Assembly (NCBI GenBank): GCA_048268755.1
Contig: JBLWUU010000002.1
Location: 241,268-305,267, forward strand
Direction: 5' to 3'
Origin: Pseudidiomarina sp.
Lineage (GTDB): Bacteria > Pseudomonadota > Gammaproteobacteria > Enterobacterales > Alteromonadaceae
DNA length: 64,000 bases
Position numbers and translations under genes: made by a program. Each line of letters begins with the position of its first letter. The first letter of the stretch is position 1. This document shows, piece by piece, positions 1-64,000 of the stretch. The notes beneath the pieces are model-generated. The model ran no database searches, was not told where the DNA came from, and saw only the letters and a list, made by a program, of their open reading frames with translations.

Positions 1-151
1 GATGCAACAATTTCACGTTAAGCCGCTGCTCTAACGCAGAGACTTTTCTACTGACCTGCACGACACTGGTGTCTAACCGCCCTGCAGCTGCAGTAAAGCT
101 GCCTAGCTCGGCCACGGCAACGAATTCAGTCACGCCTTTCCAACTTGCCAT
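1..151 (-). CDS. LysR-family transcriptional regulator, 5' part only (runs off window start); not in ORF track
   Basis: Manual translation from ATG at 151: MASWKGVTEFVAVAELGSFTAAAGRLDTSVVQVSRKVSALEQRLNVKLLH, a typical LysR N-terminal HTH; divergent from frmA. Confidence 0.9.
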   Translation of the reverse strand, partial: MASWKGVTEFVAVAELGSFTAAAGRLDTSVVQVSRKVSALEQRLNVKLLH

Positions 152-153
152 AG

Positions 154-1871
<1,718 letters not shown>

Positions 1872-1911
1872 AAAGACTCCGATGCAGTGAAGTTATATTG
1901 TTAGCCTAGTC

Positions 1912-2748
1912 CTATTGTGAGCTTTTTAATAGTCCCGCATTTTCAGGCGTGTTCAAGCGCCAATCATAATCGGTGAAACGGATGCGGATATCACTAGCCA
2001 AGGCTTTGCGCTCGGCTTTGTCGTCGGCTAACGCGTCGGCATATTGGCGCATATAGGCGCGAAGATCGCCGAAGTCGTCTTCATACCAATCGAAGATGCG
2101 CGATAAATACAAACCTTTCTCGTCAATGCCACTTTTCGAGCGATCGCTCAAGAAGGTGCGCATTTGATCGTCAAGTTGGGCATCTAAAGTGGTTGGGATA
2201 TAAGCTTCAGCGCGTAGCTTCGGACAACTCATCGCCGCGCATACTAAAGCGGCATGAATCCGCGGTTCGTCAAAATAGACGCGGATGGTTTTGTGTTCGA
2301 CCCAGTCCAACGTGCGCATGCGACCCAGTAAATCCACTACTTCGCGTTCCCAGGCCGAGTAAAACAAGCCGCCAAGGTCACGGATTGACTCGCGCTCGCC
2401 ACTGGCAAATGACTCATAGTGATCGACAATAAGCTCTAGCGTGAAAGCATTGTAAGCATTGATAAGAAACGCCAACTGTTGGTCTTCGCTCCACGAGCGG
2501 TATTGGTCGACAGAAACATCCGCCAAGTTTTGCAAGTAGGCGTTGAGGGCCGGCTCGTCTTTCTGCAGTGCGGCGTAATCCACCACCGAGCGGCGGCCTT
2601 CATCGTAGACTACAACGTGCTTCTGCAATAGCTCAGTATAAGCCGCGTGGCTGTGGTCAAAGGACCCGGTACCTTGCGACTCGGCAGAAACCGTGCTTAA
2701 TGGTAGTAGCCACATCAGGGTAATAATCGTAATCAGTTTATTTTTCAT
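1912..2748 (-). CDS. DUF547 domain-containing secreted protein
   Basis: Signal peptide; LAFLINAYNA and EPRIHAALVCAAMSCPKL motifs. Confidence 0.85.
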   Translation of the reverse strand: MKNKLITIITLMWLLPLSTVSAESQGTGSFDHSHAAYTELLQKHVVVYDEGRRSVVDYAALQKDEPALNAYLQNLADVSVDQYRSWSEDQQLAFLINAYNAFTLELIVDHYESFASGERESIRDLGGLFYSAWEREVVDLLGRMRTLDWVEHKTIRVYFDEPRIHAALVCAAMSCPKLRAEAYIPTTLDAQLDDQMRTFLSDRSKSGIDEKGLYLSRIFDWYEDDFGDLRAYMRQYADALADDKAERKALASDIRIRFTDYDWRLNTPENAGLLKSSQ

Positions 2749-3013
2749 AATGATAGCGGCATTGAAGAATGGTCAGATGCCCCTCCTCGTAGTGATAAAC
2801 CAGACGATGTTCACGGTCTATTCGACGTGACCAAAGGCCTGATAAGCTTCCTTTCAGGGGTTCGGGTTTTCCGATACCTTCAAAAGGAGTACGCATACAT
2901 GACTTGATAAGTTTATTGATGGCTTTGCGCATTTTGGGCTGCTGTTCCCACGACAAGTAATCATCCCACGCGTGAGGTGTCCAGCTTAACAAGCATTCAT
3001 TCTGTTTTTTCAT
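2738..3013 (-). CDS. yoeB: Txe/YoeB-family toxin (ribosome-dependent mRNase)
   Basis: WDDYLSW, RTPFEGIGKPEPLK, WSRRIDREHRLVY, CRYHY. Confidence 0.93.
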   Translation of the reverse strand: MKKQNECLLSWTPHAWDDYLSWEQQPKMRKAINKLIKSCMRTPFEGIGKPEPLKGSLSGLWSRRIDREHRLVYHYEEGHLTILQCRYHYEK

Positions 3014-3266
3014 CGATCAGGCCCCGCTGCGAGGCCTTACCTTGCTTAAACTGCTCAATCGATTCAGCTAAACGTGAAGCGTTTGCCGGAGAGCTTAGCA
3101 AATGAATGGTCTCTTCCATGCTGGTGTAATCTTCCAATGAGAGCATCACTACAGGACGCCCGCGCTGACTCGTGATGACGGTAGGAATATGATCCTCTAC
3201 CACGGACTCCATATACCCTTTGAGCGACGCACGTGCCTCGCTATAGGTAATCACTTTAACGGTCAT
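2997..3266 (-). CDS. yefM: YefM/Phd-family antitoxin
   Basis: ITYSEARASLK...EDYTSMEETIHLLSSPANASRL; overlaps yoeB start. Confidence 0.93.
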   Translation of the reverse strand: MTVKVITYSEARASLKGYMESVVEDHIPTVITSQRGRPVVMLSLEDYTSMEETIHLLSSPANASRLAESIEQFKQGKASQRGLIDEKTE

Positions 3267-3297
3267 AATAGCGCCTCGCTTTAGTGTATGACAAAAA

Positions 3298-3318
3298 CAT
3301 TGTACTTATCATTGTACA
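3298..3318. promoter_or_regulatory. Putative YefM-YoeB operator
   Basis: CATTGTAC occurs twice 12 bp apart (TGTACT 3301-3306, TGTACA 3313-3318) just upstream of yefM; E. coli yefM operator has TGTACA cores with the same spacing. Confidence 0.75.
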
Positions 3319-3341
3319 ACAAAGCAAGTTATAACCGACCC

Positions 3342-4469
3342 TCAGCGCCGTCGCGCGCGTTTATTCCGTCGCTGCCACCAAATGTAGGTGCCAGTGATGG
3401 CTAACAATAAAGGTAGTACGCCGACAAAGCTATACCAAATTTTTACGGCGAGCCCGCCCCACGTGCCGAAATGTAAGCGGCGGAACGAGTCCAAGGTTTT
3501 CATACCAACGCTTTGCTCGTTGAGGTTGTAGGTGCTTAGATAGTCACCGCTGAAAGCATCATAGTTCGATACGCTGCCGTAGTTACTGAGCAGCGGGTTC
3601 GCTGTTGGCGCGCGGCCAAACACGGTGAACGGCAGCTCTGGTTCAAACGGAAACAGCAAATACGTCGGCTTGAAGCCATCGATGCGCTCACGACTGTCAG
3701 CTACCAAGGTATCGATATTCACCTCATCGCTATACAGACGCTCGGTCATAATATGATGCTCTTGGCCGCCGCCGTGCTCCGTCCATTCTTCATAGAAAAT
3801 CAGGCCGTTGTAGTACACGCCGGTAATGCCCAACACCAGCAGCACCGGCGAGGCGAAGGTACCGGCCATTTTGTGTAGGTCGCTGAACACCACCAACATG
3901 CGTTGGTTCCAGCGCAGAGTGAAGAAACGCGCCCAAAAGCGACGGTACATGATCAGTCCCGATACGCCCATGAACAACAAAAACAATCCCAGGGTTAAGC
4001 CGATCAGCAGCCCCAAATGTTCGGTAGCAAAGCTAAACTCTAGCCATTCAATGTCATTCAGCAACAACGTGTAATGCAGCTCAACGAGCCAGTCGGTTAG
4101 GTAGTGGCTAGGCTCAGTGGGTTGGCTTTGCAGCTCTCCGGTATAGGGGTTCAAATGAACCTTATGCCAAACGTCGGTGCCCTCTTTGATGACGAACACG
4201 CGGTCGGCTTCGTCATGGCCGGCTGGGAAGATTTCCCAACTGCCGATTTCGTACGCTGGCAATTGCTCATTCACACGATCTTTCAACGTGTCATAGGGCA
4301 GTCGCGGCCCATCAGAAGGCGCCAGCGTCGCCACCTCAGGCAGCAACAAGCTATCGATTTCTTTTTTGAAAACCAGAATACTTCCGGTCAGGCAAATAAG
4401 CAGAAAGGGGATCATAAAAATGATCCCCAACCAGCCATGCCACTTATGCAGTGATTTGCGCATGCTCAT
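3342..4469 (-). CDS. PepSY-associated TM helix protein (iron-uptake associated)
   Basis: HKWHGWLG, LHYTLL, LHKMAG, LHFG histidine motifs; directly downstream of a TonB receptor. Confidence 0.85.
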   Translation of the reverse strand: MSMRKSLHKWHGWLGIIFMIPFLLICLTGSILVFKKEIDSLLLPEVATLAPSDGPRLPYDTLKDRVNEQLPAYEIGSWEIFPAGHDEADRVFVIKEGTDVWHKVHLNPYTGELQSQPTEPSHYLTDWLVELHYTLLLNDIEWLEFSFATEHLGLLIGLTLGLFLLFMGVSGLIMYRRFWARFFTLRWNQRMLVVFSDLHKMAGTFASPVLLVLGITGVYYNGLIFYEEWTEHGGGQEHHIMTERLYSDEVNIDTLVADSRERIDGFKPTYLLFPFEPELPFTVFGRAPTANPLLSNYGSVSNYDAFSGDYLSTYNLNEQSVGMKTLDSFRRLHFGTWGGLAVKIWYSFVGVLPLLLAITGTYIWWQRRNKRARRR

Positions 4470-4485
4470 AGCTGTCAGCTAACCC

Positions 4486-6633
4486 TTAAAACGCATAAGT
4501 TAAGTTGGCAGAGTAGTTACGCTCGGCGCCGTAATATCCCTGCGCCCACAATAGGCTGTTCAGGTATTTTTCGTCGGTGACGTTGTTGGCGTTCACACTT
4601 ACCACCACCGCGTCAGTCAGTTGGTAGCTGGCCATGAGGTTCAATCGGCCATAAGCGTCTTGCGTGGTGACAATGGCTTCACCGGCATTGGCGTAGACGT
4701 CACTTACGGTGCCTTGCATGCGTGAGATTTTGTCTTGCCAAATGTAGGTCGCACCTAGTTTGAGCTTATCTAAAGACGCCGGACGGTAGGTCAGCGAGCT
4801 ACGGAACAAGTTCTCTGGGGTGTAGTCTTTAACCAACTGGTCGCCTTCAATATCGAAAGAGGTTAGGGCCACATTCCCTTGCAACCCTGGGAGAATTTCG
4901 CCTGCCAGCTCAACCTCGAAGCCTTTACTTTCGATTCCGTCAACTGCGCGGTACACCGGCTCAGGCACACCGGTTTCTGGGTTCAATGCATCACCAGCGC
5001 CAACGCCCAAGTTTTCTTGCTGCACGTTAAAGTAGGCAGCTGACAGCAAGGCGCCGCCGTTGAACAAGTCGGCTTTGAAGCCTACTTCGCTGTTTTTGCC
5101 GGTCAGTGCTGGCAAACGCTCGAAGTTCTCGTCGCGCAGGTTTTGCGCCATGAAGGTTTCGGTGTAAGAGCCGTACACAGTTACTGCGTCGCTAACGGCA
5201 TAAGTTACGCCAAAGTAGGGGACAAATTCGCTTTCGTCACGTGAGTTATCCACACCATAGCCCATACCTTCGGTTTCAAAGCTGTTGTAGCGGCCACCCG
5301 CAAGCACATTTAGGTCGCTCGTTAATGAGAAGCGCCCTTGTAAGTAGATGGCCTTCTGCGTGTTCTCAATGTCACTGCCCGCTAGGCCGTCGGTGAATTC
5401 CGGGAAGGGCGTGTTGCCGTTCCAGTCTTCAAGCGCTGGCATTGCTGGGAAGCCGTTGCCAGTGTGGTAATCGTACAAGCTGGTATCGATATAATCCAAG
5501 CGAGCGTAGTTGGCACCGACCACTAACTGGTGTTCTTGGCCCCAAGCATCGAAGCTGCCACTTACATAAGCGTCGAACATATCCTGCTTGTCATCGAGGT
5601 CATATTCACTGCCGTAGCCTACTAAGCCTAGGCCGGTTTCAGGATCGAGGCCGGTGGCAGGATCAGCCAAGTAGGTGTAGAACAGATGGCTGTCTTCATC
5701 GGTGCGTACGCGATTGTAGGCCATACGCAAATTCCAGCGGTCACTCAACGCGGTTTCCAGATCAATAAAGCTGCGGCTTTCTTTGACATTCCACTCTGAC
5801 CAATCGGCGGCAATGTTGGTGCTGCGGTCAAAGTTAGTCGGTGTGCCGTCGCCATAATAGAGCGTTAATGCACCCCAAAGATTGCCGTCGGTCTCGCTGT
5901 TGGTTTCGCTGTGACCGAAGGTGATCAAGGTGTTGGTGCTTGGTGCATAGTCGGCCACGGCATAGAACACTTGGCCCTCGTTGGCGTAGCGGTCGAGATA
6001 CGACTCACGGTCATCGGCCACCACCACTGCGCGCACTCGGAAGGCATCGTTCACTACCGCGGAATAGTCGGCTTCGAGACGCTTGGTATTCCAGGAGCCC
6101 ACAGTGGCGCTCACGTAACCTTGGTTCTCGCTTTTCGGACGCTTCCGCACTAAGTTAACGGTCGCTGACGGGCTACCTACGCCGGTCATGATGCCGTTGG
6201 CACCGTGTACGACTTCAATCCGCTCGTATAACGCGGCATCGACACGACCATGGGTGTTGTCGTTGATAAGTGGCAAGCCAAGGCCGTCAATTTGAAAGTT
6301 ATTCACAGCAAAGCCACGCGAAGTGTAATAAGTACGGTCACTTTCGACTTGCTCGACGTTGATGGTCGCTGAGTTTTCTAACGCACTGTTCAAATCATGA
6401 AGAGCGAAGTCTTTAAGCTTCTCGGCACTGATCACGGTGACGGTTTGCGGGGTTTCTTTGATACTAATATCGAGCTTAGAAGCAGATTCTTGCTCTTTTG
6501 ATAGGTAACCACTTTGCTGCTCGCCTTTAATTTCTAGGCGCTCCATGGCTTCGGTGGTTTGCATTTCAGCGGCGAAAGCCTGGGGCGCGAGGGCAAGACT
6601 TACAGCAACGGCAACACGAGACATCATTTTCAC
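4486..6633 (-). CDS. TonB-dependent siderophore receptor (FhuE/FpvA-like)
   Basis: Signal peptide, ETPQTVTVI plug start, ERIEVVHGANG, NNVTDEKY, C-terminal Phe. Confidence 0.9.
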   Translation of the reverse strand: MKMMSRVAVAVSLALAPQAFAAEMQTTEAMERLEIKGEQQSGYLSKEQESASKLDISIKETPQTVTVISAEKLKDFALHDLNSALENSATINVEQVESDRTYYTSRGFAVNNFQIDGLGLPLINDNTHGRVDAALYERIEVVHGANGIMTGVGSPSATVNLVRKRPKSENQGYVSATVGSWNTKRLEADYSAVVNDAFRVRAVVVADDRESYLDRYANEGQVFYAVADYAPSTNTLITFGHSETNSETDGNLWGALTLYYGDGTPTNFDRSTNIAADWSEWNVKESRSFIDLETALSDRWNLRMAYNRVRTDEDSHLFYTYLADPATGLDPETGLGLVGYGSEYDLDDKQDMFDAYVSGSFDAWGQEHQLVVGANYARLDYIDTSLYDYHTGNGFPAMPALEDWNGNTPFPEFTDGLAGSDIENTQKAIYLQGRFSLTSDLNVLAGGRYNSFETEGMGYGVDNSRDESEFVPYFGVTYAVSDAVTVYGSYTETFMAQNLRDENFERLPALTGKNSEVGFKADLFNGGALLSAAYFNVQQENLGVGAGDALNPETGVPEPVYRAVDGIESKGFEVELAGEILPGLQGNVALTSFDIEGDQLVKDYTPENLFRSSLTYRPASLDKLKLGATYIWQDKISRMQGTVSDVYANAGEAIVTTQDAYGRLNLMASYQLTDAVVVSVNANNVTDEKYLNSLLWAQGYYGAERNYSANLTYAF

Positions 6634-6687
6634 AACAAGATCCTCTTCGGCATGATTCTAAATAATTGATGCCGGCGATCTTAATGC

Positions 6688-6707
6688 AAATGCGAATGGT
6701 TCGCAAT
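6688..6707. promoter_or_regulatory. Putative Fur box
   Basis: TGCGAAT-G-GTTCGCA (6691-6705) near-perfect 7-1-7 inverted repeat upstream of the siderophore receptor. Confidence 0.75.
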
Positions 6708-6793
6708 ACCGTTTTTTACTCTTTATATGTACCTTGACCTTGTACTGAAAGCGTGTCGATAATGGGCTAACTCATTCTTGTGGCTGACTTTTC

Positions 6794-7588
6794 ATGACAA
6801 TAACTCCTTCAATACTCATTTCAGGTGCAGCGGCTGGTATTGGTGAAGCGACGGCGCTGAAGTTCTTGGCGGAAGGTTGGCGTGTGGGTGCTTATGACAT
6901 TGATGGCAAAGGCCTGACTGCACTTTCTCGTGAGGTAGCGGAAAGCCAACGTGCCCAGTTAGTCACTGGCTGCTTGGATGTCACCGACAATGACAGTTGG
7001 CAACAGGCACTGGAGGACTTTACCTCACACACGGGCGGCAGTTTGAACCTGTTATTCAACAATGCGGGCATTTTATGCTCGGGGCCGTTTGCTGATACCT
7101 CACTTGAACAGCAGCAACGTTTGATTGCGGTGAATGTGCAGGGTTTGCTGGCGGGCTGTTACTTAGCTTTGCCCTACTTACAAAATGCCGCCACCAGTGA
7201 CAACGGTGCGCGAGTGATCAACATGAGTTCAGCAAGTGCCCTCTATGGCCAGCCGGCGTTGGCGGTCTATTCCGCCAGTAAATTTGCCGTGCGCGGTATC
7301 ACTGAAGCATTGGACTTGGAGTGGGCTGCGCATGGTGTGAAAGTCATGGACGTGATGCCGTTATTCGTGCGCACGCAAATGGTCACCGACATGAATGCCG
7401 GTAGCATCAAGCGGCTGGGTGTGCGCTTAACACCGGAAGATATTGCCGCGACCGTATTTAAGATGGCGCACTATCGCGGCAGCCGTGTGCATTGCCCTGT
7501 CGGTCTGCAAACCAAGCTCATGATGGGCGCCAGCAAGCTCTCACCGAACTGGCTGACGCGCCTGACCAATCGCTGGATTACGCGTTAG
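6794..7588 (+). CDS. Short-chain dehydrogenase/reductase
   Basis: SGAAAGIG, NNAG, YSASK motifs. Confidence 0.9.
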   Translation: MTITPSILISGAAAGIGEATALKFLAEGWRVGAYDIDGKGLTALSREVAESQRAQLVTGCLDVTDNDSWQQALEDFTSHTGGSLNLLFNNAGILCSGPFADTSLEQQQRLIAVNVQGLLAGCYLALPYLQNAATSDNGARVINMSSASALYGQPALAVYSASKFAVRGITEALDLEWAAHGVKVMDVMPLFVRTQMVTDMNAGSIKRLGVRLTPEDIAATVFKMAHYRGSRVHCPVGLQTKLMMGASKLSPNWLTRLTNRWITR

Positions 7589-8284
7589 TTAGTAGTTACC
7601 CACGTTCTTGGTAGTTACGCTACCTGAACCGTCGTCGATAATATTCAAGCCGCCGACGTTTTTCACGTTGATACTGCCAGAGCCATCATCGATGGTCACC
7701 TTACCGGTAACGTCTTTAATGTCCATGCTGCCTGAGCCGTCATCGACACGAAGGTTGCCGTCGATATCGCGAATATCGAGACTACCCGAGCCATCATCGA
7801 CTTCGACATTACCGACAATGTCAGCGATTTCGATACTGCCTGAACCATCTTCCACATCAACGTTCGCCTTGATGTTGCGGATAGTGATAGAACCTGAACC
7901 GTCATTTACATCGAGCGCCAGCCCCTCTGGCATGTACACCACTAAGTCGATGCGCGGGCTCCCGTCGCCCCAACTGCTGGATGAGATCTTAGACACCAAA
8001 TCTGCTTCGTCACCGTCTGGTTTCAGCGTCAGTTCAACGTCATCGGCATCTTGGTAGTGGATTTCCGCGACGACATCGATAGTGGTGCGACCTGGCTCAC
8101 CATAGACTTCAAGAAAACCGGCACCCGCTTCTATTTCAAGCTCATTGAGCCCTGCAGTGGCAAGGCTTAACTCTCGTTTCTCATAGTTGAGATCATCATC
8201 GCCCCAACCACCATTACCGTTGGCGTACACCACACAACCGCTGAGCAAGCTTGCTGCGGCCACTGCAATTACTGTCATTTTCAT
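7589..8284 (-). CDS. DUF4097-type beta-strand repeat lipoprotein
   Basis: Lipobox LSGC; six 18-aa DGSGS repeats. Confidence 0.85.
   Translation of the reverse strand: MKMTVIAVAAASLLSGCVVYANGNGGWGDDDLNYEKRELSLATAGLNELEIEAGAGFLEVYGEPGRTTIDVVAEIHYQDADDVELTLKPDGDEADLVSKISSSSWGDGSPRIDLVVYMPEGLALDVNDGSGSITIRNIKANVDVEDGSGSIEIADIVGNVEVDDGSGSLDIRDIDGNLRVDDGSGSMDIKDVTGKVTIDDGSGSINVKNVGGLNIIDDGSGSVTTKNVGNY
7590..7910 (-). repeat. Intragenic imperfect 54-bp tandem repeat (coding DGSGS units)
   Basis: GARCC anchor at 7626, 7680, 7734, 7788, 7842, 7896 (exact 54-bp period). Confidence 0.9.
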
Positions 8285-8370
8285 TGAGTTTGTTCCTTTT
8301 TATTCTCGTGTTGTAAGTGTAGACGAATTCGTTTGCGGCAGGGTTTACATGCGAGGTGAAATTTTTTTAA

Positions 8371-8485
8371 TCCTTTTTTAATAGGATTAAATTGATTTAT
8401 TGACCCTATGCACCTATATTCCTACAAAGATAGGATTTATAGAAGAACGCTGTAACTTAAGCAATTATTCCTTTTAACGTAGGAT
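8371..8485. promoter_or_regulatory. Three putative HipB operators TCCT-N8-AGGAT
   Basis: Copies begin at 8371, 8420 and 8469; resemble E. coli HipB operator architecture TATCC-N8-GGATA. Confidence 0.75.
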
Positions 8486-8489
8486 TATT

Positions 8490-8762
8490 ATGGCTCGCAC
8501 AATCACCGTTCCACAGCCACCTCAGCTAGACGCACCACTTGATATGGAGACGCTGGGCGCCTTCGTGCGCTACAAGCGTTCAACACTCGGTATTACGCTG
8601 GAAGATGCTGCAGCCCTCTGTGGGCTATCAAAACAAGCCTACAATAATATTGAAAAAGGCGTCGTAACCGTGCGGGCTGAAACCTTGTTTAAAGCCCTTG
8701 ATGGGCTTGGCATTGCTCTAACAGTAGCGCCGCAACAGGAAGCTGACGATGAGTGGATCTAA
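8490..8762 (+). CDS. hipB: HipB-like XRE HTH antitoxin
   Basis: LGAFVRYKR...TLEDAAALCGLSKQAYNNIEKG HTH; overlaps hipA start. Confidence 0.8.
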   Translation: MARTITVPQPPQLDAPLDMETLGAFVRYKRSTLGITLEDAAALCGLSKQAYNNIEKGVVTVRAETLFKALDGLGIALTVAPQQEADDEWI

Positions 8763-10056
8763 AACGGTTCCAGCAATTGCGGTTTTTGCTCGCTCTCACA
8801 AAGTCGGTGATCTTAGTTTTCAGGGGGCGCAACAGTGCCTATTTAGTTACGCTGATGACTGGTGCGACATCGGCTTCCCTATCTCGCCCCATTTAAGTTT
8901 TAACGCGGTGCAAAAAGGTGAAGTTGCAAATGCTACCGTGGTGAATTTCTTGCGCAATTTATTCCCAGAAGGCTCAGCATTCGAGAACTTACTCGCCAGC
9001 CAGCACATTTCGCGCAACAACTTGTACGCTATTCTCTCGGCAATCGGCCACGACACTGCTGGAGCCCTTACTTTTGGCGAACCATCGACAGCGAGGCACG
9101 AGCCTGCACTACGAGAAGTCACAGAAAAGGAACTTGTTGAGCGCTTGCAACAACGTAAGGATATGAGCCTGTGGGACGGAAAGTTTCGACTCTCAGTTGC
9201 CGGTGTGCAGAGTAAGCTTAATGTGTACATGAAAGATAAAAAGCTCTTTTTGGCTGAGGGGGAGTACGCCAGCACCCACATTTTAAAATTTGCTCCCAAG
9301 GACCACCCAACGCTCGTGCAAAACGAGCATTTCTGTATGCAACTTGCGCGTGCTGCCGGTCTAGACGCTGCGCAAACGGACCTACTGCCGCTGGGTGAAT
9401 ATACCGCTCTACTCGTTGAGCGTTTTGATCGGCGCGCGCTAGCTAACGGTGTCGCCAAACGCCATATCATTGATGGTTGCCAAGCATTAGATATGCCGCC
9501 CGAATACAAATATGAGCAAAACTTTGGGAGTGGTCGTGACGTGCGTCATATCCGCGAAGGTGTCAGCCTTGCAAAGCTTTTTGCCTTCGCTGATAAAACT
9601 TCAGTACCAGTACTCACGCGACAGAAGTTGCTTGATTGGGTGCTATTCAACCTTATCGTTGGTAATAGTGACGCACATGGCAAGAACGTTAGCTTTTTCA
9701 TTGCAGCGGACGGTTCACTTTCCCTCACACCATTCTATGACTTGGTGTCAGTGGTGTGTGAAGGTGAGTCAGTAGAAAAATTGGACACCGATCTAGCTAT
9801 GGCCATCGGAGATAATTTTGCTGTAAGTCGCATCACAGCTTTCGATTTATTAAGCTTTGCCGACGAGAACGGCATCAAGTTTGACCTACTCGAGCGGCGT
9901 TTGCTGCGCTTGCTTGATTTGACGGAAAAATACTGCATATCTGCGAAGGATGCGTCGGAAGCGACGCAAAAAATAGCCGCACACGTTGTACAACGCTGCG
10001 CGGCTATTCGGGAGCAAGCAGCGCAACTCGAAGAAGTTGCGCGCGGTGCATTTTAG
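8749..10056 (+). CDS. hipA: HipA-family Ser/Thr kinase toxin
   Basis: SVAGVQSK, HILK, NEHFCM, VERFDR, GNSDAHGKN, PFYD motifs intact. Confidence 0.92.
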   Translation: MSGSKTVPAIAVFARSHKVGDLSFQGAQQCLFSYADDWCDIGFPISPHLSFNAVQKGEVANATVVNFLRNLFPEGSAFENLLASQHISRNNLYAILSAIGHDTAGALTFGEPSTARHEPALREVTEKELVERLQQRKDMSLWDGKFRLSVAGVQSKLNVYMKDKKLFLAEGEYASTHILKFAPKDHPTLVQNEHFCMQLARAAGLDAAQTDLLPLGEYTALLVERFDRRALANGVAKRHIIDGCQALDMPPEYKYEQNFGSGRDVRHIREGVSLAKLFAFADKTSVPVLTRQKLLDWVLFNLIVGNSDAHGKNVSFFIAADGSLSLTPFYDLVSVVCEGESVEKLDTDLAMAIGDNFAVSRITAFDLLSFADENGIKFDLLERRLLRLLDLTEKYCISAKDASEATQKIAAHVVQRCAAIREQAAQLEEVARGAF

Positions 10057-11918
10057 CTTTGTTTTGAAGCGATATACTCGTCGACAAACTGCTCGAGAAT
10101 GTTCAACGGCACTGGACCATTAGCAAGAATCACATCGTGGAACTCGCGAATATCAAAATCATCGCCGAGCGCTTCTTTTGCCTTCGCACGTAGTTCCAAA
10201 ATCTTGTTCATACCGATTTTGTAAGCCGTAGCTTGACCAGGCATTACGATATGGCGCTCAACCATTTTCACGGCATCGGCACGCGCATTCGGCGTGTTAT
10301 TCACGTAATACTCGATGCCTTCTTCGCGCGTCCATTTCTTCGCATGGATACCGGTATCAACGACCAAGCGGCAGGCGCGCCAGAGCTCCATCGCCAAACG
10401 CCCAAAGTCTGAATACGGGTCTTGGTAGAAGCCGATTTCTTTCGGTAGCTTCTCGGTATAGAGACCCCAACCTTCAGAATAGGCGGTCACACGACCGAAC
10501 TTACGGAAGCTTGGTACGTTCTCCAATTCCTGCTGAATCGCGATTTGCATATGATGACCTGGAATCCCTTCGTGGTACGCCAAGGCTTCCATCTGATAGG
10601 TCGGCATTGAGGCCATGTCGTACAAATTAGCGTAGTAAGTACCTGGGCGTGTGCCATCCATTGAAGGCTGCTGGTAGAACGCTTTACCCGCTGACTTCTC
10701 GCGGAACGGTTCAACTGCTTTGACAATCATGTCAGCTTTTGGCTTCTTGATGAACAGCTCATCTAGGCGACCACGCATCACGTCAATGATCTCTTTCGCT
10801 TCGCTAAGATAACGCGCACGCCCCTCTTCGGTATCCGGGTAGATAAAGTCTTGGTTGTTGCGCATGTGCACGAAGAACTCTTGCAAGGTACCGTCAAAAC
10901 CAACTTTGTTCATGATCACGCGCATTTCGTCATGAATCCGCGCCACTTCGCTGAGGCCAATTTCATGAATTTCGTTTGCGGTCAGATCGGTCGTGGTGGT
11001 GCGCTGCAAACGGTTGTTGTAGAAAGCTTCACCGTCCGGCAGCTTCCACGCACCGTCTTCGGTGGTGGCTTGCGCTTCAAGCTCTTCAACCACTGCGATT
11101 AAGTTTTCATAGGCAGGCTTAACCGACTGCAACATAGCGGTTTTTGCTTGGCTGGTTAGTTCATTGAGTTGGCTATCATCGATATCAAGATTATCAATTT
11201 TGCCCGTAAAGTCCGCCCACAAAGCGCTGGCCTCGCCATCATCGAACGGCGCACCAGAAATGATATTTTTGCTGTCGCTGATCACATACGGATACACGAA
11301 TTTCGGCGCCATGATACCTTTCTCGGCACGCAACTTAAGGTTCTCACCTAATTGGTCAAACAATGCAGGTAGGCCATTCAAACGCGCGATGTAATCTTCC
11401 GCATCTTTGATATCTTGAATACGGTGCTGGTTGATCAACAACGCCGCTACGCTCGAGTGCATACCGAACATCTGGTTCACCGGGTAGTTGTGGTGACGCC
11501 ATTGATAATCAGCGATACCCTCTTCAAGCTCTTGCTGCATCAACTGCCAGCTCAAACGTGTTTGTTCATTGAGTTTGGCTGGATCAATCGCATTGACTTG
11601 CGCCAAATGCTCTTTCGCCATCGCCAGACCTTCTTCATTATGTTCTTGGGATAAGTCGTCCCATTTATCTTGGTTCTCTTCAAGGCCCAGACGCGTTTGG
11701 AACATTGGGCTGCGCATGACATTCGCCATGAAGATGTCTTCAAACAGCTGATTGGCTTTTTCTGATTCAGCGGCAATCACTTCTGCGCTGTAACTTTCAG
11801 GTGTCGTTTGCGCTTGCGCGTTTGGCGCCTGATTCGCATCATTTGTGCTCGGCGCTTCGGAGCATGCGCTCATAAATAACGCCAGCGAGACTGCGGCGGC
11901 AATTTTTGCTTTGTACAT
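10053..11918 (-). CDS. DUF885 family lipoprotein (putative metallopeptidase-like)
   Basis: Start at 11918 gives lipobox FMSAC; YHEGIPGHH, YSEGWGLY, PGQATAY motifs. Confidence 0.88.
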   Translation of the reverse strand: MYKAKIAAAVSLALFMSACSEAPSTNDANQAPNAQAQTTPESYSAEVIAAESEKANQLFEDIFMANVMRSPMFQTRLGLEENQDKWDDLSQEHNEEGLAMAKEHLAQVNAIDPAKLNEQTRLSWQLMQQELEEGIADYQWRHHNYPVNQMFGMHSSVAALLINQHRIQDIKDAEDYIARLNGLPALFDQLGENLKLRAEKGIMAPKFVYPYVISDSKNIISGAPFDDGEASALWADFTGKIDNLDIDDSQLNELTSQAKTAMLQSVKPAYENLIAVVEELEAQATTEDGAWKLPDGEAFYNNRLQRTTTTDLTANEIHEIGLSEVARIHDEMRVIMNKVGFDGTLQEFFVHMRNNQDFIYPDTEEGRARYLSEAKEIIDVMRGRLDELFIKKPKADMIVKAVEPFREKSAGKAFYQQPSMDGTRPGTYYANLYDMASMPTYQMEALAYHEGIPGHHMQIAIQQELENVPSFRKFGRVTAYSEGWGLYTEKLPKEIGFYQDPYSDFGRLAMELWRACRLVVDTGIHAKKWTREEGIEYYVNNTPNARADAVKMVERHIVMPGQATAYKIGMNKILELRAKAKEALGDDFDIREFHDVILANGPVPLNILEQFVDEYIASKQS

Positions 11919-12012
11919 TCTGGATTCCCCGTGTTTTTGTAGTGCTTTCATTGTACTGGCATTGTCTGCGGGTGCGAGCCCATTCATCAGCTCATTCGCT
12001 GCGTTTGTCGCA

Positions 12013-12057
12013 ATCGGCTCAAATTGTGAGCCGAATAAGGGCGTGATTCGGCTCACA
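12013..12057. repeat. Three-arm inverted repeat in divergent intergenic region
   Basis: TGTGAGCCGAAT (12025-12036) / ATTCGGCTCACA (12046-12057) perfect 12-bp IR plus third arm ATCGGCTCA (12013-12021). Confidence 0.85.
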
Positions 12058-12111
12058 TTTTAGATAGAAATCCCTTACACTTATGCCATCACTCTGGACA
12101 ACGAGAGCACC

Positions 12112-13023
12112 ATGATTCAGCCCTTTTCGCAACTTTGCTGCCCTTTAGACAGCGCACCTTTAACGCTGAGCGACAAAACATGGCGCTGCGAACAAGGCCA
12201 TAGCTTCGATGTGGCAAAGCAAGGTTATGTGAATCTGTTGCCGGTGCAGAATAAGCGCTCGAAGGATCCGGGCGATAGTAAAGCCATGGTGCAGGCGCGC
12301 TCGCGCTTTCTCGGCGAAGGCTTTTATGCGCCATTGGCCGACGCTCTGGCAGCAACGGTCTTGGCTGCGCCTGCGGGGTCTTTGCTGGATGCGGGCTGTG
12401 GCGAGGGCTATTACCTGCGCCACGTGCTTGATACGGCGGCTTCCCACAATGCTGGAAAGAGCGTTGAAATGAGCGCTGCCGCGTTAGATATTTCCAAATG
12501 GGCGGTGCAAGCCGCCGCAAAACGCGATTCTCGCGTGTCGTGGTTGGTTGCCTCGAATAGCAGTATTCCAGTGCCCGATAGCAGCATCGATACAATCTTG
12601 TGCGTGTTTGGCTTTCCGGTCGAAAGCGAATTCAAACGTGTGCTGAGTGACAGCGGCCGGCTCATTATGGTCGACCCAGCACCGGAGCACTTAGCTGAGC
12701 TCAAGCAGGTGATTTACGACGAAGTGAAAGAGAAGCCGTCGAACTTGCCGGTTTCTGAAAAGTGGCAACTGGTGTCTGAACAGCGCGTGACCTTCAGCGT
12801 TACATTACCCTCACGCGACGTCATTCACGATTTGCTCGCCATGACCCCGCATTTGTACCGCGCTTCCAGCGCCGGCCGCGAGCGTGCCGAAGCGTTGACG
12901 TCGCTGACCGTCACCGTCGATGTTTGGCTACGGGTGTTTAAAGGACACCCTCTGGCCGCAAGTCACCATGCAGGAATTTCACCACAAATACGACCTTGCC
13001 GTAGGTTGCAAATGACCACTTGA
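12112..13023 (+). CDS. rlmA: 23S rRNA m1G745-type methyltransferase (RlmA family)
   Basis: N-terminal Zn ribbon CP...C..GHSFD.AKQGYVNLL, PGDSKAMVQAR, LDAGCGEGYY, MTPH. Confidence 0.8.
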   Translation: MIQPFSQLCCPLDSAPLTLSDKTWRCEQGHSFDVAKQGYVNLLPVQNKRSKDPGDSKAMVQARSRFLGEGFYAPLADALAATVLAAPAGSLLDAGCGEGYYLRHVLDTAASHNAGKSVEMSAAALDISKWAVQAAAKRDSRVSWLVASNSSIPVPDSSIDTILCVFGFPVESEFKRVLSDSGRLIMVDPAPEHLAELKQVIYDEVKEKPSNLPVSEKWQLVSEQRVTFSVTLPSRDVIHDLLAMTPHLYRASSAGRERAEALTSLTVTVDVWLRVFKGHPLAASHHAGISPQIRPCRRLQMTT

Positions 13024-13210
13024 TACAGTCATTAAGTGCTTGCATTACCGCGTCATAGTCACCAAAGACTTGCGTACTCAATGTGTTAGTGATCACTTTC
13101 ACGTCTTCGTGTGCGCTGAGATGTGCATTAAGTTTCTCGATAAAGCCTTTAATCGGCTCGATGTAATCATCGGCGAGTGGATACTTGCTGATGTCGATGG
13201 TCAATTTCAT
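12938..13210 (-). CDS. YkoF/MTH1187-family thiamine/HMP-binding-like protein
   Basis: DISKYPL...TNTLSTQVFGDYD pattern; AAGGAAG upstream. Confidence 0.7.
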   Translation of the reverse strand: MKLTIDISKYPLADDYIEPIKGFIEKLNAHLSAHEDVKVITNTLSTQVFGDYDAVMQALNDCIKWSFATYGKVVFVVKFLHGDLRPEGVL

Positions 13211-13333
13211 CGTCTCACTTCCTTATACAGGTTAGTTTGTACGTTCTCGATAGCTTTGGTTTTCATTCAGCGAAAATAACATTAAGATGAAGCGTGCTCG
13301 CTGATTACCACTTTTAGGACCCGAATCTCTCGC

Positions 13334-14461
13334 ATGGATATTATCACTATTATCGTTCTCACGGGCCTGACCAATCTGACTTTTGCTTTATATAGTTGGC
13401 ATCAAGTCAGCAATCCTGAGTCGCACTTTGCATGCCGAGCATTTGCCTTAGCGCAGTTTATCAAGGCAGTTTCGTTTGTTCTTTACGCCATCTCGCTCTA
13501 TCACGGCTACGACCACTTACGTTTAATCGCGAATTTGCTTATTTTTATTGGCTGTTGGGCCGAGGTACGTTCTTACAATCAATTGGCGTCAGCGGGCATT
13601 AAATCTAGCTTTTTGTGGGCTGGAACTTTGGTGACATGTATGGTGTTTAGCTGGTTTCATTTCACCAGCGGTGATGGCCCCAACAACACCATGATTGTCA
13701 CTGCCTCGGTATTGCTGGTATTGCCGTTTGGGTCTAGCGCCTTTGCCCTTTACCAGCTTCTCAAACAGCATCCTGCTAGCGTATTCCCGCGAGTGTTATT
13801 TATCGTAAACGCCATGATCGGGCTATTTTGCTTTATCCGCGCTCCGCTCGCTGCCAGTGACTCAGCCTTCACCATGACCGGCTCCGTGGTGGTTAATGAG
13901 CTCTTTATTTTCGCCACTTTTTTACTTGGCCTTGGTAATGGAATTGGTTTCATCGGCTTTTTAAAGGAACGCTCCGATGAGCGTCTGAGCGTCCGTGCCA
14001 ACGTTGACTACTTAACCGGTATTTGCAACCGCCACTATTTTGAAAGTGTGGCCAAGGCCCACTTGCAAGCAGACGAAGATTTCACCCTCTACTTTCTCGA
14101 CATCGATAAATTTAAAGCTGTTAACGACAACTTTGGCCACGCCACTGGCGACGAAGTACTGCGTCTTTTTGGCAAGCTGCTTCGTAAACAACAAGAGCGC
14201 CACGACGGCGTTGTGGGTCGACTTGGAGGCGAAGAGTTTGGCATCATACTCAGGGGCAGCGCCAAAGCAAACCACGCCCCCATCATCCACAGATTACGCC
14301 AAGACTTCGCCATGCTAACAAAGAATAAACTTGGCTATCCTATGAGTTTCAGTTTGGGTTCTTGTGCAGCAAAGCAAGTTAACTCAGTCAGCGAGCTCAT
14401 GCGTAACGCAGACGTCTTATTGTACGACGCCAAGCGTCGTGTGCCGGAGAGTTCCAACTAG
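13334..14461 (+). CDS. Membrane-bound diguanylate cyclase
   Basis: Several N-terminal TM helices; DYLTG, DIDKFKAVNDNFGHATGD, RLGGEEF. Confidence 0.88.
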   Translation: MDIITIIVLTGLTNLTFALYSWHQVSNPESHFACRAFALAQFIKAVSFVLYAISLYHGYDHLRLIANLLIFIGCWAEVRSYNQLASAGIKSSFLWAGTLVTCMVFSWFHFTSGDGPNNTMIVTASVLLVLPFGSSAFALYQLLKQHPASVFPRVLFIVNAMIGLFCFIRAPLAASDSAFTMTGSVVVNELFIFATFLLGLGNGIGFIGFLKERSDERLSVRANVDYLTGICNRHYFESVAKAHLQADEDFTLYFLDIDKFKAVNDNFGHATGDEVLRLFGKLLRKQQERHDGVVGRLGGEEFGIILRGSAKANHAPIIHRLRQDFAMLTKNKLGYPMSFSLGSCAAKQVNSVSELMRNADVLLYDAKRRVPESSN

Positions 14462-15276
14462 ACCGTAAACTGCGGCATTGTAGTGTCCATTTGCTGAAGA
14501 TCATTAAAAGCAAAGAGCGGAAGATCATACAAGTCGGCGAAAACGTCGTAAATTTGCGCGGATGCCCGCATTACGTTTTTTAAATCAGGGTAAGCCGGCG
14601 ACATACGCATGTCATTGAGAGCTTTAACCGCAACTTTCACGCGCTCGTCAGGAACACAACACATGTGCCCCGGTATCGTTGGATAAATGCCTTGGCAGCG
14701 AAACTCGCGCAAAATTAATGGGATCTTGATTAAGATTTTTCTGCCGTTGGTGCCCAAACCTTCAATGTTGCGAAGCATTTGAGCGAAGGGCATAAAATCA
14801 TTTTGTCTGGCGCAATCGCTTAATGACTTTTCCAGTCTTTGCCAGTTCTGCGCAAGTAGCGAAATACTGGCATAGATATCATCACGAAACGCAATTTGTT
14901 TACGGCTTTCTGCATTGCAAATAGCATTCGAGACTGCAATCGCATCAGCCGCACGGTTTGCACGCTGAGTAGCTACAAAGCCTGAATCCAACCACATCTT
15001 CGGCTCATCTAGCCCACGCGTCCTTAGATGCGCAACAAAAAATGCCGAGTTCTCCCACGGACCCGAGCGCGACCACACCACGGCCAGCACATACAGTAAA
15101 AAACGATCACTTTCGTTGGCCAAATCAAGACTAAAAGTATCTTTCGCACCTTGCAGCTTAAAACCAAAGTTTGAGACCCAACCGGCATAAGTGCCATCGT
15201 CTTTAAGGGTGACATAAGGCAAAGAGTGCTTCGTCTGATGAAATGCTTCCATCAGCTCACCTACGGTGTTTATCAT
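14458..15276 (-). CDS. Hypothetical protein with HhH DNA-glycosylase-like motifs
   Basis: LRNIEGLG...KIPLILRE, VPDERV and YDLPLF segments; family assignment is inference. Confidence 0.6.
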   Translation of the reverse strand: MINTVGELMEAFHQTKHSLPYVTLKDDGTYAGWVSNFGFKLQGAKDTFSLDLANESDRFLLYVLAVVWSRSGPWENSAFFVAHLRTRGLDEPKMWLDSGFVATQRANRAADAIAVSNAICNAESRKQIAFRDDIYASISLLAQNWQRLEKSLSDCARQNDFMPFAQMLRNIEGLGTNGRKILIKIPLILREFRCQGIYPTIPGHMCCVPDERVKVAVKALNDMRMSPAYPDLKNVMRASAQIYDVFADLYDLPLFAFNDLQQMDTTMPQFTV

Positions 15277-15296
15277 CTAGTATTCGCTCCGCATTT

Positions 15297-15506
15297 TTAT
15301 TGTTTTTTAGCATCAGATAACAAGAATAGGGTTTGATCGCCATACCCCATCCATGACCCTGTACTCGCAGAAATAGTCTTATCGCTCTTCGGATCATACC
15401 AGCCAAGCAAGCGCGTGGGGTTTAAAGAGTAAACCTGTTTTACACCATTTGAAACCAAATTAAGCATGCCAATGGCAATGCCGTTTTTGTTGCGAATGTA
15501 TTGCAT
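15297..15506 (-). CDS. Small hypothetical beta-hairpin-repeat protein
   Basis: 69 aa, AGGGGG upstream, IRNKNG..IG / LLGWYDP / GSWMGYG pattern; 20 bp upstream of the next gene. Confidence 0.65.
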   Translation of the reverse strand: MQYIRNKNGIAIGMLNLVSNGVKQVYSLNPTRLLGWYDPKSDKTISASTGSWMGYGDQTLFLLSDAKKQ

Positions 15507-15590
15507 TGTGACCCCCTAATCATGAAGAGGTGGTCAGACTATCGCACTCGTGCGACAAATTATGTCGAGCGGAGGAAAACAGGAGGTGAA

Positions 15591-15609
15591 CCCGCAGTAG
15601 AACTGCGGG
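15591..15609 (-). terminator. GC-rich hairpin, possible terminator
   Basis: CCCGCAGT-AGA-ACTGCGGG perfect 8-bp stem; only a pyrimidine-rich, not clean U, tail on the minus strand. Confidence 0.45.
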
Positions 15610-15620
15610 CTACGTGGTGT

Positions 15621-15641
15621 TTATTCGATGTTTTGGATCTG
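15621..15641 (-). repeat. Second copy of the yicC 3' end (att-like)
   Basis: Minus strand CAGATCCAAAACATCGAATAA = QIQNIE-stop, versus CAAATTCAGAATATCGAGTGA at 16283-16303; all six differences are synonymous. Confidence 0.75.
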
Positions 15642-15653
15642 AATATAGAAAGG

Positions 15654-16049
15654 TTAATCTGAATTGCTTGAGTAACAATCGTAGAGTATGTCAGCAAACT
15701 GCTTTTCATCAATGGCGCCAAGCACCAAATCAACCATCGCATCAGCTAGTTGTTCGCGCTCAATCACGAGTTCATAGTCATTCAGCGCTAAATATTCGAG
15801 CGCAACCATTAAACCCGTGCGCTTGTTAGCATCCGACAAAGCATGCGCTTGTGCGATGACCAAAGCATATTTTGCTGCAATTTCAAACACGTCATCTAAG
15901 CCTTCATAGCTTATTGCGTTATCAATTCTAGCTAGGGCGCCCTCGAGTTTACCTTTATCTGGAGCGCCCTTATTACCTGGCTCGGTCGCTAAAATAAAGG
16001 CATTAATTTCAATGACCCGAGATGACGGGAAATGAATAAGTTGCATCAC
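15654..16049 (-). CDS. doc: Doc (death-on-curing) / Fic-family toxin
   Basis: HALSDANKRTG, similar to the P1 Doc motif HIFNDANKRT; start GTG 16049 or ATG 16046. Confidence 0.88.
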   Translation of the reverse strand: MMQLIHFPSSRVIEINAFILATEPGNKGAPDKGKLEGALARIDNAISYEGLDDVFEIAAKYALVIAQAHALSDANKRTGLMVALEYLALNDYELVIEREQLADAMVDLVLGAIDEKQFADILYDCYSSNSD

Positions 16050-16219
16050 ATGGACGCCAAACGTTTAAAGGTCTTGTTGTGCTGTGCGAGGATGATTCGA
16101 GCTTCAGCATAAACCAAACGTTTGCCTTCCGGCGAATCCAGATTGAGTTGTTTAACCGGTTTAATCTTCGGCCGACGAACTGGTTTATTTACGCCATACT
16201 TTGCGAGTTTATTTTCCAT
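16046..16219 (-). CDS. Putative antitoxin of Doc (57 aa, not in ORF track)
   Basis: Manual translation MENKLAKYGVNKPVRRPKIKPVKQLNLDSPEGKRLVYAEARIILAQHNKTFKRLASM; GGAAGG RBS; TGA stop overlaps doc start. Confidence 0.8.
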   Translation of the reverse strand: MENKLAKYGVNKPVRRPKIKPVKQLNLDSPEGKRLVYAEARIILAQHNKTFKRLASM

Positions 16220-16282
16220 TTTAACCTTCCGATCCTAAGCAAAATCGAACTGAATAAATCATAGTAGAACACAACAGATATA

Positions 16283-17146
16283 TCACTCGATATTCTGAAT
16301 TTGCTCGCGCATCTGCTCAATCAACACCTTCAATTCCACCGCAGCGTTGGTAATGTCCGTGTTGATGGACTTCGAACCAAGGGTGTTCGCTTCACGGTTG
16401 AATTCTTGCATCATGAAGTCGAGGCGACGGCCGCAGGCGCCGCCTTTGCGCAAAATTTTGCGGGTTTCGACGACGTGGGTGTCGAGGCGGTCGAGTTCTT
16501 CGGCGACGTCGGTTTTCTGCGCCAGCATGACCATTTCTGATTCGAGGCGTTGTGGATCGAGTTCGACTTTTGCATCGGCAAGACGGGTAAGTAAGCGCTC
16601 ACGTTGCCACTCCAAAACTTCTGGCATGCGTTTGCGTACTACGGACACTTGCTCTGAGACACCCTCTAAGCGCTCTTCAATTAAACGCTCTAGGGCTTTA
16701 CCTTCGCTTTGACGGTTGCCAATGAACTCAGCGACGGCAGCGTCAAAGGCGGCAACCACGTCATTTTGCATGGCGTCCATGTCGGCTTCGTCTTGCGCCA
16801 CCACGCCCGGCCAACGTAGCACATCAATTGGGTTCAATTGCGCAGAAGCACTTTGGTTCGCAATCCAGTTCGCGCTTGAAATGACGCTTTTCGCCAACTC
16901 TTCGTTCAACTGTAATGCACCTTCGGCTTGCTCGTTGAAGCTTACACGAAGATTGGACTCGACTTTGCCGCGCTGCAGTTGCTTGCGTAATTTTTCGCGC
17001 AGCATGTTTTCCATGCCACGGAATTGCTCAGGCATACGGAAGTAGGTCTCCAAAAAGCGCTGGTTTACCGAACGAAGTTCCCACGTCACGGTGCCCCAAT
17101 CAGCTTTGTGTTCGTGGCGGGCATAACCGGTCATACTTTGAATCAT
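16283..17146 (-). CDS. yicC: YicC/YloC-family endoribonuclease
   Basis: MIQSMTGYAR, GRRLDFMMQEFNREANTLGSKS, REQIQNIE; divergent from rph. Confidence 0.95.
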   Translation of the reverse strand: MIQSMTGYARHEHKADWGTVTWELRSVNQRFLETYFRMPEQFRGMENMLREKLRKQLQRGKVESNLRVSFNEQAEGALQLNEELAKSVISSANWIANQSASAQLNPIDVLRWPGVVAQDEADMDAMQNDVVAAFDAAVAEFIGNRQSEGKALERLIEERLEGVSEQVSVVRKRMPEVLEWQRERLLTRLADAKVELDPQRLESEMVMLAQKTDVAEELDRLDTHVVETRKILRKGGACGRRLDFMMQEFNREANTLGSKSINTDITNAAVELKVLIEQMREQIQNIE

Positions 17147-17311
17147 AACGGTACTCTCTTAACTTGAATTGGCGCTAGTTTAGCATTGTTTCGCGTTCGG
17201 CAAAATTCGGTGTTGGCTAAGCGAGTAGGCAAGACAGAATTTCACATTCACATCTGATATAATCGCCGCCACTTATTTTTTCCTCAAAACAAGCCGCAAA
17301 AGGAGCCAGCC

Positions 17312-18025
17312 ATGCGTCCAAGTGGTCGTACTGCCCAACAAATTCGTCCGGTGACCATCACCCGGAATTACACCCGCCACGCCGAAGGCTCAGTTTTGAT
17401 CGAGTTCGGTGATACCAAAGTGCTGTGTACTGCCAGCGTCGATCGCAATGTACCGCGCTTCTTGAAAGGCAAAGGCCAAGGCTGGGTGACGGCGGAATAC
17501 GGCATGTTGCCACGTTCAACGCACAGCCGCATGGATCGTGAAGCGGCACGAGGCAAACAAGGTGGCCGCACGGTTGAAATCCAACGTTTGATTGGTCGCT
17601 CATTGCGCGCTTGTGTTGACCTCGCAGCGCTGGGCGAGAACACTATCACCATAGATTGTGACGTGCTGCAAGCTGACGGCGGTACGCGTACGGCTTCGAT
17701 CACTGGTGCTTGCGTCGCATTGGTAGACGCGTTGAATTGGATGCGTAAACAAGGATTAGTGAAAACTAATCCATTAAAAGGCTTAGTCGCCGCCATTTCA
17801 GTCGGTATGTACAACGGCCACCCGGTAGCCGACCTTGATTACCCAGAAGACTCGAAAGCCGAGACCGACATGAACGTGGTCATGACCGAAGCTGGCAAAC
17901 TCATCGAAGTGCAAGGTACCGCCGAAGGCGAACCGTTCTCGTTTGAGGAAATGAACGAGATGCTCGGCCTCGCCCGCCATGCCATCCGCGAGCTGATGGA
18001 CTTGCAGAAGCAAGCGTTGGCCTAA
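17312..18025 (+). CDS. rph: Ribonuclease PH
   Basis: [25 protein letters not shown]. Confidence 0.98.
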
Positions 18026-18037
18026 CATTATTGTTTT

Positions 18038-18068
18038 TCAAACATCGAACAGCAAATAGCGAGCAACG
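18038..18068 (+). repeat. 4x heptamer element, copy A (rph-pyrE spacer)
   Basis: TCAAACA TCGAACA GCAAATA GCGAGCA ACG. Confidence 0.7.
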
Positions 18069-18074
18069 GGTCCC

Positions 18075-18719
18075 ATGAAACAGTACCAAAAAGATTTTAT
18101 TAGCTTCGCCATTGACCGTGGCGTTCTGAAATTCGGCGAATTCACTTTGAAGTCGGGCCGTACCAGCCCTTACTTTTTCAATGCCGGCTTGTTTAATCAC
18201 GGCGCTGATTTGGCCAAGCTGGGCCGTTTCTATGCTGCGGCATTGCAAGACAGCGCGGTCGATTACGATGTGTTGTTTGGCCCCGCCTACAAAGGTATTC
18301 CGATTGCGACGGCAGCTGCAATTGCACTGTATGACACGTATCAAAAAGACGTACCGTATTGCTTTAATCGCAAAGAAAAGAAAGACCACGGCGAAGGCGG
18401 CAACCTTGTGGGTTCGCCGTTGCAAGGTAAAGTGATGTTGGTGGACGATGTGATCACTGCCGGAACCGCGATTCGTGAGTCGATGGAAATTGTGCAAGCG
18501 AACAATGCTGAGTTGGCGGGCGTGCTGATTGCACTGGACCGCCAAGAAAAAGGTAAAGGCGAGCTAAGTGCGATTCAAGAAGTCGAACAAGACTTCGGCA
18601 CCAAAGTGGTGAGCATCGTCAAACTCAATGATGTTATTGAGTACTTAAAAGATAGCCCCGAGTTGGCTGAGCATCTCGAGGCTGTCAAAGCTTATCGTGC
18701 ACAATACGGCGTGGCTTAA
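18075..18719 (+). CDS. pyrE: Orotate phosphoribosyltransferase
   Basis: [31 protein letters not shown]. Confidence 0.98.
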
Positions 18720-18734
18720 ACCACGCCGCCGCTC

Positions 18735-20411
18735 TTAGAAGCTTTCAGAAGGCGCGTATTGCATGCCGATGCGCGCATTTTGCACCTGACACTCGGCGCC
18801 CGCCGTTTGAGTTTTAGTGTCTTCACCGCCTATTAAGGTCATGGTGAATTGTTCCCACTTCACTTCAACCACCTCGCGCTCACGACATAACAAACGCAAT
18901 GAATCATACAAGCCGCGATTCGCGATAAAGTTAGTGGTCGGCTCGACTTGCACTACTTGGGCATCTTCCGCAAAGCTTACCGCGTTCACATCATTACCGG
19001 TGAAGGTGCCAGCTGAGCCTGCCATCAAATAATGGAAGGTCGCAGCAACAGCGCGTTCGTTTTGTTGTGCGCCAGCAGCGAAGAAGACCCCACGCTCACC
19101 GGCCACTTTGAAGTCACCGCTGCGTAGGCTGACTAACAACGCGGTTTCGGCGTCGATTCCCACGGCTAAAGGTACGCGGTTGGTAGCTGCGACACGCAGT
19201 AAGCGTCCATGGTTACCTTCTTCGCCCATGCGCGTATCGACGGTGCCCCAGCGGAATAGACCGGCGCCACCGATGGGGTGATAAGCAACACTATTTTCGT
19301 TCAAATTACGTGGACAGGTATCGTCTTTGTGACAGCCCAAACCAGGCAAGCGCGTCGCGAATACGCCTGCTTTAAGTGCTTCACGGCTGCTGCCGCCGGC
19401 AATCATCGCTTGGCTGGTCATCACATTAGCAGAACGCCCAGCGGCAGCCACGACTAGCTTCTCTTCAGCGACACGTTCAGCGATGCCAACGGCTAATGCG
19501 TTGGGCTCGTTTAATTCAGTCACCAACAACGGGCGCAACAAGTCTGGGTTACCATCGGCAAAGAACAGCACATCAGCATTGCGGATTTGGGTGAGCGCGT
19601 CACCGGCTTCGCAGAACGCCAGTTGGCGTGCATGTAAATCGGCATGCACAACGTCACGGCGAAATGCGCTCATTTCACTTGCACGGTAATCGTTCAGTTG
19701 CTCACAGGCGTTGTCTTCACGGGCTGCTTTAACTGCTGCATCGATGGGTAACCACGAGGCATCAGCACCGGCGCCAGCGAAGGCTTGCAGATAGTAGTTA
19801 ACTAAGTCCAAGCTATCACGCTGGGCGGCAGTCACGACCAAAACATGAGGGGTCTCGTCACTACTTACTTTTTGTGCCTGCGACAAAATCTGTCGCATGT
19901 AGTCAATGTTCACTTGGCTCTTAGTCGCGGTTAGATTAACACCAAACGCAGCATCGCGCGGAACTGGCATTTCCAGATGGTCGATAATCAAGTCCCAATC
20001 ACGCTCAGATAACTGCTGGTACAAGTATTGGGTCGCGCGACGGGTAAACTCTTCGGTAAAGCTGCGCTCTGAAATAACGTCTTGCTTCACGCGATCTCGG
20101 AGCAATTCGATTGCTTCTTTCAGGTCATCTCGGGTATCACGGCGCAGCGGCGACCAGTTTTTATCGTCAAGCAAAGCCTCGACGTAGGGCCCGCTCAAAT
20201 TCACATAGCGGTCATAGCGCATGGCGTCACGGTCAATCCAGTCGGTATCGGCACAACGCTGCCAAGCCATGCTCGAACACACTTCGAGGGCATCACCTAG
20301 CAATACCAACGGATAGAAATCCGTTTCTTTTTCTTCTTGTGCTTGGCTTACGGGTGCCAGTGCGAATACTGACAGTAGCGCCAAGCCACAGGTGAATAGT
20401 GTTTTGCGCAT
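18735..20411 (-). CDS. Secreted cyanophycinase-like protein, catalytic motifs degenerate
   Basis: ATG 20411 with GAGGAG RBS and signal peptide; HVLVVTAA, GGAGLF, GRL, GID..TAL family landmarks. Confidence 0.7.
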   Translation of the reverse strand: MRKTLFTCGLALLSVFALAPVSQAQEEKETDFYPLVLLGDALEVCSSMAWQRCADTDWIDRDAMRYDRYVNLSGPYVEALLDDKNWSPLRRDTRDDLKEAIELLRDRVKQDVISERSFTEEFTRRATQYLYQQLSERDWDLIIDHLEMPVPRDAAFGVNLTATKSQVNIDYMRQILSQAQKVSSDETPHVLVVTAAQRDSLDLVNYYLQAFAGAGADASWLPIDAAVKAAREDNACEQLNDYRASEMSAFRRDVVHADLHARQLAFCEAGDALTQIRNADVLFFADGNPDLLRPLLVTELNEPNALAVGIAERVAEEKLVVAAAGRSANVMTSQAMIAGGSSREALKAGVFATRLPGLGCHKDDTCPRNLNENSVAYHPIGGAGLFRWGTVDTRMGEEGNHGRLLRVAATNRVPLAVGIDAETALLVSLRSGDFKVAGERGVFFAAGAQQNERAVAATFHYLMAGSAGTFTGNDVNAVSFAEDAQVVQVEPTTNFIANRGLYDSLRLLCREREVVEVKWEQFTMTLIGGEDTKTQTAGAECQVQNARIGMQYAPSESF

Positions 20412-20557
20412 GTACTTACTCCTCATTGACGTGCGTCTTCGCAATATGTTTTGCCCTAGCTTGCGCACAGTGTAACACCTTTTTTTGCCTATCCGAGGTG
20501 CTATACTGCAAGCCTAACTTGGTAATAACCATTTCGACCTTGGTTGGGGCGCAGAAG

Positions 20558-22021
20558 TTGCATACAATTTTCAATTCAAAACTCTTCAGCAAGCTCATCG
20601 TTGGGCTCTGCTTCGTGGTTGCGCCAGCGACATTTTCGCCTGTCGGCGAGGCCGCAGAGCAGCCGCAAGAGCTCGTATTTCGTATGCCCGACCCCTCACC
20701 GATCACCGACTATGCAGTATCCGTCATTACGGAGGTTTATAAAGAGTTGGGCATCAAAGTGAGTTTCGTCGAAATGCCACGCGACCGCAGTCTGACGGAA
20801 GCCAATAAGGGCCATATCTCCGGTGAGTTGGGCCGTTTGCCCAATATTGGTGAAGAGTATACCAACTTGGTCCGCATCGACTTTCCACTGTTTGACTCGC
20901 GCGTGCTATTAGTCGCGGATCGGCGCGATTGTGGTTTATGTAATTTCGAGGCCATTGAGAGCTATGCCTATATCGGCGGGACACAATCCGTTGAAAACGT
21001 TATTGCGCGGCAGACCGTCGAAAAACCAAGTATTAAAGTGGTCAACTTTGAGCAACTGCAGTTGTTGTATGAAAATGACCGCGTGCAGGCAGTTATCGTT
21101 AATGACTTCGAGGCCCAGCAGCTGCGTTCAATCAAGAGCCCCTACACGATTACAGTCCCGTATACGCGCAACACCGGGTATCACTTTCTCTACAAAGACT
21201 ATGCGTATTTAGTCCCGAAAGTCGAAGCAATCTTAGCGCGCATGGCGGCGAATGACCGCTTACGCGAAATCGCTCGCGCAACCAATGCAGAAATGCTCGT
21301 AACGCCCATGGTCAGCGCCACTTCAGAATTTGGCTCGGTCAGCATAACCGCTGGTCTACGAGAGAATTATATCGAGCTTGATGGCAGTGGTTATTACTGG
21401 GATCTAATGCGCCGCGTTTTCACTCCAGCAGCCAATGAGGTAGAGCTATTTGCCAATGGTCCAACGCGTGCTTACCTTGGTTACGTTGACGAACGGTTTG
21501 ATATTTTCGTGGGCGACTACACTGTAGCGACGCAAGCTCACTCAATTACCTCAAGGAATCATATCGATTTTGATCAAGGGCTCTTTTTATTCGCTCGAGA
21601 TGAAGAGACATTGAACAAGCTGAAAGCAGGTGAGCACCCACGACCCATTTGCCACATTCGTAGCTTTTCCTATAATTACCTGTTCCCAGAATCGACCTCG
21701 TTTTATGCTGCGGACGACCAACTTGATTGCTTTGCCATGCTCGATATGGGCCGCGTTGCTGGTGTGATTGATTACAGTGATCAGGCTCCGGAGTGGAGTG
21801 AGTACCCCTACAAGATTGCGCAAATTCGTGACCCTTTACCACTGCATGTGAAATTTCGTAATGACCCGCGCGGGCACCGCTTGCGGGACTGGTTTGACAG
21901 CGAACTGCGGCGCCTCGTCGAAAGTGGCGAGATCGCTGAGATTTACACCGAAGAAATACTGAAACGCAGCAAGTTTGATTTGAATATGCCCAAAGTTAAT
22001 ACGCCGCAAGGACCGCAATAA
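20558..22021 (+). CDS. Periplasmic protein with two tandem type-2 substrate-binding domains (start uncertain; TTG 20540 or 20558)
   Basis: Signal-like N-terminus; MPRDRSLTEANKG..SGELGR in domain 1; GYYWDLMRRVF, RAYLGY, GRVAGVID in domain 2. Confidence 0.65.
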   Translation: MHTIFNSKLFSKLIVGLCFVVAPATFSPVGEAAEQPQELVFRMPDPSPITDYAVSVITEVYKELGIKVSFVEMPRDRSLTEANKGHISGELGRLPNIGEEYTNLVRIDFPLFDSRVLLVADRRDCGLCNFEAIESYAYIGGTQSVENVIARQTVEKPSIKVVNFEQLQLLYENDRVQAVIVNDFEAQQLRSIKSPYTITVPYTRNTGYHFLYKDYAYLVPKVEAILARMAANDRLREIARATNAEMLVTPMVSATSEFGSVSITAGLRENYIELDGSGYYWDLMRRVFTPAANEVELFANGPTRAYLGYVDERFDIFVGDYTVATQAHSITSRNHIDFDQGLFLFARDEETLNKLKAGEHPRPICHIRSFSYNYLFPESTSFYAADDQLDCFAMLDMGRVAGVIDYSDQAPEWSEYPYKIAQIRDPLPLHVKFRNDPRGHRLRDWFDSELRRLVESGEIAEIYTEEILKRSKFDLNMPKVNTPQGPQ

Positions 22022-22486
22022 ATGTTTCATATTGCTCTGCACAACCCTGTGATGCCAGCTAATACTGGCAATATTATTCGACTCAGCGCCAACAACGGCT
22101 GTCAGTTACATCTCATTGAACCTTTGGGCTTCGACTTTGAAGAAAAGAAGCTGCGCCGCGCAGGGCTGGATTACCATGATTTAAGCAATGTGGCACGCTA
22201 CCCTGACTTTGCGTCTTTTGCACAAGCGATGGGCGAGCGTCCGATGTTCGCTTGCACCACGAAAGGCAGTAGCAACTATACGGCGGTCAGCTACCCCAGC
22301 GAATGTGTCTTACTATTTGGCTCTGAAACCAGTGGCTTGCCGGACAGTGTGCTCAGCCAATTTAAGCCCGAGCAACGCATTCGCATCCCGATGATGCCCA
22401 ACAATCGCTCGCTCAATCTTTCCAATGCGGTCGCAATCATAAGTTACGAAGCTTGGCGGCAACACAGTTTTGCTGGAGGCGCTTAG
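22022..22486 (+). CDS. trmL: tRNA (cytidine(34)-2'-O)-methyltransferase
   Basis: [34 protein letters not shown]. Confidence 0.95.
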
Positions 22487-23439
22487 TGGCAACCCAACGC
22501 GATTACGGATTTTGGGTCAAAGTTGCCACACGGGCCTCAGTAAGCGTCGCCTTTACGCTGATTGTCGTAAAGTTGTGGGCATGGATAGCGACGGATGCGT
22601 CAAGTATGTTGGCATCAGCGACCGACTCGATGCTCGACGGGCTTGCGTCTTTGTTTACCTTCTTTTCAGTCCGTTATGCGCTGCAGCCGGCCGATCGTGA
22701 ACACCGCTTCGGTCACGGTAAGGCGGAATCGCTGGCTGCGCTGGTACAATCGGCGTTAATTACTGGCTCGGCTATGTTATTGCTGGTCCATAGTGCGCAA
22801 CAACTCTGGCAGGGCAGTGTGGTGCAGCAAGCCGATATTGGCGTCTATGTGTCGCTGTTGGCTATTGCCCTGACATTGGCTCTGGTTATTCTGCAACGCG
22901 CTGCGATCCGTCATACGGACTCGAAAGCCATTGCCGCAGATCATCTGCATTTTCAATCTGACTTATTGCTCAATAGCGCGGTTATCGCTGCCCTATTGTT
23001 GAGCGCTTACGGTTGGTATTGGGCGGATAGCGTATTCGCAATCTTAATCGCGGTTTATCTTGCTTATGGCGCGATACGTATTGGCTGGGAGGCTTTTCAG
23101 GGGCTCATGGATCGCGAGTTGCCCGATGCAGACAAAGCACAGATTATCGCCGTGCTGCGCGCCACTAAAGGAATTCATGGTTGGCACGATTTACGTACCC
23201 GTGCTTCGGGGCCAACGCGCTTTATTCAGTGTCATGTGGAACTGAAAGATGAACTATCGCTGAAGACAGCGCACGATATTGCCGATGGCGCGGAGCAGCG
23301 CTTACGCGAACTCTTTCCAGATACCGATGTGATTATTCACATGGATCCGCTTTCTGCTGTTCCTGAGACGAGCGAGTTTCCTGAAACCACGCCACCGTCT
23401 GCTCCAGCGTTGGCTGACGATACACATCGGCCTCAATAA
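22486..23439 (+). CDS. fieF: Cation diffusion facilitator (FieF/YiiP)
   Basis: GTG start 22486; ATDS, PADREHRFGHGKAE, ADHLHFQSD, IHMDP. Confidence 0.9.
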   Translation: MATQRDYGFWVKVATRASVSVAFTLIVVKLWAWIATDASSMLASATDSMLDGLASLFTFFSVRYALQPADREHRFGHGKAESLAALVQSALITGSAMLLLVHSAQQLWQGSVVQQADIGVYVSLLAIALTLALVILQRAAIRHTDSKAIAADHLHFQSDLLLNSAVIAALLLSAYGWYWADSVFAILIAVYLAYGAIRIGWEAFQGLMDRELPDADKAQIIAVLRATKGIHGWHDLRTRASGPTRFIQCHVELKDELSLKTAHDIADGAEQRLRELFPDTDVIIHMDPLSAVPETSEFPETTPPSAPALADDTHRPQ

Positions 23440-24400
23440 AAAGCTCGTGTCGGGCGCCAGGAATGACCTCCAAGCGACTTTGCGGGTGCGACAGCGCACA
23501 CACGAACTCCGCCTGTCCGCGCGGGTCAACGACGGTATCGCTGCCCGCTTGTAACACCAACACAGGAATGTGGATATCGGCGGCTTCGGAGATCGCTTGG
23601 CGACTCGCTGATAATGCTTGTGATACCCAACGAAAACTTGGCCCGCCGAGCTTTACCTCTGGATGGTCTTGGTACAGTTGGCGGAAGGTTTGGTAGCGCG
23701 CCAGACTTTGACTCAGTTCATTTTGCGCAAACGGCACTTCGACATACTCACCGGTACCAATAATAAACCACGGCCGTTTAGGCATAAGTAAGTTGTTTAG
23801 TGCCGCGCCAGCATGAGCAAAGCCAGCGGCTAACCAATGCGGTATTTTGCCAGTCTGGATGCCAAACATGGGGGAACACAGCACGGCATTTTTGACCTTG
23901 TGCGGGTAACGAGCCAAATACAATGCGGCGATCGCACCGCCCATCGAGTGCGCCACTAACTGCAGCGGCAACTCTTTACCATAGTGTTCTTGTACTGCAG
24001 CTTCTGTAGCGCGCGTGAAAGCGGCAAAATCATCGACGAAATCGTCAAACCGGTCGACATGCCCATTATGCTCATGTGCTCCGAGCCGATCGGAATAGCC
24101 TTGCCCCCGATGGTCAACAATTGCCGTGGCGTAGCCCAACTGTGCCAACTCCCATACCAACTCTGGATATTTGATGGCCCCTTCGATGCGCCCTGGGCTG
24201 AGCAATACGACCGCTTTGGCGTTTTTCGGAAAAATATGGAAGTAACGTAAGGTGACATTATGGGGTCGTTCCATGTCGTGCATCTGCACATGCTGACGCC
24301 AAAACGGCATGACCGTGTCATTAAAAAAAGCCTGCCACGCTGACTTGTTATCGTCGCTAGGTTTTTCAGAAAGTGCTGTTACTAGATCTAGTTCGGACAC
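23333..24400 (-). CDS. pldB: Lysophospholipase L2-like alpha/beta hydrolase
   Basis: PGRIE...Y.E, DHRGQGYS, AHSMGG, GARHEL. Confidence 0.8.
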   Translation of the reverse strand: MSELDLVTALSEKPSDDNKSAWQAFFNDTVMPFWRQHVQMHDMERPHNVTLRYFHIFPKNAKAVVLLSPGRIEGAIKYPELVWELAQLGYATAIVDHRGQGYSDRLGAHEHNGHVDRFDDFVDDFAAFTRATEAAVQEHYGKELPLQLVAHSMGGAIAALYLARYPHKVKNAVLCSPMFGIQTGKIPHWLAAGFAHAGAALNNLLMPKRPWFIIGTGEYVEVPFAQNELSQSLARYQTFRQLYQDHPEVKLGGPSFRWVSQALSASRQAISEAADIHIPVLVLQAGSDTVVDPRGQAEFVCALSHPQSRLEVIPGARHELFIEADVYRQPTLEQTVAWFQETRSSQEQQKADPCE

Positions 24401-25747
24401 CTAGGTGCTCCTTTGTAAAGTCACCGCTACTTCTAAACCACCTTCGGGATGATTACGTGCATCAATATGGCCGCCGAGCACGGCTGCGGCACGCAGACTA
24501 AGTGCCATGCCGAGACCAACGCCCGCTTTGTGATTACGCGACGGGTCGGCACGATAAAATGGCGTGAAAAGCTGCTCCAACTGGTCTTCAGGTACCCCTT
24601 GACCATGGTCACGCACCAAAATAGTGTAACTCGCTGGCGCTGCCTGACAACTTATTTCGATCGTTTCATCCGTATATTGCAGCGCATTACGGATCAAGTT
24701 TTCAAGTATCAACCGCAGTAACTCAGGGTCACTGTCAATGACGGGCCAGTCGTCAGTCTCATGTACCTGCAATCGTTGACCGTGTTGCGCATCCACATAG
24801 CCCAAGTCTTTCACAAGCTGCGACACTAGCTGTCGCACATCAACGGGCTCAGCTTGCAACTTCACTAAGCCATTTTCCAAACGTGAAAGCGACAGGATAC
24901 GTTCGATAATCGTGCTGAGCCGCTCGAGATCGCGGCCCAGTTGACCTAAATGTTGCTCGCGCTCATTACCGTCGTCGTCATCTTGACTCAGCATGAGTGC
25001 AACCTGCATTCGCGCTAATGGCGAACGCAGCTCATGGGAAACATCCGAGAGTAAGCGCCGCTGCGCATCACGCGATACCGCGAGATCATATGCGGTGGTC
25101 GATAGCGCACGCGCCAGCTCACCGAGCTCATCATTGCGTTTAGGTAGACGCTTCAGATCTGGCTTTTCGCTGCCTTTGGCAATTTCACGGGTCGCGTGGG
25201 TTAAGCGCCTTAGCGGCATCACTAACCATGCACCGAGCAAAATTGCGATTGCTAAACTGCCGATTAATAGCGCTAGTGTTTGTACCCGCTGCGTTTGTTG
25301 TTCAGAGACCACTTGCTGTTCGCGTTCGTCAGCGGTAATAGGTCGGGTGACCAACAAGCTATAACCATCAAGCTTGAAGGGGCCAATGAGCATACGATTG
25401 CCAATGGGTAGTTGTTGCGGCTCTTCAGCTTCAAGTTGCGACAATAACAGGCGTCGGTGTGAGGCGCTTAAGCTGCGATCAAGCTGCAAACGTTCTTGCC
25501 CACTTGGTGCTAAGCTCGCTGCGACACGGTAGTCACCCGCCAACAAACGCCCAGGAGTCAGTGAACGAAAGGTGTTTACATCGGAAAGCAGCGGCGCCAG
25601 CGAGGACTGTACCGCTGCGGGCACGGGGCTTGGCGCTATCGGCTTGCTAAACCATAAGGCTAGCAAGTAACCACTGCTCGCCACTGCGAAGAGCAGGACC
25701 CAAAAAAGGAACAACAGTCGCAGTGAAAGCGAGTGGTACCAACGCAT
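24401..25747 (-). CDS. cpxA: Sensor histidine kinase, CpxA-like
   Basis: HAMP, DVSHELRSPL H-box, ENLIRNA, RDHGQG, GLGMA. Confidence 0.7.
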   Translation of the reverse strand: MRWYHSLSLRLLFLFWVLLFAVASSGYLLALWFSKPIAPSPVPAAVQSSLAPLLSDVNTFRSLTPGRLLAGDYRVAASLAPSGQERLQLDRSLSASHRRLLLSQLEAEEPQQLPIGNRMLIGPFKLDGYSLLVTRPITADEREQQVVSEQQTQRVQTLALLIGSLAIAILLGAWLVMPLRRLTHATREIAKGSEKPDLKRLPKRNDELGELARALSTTAYDLAVSRDAQRRLLSDVSHELRSPLARMQVALMLSQDDDDGNEREQHLGQLGRDLERLSTIIERILSLSRLENGLVKLQAEPVDVRQLVSQLVKDLGYVDAQHGQRLQVHETDDWPVIDSDPELLRLILENLIRNALQYTDETIEISCQAAPASYTILVRDHGQGVPEDQLEQLFTPFYRADPSRNHKAGVGLGMALSLRAAAVLGGHIDARNHPEGGLEVAVTLQRST

Positions 25748-25756
25748 CAGCTGGCC

Positions 25757-26434
25757 TTACGCGAACTGAATGATACGGTAACCGCGACCACGCACGGTCT
25801 GAATACGCTCTGGATCCGTCGGCAGCTTTTTACGAATGTTACTGATATGCACATCAAGACTGCGGTCGAAAGGTGCCAGCGAACGCCCAAGAGCGGCGAC
25901 TGAGAGCGCATCTTTGCTTACCACTTCGCCGTGGGCACGGACTAAAGTGCGCAGAATATCAAATTCGGTTGGCGTAAGGTCAAGTGCCGTTTCGTCGCAA
26001 ACCGCAGCGTTTTGCGCTGGGTCGATGGTGAAGCCAGCGTACTCGCTTTTCTCGGGGCGCACACTCGTGTGTGGCGTGCGGCGCAACAGTGCTTTGACCC
26101 GTGCCACCAACTCTTTCGGATAAAAGGGCTTGGGTAGATAATCGTCAGCACCTAATTCGAGGCCAGCAACACGATCGTCGTCGTCACCACGGGCGGTCAA
26201 CATGAGTACCGGCGTATTGCGTGCTTGCTGACGCAACCGTTGCAGTAATTGAAAGCCATCGATACCTGGCAACATAACGTCGAGCAAGATCAGATCGAAC
26301 GACCCGCTTAATGCGCGTTCCAGACCGGTCTCGCCGTCGGCGGCGAGGGTCAGCTGAAAGCCTTCCTTGGTGAGAATTTGCTCTAACATACTGCTTAGTT
26401 CAGCATCGTCATCAACAAGTAATATTTTGCTCAT
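25757..26434 (-). CDS. cpxR: OmpR-family response regulator, CpxR-like
   Basis: LLVDDD, LLDVMLP, DRSLDVHISNIRKK, TVRGRGY. Confidence 0.72.
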   Translation of the reverse strand: MSKILLVDDDAELSSMLEQILTKEGFQLTLAADGETGLERALSGSFDLILLDVMLPGIDGFQLLQRLRQQARNTPVLMLTARGDDDDRVAGLELGADDYLPKPFYPKELVARVKALLRRTPHTSVRPEKSEYAGFTIDPAQNAAVCDETALDLTPTEFDILRTLVRAHGEVVSKDALSVAALGRSLAPFDRSLDVHISNIRKKLPTDPERIQTVRGRGYRIIQFA

Positions 26435-26460
26435 AAGTTACCCTGTGTTGTTATTGTAGC

Positions 26461-26488
26461 TCTTTACAGACTAAGCATTATGTAAAGA
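26461..26488. promoter_or_regulatory. Inverted repeat with GTAAA half-sites upstream of cpxR-like gene
   Basis: TCTTTACA-N12-TGTAAAGA. Confidence 0.45.
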
Positions 26489-26510
26489 CACCTCTAAATA
26501 GATAGTCCAT

Positions 26511-27929
26511 TTACGCATCTTTTACGAACTCTTTGAGCTTGCGAGCGAGCGTATTTCGCCCCCAACCGAGTTTCTCGGCTGCGCGTTGCTTATGTCCGTC
26601 GGTACTTGCCATAGCAGCATCTACAGCAATACGCTCAATAGTATTGATAAGCTCACTTAAAATATCACTTTCGTCGGCGGTTAAGCGTTGTTCGATTTCG
26701 CGTTGTAAAGCGACTTGCCAGCTCTCTGTGGGCGGCGAGTTCAGCACCTGAGCTGTCGCCCTTTGCTCTAGGTCTTGTGGCAGGTCGCCAACGTCAACAC
26801 GACGTCCTGGCGCCATCACGGTCAACCAGCGACAGGTATTTTCGAGTTGTCTAACATTACCAGGCCATGGCGCCGCCTCCAACTTCGCCAGCGCTGCAGG
26901 GGTAAGTTGCTTGGGTTCAGCATTCAGCTCGGTCGCCGCTTTGGCCAGAAAGTGCTGCGCCAGTTGCGGAATGTCACTACGACGTTCCGCCAACGTGGGG
27001 ATTTGCAAGCGAATGACATTCAGGCGATGGAAAAGATCTTCGCGGAACTCTTTTTCTTGTACGCGTTGTTCAAGCTGCTGATGGGTGGCGGCAATAATGC
27101 GCACGTTGACCTGCACCGGCTCATAGCTGCCGACGGGGTAAAACTGGCCTTCGGCGAGCACCCTTAGTAACCGTGTTTGCACGGCCAGCGGCATGTCACC
27201 GATTTCATCAAGAAACAAGGTACCGCCGTCGGCTTGTTCGAAGCGGCCGCGACGGCGCTGCGTAGCCCCCGTAAAGGCGCCTTTTTCATGGCCAAATAAT
27301 TCGGATTCGATTAAGTCGGCAGGAATCGCCGCCATATTTAAGGCTATAAAGGGTTTGTTGCTACGTGGACTGTGTTGGTGCAGGGCACGCGCCACCAACT
27401 CCTTACCCGTTCCCGAAGCGCCGGTAATCAGCACCGTGGCGCTTGAGTGGGATAAGCGACCAATGGCACGAAACACATCTTGCATGGCTGGGGCAGCACC
27501 TATCATCCCCGAGACCTCGCCAGCCCCCTCAAGTTTGTTGCTTTCAGCTTGTTCGAGTTGCAGCGCACGGCTGATGGTGTGTACCACTTCGTCCATGTCG
27601 AATGGCTTAGCCAAGTATTCAAACGCACCGCCTTGAAAGGCACTCACAGCAGAATCAAGATCCGAGTGAGCGGTCATGACGATCACCCGCAACTGGGGAA
27701 AATGGCTTTGCATGTAATCGAGTACTTGCAAACCGTCGTCGCCAGGCATGCGAATATCGGTCAACAACACCAAGGGTTGTTGCTGCTCTAGTGCTTGATA
27801 CAGGCTTGTTGCATCGGCAAAACTTCGACTCTTAATATTGGCACGCTGCAACGCACGCTCGAGCACCCAGCGAATTGAACTGTCGTCATCTAAAACCCAA
27901 ACAGGTTGTTCACTCTGCGTACGTGTCAT
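26511..27929 (-). CDS. glnG: Nitrogen regulation response regulator NtrC
   Basis: Receiver domain, GASGTGKE, GAFTGA, C-terminal HTH LGWGRNTL. Confidence 0.97.
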   Translation of the reverse strand: MTRTQSEQPVWVLDDDSSIRWVLERALQRANIKSRSFADATSLYQALEQQQPLVLLTDIRMPGDDGLQVLDYMQSHFPQLRVIVMTAHSDLDSAVSAFQGGAFEYLAKPFDMDEVVHTISRALQLEQAESNKLEGAGEVSGMIGAAPAMQDVFRAIGRLSHSSATVLITGASGTGKELVARALHQHSPRSNKPFIALNMAAIPADLIESELFGHEKGAFTGATQRRRGRFEQADGGTLFLDEIGDMPLAVQTRLLRVLAEGQFYPVGSYEPVQVNVRIIAATHQQLEQRVQEKEFREDLFHRLNVIRLQIPTLAERRSDIPQLAQHFLAKAATELNAEPKQLTPAALAKLEAAPWPGNVRQLENTCRWLTVMAPGRRVDVGDLPQDLEQRATAQVLNSPPTESWQVALQREIEQRLTADESDILSELINTIERIAVDAAMASTDGHKQRAAEKLGWGRNTLARKLKEFVKDA

Positions 27930-27932
27930 GCC

Positions 27933-29018
27933 TTACTCCTGTCCTACGTCGTGCTGCTGGGATTGCCGAGTTTCGATATAAGGTAGATACAACAAGAAGC
28001 GGGTGTCACCCGGCTCAGACAGCAACTCCACCTTGCCAGCATGTTGATGTACGGCATTTTGCGTAATGGCCAAGCCAAGTCCGGTACCACCGGCACGGCC
28101 GCTTACCATTGGGTAAAATAGCGTTTCTTTGAGTTGCTCAGGCACGCCAGGACCATTGTCTTGGATTTCAATCACCGCGCACTGACGGTAGCGCTGGCCG
28201 TAAAGGGTTTGCTGGTGCAGCACTCGAGTGCGTAGATAAATTTTGCCCTGCTGGCTATTTTGCTGCAGCGCCTCGCAGGCATTCATGACCACATTCAAAA
28301 TCGCCTGCTCGATGGCGTCAGCGGCCATATTTAGCTCAGGTAAGCTCGGATCGTAATCACGTATGAACTCAATCGTTGCGGGTGCGCTGAGCTTGGCGAC
28401 GGCAATCACCCGCTCGATGACTTCGTGCACGTTGGTGGTTTCGCGTTGCGGTAGCTCATGTGAACCCAGCATGCGATCCACCAAATTACGCAACCGATCG
28501 GCTTGGCTAATAATCAGGTCGGTATAGTCGTGCAGGCTTTCATCTTGCAGTTCACTTGCCAAGAGCTGGGCGGCACCGCGCAAGCCACCTAGTGGATTTT
28601 TAATTTCGTGAGCCAGCCCGCGCACGATGCTGTGCGCCGCTTGTAGCTGCTGCTGTTGCGAATTCTCTTGATTGATACGGCGTATCTGATCGACTTGGCG
28701 TAGCTCTAGCAGTACCTGCAAATCACCCTTCTCGGAGCTTATTGGCTGCGCAATAAATTCGATAGTGATGCGCTGGCCATCATGAAAAATCCACGTTACG
28801 TCGCTGTCGGAAACGCTTTGCTGGTCGCGCAGCGCGTGGCGTAACACTTCCGGCTCCAACGAGCTAAAGCTAAAAAGGCTGAACAAAGGGGTATTGAGGA
28901 GGCGTTTGCGGCTACCATCTAATAACGTTTCTGCCGCTGCGTTCATATAGCGGATGTGCAATTGGGCATCCAGTTGCACAATAGCGGTGAGCAACTGGTC
29001 GAATTCTGGTTGCACCAT
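27933..29018 (-). CDS. glnL: Nitrogen regulation sensor kinase NtrB
   Basis: PAS domain, LAHEIKNPLGG, DYDPSLP, DNGPG; start 29018 preferred. Confidence 0.95.
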   Translation of the reverse strand: MVQPEFDQLLTAIVQLDAQLHIRYMNAAAETLLDGSRKRLLNTPLFSLFSFSSLEPEVLRHALRDQQSVSDSDVTWIFHDGQRITIEFIAQPISSEKGDLQVLLELRQVDQIRRINQENSQQQQLQAAHSIVRGLAHEIKNPLGGLRGAAQLLASELQDESLHDYTDLIISQADRLRNLVDRMLGSHELPQRETTNVHEVIERVIAVAKLSAPATIEFIRDYDPSLPELNMAADAIEQAILNVVMNACEALQQNSQQGKIYLRTRVLHQQTLYGQRYRQCAVIEIQDNGPGVPEQLKETLFYPMVSGRAGGTGLGLAITQNAVHQHAGKVELLSEPGDTRFLLYLPYIETRQSQQHDVGQE

Positions 29019-29027
29019 TTTGGTGCA
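29011..29027. promoter_or_regulatory. NtrC binding site overlapping ntrB start codon
   Basis: TGCACCA-TTT-TGGTGCA, perfect consensus palindrome. Confidence 0.85.
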
Positions 29028-29028
29028 A

Positions 29029-29631
29029 TCAGTTTTGGCCACTCGTGCCACCCATGTTCACGCCGTTTGAATTCAGTGCTGGATTATAGATTGACGCTTG
29101 ATGAATAAAAATAACGGTGGTGTCCGAAACCGCAAGCTCGGCGCCGTTTTCATCAAATAACCTGACGCGCAAACGATGTTCGCCGCGATTCAGGTCGCTC
29201 AAGGTTACACCAGCAGAGGGGCCTTCATAGGCAAGTTGGTTGTCGACCCATAACTCGTAGTGCAAGCGCCCAGGAACATTGCGTGTGCGCGCCGCCCAAG
29301 CCACGTCAACGATACCTTCATTGCTACGAATGGTCGCTTCATGCGTTGGCGTAGTAATAGCGATGCTTGCTTCGACACTCCCATCATCTTCACTCGCGTC
29401 TTGTTCGGCCGAGTCACCTGTCGATGCCGCAGCCTTCGTCTTCACCGGAGCAAACTCGCTTACCACAGAGTCGACTTTCACTTCTTCGGCACCAGCTTCT
29501 TTTTTATCGGTATACACCACGGTGCCATCTTCGAGCACCTTCTTGTAGACCTGAGCCTGACTGGGGGGCGCACAAAAAAGGCTCACCATGACTCCAAGTA
29601 GCAGCGTTGCAAGTAACGATGTGCGGGTCAT
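29029..29631 (-). CDS. DUF4124 domain-containing secreted protein
   Basis: Signal peptide, VYKKVLEDGTVVYTDK, C-terminal Ig-like region with RGEH. Confidence 0.8.
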   Translation of the reverse strand: MTRTSLLATLLLGVMVSLFCAPPSQAQVYKKVLEDGTVVYTDKKEAGAEEVKVDSVVSEFAPVKTKAAASTGDSAEQDASEDDGSVEASIAITTPTHEATIRSNEGIVDVAWAARTRNVPGRLHYELWVDNQLAYEGPSAGVTLSDLNRGEHRLRVRLFDENGAELAVSDTTVIFIHQASIYNPALNSNGVNMGGTSGQN

Positions 29632-29671
29632 AATGAGCCTCCTGTCGTGCTTTAGTTTCTATGACTGAGCA

Positions 29672-31084
29672 TTAGACCGAATAATAAAGATCAAATTCAA
29701 TCGGATGCGTGGTCATCTTCAAGGTCATCACTTCTTTCTGTTTCAACGCAATGTACGCGTCGATCATATCGTCGGTCATCACGTCACCTTGCTTCAAGAA
29801 GTCGCGATCTTTGTCGAGTGCTTCCAACGCCATTTCTAGCGAGTGACACACGGTTGGGATCTCTTTTGCTTCTTCCGCAGGCAAGTCATACAAGTCTTTG
29901 TCCATAGCATCGCCAGGATGGATCTTGTTTTTGATGCCGTCGAGACCTGCCATCAACAAGGCCGTGAAGCACAGATACGGGTTCGCCGCTGGGTCAGGGA
30001 AACGTACTTCGATACGGCGTGCCTTGGCAGTGGCGACCAATGGAATACGAATCGACGCTGAACGGTTACGTGCTGAGTAAGCCAACATGACCGGCGCTTC
30101 GAAACCTGGGACCAAACGCTTGTACGAGTTCGTCGCAGGGTTGGCAAACGCGTTGATCGCGCGTGCGTGCTTGATAATACCGCCAATATAATAAAGCGCT
30201 GTTTCGCTCAAACCGCCGTACTGGTCACCCGCAAACAAGTTTTTGCCGTCTTTCGCCAGTGACATATGCACGTGCATGCCTGAACCGTTGTCGCCAACGA
30301 TTGGCTTCGGCATGAAGGTCGCAGTCATACCGTATGAGTGAGCAACGTTGTGTACGACGTACTTATACACTTGGATTTCGTCGGCTTTCTTGGTCAGCGT
30401 GTTGAAGCGAGTTGCCACTTCGTTCTGGCCAGCAGTCGCCACTTCGTGGTGGTGTGCTTCAACCACTAAGCCCATGTCTTCCATCACTTCACACATGGTG
30501 CTACGAATATCGTGCGCTGAATCTACTGGAGGCACCGGGAAGTAACCACCTTTCACGCCTGGACGGTGCGCTAAGTTACCGTCGGCATATTCCTTACCTG
30601 AATTCCACTTCGCTTCCTCAGCTTCGATTTTGTAGAACGAGCCACTCATATCAGTGTGGAAACGCACGTCGTTGAATAGGAAGAACTCTGGCTCTGGGCC
30701 AAACAATGCGGTGTCAGCGATACCCGCGCTTTGCAAGAAAGCTTCGGCGCGACGCGCAATTGAGCGTGGGTCACGGTCGTAACCTTGCATGGTGTCTGGT
30801 TCAAGAATGTCACAGACCACATTCATGGTTTGCACATTTGAAAACGGGTCCAAGACGATAGAAGAACAGTCAGGCATTAGAACCATGTCTGATTCGTTGA
30901 TACCTTTCCAGCCGCTGATTGACGAGCCGTCAAACATTTTGCCTTCTTCAAAGAAGTCTTCGTTGATCTGCGACACCGGGATGGTGACGTGCTGCTCTTT
31001 ACCTTTGGTATCGGTAAAGCGCAAATCGACGAATTTAACTTCGTTTTCTTCAATAAATTGCATTACGTCTTGTGGTGTCGACAT
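29672..31084 (-). CDS. glnA: Glutamine synthetase type I
   Basis: [45 protein letters not shown]. Confidence 0.99.
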
Positions 31085-31109
31085 GGTTTGCTCCGTTAGT
31101 CGTTAAGTT

Positions 31110-31146
31110 GAAAAGCGTTGTTCGCTATTCGCTGTTTGCTGTTCGG
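31110..31146 (-). repeat. 4x heptamer element, copy B (glnA leader)
   Basis: Minus strand CCGAACA GCAAACA GCGAATA GCGAACA ACGCTTTTC. Confidence 0.8.
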
Positions 31147-31155
31147 CTAAAAGAC

Positions 31156-31171
31156 TGCAAGCTGTGTGCCA
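31156..31171 (-). promoter_or_regulatory. Sigma-54 promoter of glnA
   Basis: Minus strand TGGCAC-ACAGC-TTGCA (-24/-12 consensus). Confidence 0.9.
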
Positions 31172-31277
31172 ACTTTTGACAAAGCAATTAAATTCAATAC
31201 CTTGCAAACAACATATAGCACATAAATCTGATTTGTCTGGCTTGCTGCCGGTGCTTTGGTGCTTTTACGTCGAATTT

Positions 31278-31317
31278 TGCACCATTATAGTGCATATATT
31301 CGCACCATAACAGTGCA
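31278..31317. promoter_or_regulatory. Two NtrC enhancer sites for glnA
   Basis: TGCACCATTATAGTGCA (31278-31294) and CGCACCATAACAGTGCA (31301-31317). Confidence 0.88.
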
Positions 31318-31324
31318 ATCGTGA

Positions 31325-31379
31325 CTTATCCAGAGAGGGCAACCCTCTGTGGATAAGCCCGAGGCTTAGCACAGAGGGT
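31325..31379. repeat. Three-arm inverted repeat containing DnaA-box-like 9-mers
   Basis: CTTATCCAGAGAGGG / CCCTCTGTGGATAAG / CTTAGCACAGAGGG; TGTGGATAA at 31348-31356. Confidence 0.8.
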
Positions 31380-31398
31380 GAACGGTGGAATGCGGGCT

Positions 31399-34300
31399 CT
31401 AGCTGCGGCGTTTCAGCAATGACGCATAAAGCAACGGAATTACGATTAAAGTAAGGACGGTCGATACCGCAATACCGAAGATAAGGCTGACCGCGAGACC
31501 GTTGAATATCGGATCGTCTAAGATGAAGAACGCGCCCATCATTGCCGCGATAGCAGTCAGCACAATTGGCTGAGTACGCACAGCGGCAGCTTTGATAACG
31601 GCATCGTTCAACGGCGTACCGGCAGCCACCGCTTCACGCACAAAGTCGACCAACAGAATCGAGTTGCGCACGATAATACCAGCCAAGGCAATCATGCCGA
31701 TCATGGATGTCGCGGTAAATTGCGCTCCCAGTAAGGCATGACCTGGCATGATGCCGATTAAGGTCAGCGGTATCGGTGCCATGATCACCAGCGGCGTACC
31801 GTAGCTACCAAAATGGCCGACCACCAATAAGTAAATCAGCAGCAAGCCCACGGCATAAGCCAAGCCCATATCACGGAAGGTCTCGTAAGTGATTTGCCAT
31901 TCACCATCCCATTTCACCGCCGCCTGATCCCACTCGGTAGGCTGTGTGATATAGCTTTGCGGCAATTCAATGTCTGCGGCCGCATCGAATAAACCATACA
32001 ACGGAGAGTCAAGCTCGCCGGCCATGTCCGCAGTCACATACACCACCGGACGCAAATCCTTATGGTAACGCGGCTGCTGCAATGGCACGGTGACCCGCTC
32101 GATGAACGCACTTAGCGGCACCGCTTGCCCTTGCTGATTCGTCACTGTCAGGCTTTCAAGCTGTGCTAACTGACCTTGCCACTCCGCTGGCAAGAAGAGT
32201 TGCACTGGAATAGGCTGCAATTGATCTACGCTGGCCAAATAGGTCACCGGCATACCGCTGAGTGCGGTTTGTAGTACCTGCACAGCTTGCGCTGGACTGA
32301 CACCAAGCTGGGTGGCGCGCGCATTATTGATCTGCCAAATTTCTTCGACGCCATCATCAACTAGAGTACTGTCGACATCGACCACACCCTCGGTTTGCTG
32401 TAACTGCGCCAGAACTTGCTGCGCCGCAGCCTCACGCTCTTGTGCGGAAGGCCCGTAGACTTCAGCTACTATAGGGGCCAGTACAGGTGGTCCTGGTGGC
32501 ACTTCGACCACTTTCAAACGACCACCAACGGCTTCCGCTATGGGCGTTAATAACGGACGAATCGCTAAGGCTATTTCATGACTCGCGCGGTCACGGTCTG
32601 CTTTATCGGCCAAGGTAACTTGAATATCGCCTTGGTGCGATGCGCTACGCAAATAATATTGTCGCACCAAGCCATTGAAACCAATAGGCGATGCCGTGCC
32701 AGCGTAAATTTGCGTCGCGGTGACTTCTGGCACTTCGTCTAGCTTTTCTGCAAGCGCCAGCAAGACTTTGTTGGTTTGCTCAAGACTGGTGTCCTCCGGC
32801 ATATCCAACACCAGCTTGATTTCGCTCTTGTCATCAAACGGCAGCATCTTCATCACCACCGCTTGCACTACCGCAAGACCGAGCATGGCGACAATCAAAA
32901 CGATCAAGCCAAAGCCCATGAAATAACGTTTCTTGCGACTTTCGAGTAAGGGACGCATGACGCGCTCGAATAAGCGTTGCAGACGGCCATCTTTTTGCTC
33001 GCCGGCCTCGTCGTGATGACCTGAATCTTTCAGCAAATGCCGCGCCAGCCATGGTGTTACCGTCAAAGCAATGATCAACGACAACAGCATGCCCATCGAG
33101 GCATTGATCGGGATTGGGCTCATATAAGGCCCCATCAGCCCACTGACGAACGCCATCGGCAACAGTGCGGCGATCACCGTAAAGGTGGCCAAAATGGTCG
33201 GCCCACCGACTTCGTCGACGGCTGGCGGAATCGCTTCTTTCAGCGACTTGCCCATGCCTAAGTGGCGGTGAATGTTTTCCACCACGACGATGGCGTCATC
33301 AACCAAGATACCGATCGAGAATATCAGCGCGAATAACGACACACGATTGAGAGTAAAACCCCAGGCCCACGAAGCAAACAAAGTGGTCGCGAGGGTTAGC
33401 ACCACGGCACTACCGACCACCACAGCCTCGCGTTTGCCAAGGGTGAACAACACCAGAGCTACTACTGAAATAGTGGCAAAAATGAGTTTCTGAATAAGTT
33501 TTGAAGCTTTATCGTCGGCGGTCTTCCCGTAGTTACGAGTCACTTCGACGTCTAATGCCGGTGGCAACCACTGCGCCTCAAGCGTGGCTAAACGCTCAAG
33601 CACGCGGGCGGCAACATCCACCGCATTCTCGCCAGCTTTTTTGGTAACCGTCATGGTCACTGCGGGCTGCACATCACCATCTTTTGCGCGTGACCACACG
33701 TAACGCGACGCCTTGTTGGCACTTGAACTAATGGTTGCGACCTGCTCCAAACGCACCGGACGACCGTTTACCACGGCGACAACGAGCTCGCGCAGTTGCT
33801 GCTCACTCTCAATAAAACCACCGGCCTGAATGGCCAATTGTTGACCTTGCTGCAAACGATAGCCCGCTTGGGCGCTGGCATTTTGACTCTGCAGCGCTTG
33901 TGCGACCCGATTAAAATCGAGCCCTACTTGCTCTAATGCTGTGCTATCTAAGGTCACGCCAATTTGCTCAGGCTCGGCACCAATCACTTCAACATCACGC
34001 ACGCCTGCAACGTTTTGCAAAGGAGCGCGCAAGGTGTCGGCCACCGCTTTTAAATCAAGTTCCGTAGAAGTTAGCGTCAAGCCCAAGATAGGTACATCAT
34101 CGATACCACGCGCTTTGACCAGCGGTTGGCTGGTCTGCGGGTGTTGTTGCTGCCACGAGGCGAGGGTGTCAAATAACTCTACCAGCGCCTTATCGCGTGG
34201 CACGCCGACCTCGAATTGCACAGTAATCAGCGCTTGCCCCGCTTGCGCTACCGAATAAATGTGCTCAATGCCCTGCATGCGCGCAAAGTGCTGCTCTAGC

Positions 34301-34518
34301 GGCGTTGCCAGTTGCTGTTCTACTTGCTCGGCGCGTGCGCCAGGAAACGCCACCATAACGTCAGCCATGGTTACATCTATTTGCGGCTCTTCTTCACGGG
34401 GCGTGATCATGGCCGCCATAAGACCTAACAGTAGACCGAACAGGGCCAGCAAAGGTGTTATTTGCGAGCGCTCGCCCCACGCCGCTAGACGCCCAGCAAT
34501 CCCCATTTTATTCGCCAT
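31399..34518 (-). CDS. RND efflux transporter permease
   Basis: REEEPQID, GILVDDAIVVVENI, GIIVRNSILLVDF; start 34518 preferred. Confidence 0.92.
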   Translation of the reverse strand: MANKMGIAGRLAAWGERSQITPLLALFGLLLGLMAAMITPREEEPQIDVTMADVMVAFPGARAEQVEQQLATPLEQHFARMQGIEHIYSVAQAGQALITVQFEVGVPRDKALVELFDTLASWQQQHPQTSQPLVKARGIDDVPILGLTLTSTELDLKAVADTLRAPLQNVAGVRDVEVIGAEPEQIGVTLDSTALEQVGLDFNRVAQALQSQNASAQAGYRLQQGQQLAIQAGGFIESEQQLRELVVAVVNGRPVRLEQVATISSSANKASRYVWSRAKDGDVQPAVTMTVTKKAGENAVDVAARVLERLATLEAQWLPPALDVEVTRNYGKTADDKASKLIQKLIFATISVVALVLFTLGKREAVVVGSAVVLTLATTLFASWAWGFTLNRVSLFALIFSIGILVDDAIVVVENIHRHLGMGKSLKEAIPPAVDEVGGPTILATFTVIAALLPMAFVSGLMGPYMSPIPINASMGMLLSLIIALTVTPWLARHLLKDSGHHDEAGEQKDGRLQRLFERVMRPLLESRKKRYFMGFGLIVLIVAMLGLAVVQAVVMKMLPFDDKSEIKLVLDMPEDTSLEQTNKVLLALAEKLDEVPEVTATQIYAGTASPIGFNGLVRQYYLRSASHQGDIQVTLADKADRDRASHEIALAIRPLLTPIAEAVGGRLKVVEVPPGPPVLAPIVAEVYGPSAQEREAAAQQVLAQLQQTEGVVDVDSTLVDDGVEEIWQINNARATQLGVSPAQAVQVLQTALSGMPVTYLASVDQLQPIPVQLFLPAEWQGQLAQLESLTVTNQQGQAVPLSAFIERVTVPLQQPRYHKDLRPVVYVTADMAGELDSPLYGLFDAAADIELPQSYITQPTEWDQAAVKWDGEWQITYETFRDMGLAYAVGLLLIYLLVVGHFGSYGTPLVIMAPIPLTLIGIMPGHALLGAQFTATSMIGMIALAGIIVRNSILLVDFVREAVAAGTPLNDAVIKAAAVRTQPIVLTAIAAMMGAFFILDDPIFNGLAVSLIFGIAVSTVLTLIVIPLLYASLLKRRS

Positions 34519-35479
34519 AGCTGACCACCTCGCCAGCATCCAAGCCGCTAACAACTTCTACGTCTGCGCCGTACCGAGCACCCAGACGGACTGCGCGCCA
34601 GCTATCATCAGCTAACTTAACCATGGTTAATTCGCCTTGGCGATAGACCGCAGCGGCGGGAACCACTACACCAGCATGCTCACCAACTTTTACGCTTACG
34701 GTTTGCCATTGCCCCGGCAGGAATCCGGTGTCGGCGGGTAAATTCAAGCGTAAGCGCTGGGTACCTGTTTGCTGATCGGCGGTTGGGAAAACTAAAAACT
34801 GGCTTGGCTCAATACCCGCGACACGCGCCCATGCGAAGCGCTGCGCTGCCGCCGCATAAGGCGCCGGCAGGTCCACATGAATACGCAACTCGGCTGGGTC
34901 AAAACCGCTCATCAAAGGTGTGCCCGGCTGCACCAGCTCGCCGGGTTCGACCAAGCGGGCGCTTACCACCCCACCGTATGGGGCTTTCACTTCGGTATAC
35001 GACAACTGCTCCTGCGCACGAGCCACTGCGGCTTTAGCGGAACGTTGCTGGGCTTTAGCGCTGTCTAAGTTTGCTTGTACCCGGTCACGCTCGGCAACTG
35101 GCACGAGCTTTTGCTCAACCAAACGAATCACGCGATCGTACTCTTGTTGCGCGGCGGTTAAATTCGCTTCGGCAGCTGCGAGTTGTGACTCGGCTTGCGT
35201 CAATGCTTGGTATTGATCAACAGAGGTAATCGTCACGATGGTCGCACCGGCTGGGACTTTGTCACCAACCTCGACCAGCACGCGCTCCACGCGCCCTGAC
35301 ACTTGTGCCGACACGGTGGCTGCATTGGTCGCTTCCACGACACCTTGCAACTGGACTAAGTCAGCTAAACTTTTCTGTTCAGCTTTTATGGTGGCTGCAC
35401 TACTCGCAAAAGGCAGGAGATACAAGCCACTCACGGCCAAAGCTAGCACGCCAATCACGCCTTGTCGTAATGTCATCAT
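34508..35479 (-). CDS. RND periplasmic adaptor (membrane fusion protein)
   Basis: VSAQVSGRV, lipoyl-like halves, KAPYGGVV; overlaps permease start. Confidence 0.9.
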   Translation of the reverse strand: MMTLRQGVIGVLALAVSGLYLLPFASSAATIKAEQKSLADLVQLQGVVEATNAATVSAQVSGRVERVLVEVGDKVPAGATIVTITSVDQYQALTQAESQLAAAEANLTAAQQEYDRVIRLVEQKLVPVAERDRVQANLDSAKAQQRSAKAAVARAQEQLSYTEVKAPYGGVVSARLVEPGELVQPGTPLMSGFDPAELRIHVDLPAPYAAAAQRFAWARVAGIEPSQFLVFPTADQQTGTQRLRLNLPADTGFLPGQWQTVSVKVGEHAGVVVPAAAVYRQGELTMVKLADDSWRAVRLGARYGADVEVVSGLDAGEVVSYGE

Positions 35480-35523
35480 TCGTTCCTCAAAATAGTGAGC
35501 ATAGCTAATAGTTTAGATTGTGC

Positions 35524-35547
35524 TTATTTTAGGCTTTTCTAAAATAA
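35524..35547. promoter_or_regulatory. Perfect 9-bp inverted repeat upstream of RND operon (candidate operator)
   Basis: TTATTTTAG-GCTTTT-CTAAAATAA. Confidence 0.55.
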
Positions 35548-35631
35548 AAGTCTAGGCTGGTACAACCTCCGAAAAAATTAGCAAAACATATCCACACCCA
35601 TCTAAAAACTAGGTATGCTGGTCTTAAATTT

Positions 35632-35650
35632 ACTAATAATCATTCTTATT
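35632..35650. promoter_or_regulatory. Possible Fur box
   Basis: ACTAATAATCATTCTTATT, 15/19 to AATGATAATCATTATCATT; region is AT-rich. Confidence 0.4.
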
Positions 35651-35703
35651 GCACCCATACAAAGTCATGCAAGTTTGATTCATAGCCAAAGAAGAATGAT
35701 CCT

Positions 35704-38400
35704 ATGTTCTATCGAGTGAGCTCCAGCGCTGCGCGAAAGTTTGTCGTCTCCGTTGCCACCTTATTTGTGGTCACTGGAGTCGTAGGCGCAATTGAGCTTG
35801 CTCTCTACCAAAATGAACTGCTTATGGCAGTCGTCCCTCAGTCGCTTGTTTACTCAGCTTTGATTGTTGGCATTGGTCTTTATGGCTTGTTGTATCGTTC
35901 TAAATGGTGCTGTTGGCTTGCGGGGCTCAGCTTGCTAGCGGTACTTGGCACGGTAGCCTGGTTGATTGAGTTTGAGGGCAACGTGCGCTTAATCGCACTC
36001 CCGCTGTCCTATGTCGCGGTACTGCTGTGCGGTACAGCTCTATTATTTTTCGTCAAACCCGACAGTAAGCTCGGACGTGTCGTCTGGCGTTTTTGCATCG
36101 CCTGTTCAAGTCTCATTTTCTTATTTATTCAAGCGTCCGTTTGGGGTCTATTCAGTGACAATGCCTTGGCTCTCAACCAAGCCAATTTCATTGCTCTTAG
36201 CTTGATTTCAGTTCTGGTCAGCTTGGGTGCAGTTGCATTAGCAGTGCTCATGCACACATACAACGACAATCACCGGCCAACATTGCGCTCGCAAGTTATT
36301 ATTATCGCGATGACCATCATCGGTGTGAGTATTTGGTACACGCTGAACTTAAATGAACTCCGCAGCCAAAGCGACAAAGCCGAAACCAAAATCGAGCTCA
36401 TCGCTCAGATGATCGACGCCACCTTAGAGACGCAAAGTAATATCGCCAAGCAAATGCAACAGCGGTTTACCACAGCGCAAGACCAAGCCACTTTGGCGCG
36501 CTTGATTGAACTCGACACCACGAGCTTCGAGGCAAATAACTCAATTGTCCGGGGTTTTATTCTGTATGACGGACAGCAAAACGTACTCATGAGTAATGGC
36601 TATGCGACTGAATTTCTCGCTGCAGACATGCTTAAGTCGGACCGCTTTTCGGAGTGGCTTGCCGCGGCCGAGCAGGATATTCGTTTAGTAATTCATGGCG
36701 CATCGTTGGCCACTGCAGACCCCATTTTTATTATTTCGACGCCGTTTAACACACCCAGTGCTGAACCCCGTCAGTTACTGACCCTACTTGATGTAAATAA
36801 AGTCATTGCAACCCAGTATTTGAGCTATTTCGATAGCATGGAAACTTACTTGGAATTTAGCCCGCAATTGCTTATTTCGATGCAAGGTTCAGCCTCCGGC
36901 ACACTATCACTTACTGAGCTGATGCGTCAGGCACCGCATTTCATTACCAGTTCAGCGGCGATTGCTGGTTCAACCGAGATGAACTTTCATAGCGTATTGC
37001 GGGACTATTCAGAGATCCAAAACAGTGCACAGTTAGATCAACTTTTATTGTGGTTAACCTTTGCCTTTGTCTTTATCTACATTTTGGCTGAGGATAACTC
37101 ACAGCGCGCCGCCAAACGCCAGCACGAGCTCGCCTACCTTGCGAAACATGATGACATTACCGGTTTTTTACGACGCGATTCTTTTAATGCGACCTTAGCT
37201 GAGCGCGACCGGGTCGCAATGCGTAAACAGCGGAACATGCTATTTATTAACTTGGACGGCTTTAAACCCATTAACGATAGCATTGGCCATACCTTAGGTG
37301 ACAAAGTGCTCTATGAAACGGCGCGACGAATTGAGAGCTGCGCCCCAGCAGGTTCGGTACTAGCGCGTTTTAGCGGTGACGAATTCTTGGTTTATTTTGA
37401 GCCTAACCAAGAAAAAACTGCAGACGAATGTGCTGACTGCATTTTGCAAGCCGTTCGCAAACCTTATGAAATCGATGGCATCGATATCCATCTTTCCGCG
37501 AGTATCGGCAACGCCAACAACGAAGAACTGCCCATTGAAGCGTTGCAGTTAATTCAGCATGCCGAAATTGCTATGAGCCAAGCCAAACGACTTGGTGGTA
37601 ATCTTACGCAACACTTCATGCAAGGTATGGCACGTGACTACCAGCAACAGGTCCGACTGCGTAACGCCTTGCAGATTGCTCTCGATAGGAAAGACTTTGA
37701 AGTCTACTATCAACCCATTTTCAATACGGCCGATCACACCATTACCGGTGTAGAAAGTCTGGTGCGTTGGAATTTGGATGGTGAATTTGTTTCTCCCGCA
37801 GAATTCATCAAAATTGCTGAGAGTACCGGACAGATCATTCCGCTCGGTGAGCAAGTGTTGGATTTAGTCTTGGCCGATATTCAGCGTCATCCGCAATTAC
37901 AAAGCATCAAAGTGACCGTCAATGTTTCGGCACAGCAGTTGCAGCGTTATAACTTCCCTAAGTTCCTTGCTGAACGACTTGCCTTTTACCAAGTTGCGGC
38001 GCGTAACCTTACGTTAGAGCTCACCGAGGGCGTATTTGCTGGTGAAACTGTATCGACTATCGCGGCCTTGCAGCAGTTGCGTGACATGGGCTGTCATGTC
38101 GCCATTGATGACTTCGGTACCGGCTTCTCGAGTCTGTCTTATCTGAACCGCTTACCGGCTGATATTATCAAAATCGACCGCGTTTTCACCCACGGCATCG
38201 CCGACGATCCAGAGCTATTTGTCGTGGTTCAAAAAATCATCGAACTCTGCGGTCAGTTGCAAAAGCGTGTGATCGTCGAAGGTATTGAAGACGAGGTACA
38301 GCTGAATATCTTTACCCAACTTGGGGTTGAGCGCGTACAAGGCTTTTTCTTCGCGCACCCGATGCCTATCCGACAGTTGCTCAAGCGGTTGGTAAAATAA
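35704..38400 (+). CDS. Multi-TM GGDEF-EAL protein
   Basis: Multiple TM helices; SGDEF; ESL variant with VNVS, LELTE, DDFGTG, IKID, EGIE, QG intact. Confidence 0.88.
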   Translation: MFYRVSSSAARKFVVSVATLFVVTGVVGAIELALYQNELLMAVVPQSLVYSALIVGIGLYGLLYRSKWCCWLAGLSLLAVLGTVAWLIEFEGNVRLIALPLSYVAVLLCGTALLFFVKPDSKLGRVVWRFCIACSSLIFLFIQASVWGLFSDNALALNQANFIALSLISVLVSLGAVALAVLMHTYNDNHRPTLRSQVIIIAMTIIGVSIWYTLNLNELRSQSDKAETKIELIAQMIDATLETQSNIAKQMQQRFTTAQDQATLARLIELDTTSFEANNSIVRGFILYDGQQNVLMSNGYATEFLAADMLKSDRFSEWLAAAEQDIRLVIHGASLATADPIFIISTPFNTPSAEPRQLLTLLDVNKVIATQYLSYFDSMETYLEFSPQLLISMQGSASGTLSLTELMRQAPHFITSSAAIAGSTEMNFHSVLRDYSEIQNSAQLDQLLLWLTFAFVFIYILAEDNSQRAAKRQHELAYLAKHDDITGFLRRDSFNATLAERDRVAMRKQRNMLFINLDGFKPINDSIGHTLGDKVLYETARRIESCAPAGSVLARFSGDEFLVYFEPNQEKTADECADCILQAVRKPYEIDGIDIHLSASIGNANNEELPIEALQLIQHAEIAMSQAKRLGGNLTQHFMQGMARDYQQQVRLRNALQIALDRKDFEVYYQPIFNTADHTITGVESLVRWNLDGEFVSPAEFIKIAESTGQIIPLGEQVLDLVLADIQRHPQLQSIKVTVNVSAQQLQRYNFPKFLAERLAFYQVAARNLTLELTEGVFAGETVSTIAALQQLRDMGCHVAIDDFGTGFSSLSYLNRLPADIIKIDRVFTHGIADDPELFVVVQKIIELCGQLQKRVIVEGIEDEVQLNIFTQLGVERVQGFFFAHPMPIRQLLKRLVK

Positions 38401-38517
38401 CTGGCGTCTGTTAGGGTGACTGCGTATAATACGCCGCTATTTTAACCAATGACGGGAAACCGTCCGCGGCGATCACTTCTCAAAAAGTTTCATCTCGCGT
38501 TTTTACAGGCTTTATTA

Positions 38518-40356
38518 ATGACTATTCAAGCAACCGAACTTTCCAAATTACGCAATATTGCCATTATTGCGCACGTTGACCATGGCAAAACGACCCTTGT
38601 CGACAAGCTGTTACAGCAGTCTGGCACGCTCGAAAGCCGTGGTGGCGCAGAAGAGCGTATTATGGATAGCAACGATCTTGAAAAAGAGCGTGGCATTACC
38701 ATTCTGGCGAAAAACACCGCGGTTAACTACAAAGACTACCGTATCAACATCCTCGATACTCCAGGGCACGCCGATTTCGGTGGTGAAGTTGAACGTGTAT
38801 TGTCGATGGCCGATTCAGTATTGCTGGTTGTTGACGCTGTTGACGGCCCAATGCCACAAACCCGCTTCGTTACCCAAAAAGCTTTTAATCACGGCCTCAA
38901 GCCAATTGTCGTGGTAAACAAAATTGACCGCCCTGGCGCGCGCCCTGACTGGGTTGTGGACCAAGTTTTTGATTTGTTCGATAACCTTGGCGCAACCGAC
39001 GAGCAGTTGGACTTCCCGATTGTTTACGCCTCAGCGTTGAACGGTTTTGCAACCCTTGACCCAGATTCGCCTAGCGAAGATATGACGCCATTGTTTGAGA
39101 CCATCCTTGAGCGTGTATCTGCGCCTGACGCAGACCGTGATGGCCCATTGCAAATGCAAGTTTCACAGCTCGATTACTCAAGCTACTTGGGCATTATTGG
39201 TATCGGTCGTATCAAGCGCGGTACCTTAAAGTTGAATCAACAGGTCAACATCATTGGTGCTGACGGCTCGCAACGTAACGGTAAAGTTGGCCAAATCTTT
39301 GGTTACCTTGGTCTTGAGCGTATTGAGACCGACACAGCCAGTGCCGGCGACATCGTTGCTTTCACTGGTCTGGGTGAACTGAAGATTTCTGATACTATCT
39401 GTGCTGCCGGTCATCCTGAAGCGCTACCTGCGCTAAGTGTTGATGAACCAACAGTGACCATGACCTTCCAGGTCAACACCTCACCGTTTGCTGGTAAAGA
39501 AGGTAAGTTCGTTACCTCGCGCCAGATTCTTGAGCGCTTACAACAAGAGCTTAAGCATAACGTTGCCTTGCGCGTTGAAGAAACCGACAACCCTGACCGC
39601 TTCCGTGTCTCCGGTCGTGGTGAATTGCACTTAGGCGTATTGATTGAAAATATGCGTCGTGAAGGTTTCGAGCTAGCGGTATCACGCCCTGAAGTTATTA
39701 TCCGCGAAGTTGACGGCGTCAAAGAAGAACCGTTTGAGAACTTGACCGTGGACATTGAAGAGCAGCACCAAGGTGCGGTCATGGAAAAACTTGGCTTACG
39801 TAAAGCCGAGATGACCAACATGACACCAGACGGCAAAGGCCGTGTGCGCGTTGACTTCATGGTACCTAGCCGTGGTTTGATTGGTTTCCAAACCGAGTTT
39901 ATGACGCTGACCTCAGGTTCTGGCTTAATGTACAAAACCTTCGACCATTACGGCCCACACAAAGGCGGTAAAATCGGCCAGCGCATGAACGGTGTATTGA
40001 TTTCAAACGCCACCGGTAAAGCATTGACGTACGCCCTGTTCAACCTACAGGAGCGTGGTAAGTTGATGGCCTCACACGGTGATGAAGTGTACGAAGGCCA
40101 AATCATTGGTGTGCACAACCGTGGTAATGACCTTACCGTTAACTGTTTGAAAGGTAAGCAGCTGACCAACGTGCGTGCGTCTGGTACCGATGATGCGTTG
40201 ACGTTGTCGCCGCCGATCCGTTTGACACTTGAGCAAGCACTTGAGTTTATCGATGACGATGAGTTGGTAGAAATTACGCCGAAGTCGATCCGTATTCGTA
40301 AACGTTTGCTTACCGAAACCGAGCGTAAGCGCGCGAGTCGTAGTAAAGAAGGCTAA
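38518..40356 (+). CDS. typA: Translational GTPase TypA/BipA
   Basis: [28 protein letters not shown]; start 38518 preferred. Confidence 0.98.
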
Positions 40357-40363
40357 ACCAAGC

Positions 40364-41917
40364 TTAACTTTCAGCTGAATCAGAGGCCGCGACCACACAG
40401 TCGCGGCCTTTTTGTTTGGCTTGATATAGCAATTTATCAGCGGCATCGAGCGCCTTGTCTAGACTTTGCTGAGGATCCCAAGCGATCACTCCAGCACTGA
40501 GCGAAACACTAAACTGCTCATTGTCACTGGTAAATGGCTGCCCCTTGAAGGCTGCGGACAGTTGCTCGACTTTCTTCGCCGCATCGGCCGCAGAGCTGCC
40601 ATCAAGAATCAAGGTAAACTCCTCGCCACCGGTGCGCGCGCAAATATCGGTATCACGGAACTGACGGCGCAGCTCCTCAGCCAAAGCAACGAGCACTTCG
40701 TCGCCCATTGCGTGCCCATAACGGTCGTTCACCTGCTTGAAGTGATCTAAATCCAGCATGACCACCGCCAGCGCTTGGCCGTGACGCTTGGCTTGCGCCT
40801 GTAACTTTTCTGCTTGCGTGAATAACGCACGGCGATTCACTAGCCCAGTAAGACTGTCGGTTGTAGCAAGTTTTTTAAGAGCTTGGTTCTTCTCGCGCAA
40901 TTGCTCGGTGCGTTCCTTGACCTCTTGCTCCAAGCGCTGGCTTAAATCAGCAAAAGGCCGAGCGATGCGTCCCGCGCTTATCCAACCGATTAGGGCAAAG
41001 GCGAGAGCAACCGCGAGGCCAATCCACGCCGCTTGCCAACGTAACTCGGTGACGGGATGCAGCGCTAGCTCAATGGGTTCACGGACGATGATCTGCCATT
41101 CCGGCCCACGATAGTCCGGGCCACTTTTAATTTTCGCATAGCCAATCAGATATTGATTACCATCAATCCATTCTTGTACATCCCAACCACGTGCAATGAC
41201 CTGCGGGTTCAGTTGGGTTGCCAACGGCTGCTCCTGCAAACTGTCGGGCCCTAACAAAATTTGATTTTCGGAGCTAACGAGCAAAATGTCGGTTCCGGGC
41301 AGCGACTGTAAGCTCGCCATGGCTCGCCGCTCCACCTGTTCCGCCCATTGCCAGTTTAAGTGACTGCCCAAAACCCCCCATACTTGACCGTCGGGAGTTT
41401 GCAATGGAACTGATACATCAACGAAGCGTAAGGGCTCATTGCCCCCTGGGTTGAGGATTTTTTCTAAGAGCAATGCACCGTGCACATCACCTATATAATA
41501 AGGTTGCTGCAACGCTTGCTCGAACCAAGGCCGAGCACTTACATCAGCGCCTTTGAGAACGTCATTTGCGCTCACCAACACACGGCCATCGGCATCTGTC
41601 GCGCCTATCCAGGCATAAGCGTCGTAGCTTTCGAAGACTTCAGAAACCAAGTTAGCGAGTTGCTCCTGCTCTTGTGCGTTTTGTGGTGGGGACATTAGAC
41701 GCGCTGCGGTTTGTAGGTCACGGAGACGTTCAATCATGCCGCGTTCAAGTTGATAACTCACTTGTTGCGCGACGTTGGCTAAACTCAGACCAACCTGTTG
41801 TTGAATTTGGCGTGTTGCCGCCTGAGTTAAAATTGCGGTAATGATGATCGAAAGGAGCAGCCCGAAGCCTGCATAGATCATGAACCAACGAATTTTAAGG
41901 TTCACTGGCACTAGCAT
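40364..41917 (-). CDS. Cache-sensor diguanylate cyclase
   Basis: Two TM helices flanking a Cache-like domain; TDSLTG, DLDHFKQVND, RDTD I-site, GGEEF. Confidence 0.88.
   Translation of the reverse strand: MLVPVNLKIRWFMIYAGFGLLLSIIITAILTQAATRQIQQQVGLSLANVAQQVSYQLERGMIERLRDLQTAARLMSPPQNAQEQEQLANLVSEVFESYDAYAWIGATDADGRVLVSANDVLKGADVSARPWFEQALQQPYYIGDVHGALLLEKILNPGGNEPLRFVDVSVPLQTPDGQVWGVLGSHLNWQWAEQVERRAMASLQSLPGTDILLVSSENQILLGPDSLQEQPLATQLNPQVIARGWDVQEWIDGNQYLIGYAKIKSGPDYRGPEWQIIVREPIELALHPVTELRWQAAWIGLAVALAFALIGWISAGRIARPFADLSQRLEQEVKERTEQLREKNQALKKLATTDSLTGLVNRRALFTQAEKLQAQAKRHGQALAVVMLDLDHFKQVNDRYGHAMGDEVLVALAEELRRQFRDTDICARTGGEEFTLILDGSSAADAAKKVEQLSAAFKGQPFTSDNEQFSVSLSAGVIAWDPQQSLDKALDAADKLLYQAKQKGRDCVVAASDSAES
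40384..40413 (+). terminator. Intrinsic terminator after typA
   Basis: AGGCCGCGAC-CACACA-GTCGCGGCCT followed by T run. Confidence 0.85.
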
Positions 41918-41920
41918 GCA

Positions 41921-42586
41921 TTACACCATGTCGGGGTGGGGCAGCACGTAATAAAAGATGGAGAAAAAATGCAGCACACTGCCAGCGAGAACAAACACGT
42001 GCCAGATGGCGTGATGAAATTTTAACGATTTCCAGACGTAAAAAATGACGCCTAAACTATAGGCTAAACCACCTGCCAACAGCAGCAGTAGCCCGCCGCT
42101 GTCGACAAATGTCAGCATTGGTTTGATGGCGATAACAGCCATCCATCCCAAGCCCAAATAGAGTGTCAGCGAGAGCCACTTCTTGCGGTTTTCTATCGCC
42201 AACTCAAGTATCACGCCAAAAATGGCGATACTCCAAACAATACCTAACAGCGCCCAGCCCCAAGGACCGCGTAGATTCACCAGGGCGAATGGCGTGTACG
42301 TGCCAGCAATAAGCAAGTAAATTGCAGCGTGGTCCATTTGTTGGAAAAAGCTTTTCACTCGCGGCCACGGGAATGCATGATAGAACGTCGAAGCCAAATA
42401 CAATATGATCAGACTGGCACCATAAATGCTCGCACTTACCACATGCCAAGCATCACCGTAGGCCACAGCCCACACCAACATTACCACTAGACCAACGATA
42501 CTGGCGATAGCACCAATACCGTGGGTCACTGCATGTGCGACTTCTTCAGCGATGCTGTAAGCCTTCGGTTTGCTCACTTTGCTCAA
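41921..42586 (-). CDS. Hemolysin III / PAQR-family membrane protein (YqfA-like)
   Basis: EEVAHAVTHG, STFYH, DHAAIYLLIAGTYTPF, HAIWHVFV. Confidence 0.9.
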   Translation of the reverse strand: MSKVSKPKAYSIAEEVAHAVTHGIGAIASIVGLVVMLVWAVAYGDAWHVVSASIYGASLIILYLASTFYHAFPWPRVKSFFQQMDHAAIYLLIAGTYTPFALVNLRGPWGWALLGIVWSIAIFGVILELAIENRKKWLSLTLYLGLGWMAVIAIKPMLTFVDSGGLLLLLAGGLAYSLGVIFYVWKSLKFHHAIWHVFVLAGSVLHFFSIFYYVLPHPDMV

Positions 42587-42605
42587 CGTTTACTCTCTCA
42601 ACGAC

Positions 42606-42902
42606 TTAACGATGCGTTTCTTCAGGATCTTCGCGACCCGGCTTATGATAATCACGACTAATTTGCTCAAGCTTGCGCATAAACATGTCAAAGTCGCGCT
42701 CACTGTTGTAATCGAAGTGATATTTATTATGGAACTCGAGGCGCATTTGTACGTTATGCCCTTCAATAAAAAGCGTGTAACCATCGTGATCGGTATACGC
42801 TGTTATTCCCTCAAGGGTATGCTTGCCTTGTTCAGCTTTACCATGCTCATGAATCTTCTCATAAGCGTCGAGCACTAATCTTTGATCAACTTCGTTTTTC
42901 AT
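42606..42902 (-). CDS. DUF3081-like small protein
   Basis: FEKI..HG-like start, LEGITAYTDHDGYT, FHNKYHFDY. Confidence 0.7.
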   Translation of the reverse strand: MKNEVDQRLVLDAYEKIHEHGKAEQGKHTLEGITAYTDHDGYTLFIEGHNVQMRLEFHNKYHFDYNSERDFDMFMRKLEQISRDYHKPGREDPEETHR

Positions 42903-42971
42903 GGTTGCGCTCCTTTTTCTTCAGTATATCTACAAAATGAGGCCTTTTCCTATCAATTACAACCCGGCTTT

Positions 42972-42995
42972 TACATACATACATGAATGTTTGTT
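42972..42995. promoter_or_regulatory. AcrR-type operator
   Basis: TACATACATACATGAATGTTTGTT, 19/24 identical to the E. coli AcrR site TACATACATTCACAAATGTATGTA; overlaps the likely -35 region of the TetR gene (TATAAT at 43006-43011). Confidence 0.7.
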
Positions 42996-43041
42996 TAATA
43001 TGCGGTATAATCTTCGGCAGTTGTCTAACTTGAGGTGAAAT

Positions 43042-43665
43042 GTGGTTCGACGTACCAAAGCAGATGCCCTTACAACCAAAAATGAGTTGCTTGACGCCGC
43101 TGAACGTTTATTCAGTGAGCGCGGGGTATCTAACACATCGATGATGCAAGTTGCAGAGGCTGCGGGCGTTACCCGCGGTGCCATCTACCATCATTTCGAA
43201 AACAAGCTCGATCTTATCTACGCACTTATGGAGCGAGTTAGTTTACCGGTCGACGAAATGCGTGATGAATTACGTGCCCAATTGCCGGACGAACCGCTAC
43301 GCCAACTCCGTGAGCGCGCCTTGCATATTGTGCATCAAGTTCAATATGATCCTCACATGCAAGCGCTCGTTAATATTCTTTGCCATAAGTGTGAGTACGT
43401 TGAAGACACGCTACCGATTCACCTACGTCACTTAAGCGGTCGTAACGAGTGCATCGAGGAGTTCATCAAGCTCATCGAGTTGGCCCAGCAACAGGGGAGC
43501 GTGAGCCCTGATTTGGAGCCGAAGACATTCGTTATCGGTCTGTTTGCCTTGGTTGACGGCCTATTCTACAACTGGCTTCTCGATACCGATTACTTTGACC
43601 TATGTACCGCTGCAGAGCGCACAATTGATACCTACCTAGCCGGTATTCAAAAGCAGGGCACCTAG
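43042..43665 (+). CDS. TetR-family regulator, AcrR/TtgR-like
   Basis: MVRRTKADA, GVTRGAIYHHFENK, ILCHKCEY. Confidence 0.9.
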   Translation: MVRRTKADALTTKNELLDAAERLFSERGVSNTSMMQVAEAAGVTRGAIYHHFENKLDLIYALMERVSLPVDEMRDELRAQLPDEPLRQLRERALHIVHQVQYDPHMQALVNILCHKCEYVEDTLPIHLRHLSGRNECIEEFIKLIELAQQQGSVSPDLEPKTFVIGLFALVDGLFYNWLLDTDYFDLCTAAERTIDTYLAGIQKQGT

Positions 43666-44159
43666 CCCTGCTTGTCGCGGCGGAAACTCGTTTTCCAACC
43701 TTTATATTTTTTATGCACGCCGCGGGTCAGTGACTGAAAGTAGTCTTCCATCAAGTCGACACCAAACAGCACGCCGACCACAACGACCGATAACTTAATC
43801 GAGGTTTCTAAGTGGCCGAGGCCGATTGCCACACCGATCGAAGCCAATGCCCAAATGGTCGCGGCCGAGGTAACGCCGACAACGACCCCATCGCGCGCCA
43901 GCATAACCCCTGCACCTAAAAAGCCGATGCCAGTAATCACCTGACCGATGATCCGCGAAGGGTCAGTTGCTTCGGTCATCACCGAAGCTGCACCTACAAT
44001 AAACAGGTAGGTACCAAGGGTGATTAGCGATGAGGTGCGAATCCCCACTGGCTTGCCGCGCATCTGCCGTTCGAAACCGACCAACGTACCGCACAATAGC
44101 GCGGTACCAATGGCTGGCCAGGTAAAAGGCTCGATTACAAGCAGTTGCTGCCAGTCCAC
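43662..44159 (-). CDS. MgtC/SapB-family membrane protein
   Basis: GFERQ..GKPVGIRT, DPSRIIGQVITGIGFLGAG, TSAATIW. Confidence 0.88.
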   Translation of the reverse strand: MDWQQLLVIEPFTWPAIGTALLCGTLVGFERQMRGKPVGIRTSSLITLGTYLFIVGAASVMTEATDPSRIIGQVITGIGFLGAGVMLARDGVVVGVTSAATIWALASIGVAIGLGHLETSIKLSVVVVGVLFGVDLMEDYFQSLTRGVHKKYKGWKTSFRRDKQG

Positions 44160-44165
44160 AGCTGT

Positions 44166-44678
44166 TTAATCTCCTTGCTTAAGGAAATTACCGAGAAAGG
44201 TCGCGTCTAGCTCTGCGATTTTCTCTGCATCCGTCTTGGCAATACTTGCCACTGCAGGCGCAACCCACGCCCCTAAGTTTGCCAACACCCCGCGTAGATC
44301 AGTCATCGCGCGCACAGCACCAAATTGTCCCGGCGAAGCGCCTGCTAACAGAACCGTCTTACCCATCCAAGGGTTGGTGTCGAGGCGCGAACTCCAATCA
44401 ATCGCATTTTTCAATAACGGCGGAATCGACGCATTGTACTCCGGCGTCACCACCACGATTTTGCTCGCTTCTGAAATAGCCGTTGCCAACTTCTGAATAT
44501 TGCTCGGTACGCCGTTTTCTTCTTCGTAGTCGCCTTGATAGAGCGGAGCATCAAGTTCAGCCGGTGGGTACACGTAGCATTGCTCGCCGTTTAACTCAGC
44601 CACCTCAGCTAAACGCTCTTGTAAGCGACGATTAATTGAAGCTTGGCGGCTGCTTCCTGCGATGATCAATAAACTCAT
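44166..44678 (-). CDS. NADPH-dependent FMN reductase
   Basis: AGSSRQASIN, TPEYNASIP..LKNAIDW, SPGQFGAVRA. Confidence 0.9.
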   Translation of the reverse strand: MSLLIIAGSSRQASINRRLQERLAEVAELNGEQCYVYPPAELDAPLYQGDYEEENGVPSNIQKLATAISEASKIVVVTPEYNASIPPLLKNAIDWSSRLDTNPWMGKTVLLAGASPGQFGAVRAMTDLRGVLANLGAWVAPAVASIAKTDAEKIAELDATFLGNFLKQGD

Positions 44679-45319
44679 TATTGTCCCTCCTGCATAGCTT
44701 GAATAAAGGCGTCGGACTCGGCGATCGCCGCTTCCATTTCTTTGATTAACTCGGCAACGTCTGCTTGTAAACTACGGTACTCCCCACGAATGGCGTCGAC
44801 AGCAGCGGCGTTAAGATTATGCTTTAAGTACAACACATTATCTTGCAGCTTTTCCAGAACTGGATCCATCGTTGCGGCAGCGCGCTCCATGCTCTGTAAC
44901 AACGCGCTATAGCGTCGCTCAGTATCGCGTAGTGAGCGTTCACTCTGACGGCGTAAATTATCATTGCTGTATTCTTCTAACTCATCGCGCCATTCATCAA
45001 ATAGGTCTTGGGCGACGTCATCAATGGCTTCAATGCGGTCATATACACGCTCGGCAGCGGCAACACTTGCTTCGTAATCTGAATTCAATGCTTTGTATTG
45101 GGCTTCGAGTTCGCCGCCATCAATTTGCAGCATTTCATCGAGGCGTTCGAGTGCTGATTTAAATTCTTCTTGGGCATCCGCTTGCGCATCTCGCGCGTCA
45201 TCGACGCGATCGACCAGAATATCGCGTTTATGAATACCCACCTTTTCCATGGCACCGTAGTAGGCGCTTTGACAACCCGCTAAAAAAACCACGGCTGTCG
45301 CGATTGTTAACCAACGCAT
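44678..45319 (-). CDS. DUF2959 family lipoprotein
   Basis: LAGC lipobox, YYGAMEKVGIHKRDILVDRV, LKHNLNA. Confidence 0.88.
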   Translation of the reverse strand: MRWLTIATAVVFLAGCQSAYYGAMEKVGIHKRDILVDRVDDARDAQADAQEEFKSALERLDEMLQIDGGELEAQYKALNSDYEASVAAAERVYDRIEAIDDVAQDLFDEWRDELEEYSNDNLRRQSERSLRDTERRYSALLQSMERAAATMDPVLEKLQDNVLYLKHNLNAAAVDAIRGEYRSLQADVAELIKEMEAAIAESDAFIQAMQEGQ

Positions 45320-45349
45320 CGCGCTTCTCCTTTTGGATAGGGAAACAGA

Positions 45350-46051
45350 TTAATAAGGTAACTCAGTTCCATCCCAGTGTAGCAGCTTGCCGCTTTGCTC
45401 CGTAGTCAAATTTTCAATCACCTGCGCGATGCGTTGCGCAGACAGCTCTGGCGTGTAAAGTTTGTCCGCAGGCAAGCGTTCTTGGAACGGCGCCGACAAT
45501 TGAGTATCTGTGGTCCCAGGATGGATCGCCGCAATGATCAGTTGCTTATGGCTACGCCCCAGCTCAATAGAAGCCGTTTTCAACAACATGTTCAACGCCG
45601 CTTTGCTAGCGCGGTAGCTATACCATCCGCCTAAGTAATTGTCGGTAATGCTGCCCACCTTGGCACTAAGCTGAACCCAGAAGGCCGACTTCTTGCGTGG
45701 TAACTTTGGCAACACCTGTTCCAGTAATAAAATAGGTAAAATGGCGTTCACTTCGAACGAATGTCGCAATTGCTTTGCATTGACCGCCCCCAAATGCTTC
45801 TCCGGCATAAAGTCATCGTTGTGCAGCATACCCAAGGTACTTATCACACCATCGAGGTCATTAAGTTGCTCTGTCTCGGCTTCGAGCTGCTCAGGTGCGT
45901 AGCCGCCGACAACGCGCCACTGCAAATTTTCATGCATAAACGGCGCTTCCCGCCGGCTCCAAGCCGTCACCAGCACACCTTCATTCAAGTAATGCGTGAC
46001 CAAGGCTTGCCCTAGTCCCCCACCAGCACCAACCACCAAAACATGCTTCAT
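45350..46051 (-). CDS. SDR oxidoreductase (CsgA/C-factor-like)
   Basis: GAGGGLG, LSAKVGSITDN..GGWYSYRASKAALN, HPGTTDT. Confidence 0.88.
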   Translation of the reverse strand: MKHVLVVGAGGGLGQALVTHYLNEGVLVTAWSRREAPFMHENLQWRVVGGYAPEQLEAETEQLNDLDGVISTLGMLHNDDFMPEKHLGAVNAKQLRHSFEVNAILPILLLEQVLPKLPRKKSAFWVQLSAKVGSITDNYLGGWYSYRASKAALNMLLKTASIELGRSHKQLIIAAIHPGTTDTQLSAPFQERLPADKLYTPELSAQRIAQVIENLTTEQSGKLLHWDGTELPY

Positions 46052-46075
46052 ATGCTTCGTTCCCCTCCTAGGCCA

Positions 46076-46112
46076 TCGAACATCAAACAGCGAACAGCAA
46101 ACAACGCTTTTC
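46076..46112 (+). repeat. 4x heptamer element, copy C (SDR/yihY divergent spacer)
   Basis: TCGAACA TCAAACA GCGAACA GCAAACA ACGCTTTTC; 33/37 identical to copy B. Confidence 0.8.
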
Positions 46113-46183
46113 TTATTAAACTTTACGCAAACGCCGCGGTTTGGGATTATAGTGACTCCTTAACAACCATAATTAGGACCACT

Positions 46184-47077
46184 ATGAGCGACGACTCCAG
46201 CTCTACAACGTCAACCTGGCGCGCCAAACTGGCATGTGCCTTAAGCTTTTTAAAGTACTTCGGTAGACGTTGTATGGACGACAAGATCACCATTATTGCC
46301 GGGCACCTGACCTTCGTCAGCATGCTCGCGCTGGTGCCGTTGCTGGTGGTTATTTTCTCGATTTTTTCTGCGTTTCCGATGTTCGAAGCCCTACGAGCCG
46401 AAATCGAAGCATTTCTATTCGCCAACCTCTTGCCCACCTCGGGCGAAGAGATTTCACGTTATCTGAATGAATTTGTTGGTAACGTCTCGCAGATGACCGC
46501 CATCGGTGTGGTGTTTGTTATTGTCGTGGCAGTGAACCTGATTTCCACCATCGATGCCACCATGAATCGTATTTGGCGCAACACTAAGCGTCGCCGTCTT
46601 GCTGTGGCGCTCGCCGTCTATTGGATGATTTTAACCTTGGGCCCGTTGTTGATGGGCTCTGGCATGGCCGTTAGCTCCTATCTGATTTCCTTGGCATCTT
46701 TTGCCGAAGATTACGTTTCAGGCGTCCGCACAACATTGCTGAGTGTGGTGCCAATTGTGACGTCGGTGATTGCCTTTTTACTCATGTACGTGATGCTACC
46801 TAACCGCGTGGTAAAGGTCCGTCACGCCTTTTGGGGCGCTTTACTTGCCGCTGTCCTCTTTGAAATAAGCAAGACTGCTTTCGCTTCTTATGTGACGGCT
46901 TTCCCTTCTTATCAAGCCATCTATGGTGCTTTGGCCGCGATTCCAATTCTGTTACTGTGGATCTTCTTATCATGGACCATCGTCTTGATAGGGGCGGAAT
47001 TGACCGCCAGTATTGAAGAGTTTTTTGAGGAAAGCGATGAAAGCACTACTGCAGAGAGTAACGCAGGCGAAAGTTGA
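46184..47077 (+). CDS. yihY: YihY/virulence factor BrkB family membrane protein
   Basis: AGHLTFVSMLALVP, YWMILTLGP, YQAIYGALA; upstream of dtd; start 46184 preferred. Confidence 0.88.
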   Translation: MSDDSSSTTSTWRAKLACALSFLKYFGRRCMDDKITIIAGHLTFVSMLALVPLLVVIFSIFSAFPMFEALRAEIEAFLFANLLPTSGEEISRYLNEFVGNVSQMTAIGVVFVIVVAVNLISTIDATMNRIWRNTKRRRLAVALAVYWMILTLGPLLMGSGMAVSSYLISLASFAEDYVSGVRTTLLSVVPIVTSVIAFLLMYVMLPNRVVKVRHAFWGALLAAVLFEISKTAFASYVTAFPSYQAIYGALAAIPILLLWIFLSWTIVLIGAELTASIEEFFEESDESTTAESNAGES

Positions 47078-47483
47078 GGTTAGTGGCGAGACCGTGGGAG
47101 CCATTAACGGTGGGCTGCTGATATTTTTGGGAATCACCCCAAGTGATAACGAGACAATAGCCAGCAAGCTTGCCCAGCGCGTCGCTGGCTATCGAATGTT
47201 CAGCGATGCTGACGATAAAATGAATCTCAGCCTCAGCGATACCGGAGGCGGCGCACTCGTCGTATCACAATTCACCTTGGCAGCCGACACCAACAGTGGC
47301 CGCCGCCCAAGTTTTTCAACGGCAGCACCACCGCAACAGGCAGAGCCTCTTTACCAAGCCTTTGTCGATGCATTAAAACGTCTTGATATTGACGTCGCCA
47401 CCGGCGAGTTTGGCGCCGACATGCAGGTCTCGCTGACCAACGATGGACCGGTCACCTTTTTGCTCGACACGGAGAAAAATTAA
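47037..47483 (+). CDS. dtd: D-aminoacyl-tRNA deacylase
   Basis: MKALLQRV, SQFTL, GRRPSF, GEFGADM, NDGPVT. Confidence 0.97.
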   Translation: MKALLQRVTQAKVEVSGETVGAINGGLLIFLGITPSDNETIASKLAQRVAGYRMFSDADDKMNLSLSDTGGGALVVSQFTLAADTNSGRRPSFSTAAPPQQAEPLYQAFVDALKRLDIDVATGEFGADMQVSLTNDGPVTFLLDTEKN

Positions 47484-47486
47484 GTT

Positions 47487-48386
47487 ATGTATCAAGTCAT
47501 AAGTCCCGCGAACGAGCAACAATGGCAAACCTATTATGATCTGCGCTATCGCGTACTGCGGGAGCCATTTCAGCGCCCTCGCGGCTCCGAAAAAGACGAG
47601 TATGATCAAGTAGGCTACCATCGCATGGTAGTCAACGACGCAGGGCAAGCGGTGGCGGTAGGTCGACTCCATTTCAACAGCCCTGAAGAAGGGCAAATTC
47701 GGTTTATGGCGTCAGCGCCCGAGCATCGGGGCGAAGGCCATGGCGTAGCAATTGTCTATGCATTAGAGCAACTCGCGCGCCACGAGGGCGCAAAGCATAT
47801 CGTCATTAACTCGCGCGACAACACACTGGGCTTCTATCAGAAATGTGGCTACGATCTCGTTGAAGAGGCAGACACTGTTACCAACCCCGGCGCCGAGCAT
47901 CAGCTGCGTAAAACCTTAACTGAATACAACCGCATTATTTATCGGCCAGATTGGTGCCAGGAACTGCAAGCCACATGGCACGAAGAGATCCCAATTTCGG
48001 AGACGATGGGCATCCGCATCAGTCAGTACACCGGACGAGAATTTGAAACCCATGCTCAGCTGTCACGTAACATTAATGTGCATGGCACGATGTTCGCTGG
48101 CAGTATTTATTCGCTGGCGACCTTGACGTGCTGGGGGTTGCTGCATTTACAATTGCGCGAACGACAACTGCAAGGTGCAGTGGTGTTAGCCGATGGCAAC
48201 ATTCACTATCACAAGCCCATCACAAGTGAACCAAGGGCTGTGGCGCGATTGCTGGACATGAACGGCGATCTTTCCAGCTTAAAAAGTGGACAAAACGCAC
48301 GCGTGAATCTTAAATCACAAGTATTCGATGGTGATAAACCGGTGGCCGAGTTTACCGGGCAGTTTGTTGTGCTGGCTAAAAAATAA
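47487..48386 (+). CDS. yiiD: GNAT acetyltransferase plus thioesterase domain protein (YiiD/FabY-like)
   Basis: N-terminal GNAT (QIRFMA), C-terminal hot-dog (IPISETMG, TMFAGS); dtd-yiiD synteny. Confidence 0.85.
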   Translation: MYQVISPANEQQWQTYYDLRYRVLREPFQRPRGSEKDEYDQVGYHRMVVNDAGQAVAVGRLHFNSPEEGQIRFMASAPEHRGEGHGVAIVYALEQLARHEGAKHIVINSRDNTLGFYQKCGYDLVEEADTVTNPGAEHQLRKTLTEYNRIIYRPDWCQELQATWHEEIPISETMGIRISQYTGREFETHAQLSRNINVHGTMFAGSIYSLATLTCWGLLHLQLRERQLQGAVVLADGNIHYHKPITSEPRAVARLLDMNGDLSSLKSGQNARVNLKSQVFDGDKPVAEFTGQFVVLAKK

Positions 48387-48405
48387 TTTAAGAAAGGACG
48401 TAAGC

Positions 48406-48654
48406 ATGAGTGAATCTTTATCCGCCCAGCAGTTGTTACGCATCCGTAGTAAATTAGAAACTGTCGTTGCCGAACAGCCCGACAGTCGCGCTGCCACATC
48501 GGCTAATGCCGCATTGCAACGTATGCGTAGTGGTGAATATGGCTATTGTATTGAGTGTGGTGACGAAATATCCGCAGCACGATTAGCGGCTAAACCTGAC
48601 GTCGCGCTCTGCGTCGACTGCCAAGCGCTGAAAGATGAAGATGAGGACGCCTAA
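48406..48654 (+). CDS. Small TraR/DksA C4 zinc-finger protein
   Basis: AALQRMRSGEYGYCIECGDEI..ARL...P...LCVDCQ; AGAAAGGA RBS. Confidence 0.88.
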   Translation: MSESLSAQQLLRIRSKLETVVAEQPDSRAATSANAALQRMRSGEYGYCIECGDEISAARLAAKPDVALCVDCQALKDEDEDA

Positions 48655-48666
48655 GCGTCCTCTTTC
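48643..48666 (+). terminator. Probable terminator hairpin
   Basis: GAGGACGC-CTAA-GCGTCCTC followed by TTTC. Confidence 0.6.
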
Positions 48667-48680
48667 AATTGGAGTGAGCG

Positions 48681-50207
48681 TTAAAAAGTGGCTCCTTCGG
48701 TAACCAGCATTCCCAATTTCCCGCTGTAAATCAACGCCGCTGCCGCTTCAATATCTGGCGCGAAATAGCGGTCCTGATCATAGTAAGCGACTTTTTCTCG
48801 TACTAAACCATGCGCCTGCTCAATTGCTACCGACGCTTTCAGCGGACGACGAAAATCAATTCCCTGCGCCGCTTCTAATAGCTCGATAGCAACGATATCG
48901 CGAATATTTTGCGCAATGTCGGTCAGCCGGCGTGCGGCAAAGGTTGCCATGGACACGTGGTCTTCTTGGTTCGCCGACGTTGGCAAACTGTCCACCGAGG
49001 CTGGATGTGCCAGCGTTTTATTTTCCGAGGCCAAGGCTGCAGCGGTCACCTGCGCCAGCATGAAGCCTGAGTTGACGCCACCATCATTCACCAAGAATGG
49101 CGGTAAGTTACTCAAATGATGGTCGATTAACAGCGCACTGCGACGCTCCGACAAAGCACCAATCTCACTGGCAGCAATAGCTAGCATATCCGCTGCCATC
49201 GCCACCGGCTCGGCATGAAAGTTACCACCTGAGATAATGTCGCCATTGTCATGGAACACCAACGGGTTATCGGTCACGCCATTCGCTTCACGGGTCAGAA
49301 TCGTGCTGGCATGCTGCAATTGGTCATAAACAGCTCCCATCACTTGCGGCTGACAACGCAACGAGTAAGGGTCTTGGACTTTTTCGCAGTCTTCATGATC
49401 AGCAGCAATCTCTGAACTTTCGGTAAGTAACTGACGGAAGCTTGCGGCTACGGCGATCTGCCCTAGCTGGCCTCGTACTTCATGAATGCGCGGATCGAAC
49501 GGTGCGCGTGAGCCCATTGCCGCTTCTACCGACATGGCGCCAGCGACCAAGGCGCTATGGAACACTCGTTCTATCTGGAATAAGCCGTGTAGCGCCAATG
49601 CGGTTGAAGCTTGAGTACCATTTAATAGTGCCAAGCCTTCTTTCGGCGCTAGAGTCAGTGGCTGCATACCAATTTTCGCCAACCCTTCTTTCGCTGGGAA
49701 AATCTCGCCCTGATAACGAACACGCCCCTCACCAATCAATGGCAGGACTAAGTGTGCTAACGGCGCTAGGTCACCTGATGCGCCCACAGAGCCTTTGCTC
49801 GGCACACAGGGGTACATCTGTTCGTTCAATAGGGTCAGCAGACCGTCGATAACCTGCTGGCGAATGCCAGAAAAGCCACGGCTGAGTGAATTCACCTTGA
49901 GCAACAGCATCAAGCGAACCACTGTATCGTCCATCAGCTCACCGGTACCCGCAGCATGCGACAATACGATACGACGTTGTAAATCTTCCAATTTTTCCGG
50001 CGGAATACGGGTATTGGCGAGCAAGCCAAAGCCAGTATTGATGCCGTAAACCACTTTGCCAGCGGCGAGGACCTCGGTAATAGTCGCTGAGGAGCGCTCA
50101 ATTGCCGCCGCTGCGTCGGCATGTAACGCGACCTGTTGCGGTGCCTGCCACCATTGGCGCAGGTGATCTAGGCTCAGCTTGCCTGGTTCCAGAGTGAATA
50201 CTGCCAT
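48681..50207 (-). CDS. hutH: Histidine ammonia-lyase
   Basis: [20 protein letters not shown] (MIO), [12 protein letters not shown]; start 50207 overlaps hutU stop. Confidence 0.97.
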
Positions 50208-51883
50208 TACTTGTCCTCCACCATTGGTAAATCGAGCCCTTGCTCTTTCGCACATTCAATTGCAATGTCATAACCGGCATCAGCGTGACGCATGACGCCA
50301 GTACCTGGGTCGTTCCAAAGCACACGACCTATCCGTGCTGCTGCGGCATCGGTACCGTCGGCCACAATGACCACGCCCGAATGCTGTGAATAGCCCATGC
50401 CGACGCCACCGCCGTGATGCAGGCTGACCCAGGTCGCGCCACCGGCAGTGTTCAAGAGTGCATTGAGGAGTGGCCAGTCTGAAACTGCGTCAGAGCCATC
50501 TTGCATGCTCTCGGTTTCACGGTTAGGGCTCGCTACCGAGCCGGAATCAAGATGGTCACGACCAATCACGATCGGCGCTTTCAACTCGCCGTTTTTCACC
50601 ATCTCATTGAACGCTTTGGCGATGCGTGCGCGGTCTTTTAGGCCAATCCAGCAAATACGCGCCGGCAAGCCTTGGAAGCTAATGCGCTCACGGGCCATAT
50701 CCAGCCAGTTGTGCAAATGCGGATCGTCAGGGATGAGCTCTTTTACCTTGGCATCGGTTTTGTAAATGTCTTCTGGGTCACCCGACAAGGCGACCCAACG
50801 GAAAGGCCCAATACCTTGACAGAACAGCGGTCGAATATAGGCCGGAACAAAGCCCGGAAAATCAAACGCATGGTCTACGCCGACGTCTTTCGCCATTTGC
50901 CGAATATTGTTGCCGTAGTCGAGTGTCGCAGCACCACGTTGTTGCAAGGTCAGCATTGCCTGCACTTGCACAGCCATTGACTGCTTCGCCGCCAGTACCG
51001 TCGCTTCAGGTTCACTTTCTTGCTTGGCTTGGTAGTCTTCAAGACTCCAGCCTTGCGGCAAATAGCCGTGCAGGGGATCGTGCGCCGAAGTCTGGTCGGT
51101 GACCACGTCGGGTGTGATATCGCGCTGCACCAACTCATCATAAACATCTGCGGCATTACCGAGCAGGCCCACCGAAATCGCACGACCTTCGGCTTTGGCT
51201 TCATTGATCAGTGCCAAGGCTTCATCAAGTGACGTGGCTTTATGGTCCAAGTAACGGGTACGCAAGCGGAAATCTATACGCGACTCATCTACCTCAACCG
51301 CCAACATGCAATAGCCGGCCATAGTTGCAGCGAGAGGTTGCGCGCCACCCATACCACCTAAGCCACCGGTCAGTACCCAGCGACCTTGAGTCTCGCCTTC
51401 GAAGTGCTGCTTCGCCACCGCGACAAACGTCTCGTAGGTGCCTTGCACAATGCCTTGCGAACCGATGTAGATCCATGAGCCGGCAGTCATCTGCCCGTAC
51501 ATCATCAGACCCTTTTTATCGAGTTCGTTAAAGTGCTCCCAAGTGGCCCATTCCGGAACCAAGTTTGAGTTCGCAATCAGCACCCGCGGCGCGTCTTCAT
51601 GGGTTGGAAATACACCGACCGGTTTGCCTGATTGGATAAGCAATGTTTCAGTTGGCTTTAGGCGGTCTAACACCTCAACGATCTTGTCGTAACTTTCCCA
51701 ACTGCGGGCTGCGCGGCCAATACCGCCGTACACCACAAGAGCGTGCGGGTGTTCTGCCACTTCAGCATCCAAATTGTTCATTAACATGCGCTTGGCCGCT
51801 TCCACTTGCCAGTTACAAGTGGAGAGTTCACTACCGCGTGGGGCACGAATCGTACGGCTGGTATCGAGTCGAGTAAAGCTCAT
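50207..51883 (-). CDS. hutU: Urocanate hydratase
   Basis: [34 protein letters not shown]. Confidence 0.98.
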
Positions 51884-51899
51884 TGTTGGTTATCCTCTA

Positions 51900-52595
51900 T
51901 TAAAACTGTAGATGTCCGCCAAGACTAAAGCGTGAACCTGGATGGGTGAGTACCGCATAGGTCACAACGCCTTCGGCACTCCAGGTGCGACGGTTAATGC
52001 GTAAGCAGGGCTCTGGCTTGGTTAAGAGCAACCATTGGCAGAGCTGAGTTGATGGTGTTACCGCTTCGATTTGATGGCTCGCCTCGGTCAGAGGCTGCGC
52101 CTGACACAAATACTCGTGCGGTGTTAAATCGTTATAGTTTTGCTTTAAGTAATCGGCTGCGAGCGCTGGATTCACATAACGCTCTTCTACTTGCACTGGT
52201 AAATCGTTTTCAAAATGGCTGATCACCGAATGAAAAACCATGTCGCCGGGTTCTAAATTGAGCATCTCGGCCACTAGATCGGAGGCATGTTCGCGCCGCA
52301 GCAAATGAACTTGTGCGTGATAGCGATGATGGCGCGCACGAATTTCATCGGCAATATTACGAATCGCCATAAACGAGGTTTGCGACTTAATCGGTGCGAC
52401 AAAGGTACCTGAACCTTTGGTGCGAATAACAATGCCTTCATTGGCGAGCTCTTGCAGCGCGCGACGCGCGGTCATGCGACTGACTTTAAATTGCAACGCC
52501 AAAGCGTTTTCGGAGCTTACTGGATGATTCTCAGGCCATTCGCCAGAGGCTATTTTGTTGTAAACATGCTGTTTGATTGCGGAGAATTTAGCCAT
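51900..52595 (-). CDS. hutC: Histidine utilization repressor (GntR/UTRA)
   Basis: VSRMTARRAL, GSGTFV, UTRA domain with TPHEYL; adjacent to hut genes. Confidence 0.93.
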   Translation of the reverse strand: MAKFSAIKQHVYNKIASGEWPENHPVSSENALALQFKVSRMTARRALQELANEGIVIRTKGSGTFVAPIKSQTSFMAIRNIADEIRARHHRYHAQVHLLRREHASDLVAEMLNLEPGDMVFHSVISHFENDLPVQVEERYVNPALAADYLKQNYNDLTPHEYLCQAQPLTEASHQIEAVTPSTQLCQWLLLTKPEPCLRINRRTWSAEGVVTYAVLTHPGSRFSLGGHLQF

Positions 52596-52654
52596 GCGTC
52601 AGCGTACCCATAGGTGTCCTTGCTCAAGATGTGCTAAAGTGTAGGCAACTCAAA

Positions 52655-52666
52655 TTGTATATACAA
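52655..52666. promoter_or_regulatory. HutC operator
   Basis: TTGTATATACAA palindrome between divergent hutC and hutI. Confidence 0.88.
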
Positions 52667-52688
52667 GCGTTTCAAGGGAGAAAGTTGT

Positions 52689-53909
52689 ATGACTCAGCGC
52701 CAGCAACGTATTGAAAATGTGACAGTGGCAACCATGGATCAAGCTAGCTACGGCGACGGCTATGGCTTGCTGCCCAACGCTGTGGTGTGTATCGATGGTG
52801 GTACGATCAGTTACGTTGGATCCGCCACAGACGCCCCTGAATCACCTGCTGATGCTGATATTATTGATGGCCAGGGCAAGTTGCTGACGCCTGGCCTCAT
52901 CGACTGCCATACCCACCTTGTATGGGCTGGCTCGCGGGCCGATGAGTTCGCGCAACGCTTGCACGGGGTGAGTTATGCCGACATCGCCGCGCAAGGCGGA
53001 GGTATTGCGGCGACGGTCCGCGCCACGCGTGCTGCAAGTGAAGCCGAGTTAGTCGAGGCTGCCGCACCGCGTCTTCAGGCATTACTCCGTGAGGGAGTCA
53101 CGACCCTAGAAATCAAATCAGGTTATGGTCTCTCACTTGAGCATGAGGGCAAGCAATTACGCGCGGCGAAACAGCTCGCTGCAACCTATCCAGTGAGTGT
53201 GCAAACCACTTTACTAGCTGCGCATGCGTTACCGCCTGAATTCAAAGACAACGCCGATGGCTATATCGATGCGATTGTTACTACCATTTTGCCAACCTTA
53301 GCGGACGAGGGTTTGGTCGATGCCGTCGACGCGTTCTGCGAAAAAGTAGGTTTTTCTCCTGCACAAACGGAGCGTGTCTTCAAAGCTGCACAGCAACGTG
53401 GTCTGCCAGTAAAGCTGCATGCTGAACAACTAAGCAATCAGCACGGCAGCGCACTTGCGGCACGCTATCAGGCGCTCTCGTGTGACCATTTAGAGTATCT
53501 CGATGAGGCAGGGGTAAAAGCTATGGCAGCTAGCGGTACGGTCGCAGTCTTACTGCCGGGCGCTTTTTACTTCTTACGTGAAACCAAGTTGCCGCCGCTC
53601 GACTTGCTACGCCAGCATGGCGTGCCGATCGCCCTCGCTACCGATGCCAACCCTGGCACCTCACCCATTTTGAGCTTGCAATTGATGCTACAAATGGGCG
53701 CTACCCTGTTCCGTATGACCCCAGAAGAGTGCTTACAAGGCGTGACGGTACATGCGGCACAGGCGCTTGGCTTGACTGACCGTGGTCGGATTGCCGCAGG
53801 CTTGCGGGCCGATTTATGTTTGTGGGATTGCACCGAAGCAGCCGAACTTACCTATCAGTATGGTACCGACCGTTTGCTCAGCTGTTGGTATCAGGGCGTG
53901 CGTCGTTGA
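52689..53909 (+). CDS. hutI: Imidazolonepropionase
   Basis: [30 protein letters not shown]. Confidence 0.96.
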
Positions 53910-54937
53910 AGTCCATGCAAGTAAGCAAGCACTAACTCACTAAGCACTTGCGCACAGGCCATATCACCGGCTTCACGGCCGGCGGGGTGTAAACTTGGCG
54001 CCGCTTCTGCCAGATGTAAATAGCGTGTTTGCGACAGCGCCGCCAACTCAGCAATAAGGGTATAGCCATGTTCTATGGCTAAACCGTTAAAGTTAATTGC
54101 ACTGGCCGGCACACCTTGTAGCGCATCAACATCAATTTCGATACCCAGTGGCCGTTGCCAAACTTGCGCTTGTGCTTTGAAAGCGGCTAATTGTTCCGCC
54201 CAGTTGGCCTGGTAGAGTTCATGCACACTGGTATAAGTAAAACCGGCATCGGCCAATTGGCGCAAACTCTCAGCGTTATTCTTGCCCTCATGCAGTCCCA
54301 CCACATGATAGTTCGCCAAGAAGCCATCAGTATGGGCGTAACTAAAGCCGTTACCACTATGACGTCCCTCACGCGCACGAAAATCAGCATGAGGATCCAA
54401 ATTCATGGCTCCGACTTGCTGTTCCGTTGCTTCGCTCAGGCTACGTAACAAAGGGTAGGCATTGTTATGGCCACCGCCGATGAGAATAACTTCATAACCT
54501 TCACTGAATAACGGCAACAACGCTTGCATGACGCGCTGGTCGAGTTGTTCGCACAGATCGCGTAATCCTTGAACGTCACTCGCATCCGTGGTGCGTAATG
54601 CTGCCGCTTGCTGCTGTAAATCCTCGCAATCAACATGCCCGACTAACAGTAACTCGTGGCTCGCAATGAATGCATTTGCTTGTAGATTGCATAATCCTTG
54701 TAACGCAGCCGGCCAAGCAGTTTCAGCGCCACCCCGGCCTAAGTTACCGCGCGGGCCGATACTCTCCGGCACACCAATAAGTGCCACTTTGGCACCCTTT
54801 TCCCGGGCCTTATGCAAGGCGCTACGGTAGTTGGCGGGCGTGTCACAGTTGGGCAGGGCGTGGAGGGTTTGCCCAAGACGGACTTCCCCTTGGCGTGGTT
54901 TACACCACGCCTCAGGATCACAAGGAACTAAATACAT
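53891..54937 (-). CDS. hutG: Formimidoylglutamase (arginase family)
   Basis: [28 protein letters not shown]; completes the hut pathway. Confidence 0.82.
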
Positions 54938-54940
54938 AAG

Positions 54941-55426
54941 TTATTCGATATCAAGCGGCTCGGGCGAAAGAATGACACCGGTAGTGTCGGCGTAGAGGTG
55001 ATCTTCTGGCAAGAAAGTAACACCGCCAAAATTCACCGCGACGTCAACTTCACCAATGCCCTCCGCAGGCGCACCGACGGGAATCGATGCCAGCGCCATG
55101 ATACCAATATCAAGCTCATCAAGTGCGTCAACGTCGCGCACCGCACCAAAGCAGACAATACCTTCCCAGTCGTTGTCGAGAGCGAGTTCAGCAACGGCAA
55201 CATCAATCAAGGCACGGCGGTTTGAACCACCGCCGTCGATAAGCAGCACTTTACCGGTGCCCGCTTGCTGCACCACTTCTTCGATGACGCCCTTGTCTTC
55301 GAAGCATTTCACGGTGACCAATTGGCCGCCGAACGATACACGTCCACCGTAGTGAACGAACATGGGCTCGACCACGTCGACCATGTCAGGGTAAAGATCG
55401 CAAAGCTCCGAAGTATTGTATTCCAT
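54941..55426 (-). CDS. rraA: Regulator of ribonuclease activity A
   Basis: [31 protein letters not shown]. Confidence 0.95.
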
Positions 55427-55492
55427 TGCCGTTCCCCTGCCTGTTACATCATTGATAGAAGGATAGTTTCAGGCACAGTATAGCCGATAACG

Positions 55493-56824
55493 TTACAAAA
55501 TGAAGCGGCTCAAGTCTTCATCTTGCGCTAACTTGCCTAAGTGTTCGTCAACGTAGGCGCCATCGATGTTAATTTGCTGCCCTTGCAAGTCACTTGCGCG
55601 GAACGAAATGTCTTCCATCAAGCGCTCCAACACGGTGTGCAAACGTCGCGCACCAATGTTTTCCGTCGTTTCGTTGACTTGGAAAGCCGTCTCGGCAATG
55701 CGCTGAATCCCATCTTCAGTAAAGGCAACATTCACCCCCTCTGTCGCCATCAACGCAATGTATTGTGTCGTTAATGACGCATTCGGTTCGGTCAGGATAC
55801 GCACGAAGTCATGGCTGGTCAGGGCATCTAGTTCAACACGAATCGGCAGACGACCTTGCAACTCTGGAATCAAGTCCGACGGCTTCGACATCTGGAACGC
55901 ACCTGAGGCGATAAATAAAATGTGGTCGGTTTTCACCATACCGTGCTTCGTCGAGACCGTGGTCCCTTCAACCAATGGCAGTAGATCGCGCTGCACGCCT
56001 TCACGCGAAACGTCGGGACCACTGGTGTCACCGCGTTTACAGATCTTGTCGACCTCATCAAGGAACACGATACCGTTTTGCTCGACCGAATGAAGCGCCT
56101 GTTCTTTCACTTCTTCAGGGTTCAGCATCTTGGCCGCTTCTTCTTCAACCAATTGCTTGAAAGCATCTTTGATTTTTAGCTTGCGCGGCTTGCTCTTGTC
56201 TTTGCCAAGGTTTTGAAACATGTTTTGCAACTGCGAGGTCATTTCTTCCATGCCTGGCGGCGACATAATTTCCACGCCCATTTGCGGCATGGCAATATCG
56301 ATCTCGATTTCTTTGTCGTCGAGCTGGCCTTCGCGTAGCTTTTTGCGGAACACCTGACGGGTGCTGCTTTGCTCACGCTCAGTTTTATCTTCGTCAGCCC
56401 AGCCTTTTGCTGGTGGCAGCAGCGCATCTAAAATGCGTTCCTCGGCCGCCTCTTCGGCGCGGAAACGCACCTTCTTCATCATCTGCTCACGCGTCTGCTT
56501 TACCGCAGTATCGGTAAGATCGCGGATGATCGACTCAATTTCTTTACCAACATAGCCCACTTCGGTGAACTTAGTTGCTTCGACTTTGATGAAAGGCGCG
56601 TTGGCAAGCTTAGCCAAACGACGGGCAATTTCCGTCTTACCTACGCCGGTCGGGCCGATCATCAGAATATTTTTCGGCGTTACTTCTTGGCGTAATTCAT
56701 CTTCCAATTGCATGCGGCGCCAGCGGTTACGCAAGGCGACCGCGACAGCTTTCTTAGCATTGTCTTGGCCAATAATATGACGGTTCAGCTCATCGACAAT
56801 TTCACGTGGGGTCATATCAGACAT
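55493..56824 (-). CDS. hslU: ATP-dependent protease ATPase subunit
   Basis: [27 protein letters not shown]. Confidence 0.98.
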
Positions 56825-57353
56825 CGGCCACAGACTCCTGTTCTTCGATGGTTTGGTTGGTATTGGTGTAGATGCAAATCTCGCCGGCTATCGTCAGAGC
56901 TTTCTCCACGATGTCGCGGGCGCCAAGCTCGGTGTTTTCCAGCAACGCGCGCGCTGCCGCTTGGGCATAGGGACCACCTGAACCAATCGCAATAAGATCG
57001 TTTTCAGGCTGAATGACATCACCGTTACCTGAAATAATTAATGAAGTGTGTTTGTCGGCCACCGCCAATAATGCCTCAAGACGACGAAGCGCGCGGTCGG
57101 TACGCCAATCTTTGGCGAGTTCAACGGCGGCTTTGGCAAGGTTGCCTTGGTGTTGTTCAAGCTTTGCTTCGAAGCGCTCAAACAAAGTAAACGCATCAGC
57201 CGTTCCGCCAGCGAAGCCAGCGATAACTTGATTATTGTAGAGACGACGTACCTTTCGTACGTTGCCTTTCATGACTGTGTTACCAAGCGTAGCTTGGCCA
57301 TCACCGCCGATGACAACTTTATCACCGCGGCGGACAGAAACTATTGTAGTCAC
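56817..57353 (-). CDS. hslV: ATP-dependent protease peptidase subunit
   Basis: GTG start, [21 protein letters not shown]. Confidence 0.98.
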
Positions 57354-57387
57354 AATTACGTCCTCTTAAGTTGCTATGCCAAGTTTA

Positions 57388-57412
57388 ATGAGGGCGTAAT
57401 TGTGAATTTCAA
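57388..57412 (-). promoter_or_regulatory. Sigma-32 heat-shock promoter of hslVU
   Basis: Minus strand TTGAAA-N13-CCTCAT. Confidence 0.75.
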
Positions 57413-57434
57413 TGGCTTTACGGAAATCTAATGC

Positions 57435-57986
57435 TTAGAGATTCCAGTTCCAGATTTGACAGCCGTGAATGCTGGCACGCTGTAGCGTATGACGGTCGGC
57501 CTCTGCAGCGCGCTTGGTCTCGTAAGGGCCCAATACCACGCGATACCAGGTACCACCGTTCGAGGGGTAGATTTCGGATTCTAGACCTTGCATAGCGATC
57601 GCGGCCTTCAAGCGCTCAGCGTCGGCGCGCTTGCGGAACGAACCACATTGCATGAGCTTAGGCGGGCCTAACTCACGCTCGGGTACATCAACTTCAACTT
57701 CGAGGTTCTCGAGCTCTTCAATGTACTGCCAACGTTCCTCAGGTTTTTCCGGAATAGGCTCCGCTTTCGGCTGCGGTTGGCTGGCCGGAACCTCTTGCGT
57801 GACCGGCTCAGGTGCATTGGGGTTACCACCGGCGATGAAGCGCAAACCGACAACCAAGGCCAATACTAAGATGATGGCCAGCACCACAATCCCCCAGGGA
57901 ACATTGCGCTCGGGTGCTTTTTTGCTGCCTTTCTTACCGCCGCTGGGTTTCCGTTGCGGCGGGCGTTTGCGGTTTGCGTAATCCAT
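57435..57986 (-). CDS. ftsN: SPOR-domain cell division protein (FtsN-like)
   Basis: MDYANR, single TM helix, QCGSF...WYRVVLGPY SPOR domain; upstream of hslV. Confidence 0.75.
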   Translation of the reverse strand: MDYANRKRPPQRKPSGGKKGSKKAPERNVPWGIVVLAIILVLALVVGLRFIAGGNPNAPEPVTQEVPASQPQPKAEPIPEKPEERWQYIEELENLEVEVDVPERELGPPKLMQCGSFRKRADAERLKAAIAMQGLESEIYPSNGGTWYRVVLGPYETKRAAEADRHTLQRASIHGCQIWNWNL

Positions 57987-57988
57987 GC

Positions 57989-59731
57989 TTACATCTTATC
58001 CAATGTTTCAATGCCGAGTAGTTCTAGACCTTGGCGTAAGGTTTTTGCCGTTAATGCAGCAAGCTTCAAGCGGCTTTGCTGCAGCGCTTCGTCTTCGGCC
58101 TGCAAAATTGGGCAGGCTTCGTAGAAGCTCGAAAAGGCACCCGCAAGCTCAAACAAATAGCCACATAAGAAGTGCGGCATGGCTTTGTTCGCCACCGTAT
58201 GTACCACTTCGTTAAAACGCACTAATAAATTAGCAAGCGCTTGTTCCCGTTCGTCTTGCAAGACAAAGGTGCCAGAAATCGTATCAGGTTGCACGCCGGC
58301 TTTGTTAAATACGCTCATCACACGCGTGTAAGCGTACAATAAATAAGGCGCGGTATTCCCCTCAAAACTCAGCATGGTGTCCCAGTCGAAGATGTAGTCG
58401 CTGGTACGGTTCTTGGATAAATCAGCGTACTTAACTGAGCTAATACCGACAACTTTGGCTACGTTAGCTTGCTCTGCTGCTGACAAGTCCGTGTTCTTTT
58501 CTTGTACCAATGCCAGTGCGCGCGCTTCAGCCTGATCAAGTAAATCGGCGAGCTTGGTGACACCGCCGTCGCGACTCTTATACGGACGACCATCTTTGCC
58601 CATCACGGTACCGAAACCGTAATGATCCATCTGTAAGTCTTCGCGGGCAAAACCAGCTTTTTTCGCTAAGGTAAAGATTTGTTGAAAGTGCAAACCTTGC
58701 CGTTGATCGACAAAGTACATCAAGTGATCACCTTTCAGCTGGTTCTGACGATAACGTACTGCAGCTAAATCTGTGGTTGCATAAAGATAGCCACCGCCTG
58801 ACTTTTGCACGATAACCGGCAACGCTTCGCCTTCTTTATTTTTGAACTCATCGAGGAAGACGCACTGAGCGCCTTGGTCCTCAACGAGTAACCCTTGAGC
58901 GCGCAAATCTTCGACCACTTGCGGTAAGTCATCGTTGTAGGCACTTTCGGCCATTACGTCGGCGCGAGTTAGTTTGACGCCTAAGCGATCGTATACTTCT
59001 TGGCAATGGCTCAAGGAAACATCGATGAACTGCTGCCAAAGTTGCAAACACTTGGCATCGCCCGATTGCAGCGCTACCACAAGCTCACGCGCGCGGTTGG
59101 CAAACTCGGAACTTTCGTCGAAGCGTTTTTTCGCAGCTTTGTAAAAGGTTTCAAGGTTGCTGAGCTCCATTGCCAACTCGCTACCTTCGAGCTCTTCCAT
59201 ATGTGCCAGCAACATTCCAAACTGGGTGCCCCAGTCACCGACGTGGTTTTGGCGGATGACGGTATGGCCCAAAAATTCGCACACGCGCGCGACAGCATCG
59301 CCGATAATCGCAGAACGTAAATGGCCAACGTGCATTTCTTTGGCTAGGTTAGGCGACGAATAATCAATGACAATGCGCTGGCTTTGCTCTGCATTAGCGA
59401 CACCCACATGAGCATCTTGGTAGGCGGCTTCGAGCTGCTGTAACAGTTGATCTTGGCTAATCACAAAATTGATAAAGCCTGGGCCAGCGATGGTCGCCTC
59501 GGCTACCAAACTGTTCTCTGGCAGCGCGCCAATCAGCGCTTCTGCCAATGCGCGAGGGTTGGTCCCCGCAGGCTTTGCTAACATCAACGCAAGGTTGGTA
59601 GCAAAATCGCCGTGGCTCTTATCGCGTGGACGGTCGAGTTGGATACGCGGACTCAAGTCGGCAGGTAATGTGCCTTGTGCTTGTAATTCGGCCACCGCGG
59701 CCGCCAATAATTGCTCCAACTGCTCTTTCAT
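57989..59731 (-). CDS. argS: Arginine--tRNA ligase
   Basis: [35 protein letters not shown]. Confidence 0.98.
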
Positions 59732-59773
59732 TTACGTCCAACCTTTTTCATTTACGGGAGTCGCCGCATTTTA

Positions 59774-61984
59774 CTAGCTAAAGTCTTGTGGGTCTACGTC
59801 CAAGGACCAGCGCACGCGACGTAATTCAGGTAACTGCTCAAGCTTGGCCAGCGTGTGTTGTAAAACTTGCTGGCGTAACCCACGTTGCTGGCACTGTACC
59901 AACAACTGAAAACGGTAGCGACCGGCGCGGCGCTCCATTACCGCGGGCATTGGCCCTAAGACGATTACGTCGGGATGCTGCGGTAACTGTGCGGCGATAG
60001 CTTGCAACGCGGCTTGGGCTTGCTGAGCGTCATTTGCTTCAGTACGAAACAGCGCCATTTGGGCAAAAGGCGGCAGTTGAGTGAGCTGCCGTTCACGCAA
60101 CAACGAGCGCGCAAAAGCGGCATAGCCGTTGTGGATGAGGTCTTGCAATAAATCATGCTCGGGGTGGTGAGTTTGCAATACCACCGTACCAGGCGCACTG
60201 GCGCGGCCGGCGCGCCCTGCCACTTGCGTGATAAGCTGCCCCAACCGCTCGGCCGCACGAAAATCCGAACTGTACAGCGCGCCATCCACATCCAATAGGG
60301 CCACCAGAGTGACGTGTGGAAAGTGGTGACCCTTGGCGATCATTTGCGTGCCAACCAAAATGGGATATTTATTTTCTGTGGCATCGGTCAATAGCTTGGC
60401 CAGACTGCCTTTACGACGCGTACTGTCACGGTCAATCCTGAGCACTGGATAATCGGGAAACAGCTCGGCCAAACTTTGCTCGAGCTGCTCGGTACCGGTC
60501 CCGCGACCGACAAGCTGGGTTGAACCACAGTCAAAACACTGCCGCGGGAGGCGTTGTTGATCGCCGCAGTGATGGCACTGCAGCATTTGTTGGCGCTGAT
60601 GCACAGTATAATAGGCGTCACAGCGCCGGCATTGCGCCAGCCAGCCACATTCGTGGCAGAGTAACGCAGGTGCATAGCCACGACGGTTCAAAAACACCAG
60701 CACCTGTTGCCCACGCTCAAGCTCTTTACGCATCTGTTCTATTAGCGGTTGCGAGAGCCCAGCTTTGAGCGGCAATTGTTTGATGTCCACCACGGTCTGC
60801 CGAGCGAGTTTAGCGCCGCCAGCGCGCTGAGTAAGTTGCAAATGGGCGTAGCGCTTTTGTGCAACGTTGTTAATGCTTTCTAATGAAGGCGTCGCCGAGC
60901 CCAGAATGACCGGCACTTGTTCTTTTTGCCCGCGCACCACGGCTAAATCGCGCGCATGGTAGCGAAAACCCTCTTGCTGCTTCAGCGAATTGTCGTGCTC
61001 TTCATCGACGATGATCATGCCCAAGCGCTTAAATGGTGTGAAGATCGCCGAACGCGTGCCGATAACGATGGCTGCACCACCGTTTTTAGCATCCAGCCAA
61101 GCATCCAGCCGCTCGCGATCCGTCAGCGCCGAATGCAACATGACAATCGGCACCGCAAAACGCTTCTGGAAGCGGCGTAAGGTTTGCGGCGTGAGACCAA
61201 TTTCCGGTACGAGCACCAACACTTGCTTGCCTTTACGTAACACGTCGGCCATCGCCTGCAAGTAAACTTCGGTCTTGCCGCTGCCGGTGACGCCTTCCAA
61301 TAAATAGGTTTGCGGCTTACTTGCCGCCCCAATCGCAGCAACTGCAAGAGCTTGCTCAGGATTGAGCTGCAAGGGTTCGCTGCCTATGGCAAAGGACCAG
61401 TCCGCATTCGTTTGCGGCGCATGCTGAAAGCCTTCAATAAGCCCCTTGTCTTGCAAAGCCTTGAGTGCGGAGGCGGAGAATTCTTGGGCGGTGATATCGC
61501 GTCGCAGCAACGGTCCATTACGTAAGGCAGCCAGCAAGCGCTGCTGTTGCGGTGCTTGGCGCAAACTGTTCAGCTCCACGTCAGCGCCCGCGGTGGTAAC
61601 CCGAAAACCCTCGGTTGTTTTATAGCTGGCGGCCTCACCCTGGCGCAACAAAACCGGCAGACCGTGATTTAGCACTTCGCCTAAGGGGTGATGATAATAG
61701 TCGGACGCCCATAGCAGCAGTTCCCAAACGGCTTTGGGTAACAGCGGCTGCTCATCCAGAACAGCGGAGATGGGTTTGAGTTCATAATCACTGTTGCCGT
61801 TCCGGGCTTGACCCAGACTAAAGCCAACCAACGACCTGTTGCCGAACGGCACCTTCACCCTGACCCCACAGGCAGGTGCGGTCTCACAAGCATAGTCAAA
61901 GCTGCGCGCAAGGGGCACCGGCACTGCCACTTTCACGACGGTGCTGGTATTCGGAAAAAGTTCGGTTGCTGAAGACTGGCTCAT
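59774..61984 (-). CDS. priA: Primosomal protein N'
   Basis: GVTGSGKT, DEEH, Zn-finger cysteine pairs, GTQMIAKG; start 61984 preferred. Confidence 0.97.
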   Translation of the reverse strand: MSQSSATELFPNTSTVVKVAVPVPLARSFDYACETAPACGVRVKVPFGNRSLVGFSLGQARNGNSDYELKPISAVLDEQPLLPKAVWELLLWASDYYHHPLGEVLNHGLPVLLRQGEAASYKTTEGFRVTTAGADVELNSLRQAPQQQRLLAALRNGPLLRRDITAQEFSASALKALQDKGLIEGFQHAPQTNADWSFAIGSEPLQLNPEQALAVAAIGAASKPQTYLLEGVTGSGKTEVYLQAMADVLRKGKQVLVLVPEIGLTPQTLRRFQKRFAVPIVMLHSALTDRERLDAWLDAKNGGAAIVIGTRSAIFTPFKRLGMIIVDEEHDNSLKQQEGFRYHARDLAVVRGQKEQVPVILGSATPSLESINNVAQKRYAHLQLTQRAGGAKLARQTVVDIKQLPLKAGLSQPLIEQMRKELERGQQVLVFLNRRGYAPALLCHECGWLAQCRRCDAYYTVHQRQQMLQCHHCGDQQRLPRQCFDCGSTQLVGRGTGTEQLEQSLAELFPDYPVLRIDRDSTRRKGSLAKLLTDATENKYPILVGTQMIAKGHHFPHVTLVALLDVDGALYSSDFRAAERLGQLITQVAGRAGRASAPGTVVLQTHHPEHDLLQDLIHNGYAAFARSLLRERQLTQLPPFAQMALFRTEANDAQQAQAALQAIAAQLPQHPDVIVLGPMPAVMERRAGRYRFQLLVQCQQRGLRQQVLQHTLAKLEQLPELRRVRWSLDVDPQDFS

Positions 61985-62034
61985 AGCCGCTATTGTGCGA
62001 CCATGCGTAGCGCGGCGCAAGCGCGATCCTGTGC

Positions 62035-62063
62035 TTGATCATTACACAGGGTTCAGGTAGAAT
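62035..62063 (+). promoter_or_regulatory. Sigma-70-type promoter of rpmE
   Basis: TTGATC-N17-TAGAAT. Confidence 0.7.
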
Positions 62064-62148
62064 CCGCGCCCTAATTATTCCATTATTAACCACGTATGGT
62101 GTGCGGAGAGAGTCCGTATAGCGATGCGGCCCAATTGAGGTAACCCTT

Positions 62149-62370
62149 ATGAAAGCAGGTATTCATCCTAAGTACGAAGAAATGAACGTAACTTGCTCGT
62201 GCGGCAACACGTTCACCACCCGTTCAACTAAAGGTGGCGAATTGCACCTTGACGTTTGTTCAGAGTGCCACCCGTTCTACACTGGTAAGCAGCGTATTAT
62301 GGACACTGGCGGTCGTATCGACAAATTCAACAAGCGTTTCAGCGTGTTGGGTGGTAAGAAGTCATCGTAA
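62149..62370 (+). CDS. rpmE: 50S ribosomal protein L31 (type A, Zn-binding)
   Basis: [23 protein letters not shown]. Confidence 0.98.
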
Positions 62371-62396
62371 AAACGATGCTTTAGCACCAGATTTAG

Positions 62397-62424
62397 AAAA
62401 AGGCGCCAAAAGGCGCCTTTTTTT
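62397..62424 (+). terminator. Intrinsic terminator after rpmE
   Basis: AAAAAGGCGCC-AAAA-GGCGCCTTTTT plus T run. Confidence 0.9.
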
Positions 62425-62641
62425 ATGCTTGATCACTCTTCAGCCTGCTTTAGGTCTCCATTTTACAGCGGTTCGTTTTTGTACAGTCTTCAAGTTTGCT
62501 GAACCGTAACAGGTCGATAAGGGCGACCTGACCATCAGGTAAGATTTGTTATTCGCGCTCAACCCTCTACAATGGCAATTATTCACTTAATGAATGTTGA
62601 CTATAACAATCGCACAACGATGCAAGAGGGTACTTACGTCC

Positions 62642-63886
62642 ATGTCTGACTTTCGCAAGCAAGCGCTCGATTATCATGCCTATCCTACGCCTGGAAAAAT
62701 AAGTATTGAGCTGACGAAACCAGCAGAAACCAGCAAAGATCTGGCTCTCGCCTATAGTCCCGGCGTCGCCGAACCGGTGCGCGCTATTGCTGAGAATCCT
62801 GATGACGTGTATCGCTACACCGCAAAAGGCAATATGGTTGCGGTGATTTCCAATGGCACAGCCATTTTAGGTCTTGGCAACCTCGGCCCCATGGCAGCGA
62901 AGCCTGTGATGGAAGGTAAAGCACTACTTTTCAAACGTTTTGCCGGACTTGACTCGATCGACATTGAAGTAACCCACCGCACCACACAAGACTTCATTAA
63001 TACCGTTGCCAATATCGCCGACAGCTTCGGTGGCGTGAACTTAGAAGACATCAAAGCACCGGAGTGCTTTGAAATTGAAGAAGCTTTGGTAGAACGATGC
63101 GACGTGCCGATCTTCCATGATGACCAACACGGCACCGCGATTGTCACTGCGGCGGGCTTGCTGAACGCGCTCGAAATTCAGGGCAAAGAACTGCGCAAAG
63201 CACAAATCGTCTGTTTAGGAGCTGGTGCTGCCGCGATCGCCTGTATGGAATTGCTCATTAAATGCGGCGCGCAACGCGAGCACATCTATATGCTCGATTC
63301 CAAAGGCGTCATTCATACACGTCGCGAAGACTTGAACCCATACAAATCGCTGTTTGCCAACAACACGGATAAACGCACCTTAGAGGACGTGATTACCGAA
63401 GCCGATGTTTTTGTCGGTGTTTCGGGTCCTGACTTGTTGTCTCCAGACGCGTTAAAGCTGATGGCTGACAAGCCTATTATCTTTGCTTGTTCAAACCCTG
63501 ATCCAGAAATTAAGCCAGAATTGGCGCATGAAGTGCGTGACGATTTAATTATGGCAACAGGTCGCTCAGATTACCCGAACCAAGTGAATAATGTGCTCTG
63601 CTTTCCGTTCATTTTCCGTGGTGCGCTTGATGTTCGCGCCCGCGCCATCAATGACGAAATGAAAATCGCCGCGGTCGAGGCCATCCGCCAGCTCGCCAAA
63701 GAGCCGGTGCCAGAGTCAGTATTAAAAGCCGCTGGCGTCGAAAAACTCGAGTTCGGTGTCGACTATATTATTCCGAAGCCACTCGACCCACGCTTAAAAA
63801 CCCGTGTTTCCAAAGCCGTCGCTGAAGCGGCAGTGGCGTCGGGCGCTTCGCGCATAGATTTGCCGAAGAACTATATGGCGGAGTAA
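62642..63886 (+). CDS. maeB: Malic enzyme (NADP-dependent type, no PTA domain)
   Basis: LAYSPGVA, MEGKALLFKRFA, FHDDQHGTA, GAGAA, GRSDYPNQVNN; start 62642 preferred. Confidence 0.88.
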   Translation: MSDFRKQALDYHAYPTPGKISIELTKPAETSKDLALAYSPGVAEPVRAIAENPDDVYRYTAKGNMVAVISNGTAILGLGNLGPMAAKPVMEGKALLFKRFAGLDSIDIEVTHRTTQDFINTVANIADSFGGVNLEDIKAPECFEIEEALVERCDVPIFHDDQHGTAIVTAAGLLNALEIQGKELRKAQIVCLGAGAAAIACMELLIKCGAQREHIYMLDSKGVIHTRREDLNPYKSLFANNTDKRTLEDVITEADVFVGVSGPDLLSPDALKLMADKPIIFACSNPDPEIKPELAHEVRDDLIMATGRSDYPNQVNNVLCFPFIFRGALDVRARAINDEMKIAAVEAIRQLAKEPVPESVLKAAGVEKLEFGVDYIIPKPLDPRLKTRVSKAVAEAAVASGASRIDLPKNYMAE

Positions 63887-63925
63887 TCACTCCGCTTTCA
63901 CCTTTCTTTTACATCACTTTCTTCT

Positions 63926-63954
63926 AAAACATGACCTGTTCTAGGTCATGTTTT
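63926..63954. terminator. Probable bidirectional terminator after malic enzyme
   Basis: AAAACATGACCT-GTTCT-AGGTCATGTTTT perfect 12-bp stem. Confidence 0.75.
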
Positions 63955-64000
63955 GTGTTCTTCGTCTCATTCCTAGTTATTCATGAATATTCATGTTTTT

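Follow-up and report, generated by a model that had tools for sequence, protein, structure and literature searches.

What is a second copy of the 3′ end of yicC doing downstream of the gene itself? The question is raised by a single locus of the window, a 64,000-nucleotide stretch of the genome of a Pseudidiomarina sp., in which every feature considered here lies on the minus strand. The yicC gene (287 aa; 16283-17146, minus strand; PF03755 and PF08340) is 72-89% identical to the yicC of its relatives in the genus and ends with the codons GAG CAA ATT CAG AAT ATC GAG TGA. The last 21 nt (CAAATTCAGAATATCGAGTGA; 16283-16303, minus strand) encode QIQNIE-stop. The same residues are spelled a second time by a 21-mer at 15621-15641 (minus strand; CAGATCCAAAACATCGAATAA) that reads CAG ATC CAA AAC ATC GAA TAA, giving a start-to-start spacing of 662 bp. 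The first-pass annotation had described a synonymous duplicate that brackets nothing other than an antitoxin-doc pair, and on each count the sequence reads as described: 15 of the 21 bases are identical; the six differences are all synonymous or replace one stop codon by another; and homology ends exactly at the Gln codon, the 7-mers GCGCGAG (before the first copy) and CTATATT (before the second) being unrelated. The interval holds a 57-aa open reading frame and a Doc-family open reading frame, and nothing else.

The whole insert (15642-16303, minus strand; 662 bp) consists of the upstream 21-mer, a 63-nt arm (16220-16282), the 57-aa antitoxin candidate (16046-16219), the doc toxin gene (130 aa from its ATG; 15654-16046) and a 12-nt distal end (CCTTTCTATATT; 15642-15653), all on the minus strand. 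The stop codon of the antitoxin candidate overlaps the ATG of doc (ATGTGATG), and the operon is tightly packed between the two 21-mers, with 63 nt before it and 12 nt after it. The toxin matches PF02661 (E=1e-8) and TIGR01550 (64 bits, above the cut-off of 38.65); its HALSDANKR corresponds to the Doc-type motif HxFx(D/E)(A/G)NKR, with L in place of F. Like Phd-Doc modules, the pair combines a Doc-family toxin bearing an intact Fic motif with a small upstream gene that overlaps the toxin start, and lies in mobile DNA; unlike in those modules, no model of Pfam or NCBIfam, Phd/YefM included, recognises the 57-aa partner. Of 38 loci with doc homologues, 29 have the 57-aa gene upstream. Integrase, RDF, excisionase and transfer genes are all absent from the interior of the insert, and 662 bp leave no room for oriT or for SetCD/AcaCD-responsive promoters. 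The 63-nt arm probably holds the promoter and operator of the operon: the region contains a single sigma-70-like match (GTGATA, a 17-nt spacer and TATGAT, at 16286-16258), which does not rise above shuffled sequences, and a scan of the insert region for promoters and terminators returned nothing above shuffles. Short repeats also occur inside the insert, namely a 13-nt inverted pair that brackets the operon and att-like ATTCAG motifs; these are no more than expected for a region of this size and were given no weight.

Chance was considered as the origin of the repeat and rejected. The degenerate pattern for QIQNIE-stop, CARATHCARAAYATHGARTRR, has 576 realisations, from which simple arithmetic gives ∼7e-4 expected matches per genome. 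Among 39 genomes of the genus the pattern is found once per genome at the end of yicC, and in 12 of the 39 there is a second copy on the same strand; a reversed control pattern gave zero matches in the same set. Across the order the pattern is present in 215 of 401 genomes, 32 of which (of the 215) carry two copies on the same strand, again with zero matches for the control.

Relatives with an empty site identify the native copy. In one of them (G048) yicC ends GCGCGAG CAGATCCAAAACATCGAATAA, followed by 8 nt and a REP hairpin; this end is identical to the downstream copy of the window at 21 of 21 positions, and that of a second relative (G011) at 20 of 21. The window equals the G048 site plus 662 bp, alignment resuming exactly at the downstream copy past the insert; G011 has the same arrangement, with homology running on into the native REP. 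Neither relative retains both copies: there is one only in each. None of the other genus genomes ends yicC with the CAAATT form that opens the present 21-mer, the attL of an island in G013 being the one exception. Because of the empty-site comparison and the rarity of CAAATT in the genus, the polarity of the two copies is shown as follows: the downstream copy is the displaced native end of the gene, now non-coding (the putative attR), while the last 21 nt of the present yicC are an insert-borne replacement (the putative attL). CAAATT is a normal yicC allele in other genera, which fits a foreign origin of the present end; it is the natural form in G240, for example. That genome was checked for the arm of the insert: its 21-mer is identical to the attL of the window, but arm and downstream DNA are unrelated and the match is a coincidence of codon choice.

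A GC hairpin behind the downstream copy, lacking behind the present yicC, had been pointed out in the first-pass annotation. The hairpin is there (GTAGCCCGCAGTTCTACTGCGGGT; 15590-15613, minus strand, 7 nt beyond the attR core), is native and lies outside the insert; however, it is one of a REP-like family whose members number 24 in the window genome at up to 5 mismatches, and is not a yicC terminator. The hairpin takes the same place after yicC in G011, G048, G023, G013, G017 and G007, its distance from the gene varying in several relatives, and so is present in empty-site relatives too. As a mark of a lost yicC terminator the hairpin was therefore rejected.

The first-pass annotation had further pointed to mobilisable islands, triggered by SXT/R391 ICEs, that integrate at the 3′ end of yicC and duplicate it; for the window a tie to SXT/R391 would be hypothetical. 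Published examples include MGIVflInd1 and other MGIs, GISpuPO1, GISspANA3 and GI21 of Shewanella, and SGI1-like elements (PMC8978831, PMC8409611, PMC5704250). For yicC-specific islands, 21-bp att sites are reported, the integrase and excisionase lying at one end and a TA pair at the opposite one (PMC8978831). Islands bounded by the same 21-mers are present in 13 of 39 Idiomarina genomes, 12 of them found with the exact pattern; the thirteenth, G012, was added by a Val variant, its yicC ending in QIQNVE. Ten exact-pattern genomes, including that of the window, were mapped in detail together with G012; G014 and G044, whose copies lie on different contigs, were left out. Spacing between copies ranges from 0.66 to 18 kb, the ten mapped islands other than that of the window (nine exact and G012) measuring 9.5-18 kb. 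Homology between copies starts exactly at the CAG/CAA Gln codon in all mapped genus islands, and in every island examined the junctions fall at the 21-mers. Immediately before CAG the distal ends read ATATT (G008, G051, G041 and the window), CCATT or AAG. Taking genus and order together, these 21-bp boundaries recur in more than 40 islands of unrelated cargo; the 3′ end of yicC is a hotspot for a recombinase.

A candidate for that recombinase is found in two of the 11 mapped genus islands, G008 and G009 only (blastp with the G008 integrase as query and every island ORF as subject). In both, a 413-aa integrase (Arm-DNA-bind_3, Phage_int_M and Phage_integrase, PF00589) directly follows yicC and precedes an AlpA-family protein; the distal end of the window insert, ATATT, is shared with integrase-bearing islands. 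More than 20 genomes from many genera have homologues (34-52% identity) ∼200 nt past the yicC stop; these therefore constitute a yicC-specific integrase clade of P4 type. The window genome (98.6% complete) yielded no homologue in tblastn searches with two of these integrases (E≤0.01), and of the 32 genomes across the order whose cores are duplicated, 12 had no integrase homologue anywhere (E≤1e-30). Overall, about a third to a half of the att-bounded islands at yicC lack an integrase.

Within the 39 genus genomes the 641 bp of insert DNA matched the genome of the window and were absent from the 38 others. Beyond them, an exact look-up of the antitoxin protein returned ten contigs, nine among the matches listed, from marine metagenomes and one 104-kb assembly (L112); the corresponding exact look-ups for Doc and for YicC returned no match. 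The contigs represent a sister lineage that is ∼12% diverged from the window (87-89% identical). They carry the same att-TA-att unit in the syntenic place, a unit for which a search of other genomes had been proposed, and the 662-bp spacing is exact in every contig that spans both cores (L102-L104 and L106-L108). Identity to the window is 87.8% for the 3′ part of yicC, 100% for the attL core, 98.4% for the 63-nt arm (62 of 63 positions), 96.6% for the antitoxin gene, 88.0% for doc, 95.2% for the attR core and 85.7% for the 272-aa ORF downstream. Since doc has diverged in step with the flanks (88.0% against 87.8% for yicC), the unit is older than the split of the lineages. The antitoxin gene differs by six synonymous and no nonsynonymous changes, and doc by 34 codons synonymously and seven nonsynonymously; this synonymous excess means that both genes have been maintained, and on such a pattern of substitution the predicted TA pair is under purifying selection. 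The attL core, the arm and the antitoxin gene are 97-100% identical where the flanks are 88% identical, which could reflect later exchange rather than simple vertical descent.

One member of the sister lineage is occupied by a second element. L112 has three att sites, at 419, 1081 and 20414. Its order is yicC, attL (419), the TA operon and the junction of TTATTCAATATT with CAGATCCAAAATATAGAATGA at 1081; there follow ∼190 nt, a 400-aa integrase (41% identical to that of G008), AlpA and DUF5906, then a block of DUF499, DUF3780, DUF1156 and PLD-SNF2, and finally, at 20414, the junction of ATCCACATCACCCATT with CAGATCCAAAACATCGAGTAA, a REP and a GGDEF gene. Metagenomic contigs of the same lineage are unoccupied and have CAGATCCAAAACATCGAGTAA as attR. 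Comparison of these with L112 therefore shows an accretion event: a 19.3-kb integrase island, which also carries AlpA and defence genes, has entered the attR of the TA unit precisely, giving the structure yicC-attL-TA-attI-island-attR. The attI of L112 differs from the unoccupied attR of L103 at positions 12, 15, 18 and 20 only, which places the crossover within positions 1-11. The attR of the window, being equivalent to the sister-lineage site, would likewise be a usable landing site. The attL and attR of the window differ from each other at positions 3, 6 and 9, within this crossover zone. Such a mismatch may be the reason that the incoming island entered at attR, and a divergent attL core would be expected to hinder excision between attL and attR. 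The attL cores of two integrase-less islands, those of G013 and of Rheinheimera riviphila, likewise start with CAAATW.

Two relatives, G023 and G017, show directly how islands decay by losing the integrase module. The island of G023, whose cargo is a type III restriction-modification system, shares 1.1 kb (93%) with the L112 integrase island, beginning inside a truncated DUF5906 gene, as well as the distal 118 bp; the segment from int to alpA is missing. G017 has the same left arm as G013, where the cargo comprises a type I restriction-modification system, RhuM-Fic and an AAA_15 plus DUF4435 pair, but retains only fragments of hsdS and rhuM and has no distal copy. The distal arm of L112 is common to G013 and G018 also. 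G013 and G017 have near-identical DNA on either side of a core that differs at five of 21 positions; the difference suggests exchanges localised to the core.

Together these analyses make it highly probable that the 662-bp insert is a CIME, that is, an integrase-less, att-bounded remnant of a yicC-specific tyrosine-recombinase island. A tyrosine recombinase would have inserted the island site-specifically into the last 21 bp of yicC; the island's own synonymous version of the yicC end would now finish the gene as attL, and the native end would have been pushed downstream to become a non-coding attR just before the native REP. The content between the cores would then have been reduced to the Doc-type TA operon. 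Deletion of that operon is expected to be counter-selected because loss of the antitoxin gene frees the stable toxin, and the TA pair may be the reason for the survival of the unit. There is no recombinase in the unit and none of the clade in the genome, and so the unit would now be fixed in place. The first-pass annotation had offered this history, an island integrated and then reduced to its addiction module, as one of two possibilities: its integration step is well supported and decay can be seen in G023 and G017, whereas the reduction of this unit, and with it a once larger size, is what we infer. Neither the genus genomes nor the sister-lineage contigs yielded a larger ancestor that has the same 63-nt arm.

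The other possibility was that TA modules travel as minimal att-bounded units, with an integrase acting in trans. Stated more fully, the unit was never larger but is a minimal att-TA-att cassette, moved by an integrase in trans or, after accretion with a full island, in cis. The idea draws some backing from the sister lineage, where an integrase island has become integrated into the attR of the TA unit, as L112 illustrates. The tight packing of the operon is as a cassette would have it, the distal TATATT matches integrase islands right up to the core, and the toxin is of the same Doc family as an integron cassette in Vibrio metschnikovii. Other att-bounded units of one or two genes also exist at yicC, measuring 0.84, 1.45, 1.8 and 2.4 kb in G260, G280, G225 and G338, respectively; G280 and G338, which belong to different families, have the same SEC-C gene in theirs. 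Against this, integrases of the clade have an arm-binding domain, and the insert offers no space for arm sites outside coding sequence; the unit is known from two related lineages only, where it is syntenic and consistent with vertical descent; the mismatch of attL and attR at positions 3, 6 and 9 should hinder their recombination; and the Rheinheimera homologues of the pair lie within larger islands with other arms. On balance we regard a cassette origin as improbable.

Two observations speak against reading the unit as a reduced remnant. Deletions at random would hardly be expected to halt, on either side, so near to a core; and the differences between attL and attR fall at positions 3, 6 and 9, where recombination normally leaves identity.

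Far less credible is an origin by a non-site-specific event (transposition or illegitimate recombination) that duplicated the target site, or a local tandem duplication, with divergence thereafter. A short direct repeat does bound the insert, as with transposon insertions. Fresh copies would be identical, however, and here six of 21 positions differ; the downstream copy is the genus consensus, so that all of the changes would have to sit in the coding copy. The same boundaries, moreover, recur in the more than 40 islands of unrelated cargo, yicC has a dedicated integrase clade, and the insert shows neither a transposase nor significant terminal inverted repeats. Equally hard to credit is the opposite polarity, with the present yicC end native, the downstream copy imported and the crossover at the right-hand boundary of the 21-mer. 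Every distal copy is preceded by a similar short end (ATT or AAG) that could in the abstract stem from either partner, but the downstream copy and the DNA that follows it align with empty-site relatives as soon as the 21-mer begins, CAAATT is native in no other genus genome, its one recurrence being the attL of the G013 island, and in L112 bases 12-21 of the left-hand copy derive from the incoming island.

Conceivably the TA unit acts as a persistent ‘gatekeeper’ of the yicC hotspot: islands would enter and leave by way of the non-coding attR decoy (CAGATCC...), while the mismatched attL (CAAATTC...) would keep the TA pair locked beside yicC and the gene intact, and the site might be a cassette-like exchange point served by integrases in trans. 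This is a speculation, and one that we think unlikely to hold.

CIMEs were first described in streptococci, and both the concept and the accretion of elements at attR, with the tandem CIME-plus-element structure that results, are established for integrative elements (PMC5704250). Like CIMEs, the unit in the window is bounded by attL and attR and is without integrase, excisionase and transfer genes. It is unlike those described in that it occurs in a gammaproteobacterium, at yicC, is far smaller (662 bp) and has a TA operon as its sole content; its mismatched attL core, too, argues against cis-mobilisation. With the MGIs and related yicC islands it shares the target (the 3′ end of yicC), the 21-bp att sites and the preserved reading frame, and in related full-size islands (G008, G009 and L112) the integrase and RDF adjoin yicC; unlike them, it has no int, RDF or oriT. 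TA passengers are common in yicC islands, as witnessed by hipAB in GI21 and two TA pairs in MGIVchUSA1 (PMC8978831, PMC8409611). Idiomarina islands, in contrast to MGIs, mostly carry restriction-modification and other defence genes.

The unit in the window would thus represent a clean natural end-point of island decay, in which an addiction module and two att cores are left, at a length of exactly 662 bp across a species-level split. It lends support to the idea that TA modules resist deletion better than any other part of a mobile island, and shows that the displaced, non-coding copy of a gene end can stay a working landing site for new defence islands. It also calls for caution with island finders that rely on integrases, given that most Idiomarina yicC islands, and ∼12 of 32 across the order, have none. 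Current concepts are unchanged: what is documented is a new host group, with no new mechanism.

The TA pair itself is widespread. Doc homologues with 65-85% identity, mostly preceded by the same upstream gene, are found in Rheinheimera, Aliidiomarina, Acinetobacter, Moraxella and Vibrio. A 7.4-kb integrase-less yicC island of R. riviphila, with CAAATACAGAACGTCGAATGA as attL and CAGATCCAGAATATTGAATAG as attR, carries the pair (Doc 85% identical) 470 bp from its attR, and in a Rheinheimera MAG the pair lies 1.5 kb past yicC. The 30-bp direct repeats that flank the Rheinheimera pair were not found in the window. In V. metschnikovii the Doc gene sits between the attC-like repeats of a cassette array; the module in the window differs from such superintegron TA cassettes in being bounded by island att cores and not by attC sites.

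Further very small att-bounded units lie at the yicC end in four other genomes, G260, G280, G338 and G225 (loci L090, L091, L092 and L093, respectively), and no integrase is present in any of the four. The unit of G260 measures 842 bp and holds a 221-aa gene; its repeat reaches upstream into ATGCGYGAG. Those of G280 (1448 bp) and G338 (2436 bp) each encode a SEC-C-motif protein, the two being homologous and their hosts belonging to different families, while the unit of G225 (1808 bp) contains two unknown genes.

Within the toxin–antitoxin (TA) unit of the window, divergence from L103, a contig of the sister lineage, is unevenly distributed: the left 258 nt (attL core and 63-nt arm, window 16220–16303, plus the antitoxin) are 97% identical between the two, whereas doc and the flanks are ∼88% identical. 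Such conservation could reflect either strong constraint (a TA operator/promoter) or recent exchange of the left part. A 13-nt inverted pair (AAGGTTAA / TTAACCTT; window 15645–15657 and 16221–16233) is complementary at 11 of 13 positions. Its two arms frame the TA operon exactly, starting at the ribosome-binding site and ending shortly beyond the doc stop; such a pair does not rise above noise in a stretch this long.

Doc homologues also occur in other genera. In the yicC island of Rheinheimera riviphila (L053) the antitoxin–doc pair sits between direct repeats of ∼30 bp beginning CAATATGGTTACCGARTCT (5721–5753 and 6519–6551), one copy of which is found upstream of the pair at a further locus, L055; these repeats are absent from the window. 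In Vibrio metschnikovii (L068, 3331–4219) a Doc homologue with 68% identity has two attC-like repeats around the gene, and because these belong to an eight-copy cassette array the homologue is probably an integron cassette.

The 47 nt past the first att core of the G338 mini-island (L092, 401–468) share 87% identity with the 47 nt past attR of the island in G009, an Idiomarina (L095, 148–215). This similarity hints that a further decayed unit, an older accretion, lies downstream of the G009 island; a third core was sought there within 6 kb and not found. In L112, a sister-lineage contig, the island at attR of the TA unit carries (6857–20292) first DUF499, DUF3780, DUF1156 and PLD/SNF2-helicase genes and then genes for DuOB, DUF488 and mSLOG/DUF4326, a set that looks like stacked defence systems.

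The core itself varies between related genomes. G013, an island-bearing Idiomarina (L033), and G017 (L034) are 98–100% identical past the yicC stop and ∼95% identical ahead of it, and their att cores (oriented 2344–2364) differ at 5 of 21 positions, a difference that suggests a replacement patch of core size.

Adjoining the yicC hotspot, the interval from the REP to the GGDEF gene is a second variable slot. It holds ORFs of 69 and 272 aa (window 14458–15506), neither with a match in Pfam or NCBIfam; the sister lineage keeps both (95% and 86% nucleotide identity, respectively), and different DNA takes their place in L112 and in the empty-site Idiomarina genomes G011 and G048. The REP-like palindrome, GTAGCCCGYAGTTCTACTRCGGGK (window 15590–15613), has 24 copies genome-wide. 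In G048 and G011 an additional REP, inverted and identical to that of the window at 25 of 25 positions, stands directly ahead of the GGDEF gene, so that a variable segment of 1.35 kb is bracketed by two inverted REPs.

Follow-up and report, generated by a model that had tools for sequence, protein, structure and literature searches.

Three short heptamer arrays in a stretch of Pseudidiomarina DNA, lying before pyrE, at the start of the glnA leader and in the SDR/yihY spacer, are probably (at roughly 60%) solo or asymmetric arms of a repeat family of this genus, which comprises ORF-less relatives of an IVS-type PF05635 cassette and is maintained together with the protein that this cassette encodes. 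The family looks like the non-autonomous offspring of the cassette, and the PF05635 gene that the cassette carries can be tested as a candidate for the factor behind the maintenance of bacterial heptamer repeats.

The three arrays in the window

The window is the whole analysed stretch of 64,000 nt (GCA_048268755.1 JBLWUU010000002.1:241268-305267) and contains the following features:

18038..18071, plus strand: copy A, TCAAACA TCGAACA GCAAATA GCGAGCA followed by ACGG, in the spacer that separates the rph stop codon from the pyrE ATG
31110..31146, minus strand: copy B, CCGAACA GCAAACA GCGAATA GCGAACA followed by the tail ACGCTTTTC, at the start of the glnA 5' leader
31156..31172, minus strand: sigma-54 promoter of glnA, TTGGCAC-N5-TTGCA, directly upstream of copy B (context, outside the repeat)
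46076..46112, plus strand: copy C, TCGAACA TCAAACA GCGAACA GCAAACA followed by the tail ACGCTTTTC, within the divergent spacer between SDR and yihY
46121..46154, plus strand: block CTTTACGCAA…GGATTATAGTG, directly 3' of copy C, kept in 9/9 species compared (context)

The coordinates, sequences and gene distances of the arrays given in a preliminary description were all re-checked and are correct, and recounting returned the same identities (33/37 between copies B and C, 25/31 between copy A and each of them). The four heptamers of copy A plus ACG occupy 18038-18068 on the plus strand, ending 6 nt before the pyrE ATG at 18075 as described, and the nucleotides just upstream (about 18030-18037) are what remains of the opposite arm, a single unit (TTATTGTT). 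Copy B had been placed at the predicted sigma-54 start of glnA; this agrees with the promoter at 31172-31156, since the array begins about 10 nt past its TTGCA, which is the expected start of the glnA transcript. A genome-wide search for sigma-54-like sites within 120 nt of arrays returned the glnA array alone. Copy C is antisense to the SDR gene and lies just upstream of the block at 46121-46154, which is probably the yihY promoter, and therefore outside the presumed yihY transcript; the earlier caution about its transcribed strand was fair. A simple promoter consensus scan made no call at this block.

A degenerate 18-mer pattern has eight overlapping matches in the window, all of them at these three loci, where shuffles expect 0.27 and 0/100 shuffles reached eight; Tandem Repeats Finder called period 7 at copies B and C. 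As RNA the three copies are unstructured (fold z -0.35 to -0.97), and hairpin and terminator calls sought at them returned none. They contain no ORF, are solo, near-solo or strongly asymmetric arms, and neither carry nor flank a PF05635 gene; their tie to the cassette arms of the genomes G023 and G170 is one of sequence only.

Anatomy and placement of the repeat family

A genome-wide count in the 2.75-Mb Pseudidiomarina genome G000 gave about 79 arms, distributed over about 50 intergenic sites in arrays of 3-11 units, so that the window copies are no private motif of pyrE, glnA and yihY; 70 of the 79 arms lie outside crude ORF calls, which cover 93.7% of the genome. An arm consists of at least three tandem heptamers (consensus GCGAACA GCGAATA GCAAACA) with a ACGCTTTT end and points outward. 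It is a defined 29-mer (consensus GCGAACAGCGAATAGCAAACAACGCTTTT), in which units 1 to 3 differ in their preferred bases, and is more than a plain microsatellite. The full element is a long palindrome, AAAAGCG-[TGTTCGC]3…[GCGAACA]3-ACGCTTTT, and the majority of arms belong to such pairs. At 25 loci with two significant arms these are paired and always outward (minus, then plus), and many apparent solos retain a decayed partner arm. The fallback reading of the preliminary description, a lineage-specific dispersed simple repeat, was thus right but understated, the arrays being part of a genus-wide family of heptamer-armed palindromes. Its statement that no standard feature explains the arrays holds in that no Rfam family does so, but similar heptamer families have been published from Xanthomonas, Nostoc and Beggiatoaceae (PMC4692102, PMC4679880).

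About 30 of the 79 arms have their end 0-35 nt upstream of a start codon on the same strand, often in direct contact with the Shine-Dalgarno sequence (several of these genes have none), and the longest G000 arrays noted (6-11 units) sit immediately before start codons. In about 20 cases an arm directly adjoins a stop codon, at a distance of -2 to +5 nt. Among the solos, 11 point toward a gene start and 13 toward a gene end, all arms together are about equally divided, and the asymmetric full element is found in either orientation relative to genes. The orientation check proposed earlier thus revealed no strand bias with respect to genes.

The positions before start codons could indicate host cis-regulatory sites kept by selection at pyrE, glnA and other genes. 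In one version, A/C-rich single-stranded leader elements would act as a translation enhancer, standby site or operator to which a post-transcriptional regulator such as S1, a cold-shock protein or Hfq binds; in the other, a ribbon-helix-helix-type protein would bind cooperatively to contiguous 7-bp boxes in the DNA. Such a role would agree with the unstructured window copies, with the constraint on 4/7 heptamer positions and with the retention of the pyrE array in eight species (see below), and the same has already been suggested for TAACTGA repeats in Beggiatoaceae (PMC4679880). Readers of period-7 sites are also known. The omega protein (RHH ParB) of pSM19035 binds contiguous 7-bp heptads as operators and parS, with direct and inverted units of which three to four form a functional block (PMC9499535), an architecture shared by the Pseudidiomarina arrays, whose heptads also follow one another without gaps and run both directly and inverted; the 7-bp period, which the preliminary description had noted as not matching the DNA helical repeat, is therefore compatible with DNA binding. 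HutP reads RNA sites in which XAG plus a 4-nt spacer occurs three times (PMC2425495). The resemblance to omega and HutP sites, where one protein subunit contacts each of the contiguous period-7 units, is an analogy of mechanism only. We nevertheless regard host regulation as an unlikely explanation, because arms face stop codons as often as start codons, solos in 3' regions read antisense, the element occurs in either orientation, the pyrE array is gone from three genomes, copy C lies outside the presumed yihY transcript and HutP is absent from the genus. Nor, on inspection by eye, do the genes downstream fall into one common pathway.

A sense-strand site for an RNA-binding protein (Hfq ARN, Crc CA motif or HutP-like) found no support in the orientation of the arms, which is inconsistent among the solos, or in the HutP profile (PF09021), which matched 0/39 genomes of the genus with a positive control in B. 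subtilis. The Omega_Repress profile (PF07764) had no match in the 39 genomes, and control genomes likewise gave none. The preliminary description had suggested an unstructured A/C-rich RNA bound by an Hfq-like protein: the lack of structure was borne out for all three copies, but the nearly even orientation and the position of copy C leave a sense-strand site unsupported.

Paired elements fold at -25 to -50 kcal/mol, with loops of 20-80 nt. Co-transcribed paired copies would form hairpins that RNase III could cut, as it does in rRNA intervening sequences, or that could act as terminator-like structures. It is highly improbable, however, that paired elements are mainly bidirectional intrinsic terminators, with solo arms as their decayed halves. 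Their stem is GC-closed between an A tract and a T tract (AAAAGCG-stem…stem-CGCTTTT), and the fold energies, the arms touching stop codons and the canonical terminator found in place of the element at 3/6 unoccupied sites of the genome G046 would all suit such a function. Many elements, though, are internal to operons (prpB-prpC, hscB-hscA) or so close to the following start codon (10-20 nt) that a promoter would not fit, several sites have a separate canonical terminator as well, loops of this size are poorly suited, and the window copies yielded no hairpin or terminator call.

Conservation and turnover in the genus

Arrays are present in 27/39 Pseudidiomarina genomes, with 0 to about 250 pattern matches per genome, and the reversed-pattern control gave 0 in all but one. 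Outside the genus, the search covered 58 further genera in the family and 30 further families in the order and found only isolated arrays. Comparison between relatives, suggested in the preliminary description, revealed that sites are kept across species: 25/26 tested sites are occupied in G023 and 13-14/20 in G046, where the units are ACGAATA (p about 7e-13 for G046, with background occupancy assumed at 5%). The pyrE array is kept in eight species, including G023, G017, G013, G008, G007, G005 and G046, with species-specific units and although the remaining spacer is unalignable; it has been lost in G011, G041 and G009. Orthologues of the glnA array occur in G023, G011, G041 and G007 and are absent in the other genus members with a readable glnA leader; the glnA sigma-54 promoter is conserved across the genus. 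Copy C has orthologues in G023, G011 and G041, with four units in G011 and two in G041 (a 14-nt, two-unit difference), and is absent in G008, G007, G017, G013 and G005. Site conservation over about 25% flank divergence fits a retained function and a selfish repeat equally, and a separate function of the solo copies at pyrE, glnA and yihY is hypothetical.

Length differences of arrays between species are multiples of the 7-nt unit: one site has 10 versus 18 TCGAACA units, and another shows a 14-nt gap. Such changes in unit number may arise by slippage. Whole arrays also differ en bloc, or in type, at fixed sites between G000 and G023, a pair with about 91% identity across the glnA region. Heptamer positions 2, 4, 5 and 7 differ by 3-6% between these two genomes and positions 1, 3 and 6 by 17-22% (Fisher 6e-12). 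Register slippage and ascertainment on G000 inflate this test; once they are corrected for, the rate at the constrained positions is close to that of the coding flanks and not below it. Cassettes, i.e. the gene with its arms, are exchanged between species as units. A search for a clean empty-site/filled-site pair found none and no target-site duplication is visible at element ends, which leaves transposition hypothetical.

The PF05635 cassette and its probable relatives

The PF05635 gene of G000 lies outside the window at C1:1097067-1097375 (PF05635, E 6e-36; TIGR02436, E 6e-35). Its product is a four-helix bundle of the "23S rRNA IVS protein" (S23p) family and distantly resembles Avd, a protein of diversity-generating retroelements; we know of no catalytic activity in the PF05635 family. 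The gene is present as a single copy in 26/39 genomes of the genus. At every locus read, it adjoins rpsT and is bracketed by inverted heptamer arrays, the site being the rpsT-murJ spacer or a position between rpsT and another protein gene, not 23S rRNA. The G000 cassette has 37-nt inverted ends of 97% identity, and at least five ORF-less G000 loci carry these ends at 91-97% identity. The dispersed elements may accordingly be viewed as probable ORF-less relatives of the inverted arms around this single gene.

Across the 39 genomes, arrays and gene are both found in 25, arrays only in two, the gene only in one and neither in 11. The gene-only genome, G014, holds CCAATAA arrays that the array pattern missed. 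This co-occurrence is partly phylogenetic, as many array-free genomes appear to fall in few lineages; G022, with a gene fragment and no arrays, and G011/G041, which lost the gene and have few, degenerate arrays, are the only apparent independent losses. Mapped on the protein tree, the arm type fits completely (six changes, the minimum, with 0/200 shuffles as low), but it does not follow genome relatedness. Dispersed arms do not always agree with the resident cassette: G000 has a clade-I cassette with CGAATAA arms, yet its dispersed arms are mostly GCGAACA-type, and G121 has CTAATAT cassette arms, yet many dispersed arrays of CGAAYA-type. G046 has the most arrays, yet its PF05635 gene contains an in-frame TGA.

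These observations bear on whether the family is an ordinary selfish or neutral palindromic repeat (REP-, MITE- or STRR-like), kept by slippage and gene conversion, with the PF05635 gene as a mere occupant of the loop. Dispersal between genes, the widely variable number of matches per genome, copies near contig ends and the en bloc replacement of arrays at the same site are all expected of such a repeat. In G023, moreover, GTAG-type REPs are inserted into palindrome centres, which shows that the centres accept insertions, and hairpin stability is split 7 to 4 between sense and antisense, which is no strand signal. What makes such an ordinary repeat improbable is the co-occurrence of arrays and gene, the coincidence of gene loss with array loss or decay (G022; G011/G041), the exact tracking of the protein tree by arm type, the cassette's 37-nt ends on ORF-less copies, and heptamer arrays at PF05635 genes of other phyla and at Xanthomonas XCC0516. 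The link between repeat and PF05635 is supported here, and the four-helix-bundle protein would recognise the arrays and be needed for their upkeep or spread. The protein partner postulated in the preliminary description is accordingly plausible, but the evidence favours the PF05635 protein over Hfq.

Beyond the genus, heptamer arrays adjoin 8/8 distant and unrelated PF05635 genes from other phyla, each with arrays of its own, which are inverted in seven cases. The best PDB match is Xanthomonas XCC0516, and GGGAATC repeat #15 overlaps the XCC0516 start codon (PMC4692102, supplementary table). The heptamer-repeat papers (PMC4692102, PMC4679880) draw no link to PF05635, and the Xanthomonas table lists the XCC0516 case without comment. 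Tentatively, and with the odds against it, PF05635/TIGR02436 proteins could be dedicated trans-acting partners of bacterial heptamer repeats, each variant reading its own 7-nt unit with one subunit per unit of an oligomeric ring and, together with host enzymes, maintaining, homogenising and seeding heptamer-armed hairpins genome-wide. If true, this would explain the long-noted heptamer excess in Xanthomonas, cyanobacteria (STRR), Beggiatoaceae, Acidobacteria and Pseudidiomarina, and such a pairing of protein and repeat, without a transposase, would stand as a new type of genetic element.

Published heptamer families include GGGAATC in Xanthomonas (PMC4692102), STRR/Nostoc GGGGAYT in cyanobacteria, and TAACTGA in Beggiatoaceae and cyanobacteria (PMC4679880). 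The Pseudidiomarina family resembles them in its tandem 7-nt units (typically 3-14 per array), in being about 90% intergenic, dispersed, lineage-specific and near gene ends or starts, and in the 7-nt steps between relatives. In Xanthomonas, 70-75 GGGAATC pairs are convergent (inverted), and some sites are common to two species (PMC4692102). In contrast to these families, the unit here, NCGAAYA, is not G-rich and has no quadruplex potential, and the arm has a defined three-unit order plus the ACGCTTTT tail.

The intervening sequences with an S23p ORF in Coxiella and Leptospira (PMC4990558) likewise carry a PF05635 ORF in the loop of a long stem of terminal inverted repeats, are sporadically distributed and are regarded as selfish. 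Their inverted-repeat borders are cut by RNase III (PMC4990558). Unlike these insertions in 23S rRNA, the Pseudidiomarina cassette occupies a spacer between protein genes, beside rpsT; it has tandem heptamers as arms and tens of ORF-less relatives genome-wide.

As in MITEs (Correia, ERIC, RUP), the cassette has terminal inverted repeats (37 nt) and short ORF-less derivatives of a gene-bearing parent, which lie beside Shine-Dalgarno sequences and stop codons. The parent, however, encodes a four-helix bundle instead of a transposase, target-site duplications were not seen, and sites are stable across species, not polymorphic. With REP, BIME and REPIN elements and their RAYT proteins (PMC2817692, PMC3116915, PMC3333891), the family shares an intergenic palindromic mosaic with a species-specific consensus, co-transcription with neighbours and the tie to a single-copy gene flanked by the repeat. 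It lacks a GTAG or CGTC head as well as a short GC-rich stem, and its candidate partner is a four-helix bundle and not an HUH nuclease such as RAYT. Arrays and Y1 transposases are not associated: Y1_Tnp is absent in the array-rich genomes G046, G121, G166 and G021 (G046 and G121 having the most arrays) and present in the array-free G167, G018, G010 and G022. In G000, the Y1_Tnp gene is flanked by an unrelated repeat. A separate REP family of GTAGCCCG type is present in the same genomes.

Heptamer arrays of the window and their palindromic family

The three heptamer arrays of the window lie where the preliminary description had placed them, and the identities it gave, 33/37 for copy B versus copy C and 25/31 for copy A versus either of them, were reproduced. 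Eight overlapping matches to a degenerate heptamer pattern occur in the window, exclusively at these three loci, whereas 0.27 would be expected and no shuffled sequence reached eight.

Heptamer arrays of the window (window positions)
18038-18068, + strand: copy A, TCAAACA TCGAACA GCAAATA GCGAGCA ACG; array end 6 nt from the pyrE ATG
31110-31146, - strand: copy B, CCGAACA GCAAACA GCGAATA GCGAACA ACGCTTTTC; directly 3' of the glnA sigma-54 promoter TGGCAC-N5-TTGCA
46076-46112, + strand: copy C, TCGAACA TCAAACA GCGAACA GCAAACA ACGCTTTTC; in the divergent SDR/yihY spacer

The statement that no standard feature explains these arrays agrees with an Rfam scan of the window, which gave no match at any of them. 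The sole Rfam match above the gathering score is an L31 ribosomal-protein leader (RF03157, 51 bits) at 62093-62141 (+). The predicted RNA structure of copies A, B and C does not exceed that of shuffled controls (z -0.35 to -0.97). A promoter within the element was rejected, because its consensus contains no convincing -35/-10 and a scan of the window spacers called neither promoters nor terminators at the three copies. 5' of yihY, a block at 46121-46154 (+), CTTTACGCAA…GGATTATAGTG, is kept in 9/9 Pseudidiomarina species compared, while other parts of the spacer are not; it is probably the yihY promoter, but scores under the threshold of the consensus scan.

The window corresponds to C2:241268-305267 of the host genome (G000; a 2.75-Mb draft with 50% G+C), whose GlnA shares 92% identity with GlnA of Pseudidiomarina fusca, which places the genome in Pseudidiomarina. 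In G000, a regex scan followed by an nhmmer profile search detected 79 significant arms, i.e. tandem 7-nt units with their tail, at 50 loci. Seventy of these lie outside crude ORF calls and thus in 6% of the genome, and the remaining arms that were checked are inside over-extended ORF calls. The units follow a fixed order, GCGAACA, GCGAATA, GCAAACA and then ACGCTTTT. At 25 loci, two arms form an inverted, outward-facing pair, AAAAGCGTTGTTCGC…centre…GCGAACAACGCTTTT, in which the centre is TGTTTGTTTAAACAAACA or contains an additional motif, e.g. ACGCTCACTGCGTTCGC, and the paired elements have fold energies of -25 to -50 kcal/mol. Paired elements lie, for example, between prpB and prpC and 5' of iscR and ispH. 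A search with the 15-nt inner motif at three mismatches gave mostly random coding matches and was discarded. Many seemingly solitary arms still possess a decayed partner, and copy A retains a one-unit remnant of its own. The alternative proposal of a lineage-specific, dispersed simple repeat is correct but understates the element, whose basic unit is a palindrome.

Arms either touch stop codons (-2 to +5 nt) or end 0-35 nt 5' of start codons, where they often contact the Shine-Dalgarno sequence; the longest arrays noted in G000 (6-11 units) are found immediately 5' of start codons. Solo arms have no preferred direction, with 11 pointing toward the start and 13 toward the end of the gene, and the asymmetric full element occurs in both orientations relative to genes. 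The Hfq-like RNA site initially favored for the arrays is thus unsupported as stated. Strand-specific RNA structure was also dismissed, as the sense strand is more stable in only 7/11 co-directional cases, which is no signal. A general link to sigma-54 was discarded because glnA has the only array with a sigma-54 site nearby. A check for functional enrichment did not resolve into a single regulon: the downstream genes, judged by eye and with names that are not tool-assigned, are in many cases catabolic, and include prpC, prpE, acs, thiolase, gcdH, kynA, kynU, iscR, hscA, ispH, ahcY, ribF and regulators. HutP was rejected as a partner, because its gene is absent and the control of that search worked; a search for Omega_Repress gave no match, and with its control also silent it was uninformative.

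Genus restriction, conserved sites and unit turnover

The family is restricted to the genus, conserved at its sites and variable in its units. A loose pattern, made of three CGAAYAN units followed by CG and allowing at most one mismatch, is present in 27/39 genus genomes with 4 to about 250 matches per genome, and the reversed pattern as a control gave zero in all genomes but one. Outside the genus, the pattern was run on 58 further genera of the family and 30 further families of the order and gave only isolated arrays. The unit type depends on the species: G000 and the compared genomes G023, G011 and G041 use GCGAACA, GCAAATA and TCGAACA, while G046, G121 and G005 use ACGAATA and ACGAACA.

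In G023, the closest genome (~91% identical over the glnA region), 25/26 tested sites are occupied. G046 has another unit type and flanks of 68-88% identity, and occupies 13-14/20 tested sites (p ~7e-13 against an assumed 5% background). The three window copies are of unequal age.

Presence of the window arrays in compared genomes
Copy A (pyrE): present in G000, G023, G017, G013, G008, G007, G005 and G046; absent from G011, G041, G009 and the basal G018 and G010
Copy B (glnA): present in G000, G023, G011, G041 and G007; absent from other genus members with a readable leader
Copy C (SDR/yihY): present in G000, G023, G011 and G041 (2 units in G041); absent from G008, G007, G017, G013 and G005

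Some arrays may have a host regulatory role, notably at pyrE, a gene that retains an array in eight species and in which a Shine-Dalgarno sequence is often missing. The pyrE site holds variant repeats in G012 and G022; the rph-pyrE spacer of the latter contains three CATAAGAGG-like repeats with a period of 9-11 nt, each with a Shine-Dalgarno-like AAGAGG.

The content of the sites turns over rapidly. At one site, G000 has 10 units and G023 has 18, duplication of whole arms is seen, and at some sites all units differ in type between these two genomes; at such divergence, point mutation cannot be the source of this change. Heptamer positions 2, 4, 5 and 7 differ by 3-6% between G000 and G023, and positions 1, 3 and 6 by 17-22% (Fisher 6e-12), a contrast that is inflated by register slippage and by ascertainment on G000; corrected for both, the evolutionary rate of the constrained positions is about as low as that of the coding flanks. 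Among the compared genomes, no insertion event was caught, and a search for empty sites revealed no target duplications: nearly every relative with arrays has the sites filled, and in the remaining genomes the flanks are too diverged.

The arms lack the GTAG head of a RAYT-driven REP family, and RAYT/Y1_Tnp was rejected as the mobilizer because its genes are missing from the genomes richest in arrays and found in array-free ones; the Y1_Tnp gene of G000 itself is flanked by an unrelated repeat. A separate GTAG-headed REP family, GTAGCCCG…CGGG, coexists with the heptamers (18 copies in G000; read in alignments of G023, G011, G041, G017 and G013), and in G023 its members have inserted into the centers of several heptamer palindromes. 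In G011, such REPs border an insert of 1.5 kb in the rph-pyrE spacer. Plasmid and phage collections contained nothing resembling a full element.

A PF05635 gene bracketed by inverted arrays

The genus carries a PF05635 gene that is bracketed by inverted heptamer arrays, co-occurs with the dispersed family, shares its cassette ends with ORF-less copies and is congruent in its protein tree with the arm type. PF05635 is present as a single copy in 26/39 genus genomes. Gene and arrays occur together in 25 genomes, arrays alone in 2, the gene alone in 1 and neither in 11. In the genome with the gene alone (G014), the loose pattern missed long CCAATAA arrays; in the two genomes with arrays alone (G011 and G041), these are few and degenerate and the cassette locus is rearranged; and G022 retains just a C-terminal gene fragment, with no arms at the locus and no arrays genome-wide. 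This co-occurrence may result largely from shared ancestry.

In every PF05635-positive locus read, the gene adjoins the rpsT promoter region, with inverted heptamer arrays on both sides and murJ or another protein gene as its opposite neighbor.

Cassette of G000 (outside the window)
C1:1097001-1097459: PF05635 cassette with 37-nt inverted ends, CCGTTATTCGTTATTCGTACGCTTCGCTGTTCGTCCG and its complement, 97% identity

At its 3' end, the cassette ORF extends into the right arm. The encoded protein matches PF05635 (E 6e-36) and TIGR02436, "four helix bundle protein", with weak similarity to bAvd/Avd. At least five ORF-less loci have the ends and inner modules of this cassette, a relation like that between a parent element and its MITEs. 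In G046, which has the most arrays, the PF05635 gene (G046:C1:73731-74030) contains an in-frame TGA at a position that is Cys in its relatives; either the gene was inactivated recently or the TGA is an error of sequencing.

A tree built from 23 genus proteins splits into two deep clades (support 100/99). The arms in clade I (G000-type proteins, MARNLIV…) are always CGAATAA or CCAATAA, and those in clade II (G023-type proteins, MYKNLKVYQ…) are GCGAACA/TCGAACA, CTAATAT, AGCAACT, TAGCTAG or GTGAATG; arm type changes six times on the tree, which is the minimum, and 0/200 shuffles were as low. In contrast, the protein tree is discordant with genome relatedness: G000 belongs to clade I and its sister G023 to clade II, and G166 (clade I) and G043 (clade II) differ despite near-identical flanks. 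Thus, gene and arms have been swapped as a unit at a fixed site. The window arrays belong to the type found on either side of the clade-II cassettes in G023 and G170. The cassette arms of G000 are CGAATAA and its dispersed arms mostly GCGAACA-type, a mismatch that may stem from a recent cassette swap; G121 shows a comparable mismatch.

PF05635 genes and heptamer repeats in unrelated bacteria

PF05635 is a very common family, annotated merely as "four helix bundle protein", with relatives known in rRNA intervening sequences and diversity-generating retroelements. For decades, bacterial intergenic DNA has been described as containing an excess of tandem repeats with 7-nt units (STRR, Xanthomonas, Beggiatoaceae), and we know of no mechanism given for this excess. 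Both are associated in unrelated bacteria as well: among eight distant PF05635 genes sampled (Oceanimonas, Terriglobus, Selenomonadaceae MAGs and metagenome contigs), all eight adjoin heptamer arrays with a unit type of their own, and in seven of them the arrays are inverted. Three Selenomonadaceae-like MAGs have the gene between thrC and asd, with inverted arms of TAGTGAA, AGTAAAG and ATAGTAA; these differences at a single site resemble the cassette swapping in Pseudidiomarina.

Among solved structures, the G000 protein finds its best match in XCC0516 of Xanthomonas campestris (2GSC; E 2e-26, five chains). The Xanthomonas heptamer paper lists, in a supplementary table, a GGGAATC repeat (#15) overlapping the XCC0516 start codon (PMC4692102). 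The Xanthomonas heptamers form 70-75 convergent pairs and are ~90% intergenic (PMC4692102). In S23p-carrying intervening sequences, the ORF lies in the loop of a terminal-inverted-repeat stem that is cut by RNase III (PMC4990558); they share with the Pseudidiomarina cassette the same shell, an ORF within an inverted-repeat stem. The family described here joins two known kinds of element, the heptamer repeat families of intergenic DNA and the PF05635 cassettes of IVS type. As far as our literature search shows, they are connected here for the first time. The library searched contained no paper with these repeat strings, and none tying PF05635 to heptamer repeats was found.

We propose that the PF05635 protein would bind the arrays and be required for their maintenance or spread. 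Paired copies might work at the RNA level, as hairpins for RNase III or hairpins resembling terminators, and the solo arms next to pyrE, glnA and yihY may be by-products with no role of their own. Several observations speak against a simple version of this proposal: the mismatch between cassette arms and dispersed arms in G000 and G121, the in-frame TGA in the gene of G046 despite its many arrays, the lack of any insertion event or target duplication among the genomes compared, and the probable share of common ancestry in the co-occurrence. With this proposal, a descriptive oddity becomes a testable hypothesis on a very common protein family, and there is a concrete candidate for what maintains bacterial heptamer repeats. 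The genus offers a compact natural experiment, with roughly 40 related genomes that have the repeats or lack them, a single candidate gene at a fixed locus, several protein variants with their own arm unit, and lineages without the gene that have lost the repeats too or keep only degenerate ones. For annotation, the pyrE and glnA arrays should not be taken as gene-specific regulatory motifs without experiment.

Two further loci of G000 deserve mention. At C1 ~933,480, another heptamer type, (GCATAAC)4, adjoins a standard arm 5' of a transporter gene. At C1:1332200-1332555, unusually long heptamer arrays are located immediately 5' of the hipB-like gene of a hipB/hipA-like pair; the orthologues in G023 and G046 also have arrays, with a distinct unit type per species and lengths of ~12 units in G046 and more in G023 than in G000.
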